From assembly GCF_963921235.1 (NCBI RefSeq), contig NC_086097.1:49168001-49232000 (forward strand): a DNA stretch of 64,000 bases. Reading direction: 5' to 3'. The DNA is from Mobula hypostoma. Taxonomy: Eukaryota. Below, in pieces: positions 1 to 64,000 of this stretch (position 1 is its first letter; the number at the start of each line of letters is the position of its first letter). The translations under genes were made by a program, and so were the position numbers. The notes beneath the pieces were generated by a model, which saw nothing but the letters and a program-made list of their open reading frames with translations, was not told the DNA's origin and did not search any database.

Positions 1-654
1 ATTTTTAGCTGTAACATATGCTCCATCCTCACATATCTTACAATTTACAACAGATTATGAAGCATGAAATCTCGAAAAAACAATTGATCAGGTCAAAGCT
101 CTGCATTGCAGCGCACTCTTACCATTATCTGTTTAGCATTACTGAGGGAGGGGCTGTGGACTATAAAACGGGCAATGCAAAGAAACTCCAAGACCATTCA
201 CATTTTCAATGATGGCAAAATCAGTTCATGAGAGCTACATGCTAGACATTTGAAAGAAAATTTCCATCTCAATCCTCATCATCATAAAGGCCAGAGTTTG
301 GTTCACATCATATATATCAACAAGACCACTAGATATAGCAAAGGCTTTACGACCAGGCAAGATCCCAAATCTGAAGAACTGCATTCCAGAACCAGCTACG
401 TCTCAAGCCTTGCTCTTCCAGTACATTTAAAATACTGTCAGGTATCTGACAATATAGAAAATTGTCTAAGTACATCTTACTTACAAAGGACAAGATAAAT
501 TTAGTCTAGCTAATTACTTCTCTATCAGAAAGAAGGTGTTGGAAGGCATCATCAACAGCACTGTTATGCAACATTTCATTTCCAATGTCTAGTTTTGGTT
601 TTGCACAGACTAAGTGGGTTCAGACCTAATCACAACCTTCATCCAATCATTAAT

Positions 655-1163
655 ATCTGAGCAATTTTGGGCCTCATATTTAATGAGAAATACGGTAGCC
701 CTGGAGAGTCTCCAGAGGAGGTTCTCAAGAATAATCACAGAAATAAACGGCCCCATATGAAGGACATTTCATGTCTCTAAGGCTGTACTCAATGGAATTC
801 AGATGGATGAGGGGTTGGGATCTCTTTCTAACCTATTGGATAATGAAAGGCCTGGATAGAATGGTACAGAGAGAGGTTATTTCTATTAGGATGAGAGTCA
901 AGGATATGAGATTACACTCTAAAATAAAAGAATGTTCCTTTAAAACTGAGATGAGGAGGAATTTTTTCACTTAGAAGGTGGTGAATCAGTGGAATTTGTT
1001 GCCATAGAGGAATGAGGGTATATTTAAGACAGAGATTGAAAAGTTCTTGATTGGAAAAAGGGTTAAAACATTTACATGGGTTGAAAATCAAACAGCCAGG
1101 ATTGAATGATGAGAAACTCGATGAGCCAAATGGGCTAACTGTGCTGTGATATCTTATGGTCTT
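655..1163 (+). mobile_element. CR1 LINE 3' fragment
   Basis: Degenerate LYSMEFR..., FKTEMRRNFFT and a CR1-like tail. Confidence 0.75.
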
Positions 1164-1793
1164 AAAAACATGGGGATAAAAGAGTTGCAATATTAAAAAT
1201 CAGGTGAAATTATTCTCCATTGACAACAATTTGTGTTAGTGTAGCATCAAACATCAGGGTTAAAGTGAAGTCCACCGACTATATAGAGGAAAACACTTCA
1301 GTGGTTGGAGTTATAACTTCTTAAACATTCATTCTCTCCACCACCACCAGATCATGGCCATAGTTCCTCATTCCTTTATGGCAACAATGCATGGCATCTG
1401 GAAAATATGCTTAGTTACTTCCCTTGATCCCTCTACCATCAAGCATGAGGACTTCAGGCACAACTAAAAAACACTATAAGCAGAATCTGTTTCAAATCAT
1501 ACACTATTCTGAACGCTCATGGTCTTTAGTCAGAGCTGGGTCAGTATCCTACAACACTCCACCAAGTAGCATTTTGGAAATTACTTCAGCAGAATGAATG
1601 CAACAATTCAAGAAGATGACTCACTACAAACTTTTCAAAGGCACTTGAGAGGCGGATGATAAATGCTGGCTTTGCTAACAACAACCCTCTCCTGGAAGTA
1701 TAGATGCATTGAAGTATCTTAGTTTGTTTGAAAGCTTTGAAATAAATTAGATTGTTAGTAATAACATGTAAACATTACTCAGGAGTGGTAGAA

Positions 1794-2993
1794 CAGGGGT
1801 CCCCAAACTTTTTTGCGCGCGGACGGTTTAATATTGACAATATTCTTGCGGACCGGCTGACCCGGCGGGGTGGGGTTGCCAATGGACAAGAGTAGTAGTC
1901 AAATGCGTTGCGTTTACACCGATAAAAACTACAATGATCATGAAGCCTTGCGCGGGCACCAGTGCGCATGTGTGTACCTGCCGACTTTTCTCCTGCAAAT
2001 CGTGTTTGGAGATTCTGTTCGGGGGGGCCGGGTGTTAATCATGACCAGAATATAGGTGATAAGTGGCTAATACACTCAATTTCATTTCTAAAAGGGTTCA
2101 TCTAACGAATTTAATATTAAACACACAGCGCATATTTTCCTCGTATGAATATAGTGATAAGTCAAGTCAATTATCAGGGGAGGACAGGGGAGCTTGAATT
2201 AAGTGCTGAATGAACCCAGTAGAAGTGGTAGAGGCAGGTTCGATATTATCATTTAAAGAAAAATTGGATAGGTATATGGACAGGAAAGGAATGGAGGGTT
2301 ATGGGCTGAGTGCAGGTTGATGGGACTAAGTGAGAATAGCGTTTGGCACGGACTAGAAGGGCTGAGATGGCCTGTTTCCGTGCTGTAATTGTTATATGGT
2401 TATATAAGTAAGTCAATAGCATGGTAACATTTTAAGTAACGATTGGATATTAAACATACAGCACATATTTTCCTCGTATGAACATATAAAATCATTGCAA
2501 CACACCAATATTGCTGAATCAGTGGGAGCCCTGGGCTTGTTTCCCTGCAACAAGACGGTCCCACCGAGCGGTGAGGGGAGACAGCGATACTCGAAGGGGG
2601 TTCCTTGTGTCCAGTCTATTCCACAATTTAGTTTTCATTGCTTTCATTGCAGAAAACTCCGCTTTGCAGCGATATGATGTTGGAAATGGAAGCAAGGTTT
2701 TCTGTGCTTTCGTGGCTATCTCAGGATATTCAGCCTTGACTTTGATCCAGAATGCCGGCAGAGATGTTATGTCAAACATACTTTTCAGCCCACCGTCATT
2801 TGCAAGCTCGAGGAGTTGATCTCCTTCCCGCGCTGACATGGATGACGCGCGGGTAATGACCTCGCGTGAGTTCAAGCTCAACAGTGCGTGACAGGGAATG
2901 AGGAAAGGTGCAGCTGACTCATATCGCCAAATCATATCATTTCCTCGCGGCCCGGTAGCGCATGCTTTGCGGCCCGATGGTTGGGGACCGCAG
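1794..2993 (-). mobile_element. Non-autonomous hAT-Charlie (Charlie3/MER1-like) DNA transposon with a transposase C-terminal remnant
   Basis: TIRs caggggtccccaa / ttggggaccgcag. ORF 2519-2935 (-) encodes a hAT dimerisation-domain fragment (FW...EYPEIA..A...LLPFPTSY.C...FS...KQAQGSH). Contains an internal CR1 3' tail at about 2208-2405. No clean 8-bp TSD. Confidence 0.85.
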
Positions 2994-3259
2994 GTAATAT
3001 TCCCAAATTAAGTCCTGAATGCTGATGGCATTTAATATTTGAATTACTGGCAAAATATGAGTATAAAACTGAATGAAAAAAATGAAAGAATTTTGGTGCA
3101 ACAAATGAATAAAGTAACAGTAAAATCATTCTTAATGTCAAAGATGTAACAGCAATTACTTACATTTCTGCCCTTACCATTTCATCCACACATCTACTGA
3201 TCCCATTTTTAATAAACTAAAATGTTTCCAGTCTTCCAGTAACAAAGTAATAAACCAAC

Positions 3260-3402
3260 CTCGCTCATCATTGTGGCTATCACCAGCCTTCTCCAAATCA
3301 ATAATTCTTGCTTGCAATCTAGCATTATCTGCTTTCAGATCCATGAAAGGTTGTTCGGCTAGGCGTTCATTAATCACTGCTGTGTTCTGGATACTCTTAG
3401 CT
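3260..3402 (-). CDS. KIF28: Kinesin coding exon 9 (neck linker/neck coil: [12 protein letters not shown]...DLKADNARL...)
   Basis: attaaag| acceptor matches phase 2 (AG+A = Arg); AKxIxNxAxINE neck motif. The donor G|gttggt at 3260 is less certain. Confidence 0.85.
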
Positions 3403-6400
3403 CTTTAATGACAAGAAATATGCAAATATTAAGTAAGCCATTTGATGTTTTCTTGTATTATTTTAATGTATAACTTTACATTTTTTCAAAAGGTCAGGTC
3501 ATTTTGGTGTCCTTATTTAACAGGTAATATTGTCATCTGGAAGGTGGGTGTAGAAAAGGATTCTGCAGCACTCCATGTACTAATCACTTTGGAGGCTCAA
3601 TATGGAGGATAACATTTATATGTCAGAAACACAGAAAAACTACAGCATAATACAGGGCCTTCTGCCCCCAATGCTGTGCCGAACATGTACTTACTTTAGA
3701 AATTACCTAGGGTTACCCATAGCCCTCCATTTTTTTTAAGCTCCATGTACCTATCCAGGAGTCTCTTAAAAGACCCTATCGTATCTGTCTCCACCACCAT
3801 GACCGGCAGACCATTCCATGCACTCACCACTCTCTGTGTAAAAAAAACCTACCCCTGACATCTCCCCTGTATCTACTTCCAAGCACCTTAAAACTGTACC
3901 CTCTTGTGATAGCCATTTCAGCCCTGGGAAAAAGCCTCTGACTATCCACACGATCAATGGCTCTCAATGCCGATGATCTTTGTATTTTTAGTAAGTAATA
4001 ACTTGTATCAAAATAGAGTTAAATATACTTTGTCATTTCTTTTCATAGATCTCTTTCTCATCAACACTTGTAATTGTTTGCCTTTGCATTTTTCTCCATG
4101 GTTTTGTATAATGGGGTAATTTGCAAGCTAATAGGAAACAGGATCCACATGCAACCTGAGCATGACGCTTTCAACGTCCCATCATGGCATACAAGCACGT
4201 TATTCCACTTGAGACCATCAGATTAAAGTGGCCATCTTATCTTATGTGAAATTGGTTATGTGAAAAAGAATAAGTGAACACTATTATTTTTCAGCTCACA
4301 TTCCTTGATATGTGTAGATGATACCGTTTCATTCTGGGGAAAAGTGCAATATGGATTGTTTACTGGGAAAACTCTTCATAACGTTGGAGGTGGGGTCACC
4401 TATACAGAAATAATAGTATACAGCATGTGAGTGTGTCTGTAAGACCTACAAGTATTGTGCGGTATGACCTTTGACTGTTGTAGGAGGAACTACAATCTAT
4501 AAATCATATTTGTTTCATAGCTCTTTCCTTGCTACTTGCCTTTCTGAATAGCAAATCATAAAAAGTTTAAGGATCCTAAAATAACAGGATGAACAATGTA
4601 ATAATCCCCATAATGGCATCAATCTATTTGCTGAAGACTTTGGTAAATACAATTATAAACGAGAACATAGCTGCTTATAAAACCCGGCATGTGTAGACAA
4701 ACAAATTACTAATCACTGTCATTGACACAAGAGATTCTGCAAATGCTGACTATCTTGAGCAACACACACAATGCGCTGAAGGAATTCAACTTGCCGGGCA
4801 GCATCTTTGGAACTTAGAAAGTCAGACAGGAACTGTGCAATCATTGAACAAGCCGACAATTTACTCCAAGAAGCTGATTACATTTTTTTGACTATGCTGC
4901 AACTTTTGATCTTGAATCTCAATCAAGGGCACTCCTCTAAAATTTGCTCAGACCTCTGTAACTATCCATTGTGCAAAGAGACCAAAATTGGATGATATAT
5001 TTCACACAAAGAAAGGATAGTACTTTTGCACTCATGTTTCATTGTGTCTACTGACTCCAACAGTCATTTTCTAACTCCCAACCCCTCATCCATCTGAATT
5101 CCATTGAGCACACAACTCTGTTTACAGTATAGATGTTTAGACGTGCTTTTTCCCAATGCATTAGGCTTCACTTGAGTATAAACCAAACTTTAGCCCATTT
5201 TCCTGTATTACCTTTCCAGTACGGGCGAACATAAAAATTAGGGGGAGCGTATTCTGCCCCTAATGGCTGCTTACACTTTAATAAGAACATGGCTGAATTG
5301 CAGCTGAATTCCACATTCCTATCACCCTCAGCCACATTTCAATCCCCTGCTTGTTCAATATCTATCAACATCAGCCTCAACAACATTAAAGACTTTTCTG
5401 CCTTGCACTTAGGAGATCCAGACTCACAACCATAAGAAAGAAAAAGAACACCATTTCACCTCTGTTTTTAATAGTCAATCATTTAATTATAAACAGTGAT
5501 CCCTAGAAGAATCTTCTCCACATTGACATTTTCAAGACCCCTCAGGATCGTATGTTCAAAGTTCAATATTTTTCACGTAATCTTCAACCCCACAAAATGC
5601 TCTACATTATTTCCTGGCATGTAAATTTCTCCCAGCTTCTTCATCCAGTGGATTGGTATAGATGGTGAAGAGAAAATGCCCTCACACTAACTCACACTGA
5701 ATCCTATTATGATTAGGTCTCAACAGAACATTTAACCAATGTCTACAATGAAGCTCGGATTTGGAAGGTAATGTGACACAAATGCCATTACATTTGGATT
5801 TCATTACCAATTTAGATGTAAAAAAAAGCCCCTCTTTACCTTTCTGCAAACCGTAATGTTGACATTGTCTCATCATAACAGATATCTGTGGGGCTTATTG
5901 TTGCAATCTGAAAATAATAATCAGCAAATGATCAGTATAGCAAAGCAAAGGTTTCAATTAAACAATCTGATTTTATGGCATAATTTGAAATATAACAAGG
6001 AATGCTTGCAGATATTTTGTAGCAAATAACATGGCCTCTATCTGTGCAATATGTGTCAGCTCTGACTGGACCTAGTCCCCACTTGGATTTTCCTTTCAAG
6101 GTTCCCACCCACGTGAACTTGCCTGGACTATTTCTGGAAGCACCTGCATGCTAGCAAGCAGCTTCACAAAAGGGCAGAGGGTATTGTGCACAGGCCCTGC
6201 TCCCATCCTAATAGGAGATAATGCTGAGGATGAAGGATTAAAGCCAGGACTATAAATAGAAAAAAAAATTATGAGGCCTCTGATATTTAGAAACATTTAG
6301 AAGCTATTAATATAACGTAAATTTAAAAAATTACATTTCAATACAATGATAATAGAACTCTAAGAAAGAATCAGTAGTATTGAAGTAAGACAAAACGTCC

Positions 6401-9400
6401 ATCCTTTCCTCTTAATCTCCAGACCAGGAATCCCTGGTGGTTTGAATGGGTTTTCAAATCTGACACTAGGTCTGACAGGCATGGGACCAACAGCCGGCAG
6501 TTTGCACTCACTCTGTCCTAATGGTACAGTATGACTGGTTTTGCACAGGACCAGAATTTTCTTGTCGGGGAGGAGCTAAAGACCAGTGGCTCCCCTCCGG
6601 ACCACAGGCTTCAGCAGGCAGGATTTGGCCCAGCATGTTTTCAAAGAAGTGTGGAAGGTTTGTCAGTCACTTTTCAAGAAAATTGTAAACACTTAAAGGA
6701 TAGTAAAACAGAAACCAAATGCATGACTACCAAGAGGAAAGAGAACCATTAAGGCCAGCTATGTGAAATTGAAGCCTATTTAAAATCATTGCCCTTGAAA
6801 TAACACAGTGTATATAAAATGCAATTATAATTCCTTTCCTTCTATTGTTAATCCATTGATTTTATGAGAATAATGCCAAAATTGCTATAAAATGCACTTG
6901 AAATGAAAGCATTACAAGTTCATACCTAATAATCTTTGATACAATTTCAAGGCCATAAGTTTTTGAAATTAAAATTTCAGTTCATTGTCATTGACATGTA
7001 GAATAACTGTCCTCCTTCCAGCCTATGATGAATTATCAGACATTTCACTTGCTTCATCATTTACGGAAATATGCTGGAAGCATATCATTTGCACCTATCT
7101 TGCACTTTTCAACATTCCCTTTCTTTCTTGTAATTAGTGCTTCATCCTGTGGTACAGTTTTCCAGAAGCTACTAATCCTCTGGTATTATCACACGTAGCA
7201 TTCTTAATAAGTAAATCTAAAGAACCAGACCAAATCCTTGGCGTTCTCCTGTTTTCCCTCAGTACTTTTAGGAGGTGGGATGCTGGAAAACACTGTAATG
7301 TTTAGATAAATATTAATTACATCTTCATTCATATTCTCAAATGAGTTTTCATAGTAGATGTTTGGGGAATTCCTGCAGAACTTCAGGAGCCAGTTGCTTT
7401 AAAGTTATGGGAGACCAACAGTCAGAATATAATTGATGTGCATAATTGTTCTTTCCAATTCCAAAGCCAAACATGCTAGCTTTATGTAGACACTAACTTT
7501 AGTTTCATAAGCAAAGCTGGGAACCCAAGTTCTTTTCCAATCCATAATCTAGGGAACAGAGCAGAAAGCGAGTGTTTCTCAATTCTACTGCAACACAGAA
7601 CTGACAATAGACTTGAACTTGATCTAAACGAGGTTGGAGCCCAGTGCATTAAAAGTCAGTCAGTTGCTGGTGAGCCTTCAGTAGCTCATCGAAATCTTTT
7701 TGGTGACCTGCATTGCATCTTTTTCAGATTTGCAAACTTGCAGAATCTAGACATGATGCAACGACCAATGTGTCTTACTTTACAAGTACTTGAGTTTGAG
7801 AATGTGACTTTCTCGCTTGCTCCATAGATAGATTCTGAATAGACAAAAGATGCATAAAGCACTAGAACATTTTGTAAATGAGATATGCATGCAAATGGAT
7901 AGATACTTTAATCTATCACATTTATCATTAGGTGAGAAGTTGATAGAAGTTTTTCTTTAATGGATAGACAGCAGCAGTTAGGTTGCTGAGATGTGTTTGT
8001 CACTCAGAGAGGATGAAAATTTGCCTATTTGAGCCAGGTATATTCTTATTCATGCAGTTACAGATAAATATTCTTGAAATAGTTTAAATTCATTTCTGCC
8101 ATTTCTCAGTTGTTAAAAATTAATGGGTACTGGTAAATATCATGAAAAACTCACCATAAACGTCTTGCTGTTCCCTCCCAGGGCTGAGCTGAGTATTCTG
8201 GTAAGCACCGAGTTCCGATAGGGGATGTACTGAACTCTCTTGCCCACAGCCTTGTCCGATAAGGAACTGTATAATGTTTGCAGTTTTTCATTTTAACGAT
8301 GGGTACATCAGAATCAGAATCACTTTATCGACGGTATGTGAAACATACCAGAATTGATTATGGTTCAGTGCCAAGCATAAAACACAGGATAATACCGTAA
8401 CAGGCAACACAAGAGCAACCAGCAATCTACAAGACAGTAGTCCAAACAGGCAGAAGTAATCAACAATTAGCAGAACAGTTATATGTCCAATAATCAAACG
8501 TAAATAAACGTGAATATGTGAGCAGACTCAGTAATTATCATTAGAACAAGAAAAGCGGGAAATGCCATTTACAGATGTTGTGCAGGGACAGTCAGGGTAT
8601 AATACCTGAGAAAGTTTTGTTGAGAAGCTGGATAGCTACAGGAAAGATGCTCTGGAGAACTCGTTCAGTCCTGGTGGTGATGGGGTGATGGACTCCCTGA
8701 TAGCAATTTGGTGAATAGGTGACTGCAAGGGTGGGAGGAGTCAGCAGTAATTTTTTTTTCAGTAATTTTTTTCCAGAACTTTTCTTCGCTTTAGCAATGA
8801 AAAGGTCTTTTAATGTCAGTACCTGGCAGTCATTTGTCTTTTCTGCTGAGTGGACCACTCGCTGGAGTTGGAGAGGGAGGAGGTGGCAGGAACCGAATGG
8901 TGAATGGTCACAACACTCTCGATAATAGCTGAGTAAAAATTCACCAGGATACCCCCTGAGATGCTAAGCTTCCTAAGTTGAAGTAGGAGGTACAACCTCA
9001 GAATCAGAAACAGGTTTATTATCACCAGCATGTGTCATGAAATTTGTTAACTTAGCAGCAGCAGTTCAATGCAATACATAATATAGAAGAAGAAGGAAAA
9101 AAAATTACAGTATACATATATTAAATGGATTAAAAATCGTGCAAAAAGCAGAAATAATATATATTTAAAAAGTGAGGTAGAGTTGATGGGTTCAATGTCC
9201 ATTTAGGAATCAGATGGCAGAGGGGAAGAAGCTATTCCTGAATCGCTGTGTGTGTGCCTTCAGGCTCCTGTACCTCCTACCTGATGGTAACAGTGAGAAA
9301 AGAGCATGCCCTGGGTGCTGGAGGTCCTTAATAATGGATGCTGCCTTTCTGAGACATCACTCCCTGGAGATGTCCTGGGTACTTTGTAGGCTAGTACCCA

Positions 9401-12400
9401 AGATGGAGCTGACTAGATTTACAACCTTCTGCAGCTTCTTTCGGTCCTGTGCAATAGTCCTCCCATACCAGACAGTGATGCAGCCTCTCAGAATGCTCTC
9501 CATGGTACATCAACAGAAGTTTTTGAGTGTATTCGGTGTCATACCAAATCTCTTCAAAATCCTAATGAAGTAGTATTGGGGCCAGGTTAGGTCCTCAGAG
9601 ATCTTGACCCCCAGGAACTTGAAGCGCTCCACTTATGTTCCTTCTATGAGGATTGGTATGTGTTCCTTCGTCTTACCCTTCCTGAAGCCCACAAAATCAG
9701 CTCTTTCGTCTTACTGACATTGAATGCAAGTTTGTTGCTGCGACACCACTCCATTAGCTGGCATATCTCACTCCTGTACACCCTCTCGGCTCCATCTGAG
9801 ATTCTACCAACAGTGGTTGTATCATCAGCAAATTTATAGATGGTATTTGAGCTATGCCTAGCCACACAGTCATGGGTATATAGAGAGTAGAGCAGTGGGC
9901 TAAGCACACACCCCTGAGGTGCGCCAGTGTTGATCGTCTGCGAGGAGAAGATTATTATCACCAATCCACACAGATTGTGGTCTCCCGGTTAGGAAGTCGA
10001 GGATCCAATTGCAGAGGGAGGTACAGAGGCCCAGGTTCAGTAACTTCTCAGTTAGGACTATGGGAATGATGGTGTTAAATGCTCAGCTGTAGTCGATGAA
10101 CAGCATCCTGACATAGGTGTTTGTATTGTCCAGGTGGTCCAAGGCCATGTGAAGAGCCATTAAGATTGCATCTGCCATTGACCTATTGTGGCAATAGGCA
10201 AACTACAGTGGGTCCAGGTCGTGCTGAGGCAGGAGCTCATCTAGTCATGACCAACCTCTCAAAGCATTTCATCACTGTAGATGTGAGTGCTACTGGGAAA
10301 TAGTCATTAATGCAGCTCACATTATTCTTCTTAGGCACTGGTATAATTGTTGCTTTTTTGAAGCAAGTGGGAACTTCTTCCCTTAGCAGTGAAAGGTTGA
10401 AAATGTCCTTCAATACTCCCGCCAGTTGGTTGGCACAAGTTTTCAGAGCCTTACCAGACTTTCCTAGTGATGAGCGTACTGTACTTGTTCCACTTCAATG
10501 TCTTGGTAATGTTAGTCCCCAGATATTTGAATAACTTGACCACAGACACAGCCTGACCATTAATTTCCAAGGGGAGGGGGTAGTGGAAAGCAAAATTTGT
10601 TTCCAATGTCTTGATAGCATTAAGCTCCAAGTTGTTACAAGCACACCATGCTGCAAGGCAGTCTACCTCTCTTTGAAAGCAGGTCACATCATTATTAGAG
10701 ATGAGACCAACTACAGTCGTGTCACCCATGAACTTCAGGATTTTTATGGATTTGTCTGAGGAGGTACAGTCATTTGTATAAAGTAAGAAGAGGAGGCGTG
10801 AAAGAGCACAACCCTGGAGAGAGCCTGTGATTATAAACATTCAATCAGACTGGCAGGAGTCCAGCCATACATACTGCTCCCTTCCTGTCAGGAAGTACAT
10901 AATCCACTGACAGATACTGTAGTGTACAGCTGGCTGGGTTAGATTGCTCTGGAGCAACTCTGGAACAATAGTGTCAAAGGTGGAGCTAAATCCACAAACA
11001 AGATCCTCACATAGATGTTGGGGGAAGTCCTAATGCTGTAGAATGCAATGAAGGCACAAGTTAACTGCATCCTCAAATGACCGATTTCATAGTTCAAAGG
11101 GCAAAATAACTTTATTATCAAAGTACATGCATATCACCATACACAACCCTGAGATTCATTTCCTTGTACTCAATAAATTTATAATAGAATAATAAACAAA
11201 ATAGAATCAACTCATATGTAAAAGACACAAACTCTGCAAATACAAAATGAAAGAAATAGTAATAATAATAATAATAACTAAATAAGCAATAAGAACGTGA
11301 TGAAGAGTCCTTGAAAGTGAGTCCATAAGTTATAACACACATAAAAAATGCCGGTGAACACATCAGGCCAGGCTGCATCTATAGGAAGAGGTACAGTCAA
11401 CGTTTCGAGGGCCGAGACCTTTCGTCAGGACACATAAGTTGTAAGAACATTTCAACGATGGGACAAGTGAAGTTATCCCCTTCGGTTCAAAAGCTTGATA
11501 GTCGAGGGGTAATAACTGTTCCTGAACCGGGTGGTGTGAGTTCTGAGGCCTGGTGTGAGTATCTTCTTCCTGATGGCAGCATTGAGAAGAAAGCATAAGT
11601 TGGGTGGTGGAGGGTTCCTGATGATGGATGCTGCTTTCTTGCGAAAACACTCCATCGAGATGTGCTCAATGTGGGAAGGGCTTTACCCATGATGGATTAG
11701 GACTTGTTCATTACTTTTCGTAGGAAGTTCCGTTCCAGTGCTTTGGAGTTTCCACACCAGACTGTGATGCAACCAGTCAATATACTCTCCACCACACATC
11801 TGTGGAAGTTTATCGGAGTTTTAGATGTCATGCAAATCTTTGCAAACTCCTTCAGAAATAGAGGAGCAGCCATGTTTCCTTTGTAATTGCTTTTATGTGC
11901 TGGGCCCAGGACAGGTCCCCTGAAATAATAACACTGAAGAATTTAAAGTTGCTGACCCTCTCCACCTCTGATCCTTTGATGAAGACTGGCTCATAAAGTT
12001 CCAGTTTCCTCCACCTTAAGTCAATTATCAGCTCCTTCGTCTTGTTGACATTGAGTGAGAGGTTGTTGTTGTGGCAGCACTCAGCCAGATTTTCATTCTC
12101 CCTCCTATGTGCTGATTCATCACCAACGTTGGTTTGGCCTATGACAGTGGTGTCATTAGCAAACTTGAAAATTGCACTGCAGTCGTAAGTGTAAAGCAAG
12201 TAGAGCAGGGAGCTAAGCACACTGCCTCGTGGTGCACCTGTGCTGAGATTGTAGAGGAGATGTGGTTGTCAATCCGAACTGACGAGGGTCTGCAAGTGAG
12301 GAAATCAAAGATCCAATTGCACAAGGAGGTATTGAGTCCAAGGTCTTGAAGCTTATTGATTAGTTTTGCGGCAATGATGGTTTCAATGAAGATCGTCCTG

Positions 12401-15400
12401 ATATATGCCTCTTTGCTGTCCACATGTTCCAAGGTTGAATGAAGAGTCAATGAGAGGGCATCTGCTCTGGACCTGTTGTGCTAGTAGGCAAATTGAAGTG
12501 GATTCTAGTTGCTTCTCAGTCAGGAGTTGATGTTTCATCACCAACCTCTCAAAACACTTCATCACTGTAGGAGTAAGTGCTACTGGACAATTGTCGTTGA
12601 GGCAGGTTACCATGTTCTTGTTAGGCACTGGTATAAGTGAAGCTTACTTGAAGCAGTTGGGTACCTCATACTACTGAAGCAAGAGGGTAAAGATCTCAGT
12701 GAACACTCCAACCATTTGATCAGCATAGGTCTTTAGTACTTGGCCAGGTACTCTGTTTGGACTGGATGCTTTTCGTGGATTCACACCCCTAAAGGATGCT
12801 CGACTGTCAGCGTCAGAGACTGTAATCACAGGATCATTGGGACTGTAGGAGTTCGTAATGGTTCCTCCATGTTTTGATGGTCTAAGCGAGCATAGAAGGC
12901 ATTGAGCTTGTCTGGAAGTGAAGCCCTGTTATCAGCTATGTCACCTGATTTTACTCTATAATAGGTGATAGCATTCAAACCCTGCCACAACTGTCGAGCA
13001 TCCTTTGTTGATTCAAGTTTAGTCCGAAATTGCCACTTTGCCCATGAGACGGCTTTCCAGAGATTGTACCTCAATCTTTTGTAACTTCTTGGTCACCAGA
13101 TTTGAACTCCTTTCATCTGGCCCTCATCAGGTTGTGGATCTCATGATTTATCCAGGGTTTCTGGTTGGGGAAGATTGAATGATTTTGTGGGGACACACCC
13201 ATCTACAACTGTTTTTATAAAGTTCGATAAGCAAACTGTAGCAGGTCAAGGCAGGCCAACATCAAATGCTCAATGGTTTTCATTTCTACCAAAGTCAGAG
13301 CGACTGGCCTATAATAATTTAGTCCAGTGATCATGTCTTTCTTGGGAACTGGAACAATTATAGCAACTTTAAAGCAATCCAGAACCCTACATAATTGCAG
13401 GGGAGGTGTTAAGTATCTTAGTAAAGGCAAATGCTAGCTGCACAGTGTCTTAGAGTACTAGGTTGGACACCATCAGGGCCTGCAGCTATCCTGCTGTTCT
13501 GTTTTCCAAATCGTTTGTGAATGTCTTCTTGCTCCACAGATTGTACAGGGTAGGATGGGGGGGGGGTGCTGAAGAAAGTGAGTAGGGCTGGGGTGAAGGG
13601 GTCATGGTGACATTGGAGTGCTTCTGAAAAGGATGGAGTAGGAGCTCAGAATATCAGTATCAAAAGAAGTGAGAATCCAAGACATCCGTAGTATCCAAGA
13701 CACCTTCAAGGAATGGTGCCTCAGAAAAGCAGATTCCATCATCAAGGATCACCGTTCTCTTCTCATTGCTACCATCAGGAAGGAGGTACAGAAGCCTGAA
13801 GGCACACAATCAGCCACTCGGGGACAGCCTCTTCCCCTCTGCCATCCGATTTCTGAATGGACTTTGAACCCATGAACACTACCTCATACTTCTTTTAAAT
13901 TTCTGTTGTTGTAGTACTTACCTTAATTTAACTATGTTATATTAATGTGCAGATATATAATTACTGTGATTCTGTTTTTTTCTCTTTATCATATATTGCA
14001 TTGGCCTGCTGCCTCAGGGTCAACAGATTTCACAACATATCCCAGTGATATTAAATCTGATTCTGATTCTGAGAAGAGCTAAATGCTGATCGTCCTTATC
14101 AAACCGGCAATAAAACTGATAGATCTCATTGGCCAAGGTAGAGCAGGGAGAGACTTGGGAGCACTTCTGTTTGAAGTTGTTAAGACCTCGCAGGGAACTA
14201 CAGACTGTCCGGCTGTTGGTGTTGAAGTCTCTCTCTGGCCAATCCTGGTAAGTGGCTTTCACCACTTTCCAGAGCTTTATAAAACTGCTGTTTTGCAGAG
14301 CTACATTCCTCTTGATTCCAGACCTGTAGGCATGATCCTTTGCAGATATGAGAGTCCTGAACTCCTTGGTGAACTGTGGGCTCACATAAAGAAATCAAGA
14401 TAAAGACATCAAGACTCAGTCACACTGATTTTGTTTACTGTGCACAGTATAAAGAATTGCCAGGGCAGGGATTAGACATAAATATTAAAACTGCAAGCTG
14501 GACTCAAGATGCAATATCGGTTTCATTTACTTTTTGAAGAAAGGTCAGGTAGGGTTAAGCTCACCTAATAACATTTCCAAGTGTTGTTAGACTGAGATTG
14601 ATTGCTCGTGCTTCATTGAATCTGTCAGAAGTGACTCCTGCACTTTGCTGCCTTTCACTGCCAGCCAAATCCACCAGGTCAATTTCCGAATGCTTCACAC
14701 TATGCTGGTCTGCGAACACCTGCTATGAATATGAAGTAGTTATTTATTTGCCTATCAAGCTGTAATCAGAGAACCTACTGAACTGAGTGAAATGCAGCGG
14801 TCAAGTTAAGAAATAAGGACATAAAATGTGCAGAAAAATTAAACGCTTGATATAAAACAAGAAAACATGGACATGGTGGTGATCAACCTTTTGCATTGGT
14901 CATCATGTCTTGGAGAGTACATATGGCTCATTTAGCTAAAAACATTTAGACAACTATTTTAATGGACCTGTTGAGATGACGGGCCTGTTTCCACACTCTA
15001 TGACTAAGCACTAAGCAATCCCTCAACAAGTATGGTGTGAAGAGATTAAGACCATAAAACAAGGAGCAGAATTAGGCATTCGGCCCATCGTTGTTGACTT
15101 ACTATACCTCTGAAACCCACTCACCTAGCTTCTCCTCGTAACCTTTGACACCCTGATAAATCAAGAGTCTATCAAACTCTACCCAATGACTTGGCCTCCG
15201 CAGCTGTTCATGGCAATGAATTTCACAGATTCACCTCCCTCTGACTAAAGAAATTTGTCCTCATCTTTGTTCAAAATGGATGTTCCACTATTCTGAGGTT
15301 CTGCCCTCAGGTCCTAGATTCCCCCACCATAGGAAACATCCTCTCCACATCCATTTTATCTAAGCCTATCAATATTGGATAGGTTTCAATGAGATTTCCC

Positions 15401-18400
15401 ACCCCCCCCCACTCCCATTCTTCTAACTCCAGTGAGTACAGGCCCAGAGCCATCAAACACTCCTCATATCTTAAACCTTATAGCCCTGGGATCATTCTCG
15501 AGGAGCTCCTCTGGACTCTCTGCAAAGCCAGCATATCTTTTCTTAGATAAGGGGCCCAAACCTGCTCACAATACTCCACAATACTCCAAGTGCAGTGTGG
15601 CCAATGCATTATAAACCCTTCGCATCACACTTGCTGTTGTATTCTAGACTTCTTGAAATGAATGCTAACATTGCATTTGCCTTTCTTACCACTGATGCAG
15701 TCTGCAAAATAACCTTCAGAAAAGCCTGCACGTGGACTCCCAAGTCCCTTTGCACCTCTGATTTTAGAATTTTCTCACCAAAATAGTCCACACCTTTATT
15801 CCTTCTACCAAAGTGCATGATCATGCTCTTCCCTACACTATATTTTATCTGCCACTTCTTTGCCTGTTCTCCCAATCTAAATCCTTCTCCAGACATCCTG
15901 ATTCCTCAACACTACCTGTACTTCCACCTATCTTCGTATCATCCCCAAACTTAACCACAAAGCCATCAATTCCTTCATTAGCATACTGTATAACGTGAAA
16001 AACATGGTCCCAACGTTGACCCCTGCAGAACATTACCAGTCACAAGCAGCCAACCAGAAAAGTCCCCCTTTATTCCCACTTTTTGTCTATATCCATGCTA
16101 GTATCTTTTCTGTAATACCTTGGTCTCTTACCTTGTTCAGCAGCCTTATGTGTGGCAACTTGTCAAAGGCATTTTGAAAATCCAAGTAAAGAACATCTAC
16201 TGATTCTCCATTGTCTATTCTGCTTGTTATTTCCTCAAAGACTTCCAATAGATTTGTCAGACACGATTTCCCCTTAAGAACACCATGCTGACCATAGAAA
16301 CCATAGAAACTACAGCACAGAAACAGGCCTTTTGGCCCTTCTTGGCTGTGCCGAACTATTTTCCGCCTAGTCCCACTGACCTGCACATGGACCATATCCC
16401 TCCATACACCTCCCATCCATGTATCTGTCCAACTTATACTTAAATGTTAAAAAAGAACTCGCATTTACCACCTCATCTGGCAGCTCATTCCATACTCCCA
16501 CTACTCTCTGTGTGAAGAAGCCCCCCACTAATGTTTCCTTTAAACTTTTCCCCCCTCACCCTTAACCCATGTCCTCTGGTTTTGGCCTATTTTGTCATGT
16601 GCCTCCAGGACTCTGAAACCTCATCAACTTCTGCCTTAAGCATACCCATGGACTTGGCCTCTACAGCAGACTGTGGCAGAACATTCCACAAATTCACTGC
16701 TCCCTGACTAAAAAAAATTCCTCCTTACCTCTGTTCTACAAAGTCACCCCTCAATTCTGTGGCTGTGTCCTCTAGTTCTGGATACCCCCACCACAGGAAA
16801 CATCCTCTTCACATCCACCCTGACTAGTCCTTTCAACATTCGGTAGGTCTCAATGAAATCCCCCCTCATTCTGTCCCTTTTGTACAGGTCATGCCTTCCC
16901 CTGAAAACATCCCAATGGTCCAGAAATCTGAAACCCTGCCCCCTGCACCAATTCTTCAGCTACGCATTCATCTGCCAAAACATCCAATTCTTACCCGCAC
17001 CCACACAGGCAGCAATCCAGAGATGACTACCCTGGAGGAACTGCTTTTCAGCTTTCTAACGAACTCCCAATATTCTCTCTTTGGGACCTTTTACCTTTTC
17101 CTACCTGTGTTGTTGGTGCCTACACATATCATGACTTCCGTCTGTTAACCCTCCCCATTTAGAATGCTGGGGACCCAATCTGAGACATCCCTGACCCTGG
17201 CACCTGGGAGGCAACATACCATCTGGGTGTCCCTTTCATGTTCACAAAATCTGCTTGCTACCTGCTTCCTAATTAAGGGATCTTCTTTCCCCTCTCCCTC
17301 TTTCCCCCCTTCTCTTCTGAGTCACAGAGACAGATTCAGTGCTGAGATTAGGTCACAGCTGCCTCCCCCCGGTTGGTCGTTCCCCCTTCCAATGGTATCC
17401 AGAGTGCTTTACTTATTGCTGAGGGGAGAGGCCACAGATATAATCTGCACTGGCTGTCTTTCCCTTTCTTGACAGTCACCCAGTTCGACCACCAGTTCAA
17501 TTTCATTCATGTAGATTATTTTGAAAAATTTTATAAGACCAAATGAATTAGAATAAGCAACAAGCAGTGTGTTCACCTGCAGCATCAATGCTGTGTTAAT
17601 GATACTGTGCCTCTGTTATTCATTGATCCTGAAAAATATATTACTTTTCAATAATAACCCAGCATTGAATGACACGGTTCTAATTGAATGCACACGTGGA
17701 ATAAATTATGAACAGGAAAAATCCTTGCAGTTGACACTCAATACCACTAGGTATAAATAATGGAGTCAATAGTGGATAATTCATCTGCTTTGTGGGACTG
17801 GACAATAATGTCTTGGCTCTAAACAGGGAAGGCCACTAACCTGATGGACAACCAAGATGAGGTTTAAATCAGTACTATTAACTATTGATGTGCTGTGGCA
17901 ATGCCTCTGTTCATGCCCTATATTTGAGGAAGAATTTTCAATTGGAATATGTTGGGACAGTGTTGAGGCAAATTTATTTAGGGTGCCTCCCATGGGACAA
18001 GAGATGCGATCACCTTACACGGTTAAGATTTCTTGCTTGTCTATTGGGTAAATTATCTGAGCTCCAAAACCACCATAAATACGTTCAAAGTGAATTTGGA
18101 TTATTATGGTGTCTGAACACACCACCTACAATGCCTACCCACACCAAACCCAAGCCAGCTAAGCTGACCATGTCTGAGAGGTATTTCACAAGGCAGTGAA
18201 TGCACTTCACAGGCTCCAGATGTCAGATCCTGAGAGCAACCTGCAAGAATACCCTGAATACCTTATTGTGACTCATTGCTGTTCAATGACAAAGGTTACA
18301 ACCAGGAACTGTTTCAAAATATCTCTGATTTTCATACGTTCAGAAGGTGGAAATAATTTCAAGAAGTCTAGTGAGATGTGTGAATTAAATTAAAAATACT

Positions 18401-21400
18401 TTAAAATAATACCAAATTATTTTTTAAAGCTAAAATCAAAAATTAAAATCAATAAATTTGAAGTATCCCTTTTCCCTCATTTATCCTGATCTTCAGCCAC
18501 CATTCCATTCGACAGAATAGGATAATGGTTTCTGTGCCAGCTTACACTGCCATATAAACTGAAGGACCTGAACTCAGCCCTTTAGTGCTCAGTCCAACAG
18601 GAGGTAGCCAGCAGTTTCCTACAACAAGGCCAGAAAAAATGAAACCATGATCCAATTCAATATTAACCTTTAACTAGACTGGTAACAGCCATGGGAAAAT
18701 ACATTCACTATTAATAGGTTATACACTCAGTAGCCACTTTATTAGGTACAGGAGTGGAACCCAGTGTGATCTTCAATTGCTGTAGCCTATCCACTTCAAG
18801 TTCACACACAAAATGCTGGAGGAACTCAGCAGGCCAGACAACATCTATGGAAAAGAGTACAGTCGACGTTTCAGGACAAGACCCTTCAGCAGGACTGAGT
18901 TGGTAATTTATGACGTTCATGAAACTAGTGATGCCACAAAGCACTCCTGTTTAATCTGTTGACTCAAACCCCTCTGAAGCTGCTCCCACTGACTGTTTCT
19001 GGGATTGATCTTCAATGTTTCCTAGACTGTTCAATTTTCACTCTCAGCTTGTTACTCAGCTTGGGGAGCATCTGTCTTCTCTGAGGCAGCAGTGACAATG
19101 GAAAGGTCTGGCACTTTTACCTGCAGGTCACATTTTCTCTGTGATCCAACCATGGCAACCATGAGAGATTAAAGTTAATATAAAGTTATACTTTTGGGCA
19201 GATGGGGCTCATCAACTGTGGTTGGCAGCTCATCTAGGAGAAGGAAGACTCTGATCTCAAACCTCCAACAACAGGAATTCTGCAGATGCTGGAAATTCAA
19301 ACAACACACATAAAAGTTGCTGGTGAACGCAGCAGGCCAGGCAGCATCTCTAGGAAGAGGTGCAGTCGACATTTCAGGCTGAGACCCTTCGTCAGGACTA
19401 ACTGAAGGAAGAGTGAGTAAGGGATTTGAAAGTTGGAGGGGGAGGGGGAGATCCAAAATGATAGGAGAAGACAGGAGGGGGAGGGATGGAGCCAAGAGCT
19501 GGACAGGTGATAGGCAAAAGGGGATACGAGAGGATCATGGGACAGGAGGTCCGGGAAGAAAGACAAGGGGGGGGGTTGACCCAGAGGATGGGCAAGAGGT
19601 ATATTCAGAGGGACAGAGGGATAAAAAGGAGAGTGAGAGAAAGAATGTGTGTATAAAAATAAGTACCAGATGGGGTACGAGGGGGAGATGGGGCATTCAC
19701 ATAAAAGTTGCTGGTGAACGCAGCAGGCCAGACTCCACACTCAGGTTGGAGGAACAACACCTTATATCCTGTCTGGGTAGCCTCCAACCTGATGGCATGA
19801 ACATCGACTTCTCTAACTTCTGCTAATGCCCCACCTCCCCCTCGTACCCCATCTGGTACTTATTTTTATACACACCTTCTTTCTCTCACTCTCCTTTTTC
19901 TCCCTCTGAATATACCCCTTGCCCATCTTCTGGGTTTTTTCCCCCCTCCCCCTTTTCTTTCTCCCTAGGCCTCCTGTCCCATGATCCTCTCATATCCCTT
20001 TTGCCAATCACCTGTCCAGCTCTTGGCTCTATCCCTCCCCCTCCTGTCTTCTCCTATCATTTTGGATCTCCCCCTCCCCCTCCCACTTTCAAATCTCTTA
20101 CTAGCTCTCCCTTCAGTTAGTCCTGACGAAGGGTCTCGGCCTGAAACGTCGACTGCACCTCTTCCTAGAGATGCTGCCTGGCCTGCTGCGTTCACCAGGA
20201 TCTCAAACCTCCACTGCCTTGCAGCTATATCCCCCCATGGGGACAAATTTGGGAGTAAACCCTGAGGGAAAGCTCTGGAACTGGAGCCCGTAAGGTAGTT
20301 GTATGTTGAATTCAACGATGACTGGCAACTCCTGTGACGCTGCTGGTGCCAAACTGTATCGGTCTCTGCTGTTTCTTTGGGTTTATCAGATGTATGGAGA
20401 AGGGGAGCTTGCTACATGGACAACAGCTTGCACTTCATATTATATTGCCCAGGCTTGCGTATCTAGACAGCTAGGACACAACATCCATGGTCGGCCTTGA
20501 CCAACGGCCTCAGACTCAGATAAGGTTATAGCAAGGTACTTATAAAGTTGTCCAAAACAACAGTAGTCTTGGGAATTTGGAATATTATAGAACTCAGCAA
20601 AGGGGGACAAGAAAATTGATAAAATGTTAAAAAGGAGTAACTTGGCAAGAAACATAATGGATCATGACAGCTTTTATATACACGTCAAAAGGAAAAGATT
20701 AACAAGAAAAATGTGATCCCATATAGAGAGGGAAGAATTTATAATAAAGAACAGAGAAGTGGCAGAGAAATTAATCAATTACTTCATATTTGTCTTCACA
20801 GAAGATGTAAAATCCTGCCATAAATATCAGAAAGCTGCTCTAAATGAGAAGAACAAAGGAAGGTACTTAAAAAAAACTAAAGAGTGGGTAATGCTAAATT
20901 ACGGTGAATCCCAAGAAATTGACTGTGTTAATTCCAGAACTTTGAAAGAGATTGTGAATGTCTTGGATATAAAATTCTGTAATATGTTCTGACAGGAATG
21001 CTGCATATCTCTGGTTAGGTCCACAGATTAGAGGGGTTTGGAAGGATATAGTCTAGGTGCAGGTGGATGGGACCAGGCAGAAGATCAGGTTGCCCTGGAC
21101 TGAATGGACTGGAGAGCCTGTTTCTGTGTTGTGGAACTCTGTGATTATATAACTACTGGAATAGGCTCAGAGGTCCAAATGGTTCCTATGTCATATGTTC
21201 TAACATACTCTAAGTTGTATCCAAAATGAAATATGAGGAGTTTAGTGAGATTTGTGGAAGCATTCGCCATGGGAACAGTTGACTGTGAGGGGAGCCCTGA
21301 GGTGATTGTGGTGGAGTGAGGTGAGAAATCTTAAGAAAATAAAAAAACAAAGATTGTGTGGGATTAATCTTATAGAATTTGCTCTCAGCCCTCAAGCAGC

Positions 21401-24400
21401 TTTAACACCATGTGACTAATGTGGACTTAGTGAGAGATGTAAAATTATAAGGAAAAGCAATACGCAATTATTAATATTTGGAATTTGACCAGCAAAGGAT
21501 TACAAATATTTGGAAGACATTCACAGCTTTATTTTTTTCCACTATTATTAATGGTTACCAAGAGTTGTGCAATAAAAACTGTTTCCCCATATTTCATTGT
21601 GCAGTCCTTACCATCCCTGATTAAATAATGTGTTATATGCGTTGCTGAATTAATAGATATTGATTATGTTTAAATTAAAGGCGCACATACACATCACCAG
21701 GGAGATGCTGTTTAATAGAAAATCCAATAAATAATGATGGAATATCTAATAAAGATTTTTATCTTTTGTGAAATGAGTATAAAATACTCAGGATTAGAAA
21801 TTTATTCTAAGAATATGTCAGCTTAGATGGAAGTACTAAATGGACCTATAGTAGCTTCATGTTACAGTCTGCTTCAATAATTTTGGAACCAAGAACATAT
21901 AACAACTACCTTCGGGCATGGTTAGTGCTACCAACCAAAAGATAAATTTCTACGTTCAACTTTGATACATTCTATGGTTTAATAGTCTACAAATAAAAAT
22001 AAATAATGACTTGGGTGAAGAACTAGAGGGTCAATAGTATTCTCGAAGGGATTATGCCTTCAGGAAATGGGGTGGAAATGTAGCAGATTGTCCTTCACAG
22101 AGACTGGAGCTAGGCATGTAATAATATAACTGTACAAGTTCAATCATCCTTTTGATGAAAATATTGCTTTTGTCTGACTGACACTACTGCAGATTGAACT
22201 GCTCATGTTATCAAAATATTATCAGCATTTGATGAAGTGCATTATCCATTAGTTAAATAATTTTAAAGAATAACAACATATAAAAATACAGAATGCATTA
22301 AAATCTGGCAGTTTTGTGCCACATTTGTCATGTGTTATGGACACTGAGAAATCTCTTCTCACAATTCGTTCTGAAATTCATTTTAGAAATTTTAACCTTT
22401 GAGTACATAGAAATAATGGAGGTAACTTGAAAGCAAAACAAAGCTCATAACTGTGATGGAATTTTACCGATGGTTTCCTGTCAATAATGTTAATGTAAAT
22501 CAGTAACTACACAAAAAAATAAAAACATTATGTATAGTAAACACGAGGAATTCTGCAGATGCTGGAAATTCAAGCAACACACATCAAAGTTGCTGGTAAA
22601 TGCAGCAGGCCAGGCAGCATCTCTAGGAAGAGGTACAGTCGACGTTTCGGGCCAAGACCCTTCGTCAGGACCCAAAACGTCGACTGTACCTCTTCCTAGA
22701 GATTACGTATAGTAATTTTCTTTGGCCAAGAGACCAAATCACATATCCATTGTGAATTTTAGCTTCAGATTATGAACCTCCTTTTTTTAGCATTCTTTTC
22801 ATCAGGTTTCAAATTCCAAGTTCTAAAGTTTGTGCCCAAACTAGCAACTGTACAATAAGAGCTAGACACTTTAAGTACTGCTTTTCACAGACCAAAAATA
22901 ATCTAAGAATATCAGCAAATAAACCAAAAATCTTAATAAATGTAATTCCATTTCAAAATACTTACACTTTGTCTGCTAAATTTCATTAAAATGCAGGGAA
23001 CAATTTTCAAATTAAGTGGAATTCACTCTGGTTTCAATATTTTTTTATATTTTCATAGTCATATCTTCCCTGAGTTAATGTTTCTTCTTTTCATTTCCAA
23101 TTTTCCTTGCATTCCTTCCTCATTTGTGCTCAGTTTAATACACAGTAATTAACTCTTTAACTGTAGCAGGAATAAATTCCACGAATTATTATCCTAAGTA
23201 TTACTTAACCACTTATGTTTCTACCCTTCAAACCTTACTCAGTTAAGCAGGATCAAATAACTGCTTTGCTAAGCCATGTCTACAATGCTTAATTACGATG
23301 GTATCACAATTATATATGAAAAGGTAATGCTACTAAAGTGTATTTTGCTCACTGCTTCATATTGTTGCTTTTTTATTGGGAGCATTTCGAAAGCCTAGAT
23401 GCTGAAAAGATTACACACTGTTAATGAGCTTCCTTAATGGTCTTGTACTCAATACCTGCTGAAAGTAGATTCTGATAACCATGTGGGATCTGCTGCTACT
23501 AGTGTTCCAATTAGTTGAAGCAACACTTCTGTTCCGAATTCCTTGTTTCAGGAAAGCCTCGAGTTGACTAAAACTGCTACAAAGTATTGACTTAAGGCTC
23601 TGAACGTAAAATCCATTTTTGCTTTCCCGGATCCGCAGACCATTAGGATTTCGAGCCTTTGACAGGAGGTCCTTAACCTTTAAAACCAAAATAAGTAACC
23701 ACAACAGATAATGCAAATCTCTGACTGGTAGCTGGCAACTAACGTCTGATCATTTTTATTAATTTACTGCAAATCCATAAGCAAATATATTTATGAATAA
23801 TAGCAATGTTATTCTAAAATACTACAAAACATTTATTTTGCACACTGCTTCATATCATCACTCTAATATTACTGTTTATCAAATATCACATTATGTTCAT
23901 TGATTCCAACAGACTCAATGTTGGAAGGCTTCAGCGTAGTCCGTGAGCTCCACTTGTGGTCTTACACCAAGTAGCTAGAAAATATGGATTCTTATAACCA
24001 TGTAAGTAAAATGAATAAACTCTTCTTGGTTTTCCAGCCGGGTACAGGTGTCGTTTATAACCGATGCATCATCCCTGATGAAGATGTCAGAGTTTGTCAT
24101 CGAAATATTGGTTATAATCAATACCTGTACCTGGCAGGAAATTCCAAGAAGAGTTTATTCGTCATATACGCCAGGAAAGCACTAAATCCTTTTTCAAGCA
24201 AGTAAAAATTTTTAAAAAACTGCAGACACTGGAAATCTGAAATAAAAACAAAAAATAATGATCCACAGACCATTAGGATTTTGAATCTTTGACAGGATTC
24301 TCAGATTTGTTTCTCCTCCCACAGATGCAGTCAATTCAGTGTTTCCAGCACTTTCTGTTTTTATTTATGATCACTGTTACATACCCCGTAACTGGGTTGC

Positions 24401-27400
24401 CAAACCAGCAGAAATGGATCACTCAGTTGGAGTCTGGATTACTAGAACTAAGAAAGTTTTATTAAAGAAACAAGCAACACAGTACTCTAATCAAAAGGAT
24501 AATGAATGCAACAGTTCAGCAATGATAAACACACATGTACACAGAATTAGGATAACAGGATCAATCAAGCTCTATCGTCATCTAGGGGTAAATGACCAGT
24601 TTCAAAGTGACGCAAAGTTCAGTTCAATTGAATTCAGTTCAGTTCGCAGTAATCACTGCCGTGGGAGATGGACAGTGGGGGGAAGGAGAGAGAGAGCAAA
24701 AACGAATGAATATTCAAACGGCTTCCACACAGACCTTCGATATTCTTTGCAGTCAGCTTTCGGGCGAGCCCTTTGTGATGTCTTCTGAGGTCACCGACCG
24801 TGACCCCTCCGTTTCCAGATACGATCGTTTCTCTGCGGTGAACCTGGCACCCAGGCAAGGGCAGACACACACCAGGTTCCCGCTGATCGTGCCTTTCCAC
24901 CCTGTGCGTCTATGGCTTGGTCCCGCGATCAGCCTTCCAAAACTTCCCACCGACTTGTGGGAGACGCACCACTTCCAGGGTCTCGTTACCTCGGGGTGTC
25001 GTGTGTGTCTTGCCTTAGCGAACCTGTCCCTTTTTATCCCCCTGCTGGGGTATCGCCTGTCCGTCACTTCAAACAGTTCAGGGTTCAAAGGGGGAGCCGA
25101 TCTTGACAGCTCTCCTTCCGTTAAGCTCTCCCGTCCCTTCATTAACATCTCCAAATGCTGCTCCATTGTTTTCCTTATCTCTCTTTCTCCAGAAGACAGG
25201 TGGCAGACCAACTGCTGATCCCACTGGTGCCAGCACAGGACAGCTAACATCTTAATCTATGTGTATTCTCGTCACATCACCATGTGGGATCTCCTTCTAA
25301 TGATGTTCCAGTTAGTTGTGGGAACACTTGTGGACATGTTTCCGAAACATGTTACTTGATAATGGCATAGAAGTGCTCAGATTATAAGACAGTGACGCAG
25401 AATAGATAATTTCCTTTGGCAGAGTTGCCAGGAGACAGATGCTGTGGGTGCAAGATTAAATTAATGGGACAAAATGAAGTGCAGAAGCACTTCTATATGG
25501 AGGAATTTTTCCAGGGCTGGTGATCAAGGCAGAAACAATGCTAACATCCTTGATCGGAGATTAAGTTGTTGTTGGGAATAGTTAGCAGGATACAAGAGCA
25601 AGATGCGTAACTTGCTGCAAGCACTGGCCCATGAAGACAGCAAACCCATTATCAGTGAGATCCCAATTGAATAGTTTGAGCCAAATGATATATTCTCATA
25701 TTGTAATTATATACTTCTAGTAAGAGACCAGAATTTCCTGGGAATTGCTGCCGATCATCACTTGGCTGCTGGCATTTACTGCTTCTCCTGTAAATCCAGC
25801 AAGTGTCGGTCTTCTCAGCAAATATAGAGGCACTGAACTTGCTGGGCAAGTTACCCTGGCAAATTCCTGGAAACATTGATGGAATAATGCAATAGCAGAG
25901 CACTAACTTAAAGAATCTCCCAAAGATCGGAGGCAGGAACAGCAAATCCAATCAACTTCTTCACTACTCTACTGCAAAAAAAAAGATAAACATGTTTTCA
26001 AGAGAGAATGCACCGAAGGTTCCTCTGAATGGTTCCTTGGAGGCTAAGCCTGTCATGTGAGGAGAGATTGTATAGGGCAGGCCAGGCTATTGGTTAGAGT
26101 TTAGAAGTATGAAAGGTGACTTCATCAAAACAAACAAAGTTTGTTTAGCAGAGAAGATACAAAGAGGATGTTTTACTTGTCCAAGGAGTGTGGATCTTAG
26201 GGTCAAGCTAAGGAGTAGGACATTCATGACAGAAATGACAAGAAGTTTCTTCATACAGAGGACTGTGGATCTGTGGAATTCTGTACCCCCGAGGGCAATG
26301 AAGGCTGATTCATTTTCTACATTCAAAATGGAGCTTGATAGAATTTCAGATATTAGAGTCAACTGCATGAGTGAGAATATGGAGTCAATGTTAGGCCAAT
26401 AATGAGGGCAACTTTCCTCCCTTGAAATAAATAAGTAAACCAGATGGGTTTATAATTAAAATTCCCAAATTTTAAGAACTGAATTTAAATTCCACACCTG
26501 ACAGAACTCAATGGTAGATTATTAGTCTGGGTTACTTGTGTGGTAATTTAACTGCTGTATCCAGTGGCATACCAAAGATATGGCAGATATGGCACGTGCC
26601 CTGGGCACCACTTGAAGGGGGGGGGGCGCCATTGAGCAGTTTCTATTAAAGTCAGACAAGACATCCTCAGATAGTGAAAAAAGAATTTTCTTCAGATGTA
26701 TGATCTGTCTTTGATTATCACGGGTGAGAAGCACTAGGATGGCCTTATTTCAGAGCATTGTGTAAGAAGGCCATGAAACGTTTCTTCACGAAGAAGAAGG
26801 AAAGTGGAGCTGAAGGACGGAAGAGACAAAAGTTGGAGGCGGAGGAAGCCAAGAAGTCGAGCAAGTTCTTCATGCCCTTCTTTGAAAAGCCCAGAACAAG
26901 TAGTTCAACACGTTCCATGGAGTCACCTGCACCTGCTCCAAGTTCGTTAGAATCCGAAGGTGGATCAAGTACAAATGCGTCACAAGCCGAGGAAGAAGTC
27001 AAGTCAGATAAATCTGACTATGACGAGATTAAGAGTGAGGCTGCCACAGAGAACTTGGACATGACAGGAGGGGAAGACGATGGTGGTGGTGGTGATGTTG
27101 AGTATATTGACGAGATTTTACCTGACGAGATTGAACCTGATGACACTGAACCTAGTGAACTGGATGGTGTCAAAGAGCCTCGAACCGTCATACCAGAAGT
27201 GATTGAACAGCCTGACGTTGGACTTCTGAAGTTCGACAAGAATACTGGAAAAGCAATTCTGCCTGAAGCATTGAGAACAGAAATAATAAAGCTGGGTTTG
27301 AAGTATTTCCAGAACAGTGAGGAGCCTTTCCTACTAACAAATAGCCGCTCAATGAACAAAACTTGGTTCAAGAGGGAATTGGGAAATGGTCGTGGTACGG

Positions 27401-30400
27401 AAGTGACTCGCTAATGGCTGGTCTATTCCCCTTCTAAAAAGTCTGCATTTTGTATCTGTTGTCTTCTCTATTCCCGGTCAGACCATCAATCCTCATTGGA
27501 GCAGGAAAGTGCATTCAACCAGTAGAAAGCACCTGAAAGGATTGGTGTTCATGAAAATGCCAAGAATCATCAGGAATGGAAGGAAATGGAAAGAAATTTG
27601 GCTGGAAACAGAGGAGTTATTGACGCGGTATTTCAGTCACAGATTGAGAAGGAAAAGCAGAAGTGGCGTGGTATCTTGATGAGAATCCTTCACTGTATAA
27701 AATTCCTTGTGACTCAGAACCTGGCTTTGCGAGGACACAGGGAGTCACTTCAGCTAGACGATGACTCCAATGTGGGAAATTGCCCTTGGCTTACTGAAAC
27801 TACTGACCATCTTTGACCCTGTCATAAAAGAACACCTCACTCATTTGGAAAGTCATCCTGGATCCACATTTTATCTTTCACCGGGTGTCCAGAACGAATT
27901 CATCTGCATGATGGCATCCACTGTTCACCAGAGTTTACTGAGAAGCATTTGTAAAGCCAAGTACTATGGTCTCATGTTCGACTTGACTCCTGATTAGGCA
28001 CACTGTGAGCAGATGTCAGAAGTAGTGAGGTTTGTGGAAGTTGATTTTGAGAGGAAAACAGTCCGTGTTAGAGAGTCCTTCCTCGGTTTTATCCAGATAA
28101 GCCAGAAGGATGCTGAGAGCTTGGTTGAAGACATCTTGAAACAGCTAGAGGAGGATGAAATGGAGCTACAAGATTGTCAGTCACAGTGCTATGACAACGC
28201 TGCTGTGATGGCTGGACACATAAGTGGTGTTCATCAAAGAACAAGTGAGAAAAACAACCTGGCAGTGTTTGTGAATTGCGATAATCACTCACTCAACTTG
28301 GAGGGTGTACATGCAGTCAAGCAGGATACAATGATGGTCACGTTTTTTGGAACCATCGAAGCTCTCTACTTGTTTTTGTCTCGTTCAACACAGTGCTGGA
28401 AAAATCTCAAAAACGCCGTGCCCGTGGTTGTTAAGTCGGAGTCCAAAACCAGGTGGAGTGCAAGGACAGAAGCAGTGAAGTCCGTCAACAAGTACCTTGA
28501 GGAGAAACTTCAAGTTCTCCAGGACATGATAGACAGTGAAAACGAGACCAGTGAAACAAGAAGTGACGCAAGGCAGCTGTACAACTGCATGTTGAGTTAT
28601 GATTTTCTGATTTTGCTAGGATTTTGGAACAAAGTACTCATTCGCATTGACCACATTCTAAGGAGGCTGCAGGATCCTAACATGAACTTCCACAATGCTG
28701 CCCTGGATTTGAAAGCCCTTCAAGATCATTTTTATGATGAAAGAGAAGTGTTAGTCAGTGAGTCACTCGAAGAAGGAGTCGGTCTCTGTCAAGAATGGAA
28801 TATTGAAGTTGAAAGACGTCAGAGACGAAAGAAACAAATGGTTGATGAGAACTCGAGAGACGCTGGGTTAGCTTCTAAGGAGGAAGTGGAAGGGGTCATG
28901 AAGGGTACACTTGACCATCTTCACAGAGAAATGGACCGTTCGCTCGTTTGCACGACACTGACGCCAAGTTTGGGTTCCTTCTTGATGTCGAGGGACTGTG
29001 TTACGGTGCCGACAGTAACGACCTAAAGAAGAAGTGTGAAAATCTGGGCAAATCGTACAGCTCGGATGTTGATGGACAGTGGTTATATGAAGAAAATTTG
29101 GATTGCAGAATGTTGCTATTAAGGTGGGTCAACATGAAAATATCAAGCACTGAAGAGCTTCTTGAATTTATTGTTCAGTATGGAGATGAGAGCGTCTTCC
29201 CCAATCTTCGCATTGCTGTTCAGATAATGCTAACCATCGCAGTTTCCATCGCCGGCTGTGAGAGATCATTCAGCAAGTTAAAACTAATACTTTCACATTT
29301 GAGAGCCTCCATGGATCAAGGCAGACTCTGTGATCTTGCTCTGCTGAGTGTAGTAAGAGAAGAAACTGAAAAAACTGACTTTGATCACATCATAGACCAA
29401 TTTGCATCAGTGAAAGCAAAGAAGGTGCAGTAATAATTTTCCTGTAGTGCTATAATTTGTTAATTAAAAGATTAATGAGCTTGACCTGTATTTTTGAGCT
29501 GATATTATGGCAAAGTTATCTAAAAGATGGGTGTCAGATGTTTGGACAGGGGCGCAATTTCAGTGCTTGCCATAGGCGCTATTTTCCGTAGATAGGCACC
29601 TGACTGTATCACCACTGCAACAACTTGTTATATAATAACATAAACCAGACTCCAATTCACACCCAATATCGGCTCTTTATCCAAATGCTAACCATGCCCT
29701 TCCCCCACAGATGCTACGTAACCTGATGAGTTCTTCAGGCAGCTTGGTTTTGCTCCAGATTGCAGCATCTACAGTCTCTTTTGTCTCCATCTTAGATCTG
29801 CACTATATCAATTAGTATCTATGCCTTATAATCAACTTCAACATAATGGGTGCACATCCAAAGTCAAACTCTTTTCTTTAGCACTGTTATTTACTTTCCA
29901 CAAAAATTGGAAAACATCATTACATTTAGGTATACAATTACTATTTTGTTACCAGACAATACCATATTTGTACTGTACATACCTGTTCATTGTAGATCTC
30001 AAACATGCTAAAATAAACCTACAAAAAACAATTGACATCCAATAAAGTGGCAGATTTAGATGTTAAACCTATTTTAAACAAACTTAGAAATACTATAAAA
30101 ATGATGGAGCTTCTTACATAAAACTCTATGTCATTCTTTTGATGCAACTTAATCTGCTTGAAGAGTTCTTCACAAATCATGGGAACAAGACCTCTGTTTC
30201 TTCCAAATCCTGTCATGGAGTGGCTCTTCCCTGATCCGGTCTGTCCATAGGAAAAGAGAGTTGCATTGTACCCCTGCCAGGCATTCTCCAGCACAGCTCT
30301 CCCAAGGTCATTAAAGATTCTTTCCTTTCAATGAATGTCAGAAATGAATTCACAGTAATATAAAAATCACAATATTCAAAATTATTCTGCAAATCGAGGT

Positions 30401-33400
30401 AGATTTTTAATGCTTTAAAATAACACTGCATAACATTTGTTAATGTTGGCTGTTCTTATTTTCTTATTTATTTGTAGAGAGTTTCACTTAAGAGGAGCCA
30501 AGAGGCACGATAGCTTAAAAGAGGCAGATACTGGTTCTTCCTGGTGCAGAGGCACATTGTTAGTTAATAGTTGATTGACTTATTAGCTCATTGACAGCAG
30601 CCAAGCAGAGTGGCCATTCTGAAGTTTCCATTGTGAGAACAGGCTGGTAAATGAGTGGAGACCTGAGGCTTTGTTGTGAAGTGGTGTGGGAAGTACCTCA
30701 GGTGATAAGAGTGAGAGCAGCTCTTTGGAAATGCTTCAGTGAGAAGGTACAGTTAAGAAGAAGGCAGATTTTTTTGTTGTTGATCCTTATTTTCCTCATT
30801 CAGTCCAGACAGGATGATAGTCAGGGCAGTGGAATGCTCCTCCTTCAAGATGTGGAAAGTCAGAGAATCTCATGGTCTCACTGGTGACTACATCTGTGGG
30901 AAATGCATCCAGCTGTAGCTCATGACAGACTGGGTCATGGAACTGTAGATTCTCAGGATCATTTGAGAGCCTCACAGATGAGCATTTTAGAGAGGTGGTC
31001 AAACCTAAAGTCCGAGTTTCAGCTAGATGGGTATCTGCAAGGAGAAATAAGGGTGGTAGGCAGTCAGTACAGGGTTCCTCTGTGACCATTTTCCTCACAA
31101 ATGGATATACCTCTTTGGAGCTCTATCTACAGAGGTCTGAAAGAGGTGGCTGAAGAGATAGTGGAGGCATTAGTAATGATCTTTCAACAATCATTAGATT
31201 ATGGCATGGTTCCAGAGGACTGGAAAATTGTAAATGTCACTGCATTCTTCTAGAAGGGGCAGAAGAAAGGAAATTATGGGCCAGTTAGTCTGACCTCAAA
31301 TGGTTGGGAAGACATTGGGGTCAATTGTTAAGGATGTGGTTTCAGGGTATTTGGTGGCATGTGATAAAATAAGCCAAAGTCAGCATGGTTTCGTTAAGGG
31401 AAAATCTTGCCTGACAAATCTGTCAGAATTCTTTGAAGAAATAACAAACAGGATAGACAAAGGAGAGTCAGTGGATGTTCTTTACTTGGATTTTCAGGAG
31501 GCCTTTGAGAAGGTGCTTCACATGAGGCTGCTTAACAAATTTAAGAACCCATGGTATTACAGGAAAGAGACTAGCGTGGCTGGAGAATTGGCTGACTGGC
31601 AGGAAACAGTGGGAATAAGGGAGCCTTTTCTGGTTAGCTGACGGTGAATGGTGCTGTTCCACATTGGTCTGTACTGGGGCCGCTTATTTTTACATTATAT
31701 GTCAATGACCTGATGACAGAATTGATGACTTTGTTGCAAAGTTTGCGGATGATATGAAGATATGTGGAGGAGCAAGTCGTTTTCAAGAAGTAGAGAGGCC
31801 ATTGAAGGATAAATTAGGAGAATGGGCAAAGAAGTGGCATATGGAAAACAATGTTGGGAAGTGTATGGTCACTTTAGTAGAAGAAACAAAAGTGTAGACA
31901 ATTTTCTAAGTGGAGAGAAAATTCAAAATTCTGAACCGCAGAGGGACTTGGCAGTCCACGTGCAAGATTCCCTAAAGGTTAATTTGAAGATTAAGTCGGT
32001 GAGGAAGGCAAATGAAATTCGTTTTGAAAGGACTAGGATATAAAAGCAAGGATATAATGTTGAGGCTTTAAAGGCACTGGTGAGGCCTCACTTGGAGTAT
32101 TGTGAGCAGTTTTGGGCCCCTTATATAAGAAAGGATATGCTGACCAGAATGTCATGAACAGAGCAAACACAAAAAGAGAAATAATGTATGAGATCATGAA
32201 AAGGCAACGTAACTTCATTGGACATGTGATCAGGAAAGAGGAGTTAGAATGCACAGTAATTATGGGAAAGATTGAAGGGAAGAAGGCAAGAGGAAGACAA
32301 AGACAAATGATGATGGAGACAGCAGCCAGAAAACTGGAAATGAATACCAATGAATTGATCCACTTGACCCGAAACAGGAGTGTGTGGGCCATGGCAGTCA
32401 AAGCTCAAACTGGGCATGGCACCTGATGATGATGATGACAGTGGAGGGATTTCAGAGGTTGTTCATGAGAATGATTCTGAGAATGAAAGAGTTACTCTGA
32501 TGTCTGTACTCACCTGGAACTCAGTAGAATGAGGGGGGATCTCGTTGAAGCCTTGAAAGGCCTAGATAGTGGATGTGGAGAGGGTGTTTCATCTGGTGGG
32601 GGAGTCTAGGACCAAGGGGCAAGAATTGCAGAATAGAGGGATGTCCATTTAGAACAGATGAGGAGGAGTTTCTTTGGCCTGAGTGTGGTGAGTCTATGGA
32701 ATTCAGTGCCACAGGCAGCTGTGTAGGCCGAGTCATTGTGTATATTTAAGGCAGAGGTTGACAGACTCTTGATTAGTCAGGCCATTAAGGTAATAGGGAG
32801 AAAGCAGGAAACTGGGGCAAAGAGGGAAATGGATCAGCCATTCTGAAATTGTGGAGCAGAATCAATGAGCTCTGGCTCTGAGGCTTGGGAAGAAAGAAAG
32901 ACAGGGTGGTCATGCCAGGAGACATGATTGTGGGGCCACAGAAAAGATGCCAAGATGCCGGGGTCAAGGATGTCTCTCAGTGGCAGAAAGAAAATTCAAA
33001 GAGGAGATGGAACAGCCAGAGGTTGCTGCCCATGTTCTGCCTATTTCATTACTACCAGCAATAGATGAGGTAATGAGGAGTGAAGTCTTAGATTTTTTTT
33101 ATTACAAGAAAGGAAGTCTTGACCAAGTGCTCCCCCGGATCTTGTGGGAAGCCAGAAAATAAATTGTGGCAGCCCTTGTAGAGACGTATGCTTCATCATT
33201 AACAACTGGTGAAGTTCCAGAACTGATGGGTGGCTAATGATTTTCCATTATTCAAAAAGGGTAGCAAAGGCAGGCAGAGTTCTACAGGCTGAAGTTATAG
33301 AAGGGAATTCTGAAGGACTGTAAACCCTGTTAGTCAAATTCATCGTTTGGATAGTTAAGGCCTGATCAGGAGTAGTCAGCATGGATTTGTGCATGGGAGG

Positions 33401-36400
33401 TCATGTCTAATGCATCTTTAAGTTTTTTGAAGAGATCACATAAGGTGATAGATAAAGGTTGGACAATAACAATCAATTACTGTCTATAATGGGTTTCAGT
33501 AAGGCTTTTGGCCAAGTCCAGCTCAGCAGGCTGATCTGGAAGATTAGGTCACATGGGGTTCAATGGGAACTTAAGGTGGAGTCAGAAATGGTTTGGTAAT
33601 AGGAAGCAGAGGGTGATCATTGAAGATTAATTCTCCTCTGGACTAGTGTGACTAGAGGAGTGGCCCCAGGGATCAGTATTGGGACCTCTGTTAAACATTA
33701 TTTATGTAAACAATTTGGATGTGAATGTATATGTCATGATTAGCAAATTTATTGATACTAAATCAGGCTGTCTTGTTGTCAGAGAGCAGGTTTAAATGAA
33801 TTACAAAATGATCTTGATCATTGGAGAGATGGGCTGAGTGCTGGCAAATGGATTTCAACTTGAATAGAACATAGGACATAGAAAACCTACAACACATTAC
33901 AGGCCATTCAGCCCACAATGTTGTGCCGACTATGTAACCTATTCTAGAAGCCACCTAGAATTACCCTACTGCATAGACTTCTATTTTTCTAAGCTCTATG
34001 TACTATTAAAAGACCCTATTGTATCTGCCTCTACCACCTTTGCTGGCAGTGCATTCCACACCCACCACTCTCTGTGTGAAAAACTTACCTCTGACATCCC
34101 CCTTGTACCTTAAAACTATGCTCCTCTTGTTAGCCATTTCAGCCCTGGGAAAAAACCTCTGGTTATCCACATGATCAATGCCTCTCACCATCTTGTACAC
34201 CTCTATCAGGTCATCTCTCATCCTCTGTTGCTCCAAGGAGAAAAGGCAAAGTTCACTCAACCTATTCTCATAAGGCATGCTCTCCAGGCAATTTCCTCGT
34301 AAATCTCCTCTGCACTCTCTCTATAACATCCCCATCCTTCCTGTAGTGAGGTGACCAGAAATGAACACAGTAATCCAAGTGGGGTCTAACTAAGGTCTTG
34401 TATAGCTATAACATTTCCTCACCGCTCTTGAACTCAATCCCACGGTTGATGAAGACCATACACCTTCTTAACAAGGCGATGCATGTGAAGTGATGCTGTT
34501 TGGTCATTCAAACCAGGGAAGAACTTGTACAGTGAATGGCAGGACTAATTGTTGTGGAACAGAGGGACCAGGGAGTACAAGTGCACAGTTCACTGAAAGT
34601 GGCCGCACAGATGAAGAAGGTGTTCAGCATGTTGGCCTCCATCGGTCAGGGCACTGAGTTAAGGAGTAGAGACATTGTGTTGCAGTTACAAGCTGCTGAT
34701 ATGGCTGCACTTGGAGCATTGTGTACAATCTTGGTCACCAGTCACAGGAAAGATGGTGCAGAAGAGATTTACCTGGCCTAGAGGGTCTGGGTTATCAGAA
34801 GAGGTTAGCCAAGCTGGATTTTTAATCCTTGGACCATAGCAGAGTGAAGAATGGCCACATAGCAGTTTATAAAATCATGGTGGGTATGGATAAGGTAGAT
34901 GGGCATAGTCTTTCTTCCCCAGAGTTAAGAGTCCAAAACTAGAAGGAACAGATGCAAGATGAGGAAAGGAGAGTTTCTAAGAGATCTGAGAGGCAACTTT
35001 ACACAGAGGCAATGAGTACGTGGAATGAGTTGCCAGAGATAGTGGTTGCGTGGGCACAATTGCAACATTAGGTATCCTGATGAGTACATGGAAGGGAAGG
35101 TCTTGGAGGGTTACGGGACTAGCAGGGAGGGTGCTGTAGTCAGCATGATCTGGTTGGGTTGCAGAGCTTGTTTCTGTGTTATGACTTTATCACTGGAAAA
35201 TCCATCTTTATTACATATCCCTTACCACCCCTGCAAGATCCAAACATTTCGGTAGGTTCTAGAATTGTTTAATGGTCTGAGTGTGTAAGGATGACAGATT
35301 GCCTTCCCTGAAAGACATTCACGAATCAGATCTTGTTTTAAAATCAATCCAATAGTATCCCTGAGTAGCTTTAAATGTTGAAATTCCAGAATTATTTCAT
35401 TTCAATTCCCATCAACTATGGTAAGAGATATCCAGGACTGTGGCTGCTGATCCATTAACTTAACCAGTATGCTGCAGGATTTGTATTGTATTTTATCACT
35501 CATAATTATAAAATCAAAAGCCAACAAATGAGATCAAGTATCTGAACAGATGTTTATCTAACTGACCTGATCGATGTACCTGCTGTGGGGCCCATCAGGC
35601 AGGAATACACCCTGGTCATCTTCAATGTATCCATCCATTGACCAATAGCAATAGTCAAAGTTAAATGTTCTTTTGTTGCTGAGATCTTTGGGATTGACAA
35701 TGGTAATACTGTTGCCAATCATAGAGATGATGCATTTTCTTCTCATTGCCTTTTCTCTCTTACAAAATCATATATGTGAAAAGAACAACCGTTCATTTAC
35801 TTAAATACATTCACTCTGTAAATCTACTGGATGCACAGGATCATGTCAGGAGTAAATCTATTAGGGCCCTAAGCAATACTGATTTGATCAGAAGTTGTAC
35901 AGTCAGTTAGTCCATCTGCTACATCCCATGTTTATCCAGAGTGTTCCAACACTTAGTATTTTTGAGAACGTTTTCAAGTTACCTCCACCCAATCCCAAAC
36001 TCATCCGATCTTCCATTAACTTCTCTAACAAATCTGTGGGAACCATTCATCTTGTTATCGATTCAAATAACTTCACTCACCAGCCTCCAATCTCTAATGA
36101 GATGGAGAAGGTGTTGAGCAATGAGGGGACCAATTCCACTCCAGCACACAGGAAGCAATGCCAGTTTAACACCAATTCTACTACTAGGTAATCAAGCCGC
36201 TCTATTCCCCCAATTCCTCGCAAAAATACTTTATCTCTAACACTTTTTTTTGAAGGCATGAGGATAATCCACCCCCAACAAAAAATGGAAAGCTCCAGAA
36301 GGCCACCTCCTTGTGGGTCCTTGAGGTATTAAATAACCATCATTATTTGTTAATATAGTGACAAAACACCTAACAGACAAACAGCAAACATTTTCATGTA

Positions 36401-38732
36401 AAATGGTTCATGCTCACAAAACTCTGTGTTCCATTCTGATTTGAAATTTCAAATAGAACCTTAAAAATAAAACATCTGAATGCCTCTCACTATATACTCT
36501 ATAGATCTTGTTTGTGGATAATATTGAGATAATATCTTACACTTTGAACAGAGACGCAATTTTCACTAAGTTGTTTATGATGTATTTGTATACACGCTTG
36601 CATGATTTCTCTTTTCAGACTCTCAGTGAGTCCATGGACATTAGGAATCAATTTCTACCTTTGTCAGTGGGGAATCACAGCAATTGGCAACCCATGTCAA
36701 ATAATTCAAGGGATTATACACAGTTTTTACCATTAGCTCTGATATAGAATGCCCTGGAATTTCCTCCAGACAGTCTTCCCCGCAGGAGGCACAAAATTGG
36801 AAACTGACCCCTGCCGTTGCAAGTATCAGTTTAGATCAACAACCTCAATCAAAAAGAGAATGATTGGTTATTCACCTCATTGCAGTTTATGGGACCTTGC
36901 TACGCACAGAAACACAGCTCATTTGTTTCTGTAACAAGACTCACTGAACTTCCAGAATCATTTACTGTAAAACCAAGCTCCTTGAGATGTTTCTGAAAGA
37001 TTGGGTATTATGCAAATACAAAGAAGTCATCATTCATGTCAATTCTAAACGTGAAGAATGTTAAAGAAATGCGTTTTCCATTCAAACTTAAGGAAAGAAA
37101 AGACATTCACTTTGAGCACGAGCACTGCATTAAACTAGTCACATCACTTCATCTTTAGTAGTGATATTAGGCAATTGATCGCCTGTACACCTCAGGGCAA
37201 AAGTTCAGCTGTACTGTCTTCTGAAACATGATAAGGTTTTCTCCCCCATCAAATAGCAAGATTAAACAAAATTCTTTTAACATCTAATGCACGCAAAGGA
37301 ACCATTTCTAAACCAAAACAACCAACTTCCAGTGCCAGTTTTCCTTAGCACGCAATTTTCCATGCCAGGGGACACCCCAATGCTAATTTTGAGTCTGCTA
37401 ATTGTCCAGGTTGTTTTTCATTAACTTCAGCTCAGCATTTTACATGAGCATCCCTCATAGGCTGGTGGGTAAATTGTCCTCACTGGAACTCGAATCCCCT
37501 CTCTGACAGTAAGACCCCAGTCAGTCTGATTTAGCCACAACATCTGAAGCTCCATCGCGCTAAGCACTGGTGCCCCCCCCCTGCGGCCCCACCCAGGGTG
37601 TGTTTACACTGCCAGCTCACAACTGTACTACCAGATCCAGCTCAAACCTCATCAGGTTCGCTGATGATATAACAGTGGCGGACCTCATCAGCAACCATGA
37701 TGAGTTGCCGTACAAAGAGAAGGTTGAAAGGTTTGCCAGATGGTGTGAGAACAGCCTGAGTTTCAACATGGACAAGACAAAAGAGATGATTGTGGACTTC
37801 AGGAAGGCGCAGGTCAATCACTCTCCATTGCACATCAATGGCTCTATTGTGGAAAGAGAGCAGAGCACAAAGTTCCTTGGTGTGGGCATAATGGACATAA
37901 CCAACAACATCTCCTCATCAGTCGAAAAGGCACAGCAGCATCTACACTTTCTGAGGAGATTAAAGCATGCAAGGCTCTCTTTCTCTACTCTAACAACTTT
38001 CTACAGGATCACCATCGAGAGTGTCCTGTCTGGCTGTATCACTGTGTAGTACAGAAGCTGTAAGGCAACAGACCATAAGACCCTACAGAGGATAGTAAAA
38101 ACTGCTGAGAGGATCACCAGGGTCACCCTCCCCTTATTTGTGATATTTACCAGGAACATTGAAGGTCTCGAAGCATTGTTGAGGACTCCTATCCCACAAT
38201 CTCTTTGACTTACTACTATTATGAAGGAGATACAGGAGCATCAGGACTAGAACGGCCAGACTGAGTAACAGCTTCTATTTTCAGGCTGTGAGACTAATGG
38301 ATACCCTTCCTCCACTAAGGTCTCGTCACTAGCTCAGCAAGCTTTTACTGTTTACTGTTAGTTGTTTACCATTTACCTGTACTGCACACTACATACACAT
38401 TGAATGGTATTCCATATTTTATTAACATTTTGTGGTAATGTTTTGTTTTATGTGCTGTCTGTAATATATGTTTTGTGGGTGCACTGTGGTCCACAGGAAC
38501 ATCGTTTTGTTTGGTTGTATATTTGTATAGTCAGGTGTCAATAAACTTGAACTTGATGATGATAATAACATTACTTTTCAATGTCTGTGAAATCACTTAT
38601 TTTAAACATGCAAAAAAGAGTATCACAGTTTTCACAGAAGGAAATTGGTAACTAAAAGACTGAAATGGATTATCTTACCTGATTGAAGGGCCTTACGCGG
38701 ACTGCAACTTTTAAAGTACTTGCATTAAGCAT
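3260..38732 (-). CDS. KIF28: Kinesin-3 family motor protein, KIF28/KLP-6-like (spliced; 9 coding exons in window, 3' part outside the window)
   Basis: Exons at 38679-38732, 35567-35758, 30118-30324, 29983-30018, 23456-23677, 14565-14719, 8155-8266, 5840-5907 and 3260-3402 join in frame. Motifs: [17 protein letters not shown]-loop [19 protein letters not shown], switch I NTSSSRSH, switch [51 protein letters not shown]. The kinesin-3 call is firm. The KIF28 subfamily call rests on recalled similarity ([25 protein letters not shown]). Confidence 0.85.
3625..3962 (-). mobile_element. CR1 LINE 3' fragment
   Basis: Highly similar to 33875-34185. Confidence 0.75.
5840..5907 (-). CDS. KIF28: Kinesin coding exon 8 ([22 protein letters not shown])
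   Basis: ttttcag| acceptor, AG|gtaaag donor, 68 nt, phase 0-2. Confidence 0.92.
8155..8266 (-). CDS. KIF28: Kinesin coding exon 7 ([37 protein letters not shown])
   Basis: atacag| acceptor, ATG|gtgagt donor, 112 nt, phase 2-0. Confidence 0.93.
8308..14400 (-). mobile_element. Nested stack of Rex1/Babar-type LINE fragments
   Basis: RT peptides [20 protein letters not shown]...KFADDTT, YRPVALT, QFAYR; (atcaga)n tails. The host copy is split by inserts at about 8998-10455 (-), 11092-13215 (-) and 13667-14070 (+). Confidence 0.85.
11336..11432 (-). mobile_element. Short Penelope pLTR fragment with a hammerhead motif, inserted in a Rex1 tail
   Basis: Flanking repeat cataagtt(a/g)taa; minus strand CTGACGA-aaggtctcggccctc-GAAAC-GTT-gactg. 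Confidence 0.7.
14565..14719 (-). CDS. KIF28: Kinesin coding exon 6 (switch II: VFADQH...[10 protein letters not shown]...[12 protein letters not shown])
   Basis: tagcag| acceptor, AG|gtgagc donor, 155 nt, phase 0-2. Confidence 0.93.
15050..17480 (-). mobile_element. Degenerate CR1 LINE cluster with nested CR1 tails
   Basis: [47 protein letters not shown]; (ccatagaa) tail at about 16291. Confidence 0.8.
18803..18897 (-). mobile_element. Penelope pLTR fragment with a variant hammerhead (CTGCTGA)
   Basis: cacacaaaatgctggaggaactcagcagg...gtcgacgtttc...cccttcagcaggactga; abuts a Tc1-like end at about 18723-18800. Confidence 0.7.
19268..20198 (+). mobile_element. Penelope-like element: inverted pseudo-LTRs around a GIY-YIG endonuclease C-terminal remnant
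   Basis: 15-bp TSD gatctcaaacctcca (19253-19267 / 20199-20213). About 370-bp inverted arms (about 19321-19696 vs 19826-20197). Peptide [28 protein letters not shown]. One hammerhead motif per arm. Confidence 0.85.
20118..20155 (+). ncRNA. Minimal type I hammerhead ribozyme motif (Penelope pLTR)
   Basis: tagtc-CTGACGA-agggtctcggcct-GAAAC-GTC-gactg. Stem I is uaguc/gacug; palindromic ACGU replaces stem III; predicted cleavage after C20150. Confidence 0.75.
22541..22701 (-). mobile_element. 161-bp Penelope-derived fold-back insertion with a hammerhead motif
   Basis: 14-bp TSD attatgtatagtaa/attacgtatagtaa; 33-bp inverted arms (22619-22651 / 22671-22703). Confidence 0.85.
22636..22672 (-). ncRNA. 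Minimal hammerhead ribozyme motif, intact core, sense to the kinesin pre-mRNA
   Basis: Minus strand reads gtc-CTGACGA-agggtcttggccc-GAAAC-GTC-gactg. Confidence 0.7.
23456..23677 (-). CDS. KIF28: Kinesin coding exon 5 (VKDLL...switch [12 protein letters not shown]...FQQ)
   Basis: ttttaaag| acceptor, CAG|gtattg donor, 222 nt, phase 0-0. Confidence 0.93.
24011..24199 (+). mobile_element. Second-family Penelope-like fold-back element with a decayed hammerhead motif
   Basis: About 54-bp inverted arms (24011-24064 / 24108-24162) enclosing CTGATGA-a-gatgtca-gagtt-tgtcatc-GAAA; flanking repeat aagtaaaa. Confidence 0.7.
24375..25276 (-). mobile_element. Solo LTR, 902 bp
   Basis: TG...CA termini (tgttac / gtcaca) and 4-bp TSD tcac (24371-24374 / 25277-25280). 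On the minus strand, a TATA-like gataaaaa near 25035 precedes AATAAA near 24460. CpG-rich. Confidence 0.85.
26040..26400 (+). mobile_element. Old CR1 LINE 3' fragment
   Basis: MKGDFI...[14 protein letters not shown]...TFKMELDR. Confidence 0.7.
26562..29602 (+). mobile_element. Near full-length hAT transposon (ZMYM1-like transposase), inactivated
   Basis: 8-bp TSD gctgtatc/actgtatc (26554-26561 / 29603-29610) and imperfect TIRs cagtggcata/taggcacctg. Transposase pieces include [40 protein letters not shown] and [11 protein letters not shown], broken by stops (27412, about 27523, 27995) and frameshifts. Confidence 0.9.
29983..30018 (-). CDS. KIF28: Kinesin coding exon 4, 36-nt mini-exon ([12 protein letters not shown])
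   Basis: ttttttgtag| acceptor, CAG|gtatgt donor. Supplies the conserved EIYNE motif and is not in the ORF track. Confidence 0.92.
30118..30324 (-). CDS. KIF28: Kinesin coding exon 3 (P-loop: ERIFNDLG...[12 protein letters not shown]...IEFY)
   Basis: Walker A GQTGSGKS; gaaag| acceptor, TAT|gtaaga donor, 207 nt, phase 0-0. Confidence 0.93.
30490..35190 (+). mobile_element. Stack of degenerate CR1 LINEs (plus-strand hosts; minus-strand CR1 insert at about 33865-34475)
   Basis: [28 protein letters not shown], repeated CR1 3' segments; reverse CR1 ORF at 34006-34278. Confidence 0.8.
32145..32438 (+). mobile_element. RTE-type LINE 3' fragment inserted in CR1
   Basis: [28 protein letters not shown]...W, ending directly in a (TGA)5 tail. 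Confidence 0.75.
35567..35758 (-). CDS. KIF28: Kinesin coding exon 2 ([13 protein letters not shown]...[12 protein letters not shown]...RYIDQ)
   Basis: ttttgtaag| acceptor, CAG|gtcagt donor, 192 nt, phase 0-0. Confidence 0.92.
37500..38555 (+). mobile_element. Rex1/Babar-type LINE 3' fragment
   Basis: ORF 37570-38049 with RFADD...[11 protein letters not shown]...[12 protein letters not shown]; tail aataaacttgaacttga. Confidence 0.85.
38679..38732 (-). CDS. KIF28: Kinesin coding exon 1 ([18 protein letters not shown])
   Basis: ATG at 38732; donor CAG|gtaaga. An acceptor ctcttcag| at 38743/38742 implies a further upstream exon. Confidence 0.9.
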
Positions 38733-40258
38733 TACCGAGGTTCTGAAGAGAAGCGATTCCGTTATTAAAACAGTACAGTGGAAACAATCAAATGAAACTA
38801 TACAGTGAGTGAGTTCACCTGTTTCAGTGTCGGAAGTGCACTTGGCTTTTGACAGTTGCTTGTTGTGGTTTTTTGTCCGTGGTGGTGTGAGGTTGATGAC
38901 CTTTGTACAGGAGCAATCAAGTACATATGATTCAATATCAAAAACATTCCTGAAACTGAAGGATGCCTAATCAAACCTTGGCACTTACCCCATTGGTAAC
39001 TATAATAGTGCAACAGAGGGAGAAGTTACTGAATTATTCTGTGAAAGAATATTAATATTTTATGTGTTTCCATCCATGCTACAAAAACTGAAATGCTTAA
39101 AGTCACTGGAATGTGGGAATGGTAGGTTATTTACATACAAAAAATAGCTACTTTGGGTTTTACCTTGTATCAAAGTTTTGAATTTTTTATGTAAGCAATT
39201 TATTACTGAGGTTCAAGTTTACAAAGTTCATTATTAATTTAATGAAGAGTCTCATACAAATGGTAATTGCAATGAGGTGAGCTTGAATCTGCTGAAGGTT
39301 TCATATAACCTCATGCCTAATGAGAAGAGAAATATATTTATCAAGGTTTGTAAATGCATACAAGAGTTTTTGTTCTATCATGTGCAGACTGAATCTCATT
39401 TTTACATTAATATAATATCCATTATTCCAATCAGTTGTGGTGTATTAACCTCAGTTATCTTCAAAATTTCCCCTTGTTAGTCAACACAACTAAGTTTTCA
39501 GCACAAGAGACTTTGGCAGTGTGTGATAATAAAATATTCACTGTAATGATCAAATATTTGAAAATCTCTTTCTCCTTGCGCCAGATTTAAGCTTATGTAG
39601 GAGAAAATCCCACCAAAGTTCAGGAAAAGTATATAATTTAAAAATGACTAGAGTAACATTGGACTCTTGTTTGAAAAAAAAAACAGGCAATCAACAGTTG
39701 AAAGTTTGGTAAAGCATTAACACCTATACCTCTCCAATTTTGGGCATCTCGCAAAGCAGTAAGGCACCCTGTCTCTCCATGAGAACACTTTTAAGTTGAA
39801 CACTACCAACCTCTGACACTTTGGCCCATCCTCCACAACCAACGCTTGCTTAGACAGTTCAGACAGAAAATTGCAAAATGACAATTTACAGTACAGAAGG
39901 AGCCCATTCAGCCTACTTGTCTGTGCTGGCCCTGTGCATCAGTGGTCTGGTTTACAGCCAGTTGTCTCCCCATTATCCAGTTATTCCAACTACTTTGTGA
40001 ATGCGGAAATTAAATCTGTTTCCTTAACTAGCCATTCCAGACTCTAAACACTTGTTATGCAAGACAAATATTTCTTTGTGTCACTTCCATGGTCACCTCA
40101 TTCTGTGTTCCACAACTCCTGACTCTGCCATGAATAGGACAAGTTTCTTTCTGTCTACTCTCTTAATACCCTTCATTATATTATACCCATTCTGTAAGTT
40201 CTAATCTATTGAGCAATATTGGGGAAGTGACCTATCAACATCAACTAATGCACCTGTA

Positions 40259-40320
40259 GGTCCAAACCAGTTTAAATTTGGCACCTAGTGGTCCAAACCA
40301 GTTTAAATTTGGCACCTGGT
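40259..40320. repeat. 31-bp tandem duplication
   Basis: ggtccaaaccagtttaaatttggcacct(a/g)gt x2. Confidence 0.9.
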
Positions 40321-41908
40321 GTGTTGAAGGAGAGGAACATTAGCTAACATAAGCATAGGAAACTCTCGAGCATCTACATTCTCCAAAGTTGAATGCATGT
40401 TCCAGGTTATTAGTAAAGTTCCCAAAATAAAACCTCATGATCTTCTTCCCCAATACCATGCCGGGCCTCCTTTCTCAGTCTCCACAGTCAGCCAGCCTCC
40501 CTTCTTCCCCACCTTCTCCACCTTCTCCTGCCCAAATCTCCATCACAAACTCCGTCCAATTACAACTCTATTCACCCGGTCTCCATGGCCTGCCAACAAT
40601 TTGGCCCCAGTGTCGCTACCCTGGCTTGCCATTTCCCAAATGGGCCAGTAGTTAGTCTCCCAACTCTATCCGCTGGAGAAGAGTACCGGGGCATTTCAAC
40701 ATCAAGTTTCAATTGAATTTTTCTATTACAAGGCCAAAATTATCAGTCTTGCATAGCATTAATATCTCTGTTTAGCATCGTATAGAGTACACTGGAATTC
40801 TGATCAAGAAGGTTAAGAATGTTAATGCAGCTAGCAACCAGGAAGGTTTATGGTACAATGGTGTTTAAAAAAAAAACAGCATTTTTGTACCTGCCAATGT
40901 AAGTATGCTTGTCATTTGAGAAGTGATTTCTTTGTCTGACTGATGCTGAGTATGTTCATTAGACCAATTTCTGTAATTGTCTGAGATGAGAATATGCATG
41001 TATTCAGTGGAGCTTAGAATAGTTAGAGAAGATCATATTGAAGGGACCGAGAAGGCAGGTGCTAAATGGTTTCTTTGTCTGTCTAGAGTCTTGAAATAGG
41101 GGCAAATTTTAAGGATAAGTGATCAGCTATTTTGGATTGAGGTAAGTTATTCTGTATACTGAGATTTAAAATCAATCATTTTTGGGGACCTAAGGAAAAC
41201 AAGAGACAAAGGAACAATCAGCAGTGCGGTCTGAGGAAAGGGGATTAGTTATAACCTTTGTTACCAGGTTCAGGAACAATTATTATCCCTCAACCATCAG
41301 GCTTCTGAACCAGAGAGGATACTTTCACTCATGCCAACACTCAACTGATCCACAATCTATGACCTCACTTGTAAGGACTCTATAACTCATGTTCTCGATT
41401 TATTGTGTATTATTTAGTTATTATTTTTCTTTTTTATGTTGCACAATTTGTTGTCTTTTGCACATTGCTTGTTTGTCTTTGTGCACAGTTTTTCATTGCT
41501 TCTGTTGTGTTTCTTTGTATTTATTGTGAATGCCTGCAAGAAAGTGAATGTCGGGGTAGTATATGGTGACATATATATTCTTTGTTTTTTTAAGGTTGTC
41601 ATAGCTGGGGGTGGAAATGGAGATAAACTTCCACTATCTATTAAATGCTCCCAATGGCATGTGCCTCAAATAGCTGCTGACAACCATGTCCAGCCCAGCA
41701 GAACTATTTCTACTGACAGGAGAAGAGGCAAAGGTGGGATACTAGTGCCTTAAAACCTCAAAATTGGCGCTTTGGGCAGGTTTGTGTATCATGTAGACAG
41801 CTAGGACACAACATCCATGGTCAACCCTGACCAACGGATGGCCTCATATGCACTTTATTAATAAATTTATTTTGAACTTTCTGAATAGTGAAATAGACTC
41901 TAGAATAC

Positions 41909-42000
41909 TGTTGCCTTTGTTTCTTATGTTTAAATGTCCTTTGTTTCTTTTTTTTAAATGTTGTCCTTTGTTTCTTATGTTTCAATGTTGTCTTTTGTTC
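41909..42000. repeat. T-rich minisatellite, about 3.5 units of 22-27 bp
   Basis: Repeated tgt(tg)tcctttgtttcttatgtttaaa. Confidence 0.75.
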
Positions 42001-42708
42001 TGATTTAGATTGTCCTTCCTGTAACACACTCAGATTTAGCATTGGATGTTAATAATGAAACTGAATCATGTAGATAGGGAATGAATGAGAGACGAAAGGA
42101 GGGAGTAAGATTTTATTTACACACCAGGAGGATCAATTAGATTTTACTTTACCTTGCTTCACACACCATTATTTACAGCATCTCAGGGCAAGATCTAGAA
42201 ATGTTGTGTTAACTAATTAACCATCACCGCTGTACCAATTGACAACTCGTGTGGCCTGGACACTTGATACTTTAGCCTGGAATGATTTTACATGATCTAT
42301 CACAAACCAACACCAACAATGGGAAAGAGATAAGCAGGTAGACCCAGAAGAAGCCAGAATGGCATTGTGAAGTTCCTCTTTAGCAGCATGGGCCTTGCTG
42401 CCAATAAGGCCAAAGTAAGCCAGCAATTTACTCTTCATTGAAAGGTAGCTGAGGAGCCCGTTCCCATGCTGAATGACTCTACGACACTCTATAATGTACT
42501 TTTGGAATGCAGGAAATGCAAACTCTTGGACCAGCACTGAGGATTGGTCATGTGGAAACAATAGTCCAATTAGATACAATAAACGTTCATGGAGTAGAAT
42601 TTTCCAAGGTGGGATAAACTGCTAAACCTAACAAGAATCTGTCACTGGAAATGTGAGATATATATAATTTTATTACATTATGGGGAAACTCAATTGATAT
42701 TGAAGCAG

Positions 42709-43118
42709 CACACATCAAAGTTGCTGCTGAACGCAGCAGGCCAGGCAGCATCTCTAGGAAGAGGTGCAGTCGACATTTTAGGCCGAGACCCTTCGTCAGG
42801 ACTAACTGAAGGAAGAGTGAGTAAGAAATTTGAAAGTTGGAGGGGGAGGGGGAGATCCAAAATGATAGGAGAAGACAGGAGGGGGAGGGATGGAGCCAAG
42901 AGCTGGACAGGTGATTGGCAAAAGGGATACGAGAGGATCATGGAACAGGAGGTCCGGGAAAAAAGACAAGTGGGGGGGGAACCCAGAGGATGGGCAAGGG
43001 GTATATTCAGAGGGACAGAGGGAGAAAAAGGAGAGTGAGAGAAAGAATGTGTGTATAAAAATAAATAACAGATGGGGTACGAGGGGGAGGTGGGGCATTA
43101 GCGGAAGTTAGAGAAGTC
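42709..43118 (-). mobile_element. Penelope pseudo-LTR copy (same family as 19268-20198), mutated hammerhead
   Basis: Near-identical to 19305-19696; flanking repeat gaagcag; hammerhead at 42767-42804 has GAAAC changed to AAAAT. Confidence 0.85.
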
Positions 43119-44205
43119 GAAGCAGGAAAGGAATAATGCTATGATACAGCAAGAACACTCAAACAAACAGAAAATCAGCTTACAAAATGAATTACTTTAG
43201 ACATTCTATTATTTAACAGAGATTAATGTCTTATCTTTTATTCACATCAGAATGATCAAAAGTAAAATGTATTTTATTTCAAATAGTCTGAATCAAATGG
43301 CATCTCATGTATATTGTATACATTTCTCTGACAGTAAATTGGACCCTTGATACTATAAAATAATTTTTAAAAACTTGCCCAGTACAACTCTTACTTTTGT
43401 ACAAGACTTAGGACAGCCAGGTGTTCTGGTTTCTCCTTTCTGCTCTCTACTGCATGGTAGTTAAGTCATAAGCGTGAAGCTACAGCAGAAACGCACATCC
43501 TATTTCAAACCCGGTAACAATATGCCACATGTTATTCTTTTTAAATATCCTGTCCAATTAATCATTCCTCGTGTTCAGTTACTGAGCCTCTCTCCACTGG
43601 CATTGATTTAATGGCCATAATAGATGCTATTAATTTAAATGACAGATGAAAACTTGTCAGATTTAATAATGCTTTATTCATTTTTGTATTCTATTAAAAT
43701 AAAATACATATAGATATTAAGGCCAGCCAGGTCAACTATTTTGCACTTCACTATGTGTCACATACATTTATCAAAGCCTACAGTTAAATTAACATGTTTT
43801 CATATACAGTAGATCACAAATTTTCACTGTGGAATATATCCAAGAGTTCTAAATGATTAATTATATTGTATGTAAACAGTATGTATCCAATTGCATCCAT
43901 ACATTCTCCAAGAAAAGTGCCTTCTGCTTTAATTTTGCATCAGCTGTTAAAATTTCTTGGTTTGGATCAATTCAATTTGAACTAACTACAGCGCCAGCTT
44001 GTGGTGACTGGATCAAATGGCATGGAAAGTTTGACAAGGGCACGAATAATTTTACAGTGTAATGTTTGTCAAACTTATCCGGGGCTAGTATGTATTAGAA
44101 TATAGAATCTATTTAAAAGACTATCAGGTCAAGTAGTGAGGAATCATTTCAACTTGTATCCAATGTCACTTTGGTAGAAATGATACATGTTCTTCCTTGT
44201 TCTAA

Positions 44206-45400
44206 TGCCACAGTAGCATAGTGGTTAGAATACAGGCAACCCGGGTTCAATTCCCACCACTGCTTCCAAGGAGCTTGCACATTCTCCCTGTGACCACACT
44301 GATGATTCCTCAGGGTGCCCCGGTTTCCTCCCACAGTCCAAATGACACTTAGCTTATCTTCCGCTAAGATAGCAGCGTGTGCCAATGCAGTACCCTCTCG
44401 GGGGCCCTTTTATCTTTGTAAAACGTATTTTTTACGACCCTTAGACAATTCTACTCAAAGACCATCGGATACTGCAGGGCTACTCCATCACTGAGCCGCT
44501 CGTTCATCGGGTAGCTGGACTGGTGTCAGCGGCGGAGCCGGCTGAGATGTCGAAGGGGGTCAGCCAGGATGTTGAAGATATCAGAGTACCAGTCAGATAT
44601 CAGTCAGGATGTCAGAGGTGCCTGCCAGGTTATCAGAGGAGCTGGCCAGAATGCCGGAGGAATTGGTTTGGGTTCAGAGGAGCTGATCTGGCTGCAGACC
44701 CTGTTGCTGCCCGCTACTCAGAAGCATCAGAGCTGGTGCAGTATAACTGTGGAAGATTGTCTTGGGCATTTCACTTGCGATCGCTTGGACAGTGATAAGT
44801 AAGTTGCCACAGGCCTGTTACCTCTATCTAGTGGAGGGACAGTCAACGTGGGAGCTGTGTAGCCTCGGTTGTAGTGAGAACTAGACCTTAAGCCTCAGGC
44901 TTGCCCGCTGCTGCAGACCAGCAGAGAAGACGTGGAAGCACTACAGTGTGGTTGAGCTCAGCTGGGGCCTGCCCTCTCCTGTCAGTTCTGCCCTCCTGAG
45001 TTTGAGCAGTGAAATGACAGGCTGGATTGTGTGCATCTGTACCCTGCCAGGAGACCATACCCTCAATTGCTGGACATCGTCGCCCACTCTTGTACTCTAC
45101 ATGTTTTATTTTCAAGTGAATATGATTCTTTGGATGATATTTTGAATTATGTTACTCGCTATTTTTGAACGTTTGCTTGCTATATTGAATGTTTTGCACC
45201 TTGGCTCCAGAGATATGCTGTCTCGTTCAGCTGTATGGTTTGAATGATAATTAAACTTGATTTGCTTTGATTTGAAAGACAGACAGTTTGGTAAGGTAAT
45301 TGGTCATTGTAAATTGTCCCGTGATTAGGCTAAGACTGCATCGGGGGATTTCTGGGCGATGTGGCTGGATGGGCCAGAAGGGCCTATTGCACACAGTTTA
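44206..45400 (+). mobile_element. tRNA-derived V-SINE (HE1-like) interrupted by a ~930-bp non-coding retroposon (about 44348-45275)
   Basis: A/B-box-like head (tagcatagtggttag ... ggttcaattccc) and V-domain ccggtttcctcccacagtccaaa. The SINE resumes at about 45280 (aattggtcattgtaaattgtcc). The insert ends in a Rex1-like (ttgat)n tail. Confidence 0.7.
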
Positions 45401-45665
45401 AATATATTTTTAAAATTCTTTGGGAAGATGGAAAACTTTTCAGATTTCTTTTCAGATTTGTTTCTTTAGCAAATGTGAAGCTGAATTGGAGGAGAGAGAA
45501 AGCAGAACTAGATAAATGACAAATCAGTCTACAAAGTGGTCCCTGGGTTATGTGAGGTTTCTGTTTCCGATAGCTACTGTAAGCTGATTTCTCCATGTCA
45601 GAAATGTCCGCTTAATAAAACTACCCTCATTGAATTGCTCTTCTACAGTTGTTTCATTATATCAT

Positions 45666-46510
45666 TGAATATTGAATTGAATTGACTTTATTTCTTACAT
45701 TCTTCACATACATGAGGAGTAAAAATCTTTACGTTACGTCTCCATCTAAATATGCAATGTGCAATCATAGTAATTTATAATAATTCATAATAAATAGAAC
45801 AGTCAATGTAACATAGAAATACACTCAGATCAACATGAGTTAATCAGTCTGATGGCCTGGTGGAAGAAGCTGTTCCAGAACCTGTTGGGCCTGGCTTTTA
45901 TGCTGCAGTACCGTTTCCCGGATGGTAGCAGCTGGAATAGATTGTGGTTGGGGTGACTCGGGTTCCCAATGATCCTACGGGCCCTTTTCTCACACATGTA
46001 TTTGTAAATGTCCTGAATCATGGGAAATTCACAACTACAGATGCACTGGGCTGTCCGCACCACTCTCTGCAGAATCCTGTGATTAAGGGAGGTACAGATC
46101 CCATATCAAGCAGTGATGCAGCCAATCAGGATGCTCTTAATTGTGCCCCTGTAGGAAGTTCTTAGGATTTGGGGGCCCATACCAAACTTCCTCAACCGTC
46201 TGAGATGAAAGAGGTGCTGTTGTGCCTTTTTCATCACACAGCCAGTATGTACAGACCACGTGAGGTCCTCAGTGATGTGGATGCTGAGGAACTTAAAGCT
46301 GTTTACCCTCTCAACCCCAGATCCATTGATGTCAATAGGGGTTAGCCCTTCTCCATTCCTCCTGTAATCCACAACCAGCTCCTTTGTTTTTGCGACATTG
46401 AGGGAGAGGTTGTTTTCTTGACACCACTGTGTCAGAGAGATGACTTCTTCCCTGTAAGCCACCTTGTTACTGTTTGAGATTAGGTCAATCAATGTAGTGT
46501 CATCGGTAAA
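45666..46510 (-). mobile_element. Rex1/Babar-type LINE 3' fragment
   Basis: ORFs 46106-46492 and 45830-46063; (attga)n tail at the left end. Confidence 0.85.
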
Positions 46511-47234
46511 ATTTAACTAATGGGATATATACTGTATCCAGTCAATAATGAATATCATGAAGCAATATCATTATTACTGTTTGAAACGAAAGAAGAATTC
46601 ATGTAAAGCCAGATTTCTGTAAGTAGTAATTTATAACCCAGAGAGACGGCGTATTCTTTAAAAAGACATATTCAATAAGAGTTGAGTTCTGTTAATTTGA
46701 TCTCCATCAAAATTTAGAAGGTAGTTATATTGTACATTAAGGAAATGTGAAAGGTGGTTTCAAATTTTCCAAAAATTGGAAAAAAAAATTATTCAGAGTC
46801 TTGAATGTGAATCATACAGCAGAGAGAATTTAGTTAACTGGATAATAAGGAATTAAAAGATAGCATCAGTTGTGATAACTGAAACTAATGGATTCTTACA
46901 AAAACCCTTCTGTTCTTTAATACTCATTTGCAAAGGAAATTGATCATCATTACTAGGTCTGGCCTAATTTTGACCCCAAATCAACAGAAATTTGATTGAA
47001 TGAGAAACAACAAAACAAGGTGCCAGAAACACTCAGCAGGCCATGTTGCATCTCCGGAAACAGGCATCCCTTGTTACGGGCTCAAAATTTTAGTACTTAT
47101 GAACCAATAGTACTTCCACCAGGAAAACTGCAACTTCCCAAAAATGATTAAGATTGGGCCAACAATCCTGTTATAAATGAATAATTAGTAAATAAAATGT
47201 TTTCCTTGGCAGCAGAATAATATCATTAGATCAT

Positions 47235-47860
47235 TAGATTATGAGGACACGCAGTCCTCTTTTATGGTCATTTAGTAATGCGTGTATTAAGAAATGATAC
47301 AATATTCCTCCGGTGTGATATCACAGAAACACAGGACAGACCAAGACTGAAAAACTGACAAAAAACACATAATTATAACATATAGTTACAACAGTGCAAG
47401 CAATACCGTAACTTGATGAAGAACAGGCCATTTAGCACAGTAAAAAGTTCAAAGTCTCTCAAAAGTCCCACATCTCACGCAGACGGGAGAAGGAAGAAAA
47501 CTCTCCCTGCCATACCCGACCACAGTCCGACTCTGAGTCGTCCGAAAACTTTGAGCTCCGACCAGCCCTCCGACACCGAGCACCGAGCACCATCTCTGCT
47601 GAACGCATCAACCCCGGCCCCGGCTGCCAGCAGCAGGCAAAGCCAGGGATTTTGTGGCCTTCCCTCCGGAGATTCTCGATCGCACAGTAGCAACGGCAGT
47701 GAACCAGGCATTTCAGAAGTTACTCCAGACGTTCCTCCGTGCTCTCACGGCTGTCTCCATCAAATCAGAATTGTGCATGGCCCCTATTTAACAGATGCGA
47801 TATTATTTCACCAGAGAGGCTACGTGTGCTGCGTCGCGCCGCCATTTTCTCCGCCCGCAA
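47235..47860 (-). mobile_element. Non-autonomous retroposon with a CpG-rich 5' end and LINE-like tail
   Basis: 7-bp flanking repeat agatcat (47228-47234 / 47861-47867); 5' end aaaatggcggcgcgacgc; ATAAAA and a short-repeat tail. Confidence 0.6.
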
Positions 47861-48039
47861 AGATCATCTTTGCTTTACACTGATGCTAAATGTAACTGTT
47901 TAAAGTCCAGGCTTGGGGATGGTGATGTGAGTGAGGTGAGCATTCGGGCAGGTTTTTACCTTTGGACACAGGCTATAGTTACAAATGTAATGCCAGGTTG
48001 CCATTATCACACCATTGAAGGTATTCTACTGGCAATATT

Positions 48040-51000
48040 CTTTCTTTTTAAATCTTTTTATTGAGTAAGTATACAAAAAAGGTAAGCCATATAAACATTA
48101 ATACAATGTTAAAGTATAATAAAATTCCAAAAGATAACAATACCAAAAAGAAAATACTACAAACAATGTAATTTAAGCATAAGAAACCAAGATAACATAA
48201 TAGTATACTAGATTTTATATATATCAATGGAAAAAAAGAAAAAAAAAACCCCAAAAAAAAAAAACCCACCGTGCAACTAACTAAAAGCAAAGCAAAGCAA
48301 TGGGCTAACTTGAAACCAAACAGAGTTAAACTTAAAATCACGTCCTCAATCCCGACCTCCATTAAAACAGTGAAGAGAAAACAAGAAGGGTAAATATTAC
48401 ATTAAATGAAAATATCGAATAAAAGGTCCCCAAATCTGTTCAAATTTAAATGAAGAATCATAAAGGTTACTTCTAATTTTCTCCAGATTCAAACATAAAA
48501 TCGTCTGAGAAAACCAAAAAAAGGTAGTTGGAGCATTAAGCTCTTTCCAATGTTGTAAAATACATCTTTTCGCCATTAAAGTAAGAAATGCAATCATTCT
48601 ACGGGCTGAAGGGGAAAGATTACTAGAAATTTTAGGTAGTCCAAAGATAGCAGTAATAGGGTGAGGAGAGATATCTATATTTAATACCTTAGAAATAATA
48701 TTGAAAATATCTCTCCAAAAAGTTTCCAAAGTAGGGCAAGACCAAAACATATGAGTTAAAGAGGCTATCTGCCCCGAACATCTATCACAGAAAGGATTAA
48801 TATGCGAGTAAAAACGCGCTAACTTATCTTTGGACATATGTGCTCTATGAACCACTTTAAATTGAATTAGGGAATGTTTAGCACAAATAGAGGAAGTATT
48901 AACTAATTGTAAAATCTGCCCCCAATCATCCACAGAAATGGTAAGCCCCAATTCCTGTTCCCAATCTACCCTAATCTTATCAAATGGAGCTTTCCTAAGT
49001 TTCATAATAATATTATAAATCATAGCCGATGCACCTTTCTGACATGGATTAAGGTTAATTATCGAATCTAAAATATATATAGGAGGAAGCATTGGAAAGG
49101 AAGTAAGTATAGTACTTAGGAAATTTCTAACTTGTAAATATCTAAAAAAATGTATTCTTGATAAGTTATATTTATTAGATAATTGTTCAAAAGACATAAG
49201 GGAACCATCTAAAAATAAATCCAAAAACCGTAAAATACCCTTAGTCTTCCAAGTTTGAAAAGCGCGATCCGTAAAAGAGGGAGGAAAAAATATGTTACCT
49301 AAAATAGGAATCGCTAACCCGAATTGATTAAGATCAAAAAATTTTCTGAATTGAAACCAAATGCGCAAAGCATATTTAACTATCGGGTTAGAGACCTGCT
49401 TAAGACGTTTCGAATCAAAAGGAAGAGAGGAACCTAAAATAGAACCAAGTGTATAACCCTGAACAGATTGTAATTCCAATGCTACCCATTTAGGAATAAA
49501 TAGTATGTCCCGGTCAAGTAACCAAAATTTCATATGTCGAATATTAATAGCCCAATAATAAAATCTAAAGTTAGGTAATGCTAAACCTCCATCTCTCTTA
49601 GCTTTCTGTAAATGTATTTTACCCAGTCTCGGATTCTTGTTCTGCCAAATAAATGAAGAAATTTTAGAGTCAACTTTATCAAAAAAAGATTTAGGAACGA
49701 AAATTGGTAATGCCTGAAACACATATAAAAATTTTGGCAAAAAAAACATCTTAACTGCATTAATACGACCAATCAAAGTTAAATATAAGGGAAACCATTT
49801 AGATGAAAGTTGAGTAATATGGTCTATTAATGGTAAAAAGTTAGTCTTAAATAAATCTTTATGTTTACAAGTAATTTTAATCCCAAGATATGAAAAGTAA
49901 TTATTAATCAATTTAAATGGAAATTTATAATATAAGGGAAGATGTTTATTAATCGGAAAAAGTTCACTCTTACTAAGATTTAATTTATAACCTGAGAAAA
50001 GACCAAATTGTGCTAATAACTCTAAAACAGCAGGAATGGATCTCTCAGGATTAGAAATATATAAAAGTAAATCATCAGCATAGAGTGATAATTTATGGGA
50101 CTTTAATCCCCGAGTTATCCCAGTAATATTTAAAGATTCTCGAATAGCAATTGCAAGAGGTTCTAATGCAATATCAAATAATAGGGGACTAAGAGGACAG
50201 CCTTGTCGAGTACCACGAAAGAGAGGAAAAAAAGGTGAGTTTAAGGAGTTAGTACGAACCGAGGCTACAGGGGAGTAATATAACAGTTTAATCCAGGATA
50301 TAAATTTCAAGCTAAAATTAAACATTTCAAGCACCTTAAATAAATAAGGCCATTCTACTCTATCAAAAGCTTTCTCGGCATCTAAAGAAATAACACACTC
50401 AGGAACATTTTGTGAGGGAGTATAAACGATATTTAACAATGTACGAATATTATAAAAAGAGTAACGACCTTTAATAAAACCCGTTTGGTCTTCCGAAATA
50501 ATAGAAGGAAGTACTTTTTCTAGTCTATTTGCTAATAACTTAGAAAAAACTTTAGAATCAACATTTAATAAAGATATTGGTCTATAAGATGCACATTGAG
50601 CAGGGTCTTTATCCTTCTTTAGTATTAAAGAAATTGATGCTCTATTAAAAGATTCCGGAAGTTTACCAAGTTTCAAAGAAGCCTCAAAAACCTTATAGAG
50701 CCAAGGAATCAATAAAGAAGCAAAACATTTATAAAATTCAACGGTAAACCCATCAGGGCCAGGAGCTTTCCCCAGATTCATAGAAAAAATAACATTCTTA
50801 ATCTCATCCATTGTAATGGAAGTATCTAATAAAGAAGACATATCCTGTGAAATCAGAGGGAAGTCTAACTTATCTAAAAAATCATTCATATATTTAGAAT
50901 CTCGAGGAGACTCTGATTGGTATAAAGAAGAATAAAAATCACAAAAGGTTTGATTAATCCCCACATGATCCAATATCAATCGATCATTTTGGTTATAAAT

Positions 51001-52126
51001 CTGATTGATTTGAGATTTAACATAATTAGATTTCAATTGATTAGCCAGCAGCTTGCCAATTTTATCACTGTGAACATAAAAATCACTTCTTGTTTTCTTT
51101 AATTGGTTTACAATCGAGGACGAGAGTAGTAAACTGTGTTCCATTTGAAGTTCAGTTCTTTGTTTGTATAGCTCCTCAGAAGGAGCCATAACATATTTCT
51201 TATCAATTTCTTTAATCTTGTCCACAATTACCATCTCCTCCTGCTTCTGTTTCTTCCTCAAAGCAACGGAATACGAAATAATCTGACCCCGAATATAGGC
51301 TTTAAAAGTGTCCCAAAGAGTGTTAACCGAAATATCTTCTGTATGGTTAATTGTAAAAAAAAGCTCAATCTGTTCATTCATAAAATTAACAAAGTCCGAG
51401 TCCTGAAGCAACAGCGAATTAAAACGCCATTGTCTATTGTTTGGTATATTGGCCATAATTTTAATAGAAAGCTTAAGTGGAGCATGATCCGAAATGGTTA
51501 TAGAATCATAATCACATTTAATCACTGAAGGAATGAGACGAGAATCAATGAAAAAATAATCAATTCTTGAATAGGAATGATGAACATGTGAAAAGAAGGA
51601 AAAATCTTTTTCCTGAGGATGCAGAAAACGCCAAATGTCCGTCGACCCAGAATCAGAAAGGAAAAAATTAATCAAATTTGCAGATTTATTAGGTAAAGTC
51701 CGTAAAGGAGCCGAACGGTCCAAAGCTGGAGATAAACAGGTATTAAGATCTCCGCCCCAAATCAATGAAAACTCGTTCAAATTCGGAAACTGATCAAACA
51801 ATGATTTATAAAATTCCGGACAATCCATATTAGGAGCATAAACATTAACCAAAACTACTTTTTTATTAAATAATAAACCACTAACCAATAAAAATCTACC
51901 ATTCGGATCAGAGATAATATCCTGTTGTATAAAAGTAACTGAGGAGTCTATAAAAATAGAGACGCCTCGAATCTTAGCATTGGAGTTCGAATGAAATTGT
52001 TGTCCCTTCCAAAATTTGAAAAAACGTAGTCTGTCCCCCCTCCGTACATGGGTCTCTTGTAAAAATAAAATTTGTGCTTTAAGTCTCCGGAACACTTTAA
52101 AAACTTTTTTCCTTTTAATAGGATGA
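48040..52126 (-). mobile_element. L1-clade LINE, 5'-truncated at the very start of ORF2, young
   Basis: 15-bp TSD tctactggcaatatt (48025-48039 / 52127-52141). AATAAA at 48057-48062 with an A-rich tail. Uninterrupted ORF2; no ORF1 or 5'UTR. Confidence 0.95.
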
Positions 52127-52200
52127 TCTACTGGCAATATTGTAGCAGCAATAGAAGATAAGGAACCAGAGTTGATCTTTGAGCTCCTTAACCTTGCCAT
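48397..52200 (-). CDS. L1 ORF2-like protein (APE endonuclease + reverse transcriptase + C-terminal Cys/His motif), 1267 aa; N-terminal ~25 aa host-derived
   Basis: LQETH, NVYAP, GGDLN, YSRIDY, SDH (EN); KAPGPDG, DAEKAFD, GTRQGCPLSP, YADD (RT); CDRC..HMFWSC. Confidence 0.9.
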   Translation of the reverse strand: MARLRSSKINSGSLSSIAATILPVDHPIKRKKVFKVFRRLKAQILFLQETHVRRGDRLRFFKFWKGQQFHSNSNAKIRGVSIFIDSSVTFIQQDIISDPNGRFLLVSGLLFNKKVVLVNVYAPNMDCPEFYKSLFDQFPNLNEFSLIWGGDLNTCLSPALDRSAPLRTLPNKSANLINFFLSDSGSTDIWRFLHPQEKDFSFFSHVHHSYSRIDYFFIDSRLIPSVIKCDYDSITISDHAPLKLSIKIMANIPNNRQWRFNSLLLQDSDFVNFMNEQIELFFTINHTEDISVNTLWDTFKAYIRGQIISYSVALRKKQKQEEMVIVDKIKEIDKKYVMAPSEELYKQRTELQMEHSLLLSSSIVNQLKKTRSDFYVHSDKIGKLLANQLKSNYVKSQINQIYNQNDRLILDHVGINQTFCDFYSSLYQSESPRDSKYMNDFLDKLDFPLISQDMSSLLDTSITMDEIKNVIFSMNLGKAPGPDGFTVEFYKCFASLLIPWLYKVFEASLKLGKLPESFNRASISLILKKDKDPAQCASYRPISLLNVDSKVFSKLLANRLEKVLPSIISEDQTGFIKGRYSFYNIRTLLNIVYTPSQNVPECVISLDAEKAFDRVEWPYLFKVLEMFNFSLKFISWIKLLYYSPVASVRTNSLNSPFFPLFRGTRQGCPLSPLLFDIALEPLAIAIRESLNITGITRGLKSHKLSLYADDLLLYISNPERSIPAVLELLAQFGLFSGYKLNLSKSELFPINKHLPLYYKFPFKLINNYFSYLGIKITCKHKDLFKTNFLPLIDHITQLSSKWFPLYLTLIGRINAVKMFFLPKFLYVFQALPIFVPKSFFDKVDSKISSFIWQNKNPRLGKIHLQKAKRDGGLALPNFRFYYWAINIRHMKFWLLDRDILFIPKWVALELQSVQGYTLGSILGSSLPFDSKRLKQVSNPIVKYALRIWFQFRKFFDLNQFGLAIPILGNIFFPPSFTDRAFQTWKTKGILRFLDLFLDGSLMSFEQLSNKYNLSRIHFFRYLQVRNFLSTILTSFPMLPPIYILDSIINLNPCQKGASAMIYNIIMKLRKAPFDKIRVDWEQELGLTISVDDWGQILQLVNTSSICAKHSLIQFKVVHRAHMSKDKLARFYSHINPFCDRCSGQIASLTHMFWSCPTLETFWRDIFNIISKVLNIDISPHPITAIFGLPKISSNLSPSARRMIAFLTLMAKRCILQHWKELNAPTTFFWFSQTILCLNLEKIRSNLYDSSFKFEQIWGPFIRYFHLM

Positions 52201-52884
52201 TCAATATCATTATAGTTAATATTTGCTCCTAGCTCAGTTCCATATTCTTTACTGACCTTGGATAGCTAAAATCTAGTTATTTCAGATTTAAAGTGATTAG
52301 TTGCTCTAGCATTTACCACTTGTTCAGTTTGTATGAGTAAATAATTTCTAAAGAAGTCCTTAAAGTTCACATTTTAAGGTTCTTCATGTGACAAGCATTA
52401 ACATAAAATGTCTCTTCTGCTCTGTCTACCATTTGTTATAAAGTTTAAAAATCTTAACTTTCTGTATTCTGGACAGTATCAGGTCTAGTACATATAATAT
52501 CAATATTGAGTAACCCTTGGAACCCAGGAAAGAGCTGAGGAGATCTGTGCTACCCTCCTTCCAAAGTAAATGTCCTTTTTTAAAGTCCAGGGGCCTGAAT
52601 TGCACACGGTACTCTGTATATGTTCTAACAGGACTTCTCTTTTAGTTGTAAGTGATAGCATTTCACTTGCCTTGTTGATTATTTTATTCCTGACACTTCA
52701 TGTTAATGATTTATATATTTGGACCCTTAAGTCATTTAGGATCTCCATTCTTTCACAGTTAGTAAAATTCTTTGTTGTTCCTTTGGTCTAAAATTGTTGG
52801 ACTTGCATTTCCCTGTGGTGAAATCCAGCAGGCACAGGTTTACTTTATCTGTCAATGTCCCTTTATAATTTAATACTCCTATGC

Positions 52885-53245
52885 ACATTCATAGAGATAC
52901 ACAGCACAGGAATAGGCTCTTTGACCCATCCAGTCCGTGCCCACCATCAGCCCTCCACATGCACTAATCCTGTTTTAATCCCATTTTTATTTTCCACACG
53001 TTCTCAAGTCCCTCCAGGTTCTACCATCCATTCCCTCTATACAAGGGACAATTTTACAGTGGCCAATTGACCTATCAGCCTGTACACCTTTGAGATGCGG
53101 AAGGAAACTGAGACGCCTGGAGGAAATTCATACAGTCATAAGGAGAATGCACAAGCACTATACAAACAGCGCTTGGAGTTCAGAGGGAAAGCAGGACACT
53201 GGCACTGCGAGGCAGTGACTCTACCAGTTGTGTCATTGTGCTGCC
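52885..53245 (-). mobile_element. V-SINE-like element within a degenerate CR1 (about 52440-53760)
   Basis: caattttacagtggccaattgaccta...ggaaactgag...cctggaggaaa, reverse-similar to the 44206 SINE. Confidence 0.6.
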
Positions 53246-55423
53246 TGAAATCCAGTCTTGACACATTCTAACACTCTGTCATAATGATCAAAGTCCCTAG
53301 AATAAAATGAATGTTTGAGATTGTTGTGATGTTCCACTAGTCTCTTTGTTCCAATTCCTTTCCTCCTCCTTTCTGTTTACTACCACCTTGCCAGTCTCTT
53401 AACCAGATTAATTTTTTGTCTTCAATAATTAAGCTTTGATTTTAGTTCAAAGACTCCACATGGATACCTGCTGAATGCCATCGTAAACTATACATGAACT
53501 AAATACATTGTCTCTCTACTACTAGAGTTACTTCCTCAAAGAATTCAATTATATCCATTAGGCATGGCCTATGCTTCACAAATCCACATCTAATCTGTTC
53601 AAATTTACCAAGCACTAAGTAACTCTGTCCTTAATTACAGATTTTGATAACTTTCCCACAACAGATGTTAGACTAAATAATTTATAATCTCCTGGTTTTT
53701 TACCCCCAATTCCATACCATCATGCATTGTACTTGCAATTCCAATTTATCAGACAGCTGAAGGAAAAAAAAAAAAGCTTTGCAAGATGATGGCTGAAGAT
53801 GCACAGTGTTTCTAAAACTGTCATCTCCTAAAGGTACCTTTTTTTGCTTCATTTTTCTACTGCAGCTTTGTAGTTCACATTTATTTTAATGCATTCATAG
53901 GGAGCTCAGATTGTTTTTCAATAACTCAATTGGCTGACATGCTACCAAAAAGCAGAATGTAACCTGCCAGGTCTCCACAAGATGTGAAATTCCTAAAGAC
54001 TGAAAACAACTGAAGTAATAAAATTCTTTAATTTGGTGCAAGTACAACCTCCTGTGCTCCAAAATTATTTGAAAGATTTATTTAAAATATGCTGATTAGA
54101 CGAAATGTGGCTAAATGTTTTGTGCAACAAAATCATCTCAGTAAAATTCTCAGAAAAATACTAATACCAAACTGTAGCACCCCAAAGATTTGATTCGTTG
54201 GATATCCCATATCTGCTTCCACTATGGCTTATACAAAGGCTAGCACAACTGATATCCTATGGTCTGTTCTTCCATTGTAATAAAGCCGCTCCTCTCTGTT
54301 CCTTCTCTCTGACTGACTTTATTCATCAATTGTACCTTTATCTAAGACACACAGTAGGATATTCCAAAGTCTCATGTTTCTGAATTTACAGCCTTTTACC
54401 TACTCGCACAAGGCATTATTCATTATTCCCAACCGTAAAACTATATCACTATCTAGGTCTTTCAAAAGGAAGCTGAGGCACTGATTTTGATTCCTTGTCA
54501 CTTATGGTATTTATGACAACTATAAATACTCAGAAGTTCCTTTTCTGTATGTATAGTATTCAGAACTTGTGATTTTTTTCTGTACAATATAATGAAATGT
54601 GTATAGGTTTTGAGTTTGATTTGAAATGGTCTTTGAAACAGGTGGCCTCCTAATAAAGGATCAGGACCAATTGATTCATTAGAGTATTGATGTTAACTGG
54701 TGGCAGCTGGCATTTTATGCTCTTGGACCAATACCTTGGCATCAGAATCCTGCTGTAATGAGGGAGAGATGTATATGGCAGGAAAAAAATAAGACACACA
54801 CCAGGTATTCTGATTTTAACTAAAGCCTGGATCAAGCACATACAACATGGTGTATGTGAGACAACATCGTTTAATATCACTTTATTTGCTTGGAGCTGAT
54901 TTTTAGCATAATACACTGCACTGGACAGTTCTATTGAAACAGTAATGCTCCTACTCTGAGCAATCAGAGACCACTAAGCTAACAACAGTATAGTTTTGAA
55001 TAGATTTCTTAACTTTATACAAGCAGCAAACTCTTCTGTGATCATTTTGGCCACGAGTTTGCAAAAAAAGTTTCATTTTTATTGGAATTTACTTAATTCA
55101 TTTTTGTCTGCCCACTGGAAAGGTGTCAACATACTCCACCACATACACAAACCACAGTCCATTTGTGGATAGGTGAGAATTTTGACGATACATGCTCAGG
55201 CATAGGCCCCATCTTAATTTTTATGAGCAGAGTAAATAATTATTTTCATGTATTCACTAAAGTGTGAAGTGAATGAGAAAAGCACCTGTTTTGCTTTGCC
55301 TTGCCTTGCCTTATGCCTTACAAGGCGCGAAATGAAAGACTGTGTGGCACGCCACTCCTCCCACAGGCAGTAGGTGGCTGTTGACTCACAAAGAGCTCAT
55401 CTGCCCTTTGACAGGTTTTGTTT

Positions 55424-55658
55424 CTAGTCCTGCTGGGTGCCTACACACCCTCCTCCCTGGTTAGTCGAAGTGCACCGGGGGTGCGCTGGTTGAGTCGCCA
55501 GCAAACCGACCCGAGACAGGTCGTACTGGGCTATGTGGTACCAGTAGCAAGGCAAGGCCCTGACCTGATACCAAATTGCCCGACGCCGGCCCCCTAGGCC
55601 TGAGTAGACGTAGTGGTAGTTTGCATTGCTGTTGAATGCTGAGCCGCCATGCAGTCTG
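55424..55658 (-). CDS. Probable terminal coding exon of an unidentified upstream gene
   Basis: GC- and CpG-rich island in AT-rich, non-repeat DNA. Acceptor ttttcacctattttggaaacag(cag)|, then an open frame RLHGGSAFNSNANYHYVYSGLGGRRRAIWYQVRALPCYWYHIAQYDLSRVGLL...CVGTQQD-TAG, followed by AT-rich sequence with AATAAA (minus strand) near 55080. Confidence 0.55.
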
Positions 55659-56532
55659 CTGTTTCCAAAATAGGTGAAAACCATCATGCTTACATACTAC
55701 ATGAGCTAAGCTAAAGTAATTTTTCAATTTATTAAGGGAAAGAAATATAAGCAAAAGCAACCAATTACAAAATAAAATAATATTGGAATATTTAATATGT
55801 TAATTTAATCCATTTATGAAAGAAAATAGCAAAGTTATTTTCTCAGTGCATTTTAAACTGAGGCATTCTGTTATCAGCATATTATTGTCTCATTCTAATA
55901 AAATTAATGCTCACGTTAATGTCTTAGCAAAAGGCTACACTTCTGTTTGATTCAGGTGTCTTGTAACACATAGAACATTTCATTTGCAAAAGCTATGCAT
56001 TTTTTTTTCATTGTAGGCAAATATTTAAATTGATTTCATATTCCAGACAAACAAAATGATCAGTTAATGGCTTTTGACACAAAGATAGGTTTTGAATCTT
56101 CTGAATATTGATCTTAAGCAACCATTGTGCATTAGCTCACTTCAAAAATATTAGAGGCACTCTCCGAACATAGGAGGATTCATGTGAATGCATGTTTTCT
56201 TTTAGAGATGCAACATTTCATGTACACTGGATTCCAATTAATTGTGACACATCACGACCAGTACATTTTGGCCCAATTAGTTGAAGTTTCATGGAAATAG
56301 TAAAAAAAGACAAACGAAATAACAAATTGTGTATTTAGATGAAATACCAAACAAATTTGAACACTACCAATAATACTGCTGTACTATAAAACTGCATTAG
56401 TTCCTAATACTTATCAAAGGAGGAGGGAATTCATCCACATCACATTATTTTGACTGTAAATGAACAAAATCAGCATAGATACCTCGTGCAGATAATAGAT
56501 AGCCTTCATACAATGCTGTCGATGATTGGACC

Positions 56533-59500
56533 TGTCAGGGCATATTCTGGAGTTAGTATATATAGCAAAATATTAACTTCAGTAACCAATCTTTAGACCT
56601 GAACATGGATTATAGATTAAATTTTAAACGCAACCCTGGACAGTAGTTTCCTGGAGCTGTGGACACCAGTTAACTGAAAACCAGGCAATGCTGACTAACA
56701 TTCATTTTGGGTGCATGGAGTGTTGGTGTGAAGAAGGAGGTGTGAAAATTATATGTAATTCAACAGAAGCATTGTAGGCACGTTGTAACTGCAGAATTGT
56801 CCCTTTGCTCTTCAGCATAGAAAATGTCATGTAATATTGAGTCAAACAGGGCTCATCCTCCAAACGTGTCTCATTTTATTGAATAAAACACTTTTGTAGC
56901 CATTAGCTTCAGTATCTCTCCAGTGATTTTGTTCACATTACAACATTTGGGGGCTCGTCCAGGATAAGTTTGTGACCCATCGTGCGGCCAACGATCTCAG
57001 CAGTCTAAATGGGTGAGTATTTTTAAAATTAGTACAAGTCTCACTTGGATCTATTCGGGTCACTGACTATGGGATCAAAAGGTATCGTGAACATGGCGGA
57101 GAGCTGAACTAGTAGATATAAAAGTGGTGTGGTGTGTGTTTATATAAGAGACTAAACATTTGTGAGTTAGTTTGGTGAGACAGGGCCAGTAGTTGTGAAG
57201 AGTGGTTACTGACAATTCAGGACGTCAGTGGGGTGCACGTATACTTGATCAGAGAACTGTATTTTGGTAGATACGTTTGCAAGCATATGCCTGGAACCTT
57301 GGTGCAACAGTTTTAGATGCAAAGGTATTATAAGTTCAGACACACATAAGTAGCAGATTGCAGAGTACATACTCCGTGGTTTCAAGTGTGTACTGTTTCA
57401 TTTTTATCCATCATTTACATTTTGTGTAGTGTGGGAATTAGTGTGGAGTTATTTGAGGGAGCGGTTATACCCAGATATTTCTGTTGGGATGGCACCTATT
57501 AAGGTTAGGCAATATCAGGTCAAGAACCCTGATTACCCGAGCCAGCCTTTGGCATTGATTATGATCATCCATAAGCTCTTCACCCTCACAGAGTAGCAAA
57601 GCATTTTGTCAGAGTTGCCCTCACTTAAGGCTGCCCACGGGAATGCAGATTTCTGGCAGAAGCTCGAGGAAATGATTGAAATTCACTAGATGCACCCTAA
57701 AGATATGCATGTGTTGGTAAAAGCCAAGCTGCCTGAGGAATATATGGGACAGTAGGGTGCAGGTTGGGACATGGCCAGCTGTCAGGAACTCCAGCAATGA
57801 AAAGTGATATCACTTCTTTAAGGGGGGAGGTGAGAGTAACTGGGGAAGGACAATGTCAGTAGTTCAGAGAGCTGATGAGCCTGCCATGCAGAACGTACAT
57901 AAGTATCAAGCAAATGAGGAGTATTCAGAGTTGGATAATCCAGGGAGGGATGACCCTGCTTCCTAAAAATGCTGAAGGAAGGCCTGAGGTCACCCCTCCA
58001 GGTAATTTTAGCAGTGTGTGCAACCTACTCTGGAATAATATTATGGGCCAGTGAGATAGACCAGAGGAGGGGGGAGACAAGTGGTAAAACAGCTGTAACT
58101 GCTGTGACGATCACAGAGAACTTGCTTTGTGTGCCAGCAGTGGGGACACATAGCAAGGAACTGCTGGAATAGATGTGAGAGGGTAAAGGAGTTGATGTGC
58201 TACAGCAGTGGCTTCTCAGACCATAGTTGGAGGCAGTGTCCTGAAAAGAAAGAAAAGCATGAAAATTACTCACCAAAGCAGGCAGAATTCACAGCAGCAC
58301 CCTCTCTTTCTGATTTGACTGCCAACTAGATTATGGAGTTGGTAAGTTCAGACAAACAGCTGATGACAACCTCGATTGCAAGTGGTGGTACAGATGTACA
58401 CAAGAGGTTTATTAGGGGGCCAGCAATGTGAAATGTTAGTGGACACAGGTTGTCGGTACTGATGACTAATCTACCCTTGCCCTTGACTGAAGAGGAGATT
58501 TACAGTACCGGTGCAGGAGGTGAAATAATGAGGGTGGAGAGAAGTCAGCCCCATGTACTTGAGATTGAGGGAATGCAGTTTCCTGTAGATTTTTGGATGT
58601 ACTCAAACAATGAAGGTACTATCCTGGGGATAGACACACTGAGTGAGGCAGGTGCTATCAGACTCAGGAAAAGGAGAAATAACATGGACAAGACAGGAAA
58701 AGTGAACATGTGTGACCCACAAAGCAGCTAACATGGCCCATAGAGAGACAACAGCCCTAAGCAGGGAAGGAAGATGGGGTGATGTGTGGTAATCATGTCA
58801 GGAGGTCCCAAGGGAGGGGCCAAACACAGTCAGGAGCTGTTAGCAGTAGTGCAACTACCTGAGAAGGTAGCAGTGATTCAAGTAAAAGCTCAGCAGGGTG
58901 GGGATAGTAAAGAGCAGAAAGAGAAGAGGGCAGACATCCGTGTGAGGAGGGCAGCGGAAGAACAGGAAGCAACAGAAATTACAAGTGTACAGGAAGAAAC
59001 TACAACTGCCAATTTAGCAAGATTACATGGAGATGTGAAGGACTACGGTAACCAGGGAAACACATTGAGGGATCGAGCAGAGCAGCAGCAACATATTCTG
59101 GACCAGAGAGAGCTAGAGGGAGAAGAGGTGGTTGTCCCACTGCCAGATGACCGAATCATGGTAATGGAGCTGATTGAAAAGGTTTCCCTCCCAAGTGCAT
59201 AGAACCACAGGTGGTGCTCCAGATAAATGCCCACTTTGTTGGTGCACAATCCTAGCGAGGCAGCCAGTAGAAACACTGGACTCAGGTTAAACCGTATGAC
59301 CCACCTTCTTGTCTCCCTCACAGACAGAGCAAGAGATCAAGTGTAATCCGTAACAGTGTCGTTGCAGAGAACCCAAGTGATAAACACCGGCTGGCTGCAT
59401 CAGACCTGACCACAGCTGATGGACACAGACCCACAGCAAATGCAAAGGCAGAGGACGCGGGAGAGTTCAAAAGAAAGCCGTGAGCAGCATTTTAAAGTAT

Positions 59501-60050
59501 ATCAGTGACAGTACTCCGTAATAAAGACTGGTTGCTGAAGGCAGGTGATTAGTTGTATAGCTCAGTATAGAAAAACATTTGGGAAGAATAGATGGGAAGG
59601 AATCCAAGTTACAGCAGAGACATCAAGTTCCACTACTTTGATGGAGTGGCCAGTGATGGACTGAACAGTCCAGAAAGGGGTGCCACTGGGAGGGAGGTCC
59701 TTGCAGTCATCCAAATAGAGGCCACCCGACCCCTCCTGTACATCGATAACAGAGTCTGAGAGACCAGTTGGCAAGATTCTGACATTTATTGTCATGACCT
59801 GGACTGTGAGCGGTTGTCTGTGTGCCTGATACATGAAGGAGTGAAGGTAAAGAATGTGATTAAACTGCAATCGGCCAGCAGGCAAGGAGGCAACAAGCAT
59901 ACAAATGACCAAGCTGTATTTTAAAGACTTCTGTTTAGAGTCTTGTTGGTAGCCACTAGGGATTATAGCGTAGATGTAGATGCACATGATAGGTAATTTT
60001 GAGAAGGGTTCCGAAATACGGAGCATTTTTGCTGCCCTATTTGATTTGGC
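56533..60050 (+). mobile_element. Endogenous retrovirus remnant: 5' LTR, PBS, degenerate gag-pro-RNase H; no RT motifs or 3' LTR seen
   Basis: LTR TG(56533)...CA(56945) with AATAAA at 56882, then a PBS and leader donor gg|gtgagt near 57012. Zinc knuckle CFVCQQWGHIARNC at 58123-58164; protease MLVDTG at 58433-58450 and ILGID; RNase H-like LLAVVQLPEKVAVIQVKAQ. The right boundary and LTR start are approximate. Confidence 0.8.
56948..56965 (+). promoter_or_regulatory. Retroviral primer-binding site, tRNA-Pro type
   Basis: tgggggctcgtccaggat matches 17/18 of the canonical tRNA-Pro PBS TGGGGGCTCGTCCGGGAT and lies 2 nt after the LTR-terminal CA. Confidence 0.85.
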
Positions 60051-60188
60051 CTTTCCTCCAAATCTTATTCTTCATTATAACATTCAAGATGATTGTCAAT
60101 ACCTTCAAATTTTCTATATTTTCTAATTTGTTGAAGTAGTGAAATCATTTCATTTTTCCTCCCAGCCATTTCTGGCATCTCCAAGCCT

Positions 60189-60722
60189 CAACACAAAATA
60201 ATCTGCAGATGCTGTTGTCAAAGGTACACTCACAATGCGCTGGAGGAACTCAGCAGGTCAGTCAGCACCAGTTGAAAAGATTAGTTGACGTTCCGGGCCG
60301 AAACCCTTCGTCAGGACTGAAGGGAGAACTTTGGGGAGGGTTTGAAGAATGCTGGTAGTTGAAAAAAACAGTAATTTGAAAGACAAAGGGGTGGGAGAGG
60401 GGCTAAACTCAGGTTGGAGGAGCAACACCTCATATACCGTCCATGTAGTCTCCAGCCCCTTGGTATGAACATAGAATTCTCCAACTTCCAGTAATTCCCT
60501 CCCCCTCCCTTCCTCTATCCCTATTTCACATCACCTCCCTCATAGTTCCGCCTCCTTCTACTACTGCGCACTGTTCTCCTGCCAATCACCCCCCTGCTTC
60601 CCCTCCCCCACCCCTTTGTCTTTCAAATTACTGTTTTTTTCAACTACCAGCATTCTTCAAACCCTCCCCAAAGTTCTTCCTTCAGTCCTGACGAAGGGTT
60701 TCGGCCCGAAACGTCGACTAAT
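60189..60722 (+). mobile_element. Penelope-like fold-back insertion (related subfamily) inside the Tigger-like element
   Basis: 12-bp TSD atctccaagcct (60177-60188 / 60723-60734). About 120-bp inverted arms; [12 protein letters not shown] remnant of the endonuclease C-terminus; two hammerhead motifs. Confidence 0.85.
60684..60719 (+). ncRNA. Minimal hammerhead ribozyme motif, intact core
   Basis: agtc-CTGACGA-agggtttcggccc-GAAAC-GTC-gact; predicted cleavage after C60715. Confidence 0.75.
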
Positions 60723-61429
60723 ATCTCCAAGCCTGAATGCTTGAAACCGCAGTGAGCAAAACGGTTCAGAATTGTCTTACTGCCTATTTCTCACCAACTA
60801 TCAGTGACAAAAATCACTGCTTTTTGAACAACTGACACTATTTAAAAACTGTTTGCTCTATGCAGAGTGTTGTGTCCAATGGCCATGAAAGTGTAAGTGA
60901 CAGATGCTAAATAGAAACTGTTCAGCAACTGTCTCCTGCCCCAGTTAAGCATTATAGTATCCCAAATAAACAAGGGGAATCCTGGATATTTTCTTGATTC
61001 ATTTTTGTTCTTTAAGAGCGTCCCAAATAAGGGGCTGCCCAGATTAACTGATGTCCCAATTAAATGGAATGCACTGTATTAACATTTAGCAATGAGAACC
61101 TATCTACCCACAAAGAAACAGAATCCCTTGTATTTTAAATTCAAACATGGATTTAACAAATATTAAATCTAGCCCTCATATCAAGTACATAAACTAAAAA
61201 TAGTAAAGCATTCGTAACAGTATGGATTATTGTTTTAGTGTCAGTAATGTCATTAAACTGGTCACTGGTAAATTTCATTGCTGTTCATTTTTGGTTTGGA
61301 GAATAATGAAGAACATAATAAAATTCTTAAAAATGATACAAGTTAATCAAGTCACCTCATCTCACCAGAAAATGTAATAGATTTTTATATGGCTGGCAAT
61401 CATTAACAAAAAAGTTCAAAAAAGTGCAA

Positions 61430-63050
61430 AGTTAATTTATTATCAAAGTACATATATTTCACCATAGAATCAATGAAAGACTCCACCCAACAGGATTGAC
61501 AAACAATCAATGTGCAAAAGACAATAAAATATAAAAATACAAAAATTGATAATAATAATAATAAATAAACAAGCAATAAATATCAAGACCGTGAGATGAT
61601 CAGTCCTTGAAAGTGAATATATAGGTTGTGGGAATAGTTCAGTGATGGGGCAAGAGAAGTCATCCACTCTGATTCAGGAGCCTGATGGTTGAGAGGTAAT
61701 AACTATTCCTGAACCCAGTGGTGTGAACCGTGAGGCTCCTGTACCTTCTTCCTGATAACAGCATCAAGAAGAGAGCATGGCTGGGGGGTGGGGGTCCTTG
61801 ATGATGGATGTTGCTTTCCTGCTAAACGCTCCGTGCTCAGTAGTGGAGAGTACTTTACCCATGATGGACTGGATCATATCCATGTGTTGTATGATTTTTC
61901 ATTCAAGGGTATTGGTGTTTCCATACTAGGCCGTAATGCAACCAGCCAATATCACCTGTGACAGAATGGGTCTGCCATCGACAGCAAACTTGAATATGGC
62001 ATTAGAATTGTGCTGAATCACACAGTCATAAGTTTAAAGCAAGTAGAGCAGGAGGCTAAGCATACAGCCTTGTGGTTCACATGTGAAGATTATGGAGGAG
62101 ATGTTGTTGCCAATCCAAACTGACTGTGGTCGGCAAGTGATGAAATCAAAGATCCAGTTGCACAAGGTAGTGAGGCCTAGAGTCTGAAGTTTATTGATTA
62201 GTTTTAAGGGGATGATAGAATTGTAGTCAATAAACAGCACCCTGATTATGCATCTTCGCAGTCCAAATGTTCCAGGATTAAGTGAAGAGCCAATAAAATG
62301 GCATCTGCAGCAGATCTGTTGTGATGGTAGGCAAATTGGAGTGGCTTCTCAGGCAGGGCTTGATATGTTTCATCACCACCCTCTCAAAGCATTTCAACAC
62401 TATGGACGTAAGTGTCACTGGATGATTTAACAATCCCAGAGATCACCAACGTACATTTCCACTGATTGATAGGATTCAGCAACAAGCCATTAATCCCAAA
62501 TATAAATCCTTGTTTTTCATTGAAGATATCTGGGTAAGACTGAGTGGGAAAAGGTGGGAAGATTGATTGGAGGGTGATGCCAGCATACTTTTGAACATCT
62601 TCTTTCATATAATGACAGTGACTTACAACCAGGTTAAATTGGCATTGGTGTTGATTTATTATTGTCACTTGTACTAAGATACAGTGAAAAGCTTGACTTG
62701 CATACAATTTATGCAGATCAAATCATTACACAGTGCTTTGAGTTAGAATAAGATTATACTATAACAATGCAGAGTAAAATGTAAAAGCTGCCAAAAGTGC
62801 AAGATGGTAACATGGTAACTATCGTGAAGCCAAGAGACCATTTTATTGTACAAAAGGTCTGTTCAAGAATCTGAAACAATGTGATAGAAGCTGTCTTTGA
62901 GCCTGGTGGTCTGTATTTTCGGGCTTTTGTATCTTCTGCCGGATGGGAGAGGTGAGAAGAAAGAATGTCCAGGGTGGGTGGGGTACTTGTTTATGCAGGC
63001 ACTGCACACAAGGTTAGTGGGCAGGAAATGGTAAAGATATCTAGCCAAAA
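61430..63050 (-). mobile_element. Two degenerate Rex1/Babar-type LINE fragments (about 61430-62425 and 62630-63050)
   Basis: LFIDY...LCNWIFDF...PQGCMLS; HPGHSFFSPLPSGRRY; homology to 11092-12600. Confidence 0.75.
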
Positions 63051-63077
63051 GAAATTAGAAAGACTTGTTCTCATAAT

Positions 63078-64000
63078 ACATAGAAACATAGAAACATAGA
63101 AAATAGGTGCAGGAGTAGGCCATTCGGCCCTTCGAGCCTGCACCACCATTTATTATGGTCATGGCTGATCATCCAACTCAGAACCCCGCCCCAGCCTTCC
63201 CTCCATACCCCCTGACCCCTGTAGCCACAAGGGCCATATCTAACTCCCTCTTAAATATAGCCAATGAACTGGCCTCAACTGTTTCCTGTGGCAGAGAATT
63301 CCACAGATTCACCACTCTCTGTGTGAAGAAGTTTTTCCTAATCTCGGTCCTAAAAGGCTTCCCCTTTATCCTCAAACTGTGACCCCTTGTTCTGGACTTC
63401 CCCAACATCGGGAACAATCTTCCTGCATCTAGCCTGTCCAATCCCTTTAGGATTTTATACGTTTCAATCAGATCCCCCCTCAATCTTCTAAATTCCAACG
63501 AATACAAGCCCAGTTCATCCAGTCTTTCTTCATATGAAAGTCCTGCCATCCCAGGAATCAATCTGGTGAACCTTCTTTCTACTCCCTCTATGGCAAGGAT
63601 GTCTTTCCTCAGATTAGGGGACCAAAACTGCACACAATATTCCAGGTGTGGTCTCACCAAGGCCTTGTACAACTGCAGTAGTACCTCCCTGCTCCTGTAC
63701 TCGAATCCTCTCGCTATAAATGCCAGCATACCATTCGCCTTTTTCACCGCCTGCTGTACCTGCATGCCCACTTTCAATGACTGGTGTATAATGACACCCA
63801 GGTCTCGTTACACCTCCCCTTTTCCTAATCGGCCACCATTCAGATAATAATCTGTTTTCCTATTTTTGCTACCAAAGTGGATAACTTCACATTTATCCAC
63901 ATTAAATTGCATCTGCCATGAATTTGCCCACTCACCCAACCTATCCAAGTCACTCTGCATCCTCTTAGCATCCTCCTCACTGCTAACACTGCCACCCAGC
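63078..64000 (-). mobile_element. CR1 LINE 3' end, young, runs off the window
   Basis: Open 199-aa ORF2 C-terminus ([15 protein letters not shown]...RRLRGDLIETYKIL...FFTQRVVNLWNSLP); (acatagaa)3 tail. Confidence 0.92.

Follow-up and report, generated by a model that had tools for sequence, protein, structure and literature searches.

The window analysed here, a stretch of ray DNA of 64 kb, carries the host gene KIF28 together with seven insertions that contain minimal hammerhead motifs, the first five lying within KIF28 introns and the last two upstream of its first coding exon. An earlier note on this DNA had listed nine such motifs, and all nine sites are confirmed in their box and stem layout. 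As separate copies, however, they reduce to seven insertions, with the cores at 19363 and 20118 forming the two arms of one insertion and those at 60281 and 60684 likewise, in both cases head to head and flanked by target duplications of 14-15 bp.

3261..38732, minus strand: host gene KIF28, 8 coding exons in the window
4725..4812, minus: older tail-only relic with no recognisable core (nhmmer E 1e-10)
11335..11431, minus: insertion 1, short copy of family A, 97 nt; begins 3 nt upstream of C3, 3' end at the proximal GT-rich site; core 11428-11399 damaged (G10.1A, 2-nt insertion, GUU); the host sequence is another repeat
11324-11337 and 11433-11446: duplication flanking insertion 1, 12/14 matching
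18803..18897, minus: insertion 2, short copy of a second subfamily (E), 95 nt; begins 5 nt upstream of C3, 3' end at the proximal GT-rich site; core 18892-18865 with A6C
19253..19267, plus: left target duplication of insertion 3, 15/15 identical to 20199-20213
19268..19697, minus: inverted arm of insertion 3, pseudo-LTR running from the stop of the ORF as far as the distal end, which is tailed; C15.2U in core 19395-19368
19698..19731, minus: internal piece of insertion 3, 34 nt, restarting at the proximal GT-rich site (a template-jump signature) and identical to 19307-19340
19732..20198, plus: direct arm of insertion 3, last ~30 PLE ORF codons (stop 19826), then pseudo-LTR
20123-20150, plus: core of this direct arm, all core bases present, G10.1-U11.1 wobble; the arm ends 48 nt past the cut site
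20199..20213, plus: right target duplication of insertion 3
22541..22701, minus: insertion 4, with a 131-nt arm (22541-22671, minus) that starts 3 nt upstream of C3 and has the full tail
22668-22641, minus: intact core of insertion 4
22672-22701, plus: inverted arm of insertion 4, ~30 nt
22527-22540 and 22702-22715: duplication of insertion 4, 13/14 matching
24012..24199, plus: insertion 5, of an unrelated family (C); arms at ~24013-24066 (inverted) and ~24067-24199 (direct), of which one is ~39 nt longer; borderline 8-bp duplication at 24004 and 24200
24075-24109, plus: core of insertion 5, with longer stem II, AUAU palindrome and AUU site
29704-29782, plus, and 47015-47064, minus: similar tail-only relics (nhmmer E 4e-6 and 0.004)
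42700..43120, minus: insertion 6, family A, 421 nt, 5'-truncated within the last ORF codons; G12A and C15.2U in core 42799-42772
60177-60191: left duplication of insertion 7
60190..60402, minus: insertion 7 (subfamily B), tailed inverted arm; A13G and a stem I mismatch in core 60314-60287
60403..60722, plus: insertion 7, direct arm, with ~30 terminal ORF codons (stop 60494), pseudo-LTR and intact core 60688-60715
60723-60737: right duplication of insertion 7, 14/15 matching

Target duplications are clear for three of the seven insertions (scores 15, 12 and 11) and borderline for another two (score 8), while none was found in the flanks of the copies at 18860 and 42767; among 300 random zone pairs, 0 reached a score of 11 and 13 reached 8. 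Four of the seven insertions are head to head with a single tailed end. The borderline duplication at 11394 is backed by an empty-site paralog at 61541-61794, and a contig from organism B spans 18860-19222 with 8 differences in 363, so that the 18860 insertion seems to be shared. For the tail-only relics, the best nhmmer match in the reversed window had an E value of 4.5. Judged by sequence, the window copies comprise at least three related subfamilies (A, B and E) and one unrelated family (C, at 24075), which is without an ORF remnant and whose architecture suggests a PLE origin.

Structure and integrity of the hammerhead cores

Each of the nine sites combines a CUGANGA-like box, an extra A, stem II, a GAAA-like box, NUH and stem I. 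A 34-nt family pattern matched the window six times at ≤3 mismatches, compared to 0 matches in 100 shuffles, and stems I and II are paired in 91% of 70 cells across the eight related copies versus 6-49% when slid. Compensatory change was seen in 0/9 stem pairs of the same copies, so the stems have no covariation support; family C keeps the layout with a different stem II sequence. An Rfam search of the window returned no hammerhead match, and its mir-5681 and MIR408 matches were below gathering score and merely reflect the inverted arms.

All core bases, as well as the ACGU palindrome, are retained at 20118, 22636 and 60684, just as the earlier note had it, the copy at 60684 stopping 7 nt beyond the cut site. 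The statement there that the others carry single core changes is inexact: 42767 has G12A and C15.2U, 60281 has A13G and a C-A mismatch in stem I, and 11394 has, besides the GUU attributed to it, G10.1A and a 2-nt insertion at stem II. Similarly, a stem III reduced to ACGU describes six of the nine cores, but not the two with a broken AUGU or that at 24075, which belongs to a different sequence family and reads GAAA-UAUU with an AUAU palindrome and an AUU site. Among five family-A copies, 7/18 substitutions are CpG transitions, and core positions are affected too.

The arrangement is the minimal hammerhead and PLE layout described in 2014, when scattered single motifs from truncated PLEs and opposite-strand pairs 100-700 bp apart were published (Cervera and de la Pena 2014, PMC4209133). 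Shared with the metazoan PLE motifs of that paper are the core boxes, the extra base between 9 and 10.1, a G10.1-C11.1 pair opening stem II, a stem I of 4-5 bp, the palindromic 15.2-16.2, the pseudo-LTR location and the prevalence of single motifs alongside opposite-strand pairs. Unlike the examples in the portion of the paper considered here, stem II is only 4 bp in ray families A, B and E (7-8 bp in family C and schistosome), and G10.1-U11.1 occurs in 4/8 ray copies. Nine motifs in 64 kb represent a far higher density than the ~4,000-9,000 per genome given for coelacanth and Xenopus in the same source, the considered portion of which names no cartilaginous fish.

Co-option of one or more copies to cut or regulate KIF28 pre-mRNA could draw on four cores that lie on the sense strand of its introns (11394, 18860, 19363 and 22636), the last of them intact. 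However, three of these four are mutated, the 22636 core is predicted to be locked into a hairpin of 35 bp formed with the inverted arm of its insertion (-79 kcal/mol), and the density of the family accounts for the presence of cores in introns. Folding energies further place the double-hammerhead fold 8-20 kcal/mol above the predicted dimer minimum for 4/4 cores tested. We regard co-option as extremely improbable.

Monomers are predicted to fold as an inactive rod. The lone copies are most likely inactive passengers, which would have no partner for an ACGU dimer and would decay neutrally; in an intact parent, by analogy with published PLE work, cleavage would be dimeric or protein-assisted.

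Penelope ORF remnants and relatives

The Penelope origin proposed earlier is supported by the ORF C-terminus in three arms and by relatives among ray PLE proteins. These arms (19732, 43120 and 60403) keep the last PLE ORF codons, with 64-86% identity to ray PLE proteins over 25-28 residues, and one Mobula protein model that carries YIDD, CKRNKCYTC and GIY-YIG continues into the pseudo-LTR of family A (92% over 49 codons, 42972-43118). The ray relatives combine RT, a CX3-4CxxC linker and GIY-YIG, the latter with Pfam E values (5e-4 to 2e-3) that narrowly miss the curated cut-off, and a CX2-5CxxC linker precedes GIY-YIG in P0007, P0015, P0016, P0017 and P0020; P0003 and P0009, among the 12 phmmer matches, were set aside as repeat-driven noise. 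The combination that defines an EN+ PLE, an ORF with RT and GIY-YIG joined to the pseudo-LTR, is found via these relatives, and not for family C. CX2-5CxxC marks Neptune/Nematis (PMC8557442), and the elements are of the Neptune type as assigned by the linker motif of their relatives, a motif common to Nematis, rather than by an RT tree.

Like the Neptune EN+ PLEs in the parts considered of two earlier accounts (Craig et al. 2021, PMC8557442; Arkhipova et al. 2013, PMC3846280), the ray relatives have a C-terminal GIY-YIG with an upstream CX2-5CxxC, and the copies show heavy 5' truncation, an inverted 5'-truncated arm, a tail of 30-40 bp at one end, target duplications of 8-15 bp and microhomology-like junctions. 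Unlike them, three of the four ray inverted pairs have a shorter arm ending well short of the proximal site. No full-length element is present in the window, where the last ORF codons alone occur, and 0/62 candidates were full-length PLE proteins of >665 aa, which is weak evidence. Exact-pattern scans of viral and metagenome contigs gave 0 loci, and the single locus from a metagenome protein scan (L001) proved unrelated on reading.

In the best-matching DNA run, 215,988 of 29.7 million contigs fell on a 1.1-kb stretch, covering the upstream pseudo-LTR in all its bins and the ribozyme as well; summed contig depth, which is not a copy number, was ~10 in the flanks and 1-12 million on the element. 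In two runs presumed to be RNA, the ribozyme and tail had a relatively greater depth than the part upstream, contigs being unable to show level, start, strand or cleavage.

Our conclusion, held with a probability of about 0.8, is that very high-copy ray PLEs of the Neptune type carry these motifs in their pseudo-LTR as minimal type I hammerheads, and that the copies are truncated or head-to-head insertions made by internal RT initiation. Truncation, inverted arms and tails are as described between 2013 and 2024, and the "extreme 5' truncations" that the earlier note had offered as its alternative agree well with 5'-truncated and inverted PLE insertions bearing the known tail.

Ends of the copies and routes of insertion

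The 3' ends of eight arms lie 100, 100, 97, 64, 62, 72, 48 and 7 nt from the cut site, mostly at two GT-rich sites ~36 nt apart that constitute the published PLE 'tail'. The 5' ends lie 3, 3, 5, 88, 285, 302, 321 and 391 nt upstream of the core, with arm lengths of 95-467 nt. Whether ends are fixed or random, a check proposed in the earlier note, thus has a mixed answer within the window: 5' ends are variable, but 3' ends cluster, as PLEs would lead one to expect, and three of the eight arms begin ≤5 nt from C3, at an initiator-like site at the ribozyme start. This 5' cluster exceeds the expectation from geometric truncation in a post hoc test (P 2e-4 to 9e-3 for mean lengths of 400-100 nt). 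An origin of the copies at the cleavage site was rejected, as 0/8 arms begin there. A spliced template for the short copies was considered on account of a branch-like CTCAC, a pyrimidine tract and CAG before stem I, and found no support, with 18860 retaining the CAG and no copy showing a first exon. Fold-back copying does not fit insertion 3, in which the inverted arm stops 90 nt short of the 5' extent of the direct arm.

In the mechanism suggested by these ends and by analogy with published PLE work, the PLE protein would nick both target strands ~8-15 bp apart, and RT would be primed within the RNA of the element, for the most part at two sites rich in GU that lie ~62-64 and ~97-100 nt 3' of the cut site. 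Synthesis would usually abort after 100-470 nt; where both strands are extended, head-to-head joining of the two cDNAs would produce inverted pairs in which one side alone has a tail. Nearly every insertion would carry a ribozyme because the latter lies within the first 100-130 nt copied. The 3' offsets match the two internal initiation sites and the 30-40 bp tail reported for Poseidon PAc of Anolis (Frangieh et al. 2024, PMC11167929), where the tail is set by a pair of internal RT start sites, cutting and extension affect both strands of the target, and the ribozyme, as in the ray, lies upstream of the start sites and is not needed for insertion. Unlike the ray element, PAc belongs to the Poseidon clade, and the relevant part of that paper places its ORF start in the ribozyme and its start sites in an AC-rich stem-loop, whereas the ends in the ray are rich in GU and its copies yielded no ORF start. 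Our literature search, to which most subscription papers, Repbase and Dfam were outside scope, found no specific prior description of the family in rays and nothing specific on 5'-end clustering of PLE copies; the supplements of PMC4209133 and of a 2026 preprint (below) may already list the family.

One of the two options in the earlier note was a non-autonomous, retrozyme-like family. If self-propagating, its tandem transcripts would self-cleave as dimers, form circles and be re-inserted by PLE proteins. Short non-coding copies with target duplications do exist (11394, 22636 and 24075), and as in non-LTR retrozymes (Cervera and de la Pena 2020, PMC7229834; Li et al. 2026, bioRxiv 10.64898/2026.07.22.740005, each in the part considered) they bring together a type I hammerhead, PLE-related sequence and target duplications of >4 bp. 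The preprint also reports tandem hammerhead repeats related to PLE pseudo-LTRs in vertebrates, one chondrichthyan included. However, those retrozymes are defined as tandem repeats of 150-450 nt with circular RNA, whereas the ray copies have no tandem units, variable 5' ends (3-391 nt), ORF remnants and inverted arms. Within the window, cores are overlapped by 0/8 tandem arrays, none of the copies begins at the cut site, and the close core pairs lie on opposite strands and cannot form a dimer in one transcript; the cores are minimal, not of the canonical type of published retrozymes, and 8/9 predicted Xenopus dimers are reported as having failed to cleave. The short copies are 74-86% alike (73.8-86.1% identity over ~80 columns), compared to 89.6-93.5% between 22636 and the long copies, and each of the three is about as close or closer to long copies than to the other two. 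The retrozyme reading is without support within the window and is, in our view, very unlikely. The randomly spread ends named at the outset as its refutation were found only in part, in that there is no fixed unit but the ends are not wholly random.

Internal initiation with truncation, our preferred reading, can be refined by supposing that the copies of ~95-130 nt are complete run-off cDNAs, and both can hold together. The transcript would start at an initiator-like YYAGTCC (the Inr consensus is YYANWYY), at the first base of stem I; RT from either tail site would arrive at the 5' end of the RNA once ~97 or ~133 nt had been copied, and the product would integrate, fold back or jump. Consistent with this, 11394, 22636 and 18860, from two subfamilies, begin 3, 3 and 5 nt upstream of C3, the family-C direct arm begins ≤8 nt from its core, the inversion junction of 22636 and 24075 lies at the ribozyme, the piece 19698-19731 restarts at the proximal site, and published PLE promoters lie within the pseudo-LTR, with Inr. 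A joint 19399 -> 18803, from ribozyme start to proximal 3' end, was among the 15 joints listed of 978 (16 contigs in X1, 14 in X5) and was found in three of four runs; it could also reflect some head-to-tail dimers elsewhere, as the retrozyme reading would have it. Nevertheless, this joint is marked 'between: not known' and may be a clipping artefact, and 19399 is also the point where other subfamilies cease resembling the reference (loose ends in X19, agreement 0.47). Joints 19296/19301 -> 18803 and the series 18824-18886 -> 19330-19394 were dismissed as alignment switches between two similar copies, and the run comparison reported no positions with many molecule ends. The cluster itself is 3/8 with a post hoc test, a steep excess of very short copies would give the same pattern, the YYAGTCC bases also resemble a 3' splice acceptor, and in D. 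virilis helix I marks the end of an intron, the start site being located 46 nt plus that intron further upstream. The three 5' ends near the ribozyme start may mark run-off cDNAs, and we hold this refinement to be possible, if doubtful.

Slightly less probable again is the full proposal that ray Neptune transcription starts exactly at the first hammerhead base, and that a fixed, strong-stop-like cDNA of ~97/133 nt from uncleaved RNA integrates alone, as tiny hairpins, or jumps, with tandem versions being ready-made ribozyme dimers and a step in the birth of retrozymes.

The window adds a very abundant ray family to the known ribozyme/PLE class. Its practical value is that of a natural data set, in which many dated insertions record the start and stop points of PLE RT, a step for which in vitro demonstration has so far covered a single element. 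Should the 5' cluster prove genuine, it would place the start of the transcript, identify uncleaved RNA as the template and tie by-products of PLE activity to the birth of retrozymes; and if transcription does start at the hammerhead, the PLE replication cycle would be readable from the end distributions of many copies.

Hammerhead cores and their insertions

A hammerhead motif is present at all nine sites named in the window, each with the same layout of a CUGANGA-like box, one extra A, stem II, a GAAA-like box, an NUH site and a short stem I, with a 4-nt stretch taking the place of stem III. A 34-nt family pattern gave six matches at ≤3 mismatches against none in 100 shuffles, and stems I and II of the eight related copies (families A, B and E) pair in 91% of 70 cells, compared with 6–49% when slid. 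These copies show 0 compensatory changes in the two stems, and an Rfam search of the window returned no hammerhead match. By the features tested, the motifs are the minimal type I hammerheads of metazoan Penelope-like elements (PLEs) as described in PMC4209133, which bears out the Penelope origin and the nine motifs claimed in the earlier note. That work had already recorded single motifs by the thousand in scattered positions, along with pairs on opposite strands 100–700 bp apart; we found no description in rays in the literature, repeat databases and most subscription papers lying outside our coverage.

All conserved core bases are kept at 20118, 22636 and 60684, the three cores originally called intact with a GUC site. 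The other six, in hammerhead numbering, are:

Altered or divergent hammerhead cores
42767: G12A and C15.2U
11394: GUU site, G10.1A and a 2-nt insertion
60281: A13G and a mismatch in stem I
18860: A6C
19363: C15.2U
24075: unrelated family (family C), stem II of 7–8 bp, AUAU palindrome, AUU site

Hence the description of the remaining cores as singly changed holds for 18860 and 19363, while 42767 and 60281 are multiply altered, 24075 belongs elsewhere, and 11394, correctly read as GUU, is further damaged. CpG transitions make up 7 of 18 substitutions among five family-A copies, core bases not being spared.

Seven insertions account for the nine cores:

Insertions carrying hammerhead cores
19268–20198: head-to-head, flanked by identical 15-bp repeats
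60190–60722: head-to-head, flanking repeats matching 14/15
22541–22701: inverted arm of ~30 nt, flanking repeats matching 13/14
24012–24199: inverted arm of ~54 nt, borderline flanking 8-bp repeat
11335–11431: lone 97-mer, empty site seen in the paralog at 61541–61794
18803–18897: no target duplication found
42700–43120: no target duplication found

Among 300 random zone pairs, none scored as high as the first three insertions, while a score of 8 was reached by 13. Target duplications are clear for those three, borderline for 24012–24199 and 11335–11431, and not found for 18803–18897 and 42700–43120. A profile search of the window also detected three older tail-only relics. Directly right of the family-C insertion, a further inverted pair of tail-like fragments (24220–24350) lacks a ribozyme core. 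Two other high-copy repeats with raised contig depth (18711–18784 and 19192–19265) flank the 18860 copy and host the 19268–20198 insertion.

The insertions lie at a ray KIF28 gene, which is encoded on the minus strand and finds its best matches in Mobula and Hypanus, with five of the seven insertions intronic and two upstream of the first coding exon; co-option of the copies by the host seems to us extremely improbable. Other elements in the window are:

48397–52200 (-): uninterrupted 1267-aa LINE ORF2 with AP endonuclease, RT and zf-RVT; no ORF1-sized frame was found in 52200–56000, and it looks like a young L1/Tx1-type copy without its 5' part
26728–29433 (+): hAT-type transposase, broken, with matches to DUF4371-like and hAT dimerisation domains; it lies in the KIF28 intron that separates the exons at 29980 and 23680
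2519–3007 (-): 162-aa open frame, its end by eye like a decayed transposase C-terminus; no match in Pfam

The parent element and its ends

At 19732 and 60403 the direct arms open with ~30 codons, then a stop. Searched against 1.84 billion proteins, the 19732 C-terminal peptide gave 12 matches, 10 of them with the same C-terminal peptide, and the relatives of these proteins are ray, shark and invertebrate proteins. Ray models P0015–P0017 combine an RT YIDD/YVDN region, a CX3-4CxxC linker and GIY-YIG (Pfam E 5e-4 to 2e-3, slightly below the curated cut-off); in P0017 the frame continues past the stop, giving a 92% match to the family-A pseudo-LTR over 49 codons. The linker motif, judged by PMC8557442, would place the family in Neptune or Nematis. 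Seventeen such proteins as queries found no further PLE coding remnants in the window, and family C, where a coding remnant is absent, is assigned to PLEs by architecture alone. The host protein models P0004, P0008, P0011, P0012, P0015 and P0049 (VKOR-like, LAMP-like, ATP synthase c, GPCR, DIPK1C, CHID1) contain the PLE endonuclease C-terminus, so in ray gene models the repeat has frequently been exonised or annotated in error. The two direct arms, of different subfamilies, start at almost the same position near the end of the ORF, immediately ahead of LRLEEQH. Both starts coincide with an inversion junction that shows a few apparently microhomologous bases, although this amounts to just two cases.

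The eight related arms end 100, 100, 97, 72, 64, 62, 48 and 7 nt past the cut site, and the internal piece 19698–19731 also restarts at the proximal 3' site. Two GU-rich 3'-end sites, separated by ~36 nt and with only one of the arms having the longer end, constitute the PLE tail. In Anolis PAc this tail has been attributed to two internal sites of RT initiation; the PAc protein cuts and extends both strands, ribozyme cleavage not being needed (PMC11167929). As to whether copy ends are fixed, the 3' end is, as expected for any PLE, but the 5' end is mostly variable, lying 3, 3, 5, 88, 285, 302, 321 and 391 nt upstream of C3.

Origin of the short copies

Three of eight arms begin ≤5 nt from C3, and the family-C arm ≤8 nt. 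This clustering has P of 2e-4 to 9e-3 under geometric truncation in a post hoc test, but it would vanish if short copies were steeply over-represented. The cluster site reads YYAGUCC, which fits an initiator consensus; were it the transcription start, the short copies would be complete run-off cDNAs from uncleaved RNA. However, the site also resembles a splice acceptor, as in D. virilis, where the intron ends at helix I, and we consider the run-off origin rather doubtful.

The earlier note had also suggested a retrozyme-like non-autonomous family, and pseudo-LTR-related tandem hammerhead repeats are described for one chondrichthyan genome in bioRxiv 10.64898/2026.07.22.740005. In the window, however, none of eight tandem arrays overlaps a core. 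The three short copies are 73.8–86.1% alike over ~80 columns, whereas 22636 and 11394 share 89.6–93.5% and 83.5–87.3% with long copies, which does not suggest amplification of a single short unit. The copies also fall outside the non-LTR retrozyme definition in PMC7229834, and a self-propagating family is most unlikely.

Four public runs, all consisting of assembled contigs and none of them recorded as RNA, were aligned to 18600–19697. In the best DNA run 215,988 of 29.7 million contigs align, counts being saturated and contig depth not equal to copy number; every upstream pseudo-LTR bin is covered as well as the ribozyme, so that long copies, too, are very abundant. One of the 15 joints listed, out of 978, runs from 19399, the A preceding GUCC, to the proximal 3' end at 18803, with 16 contigs in X1, 14 in X5, 1 in X10 and 0 in X19. 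Such a joint could arise when synthesis starts again on reaching the 5' end of the RNA. Alternatively it could come from clipping, since 19399 is where other subfamilies part from the reference and the joint gives no letters for the stretch between.

Proposed insertion mechanism

We favour, at a probability of roughly 0.8, insertion by a Neptune-type PLE. Its protein would nick both target strands and prime cDNA at internal tail sites; synthesis would mostly abort within a few hundred bases, and, where both strands are used, two cDNAs would be joined head to head. In an intact tandem parent the ribozyme probably cleaves as a dimer via ACGU or with protein help, by analogy with published work on PLEs; lone copies, on this model, have no dimer partner. 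Predicted monomer folds form a rod pairing the core with CGUC, the double-hammerhead fold lies 8–20 kcal/mol above the dimer minimum in 4/4 tested, and 22636 is predicted to be trapped in a hairpin formed with the inverted arm of its insertion, folding energies not equating to activity. The tiny inverted insertion at 22627–22695 forms a near-perfect hairpin that scores as a stem of microRNA type, matching Rfam mir-5681 below the gathering score. PLE hairpins of this kind might be mistaken for miRNA precursors or give rise to double-stranded RNA in introns. Under Neptune-type insertion, the ribozyme would lie within the first 100–130 nt copied and so would be carried by almost every insertion.
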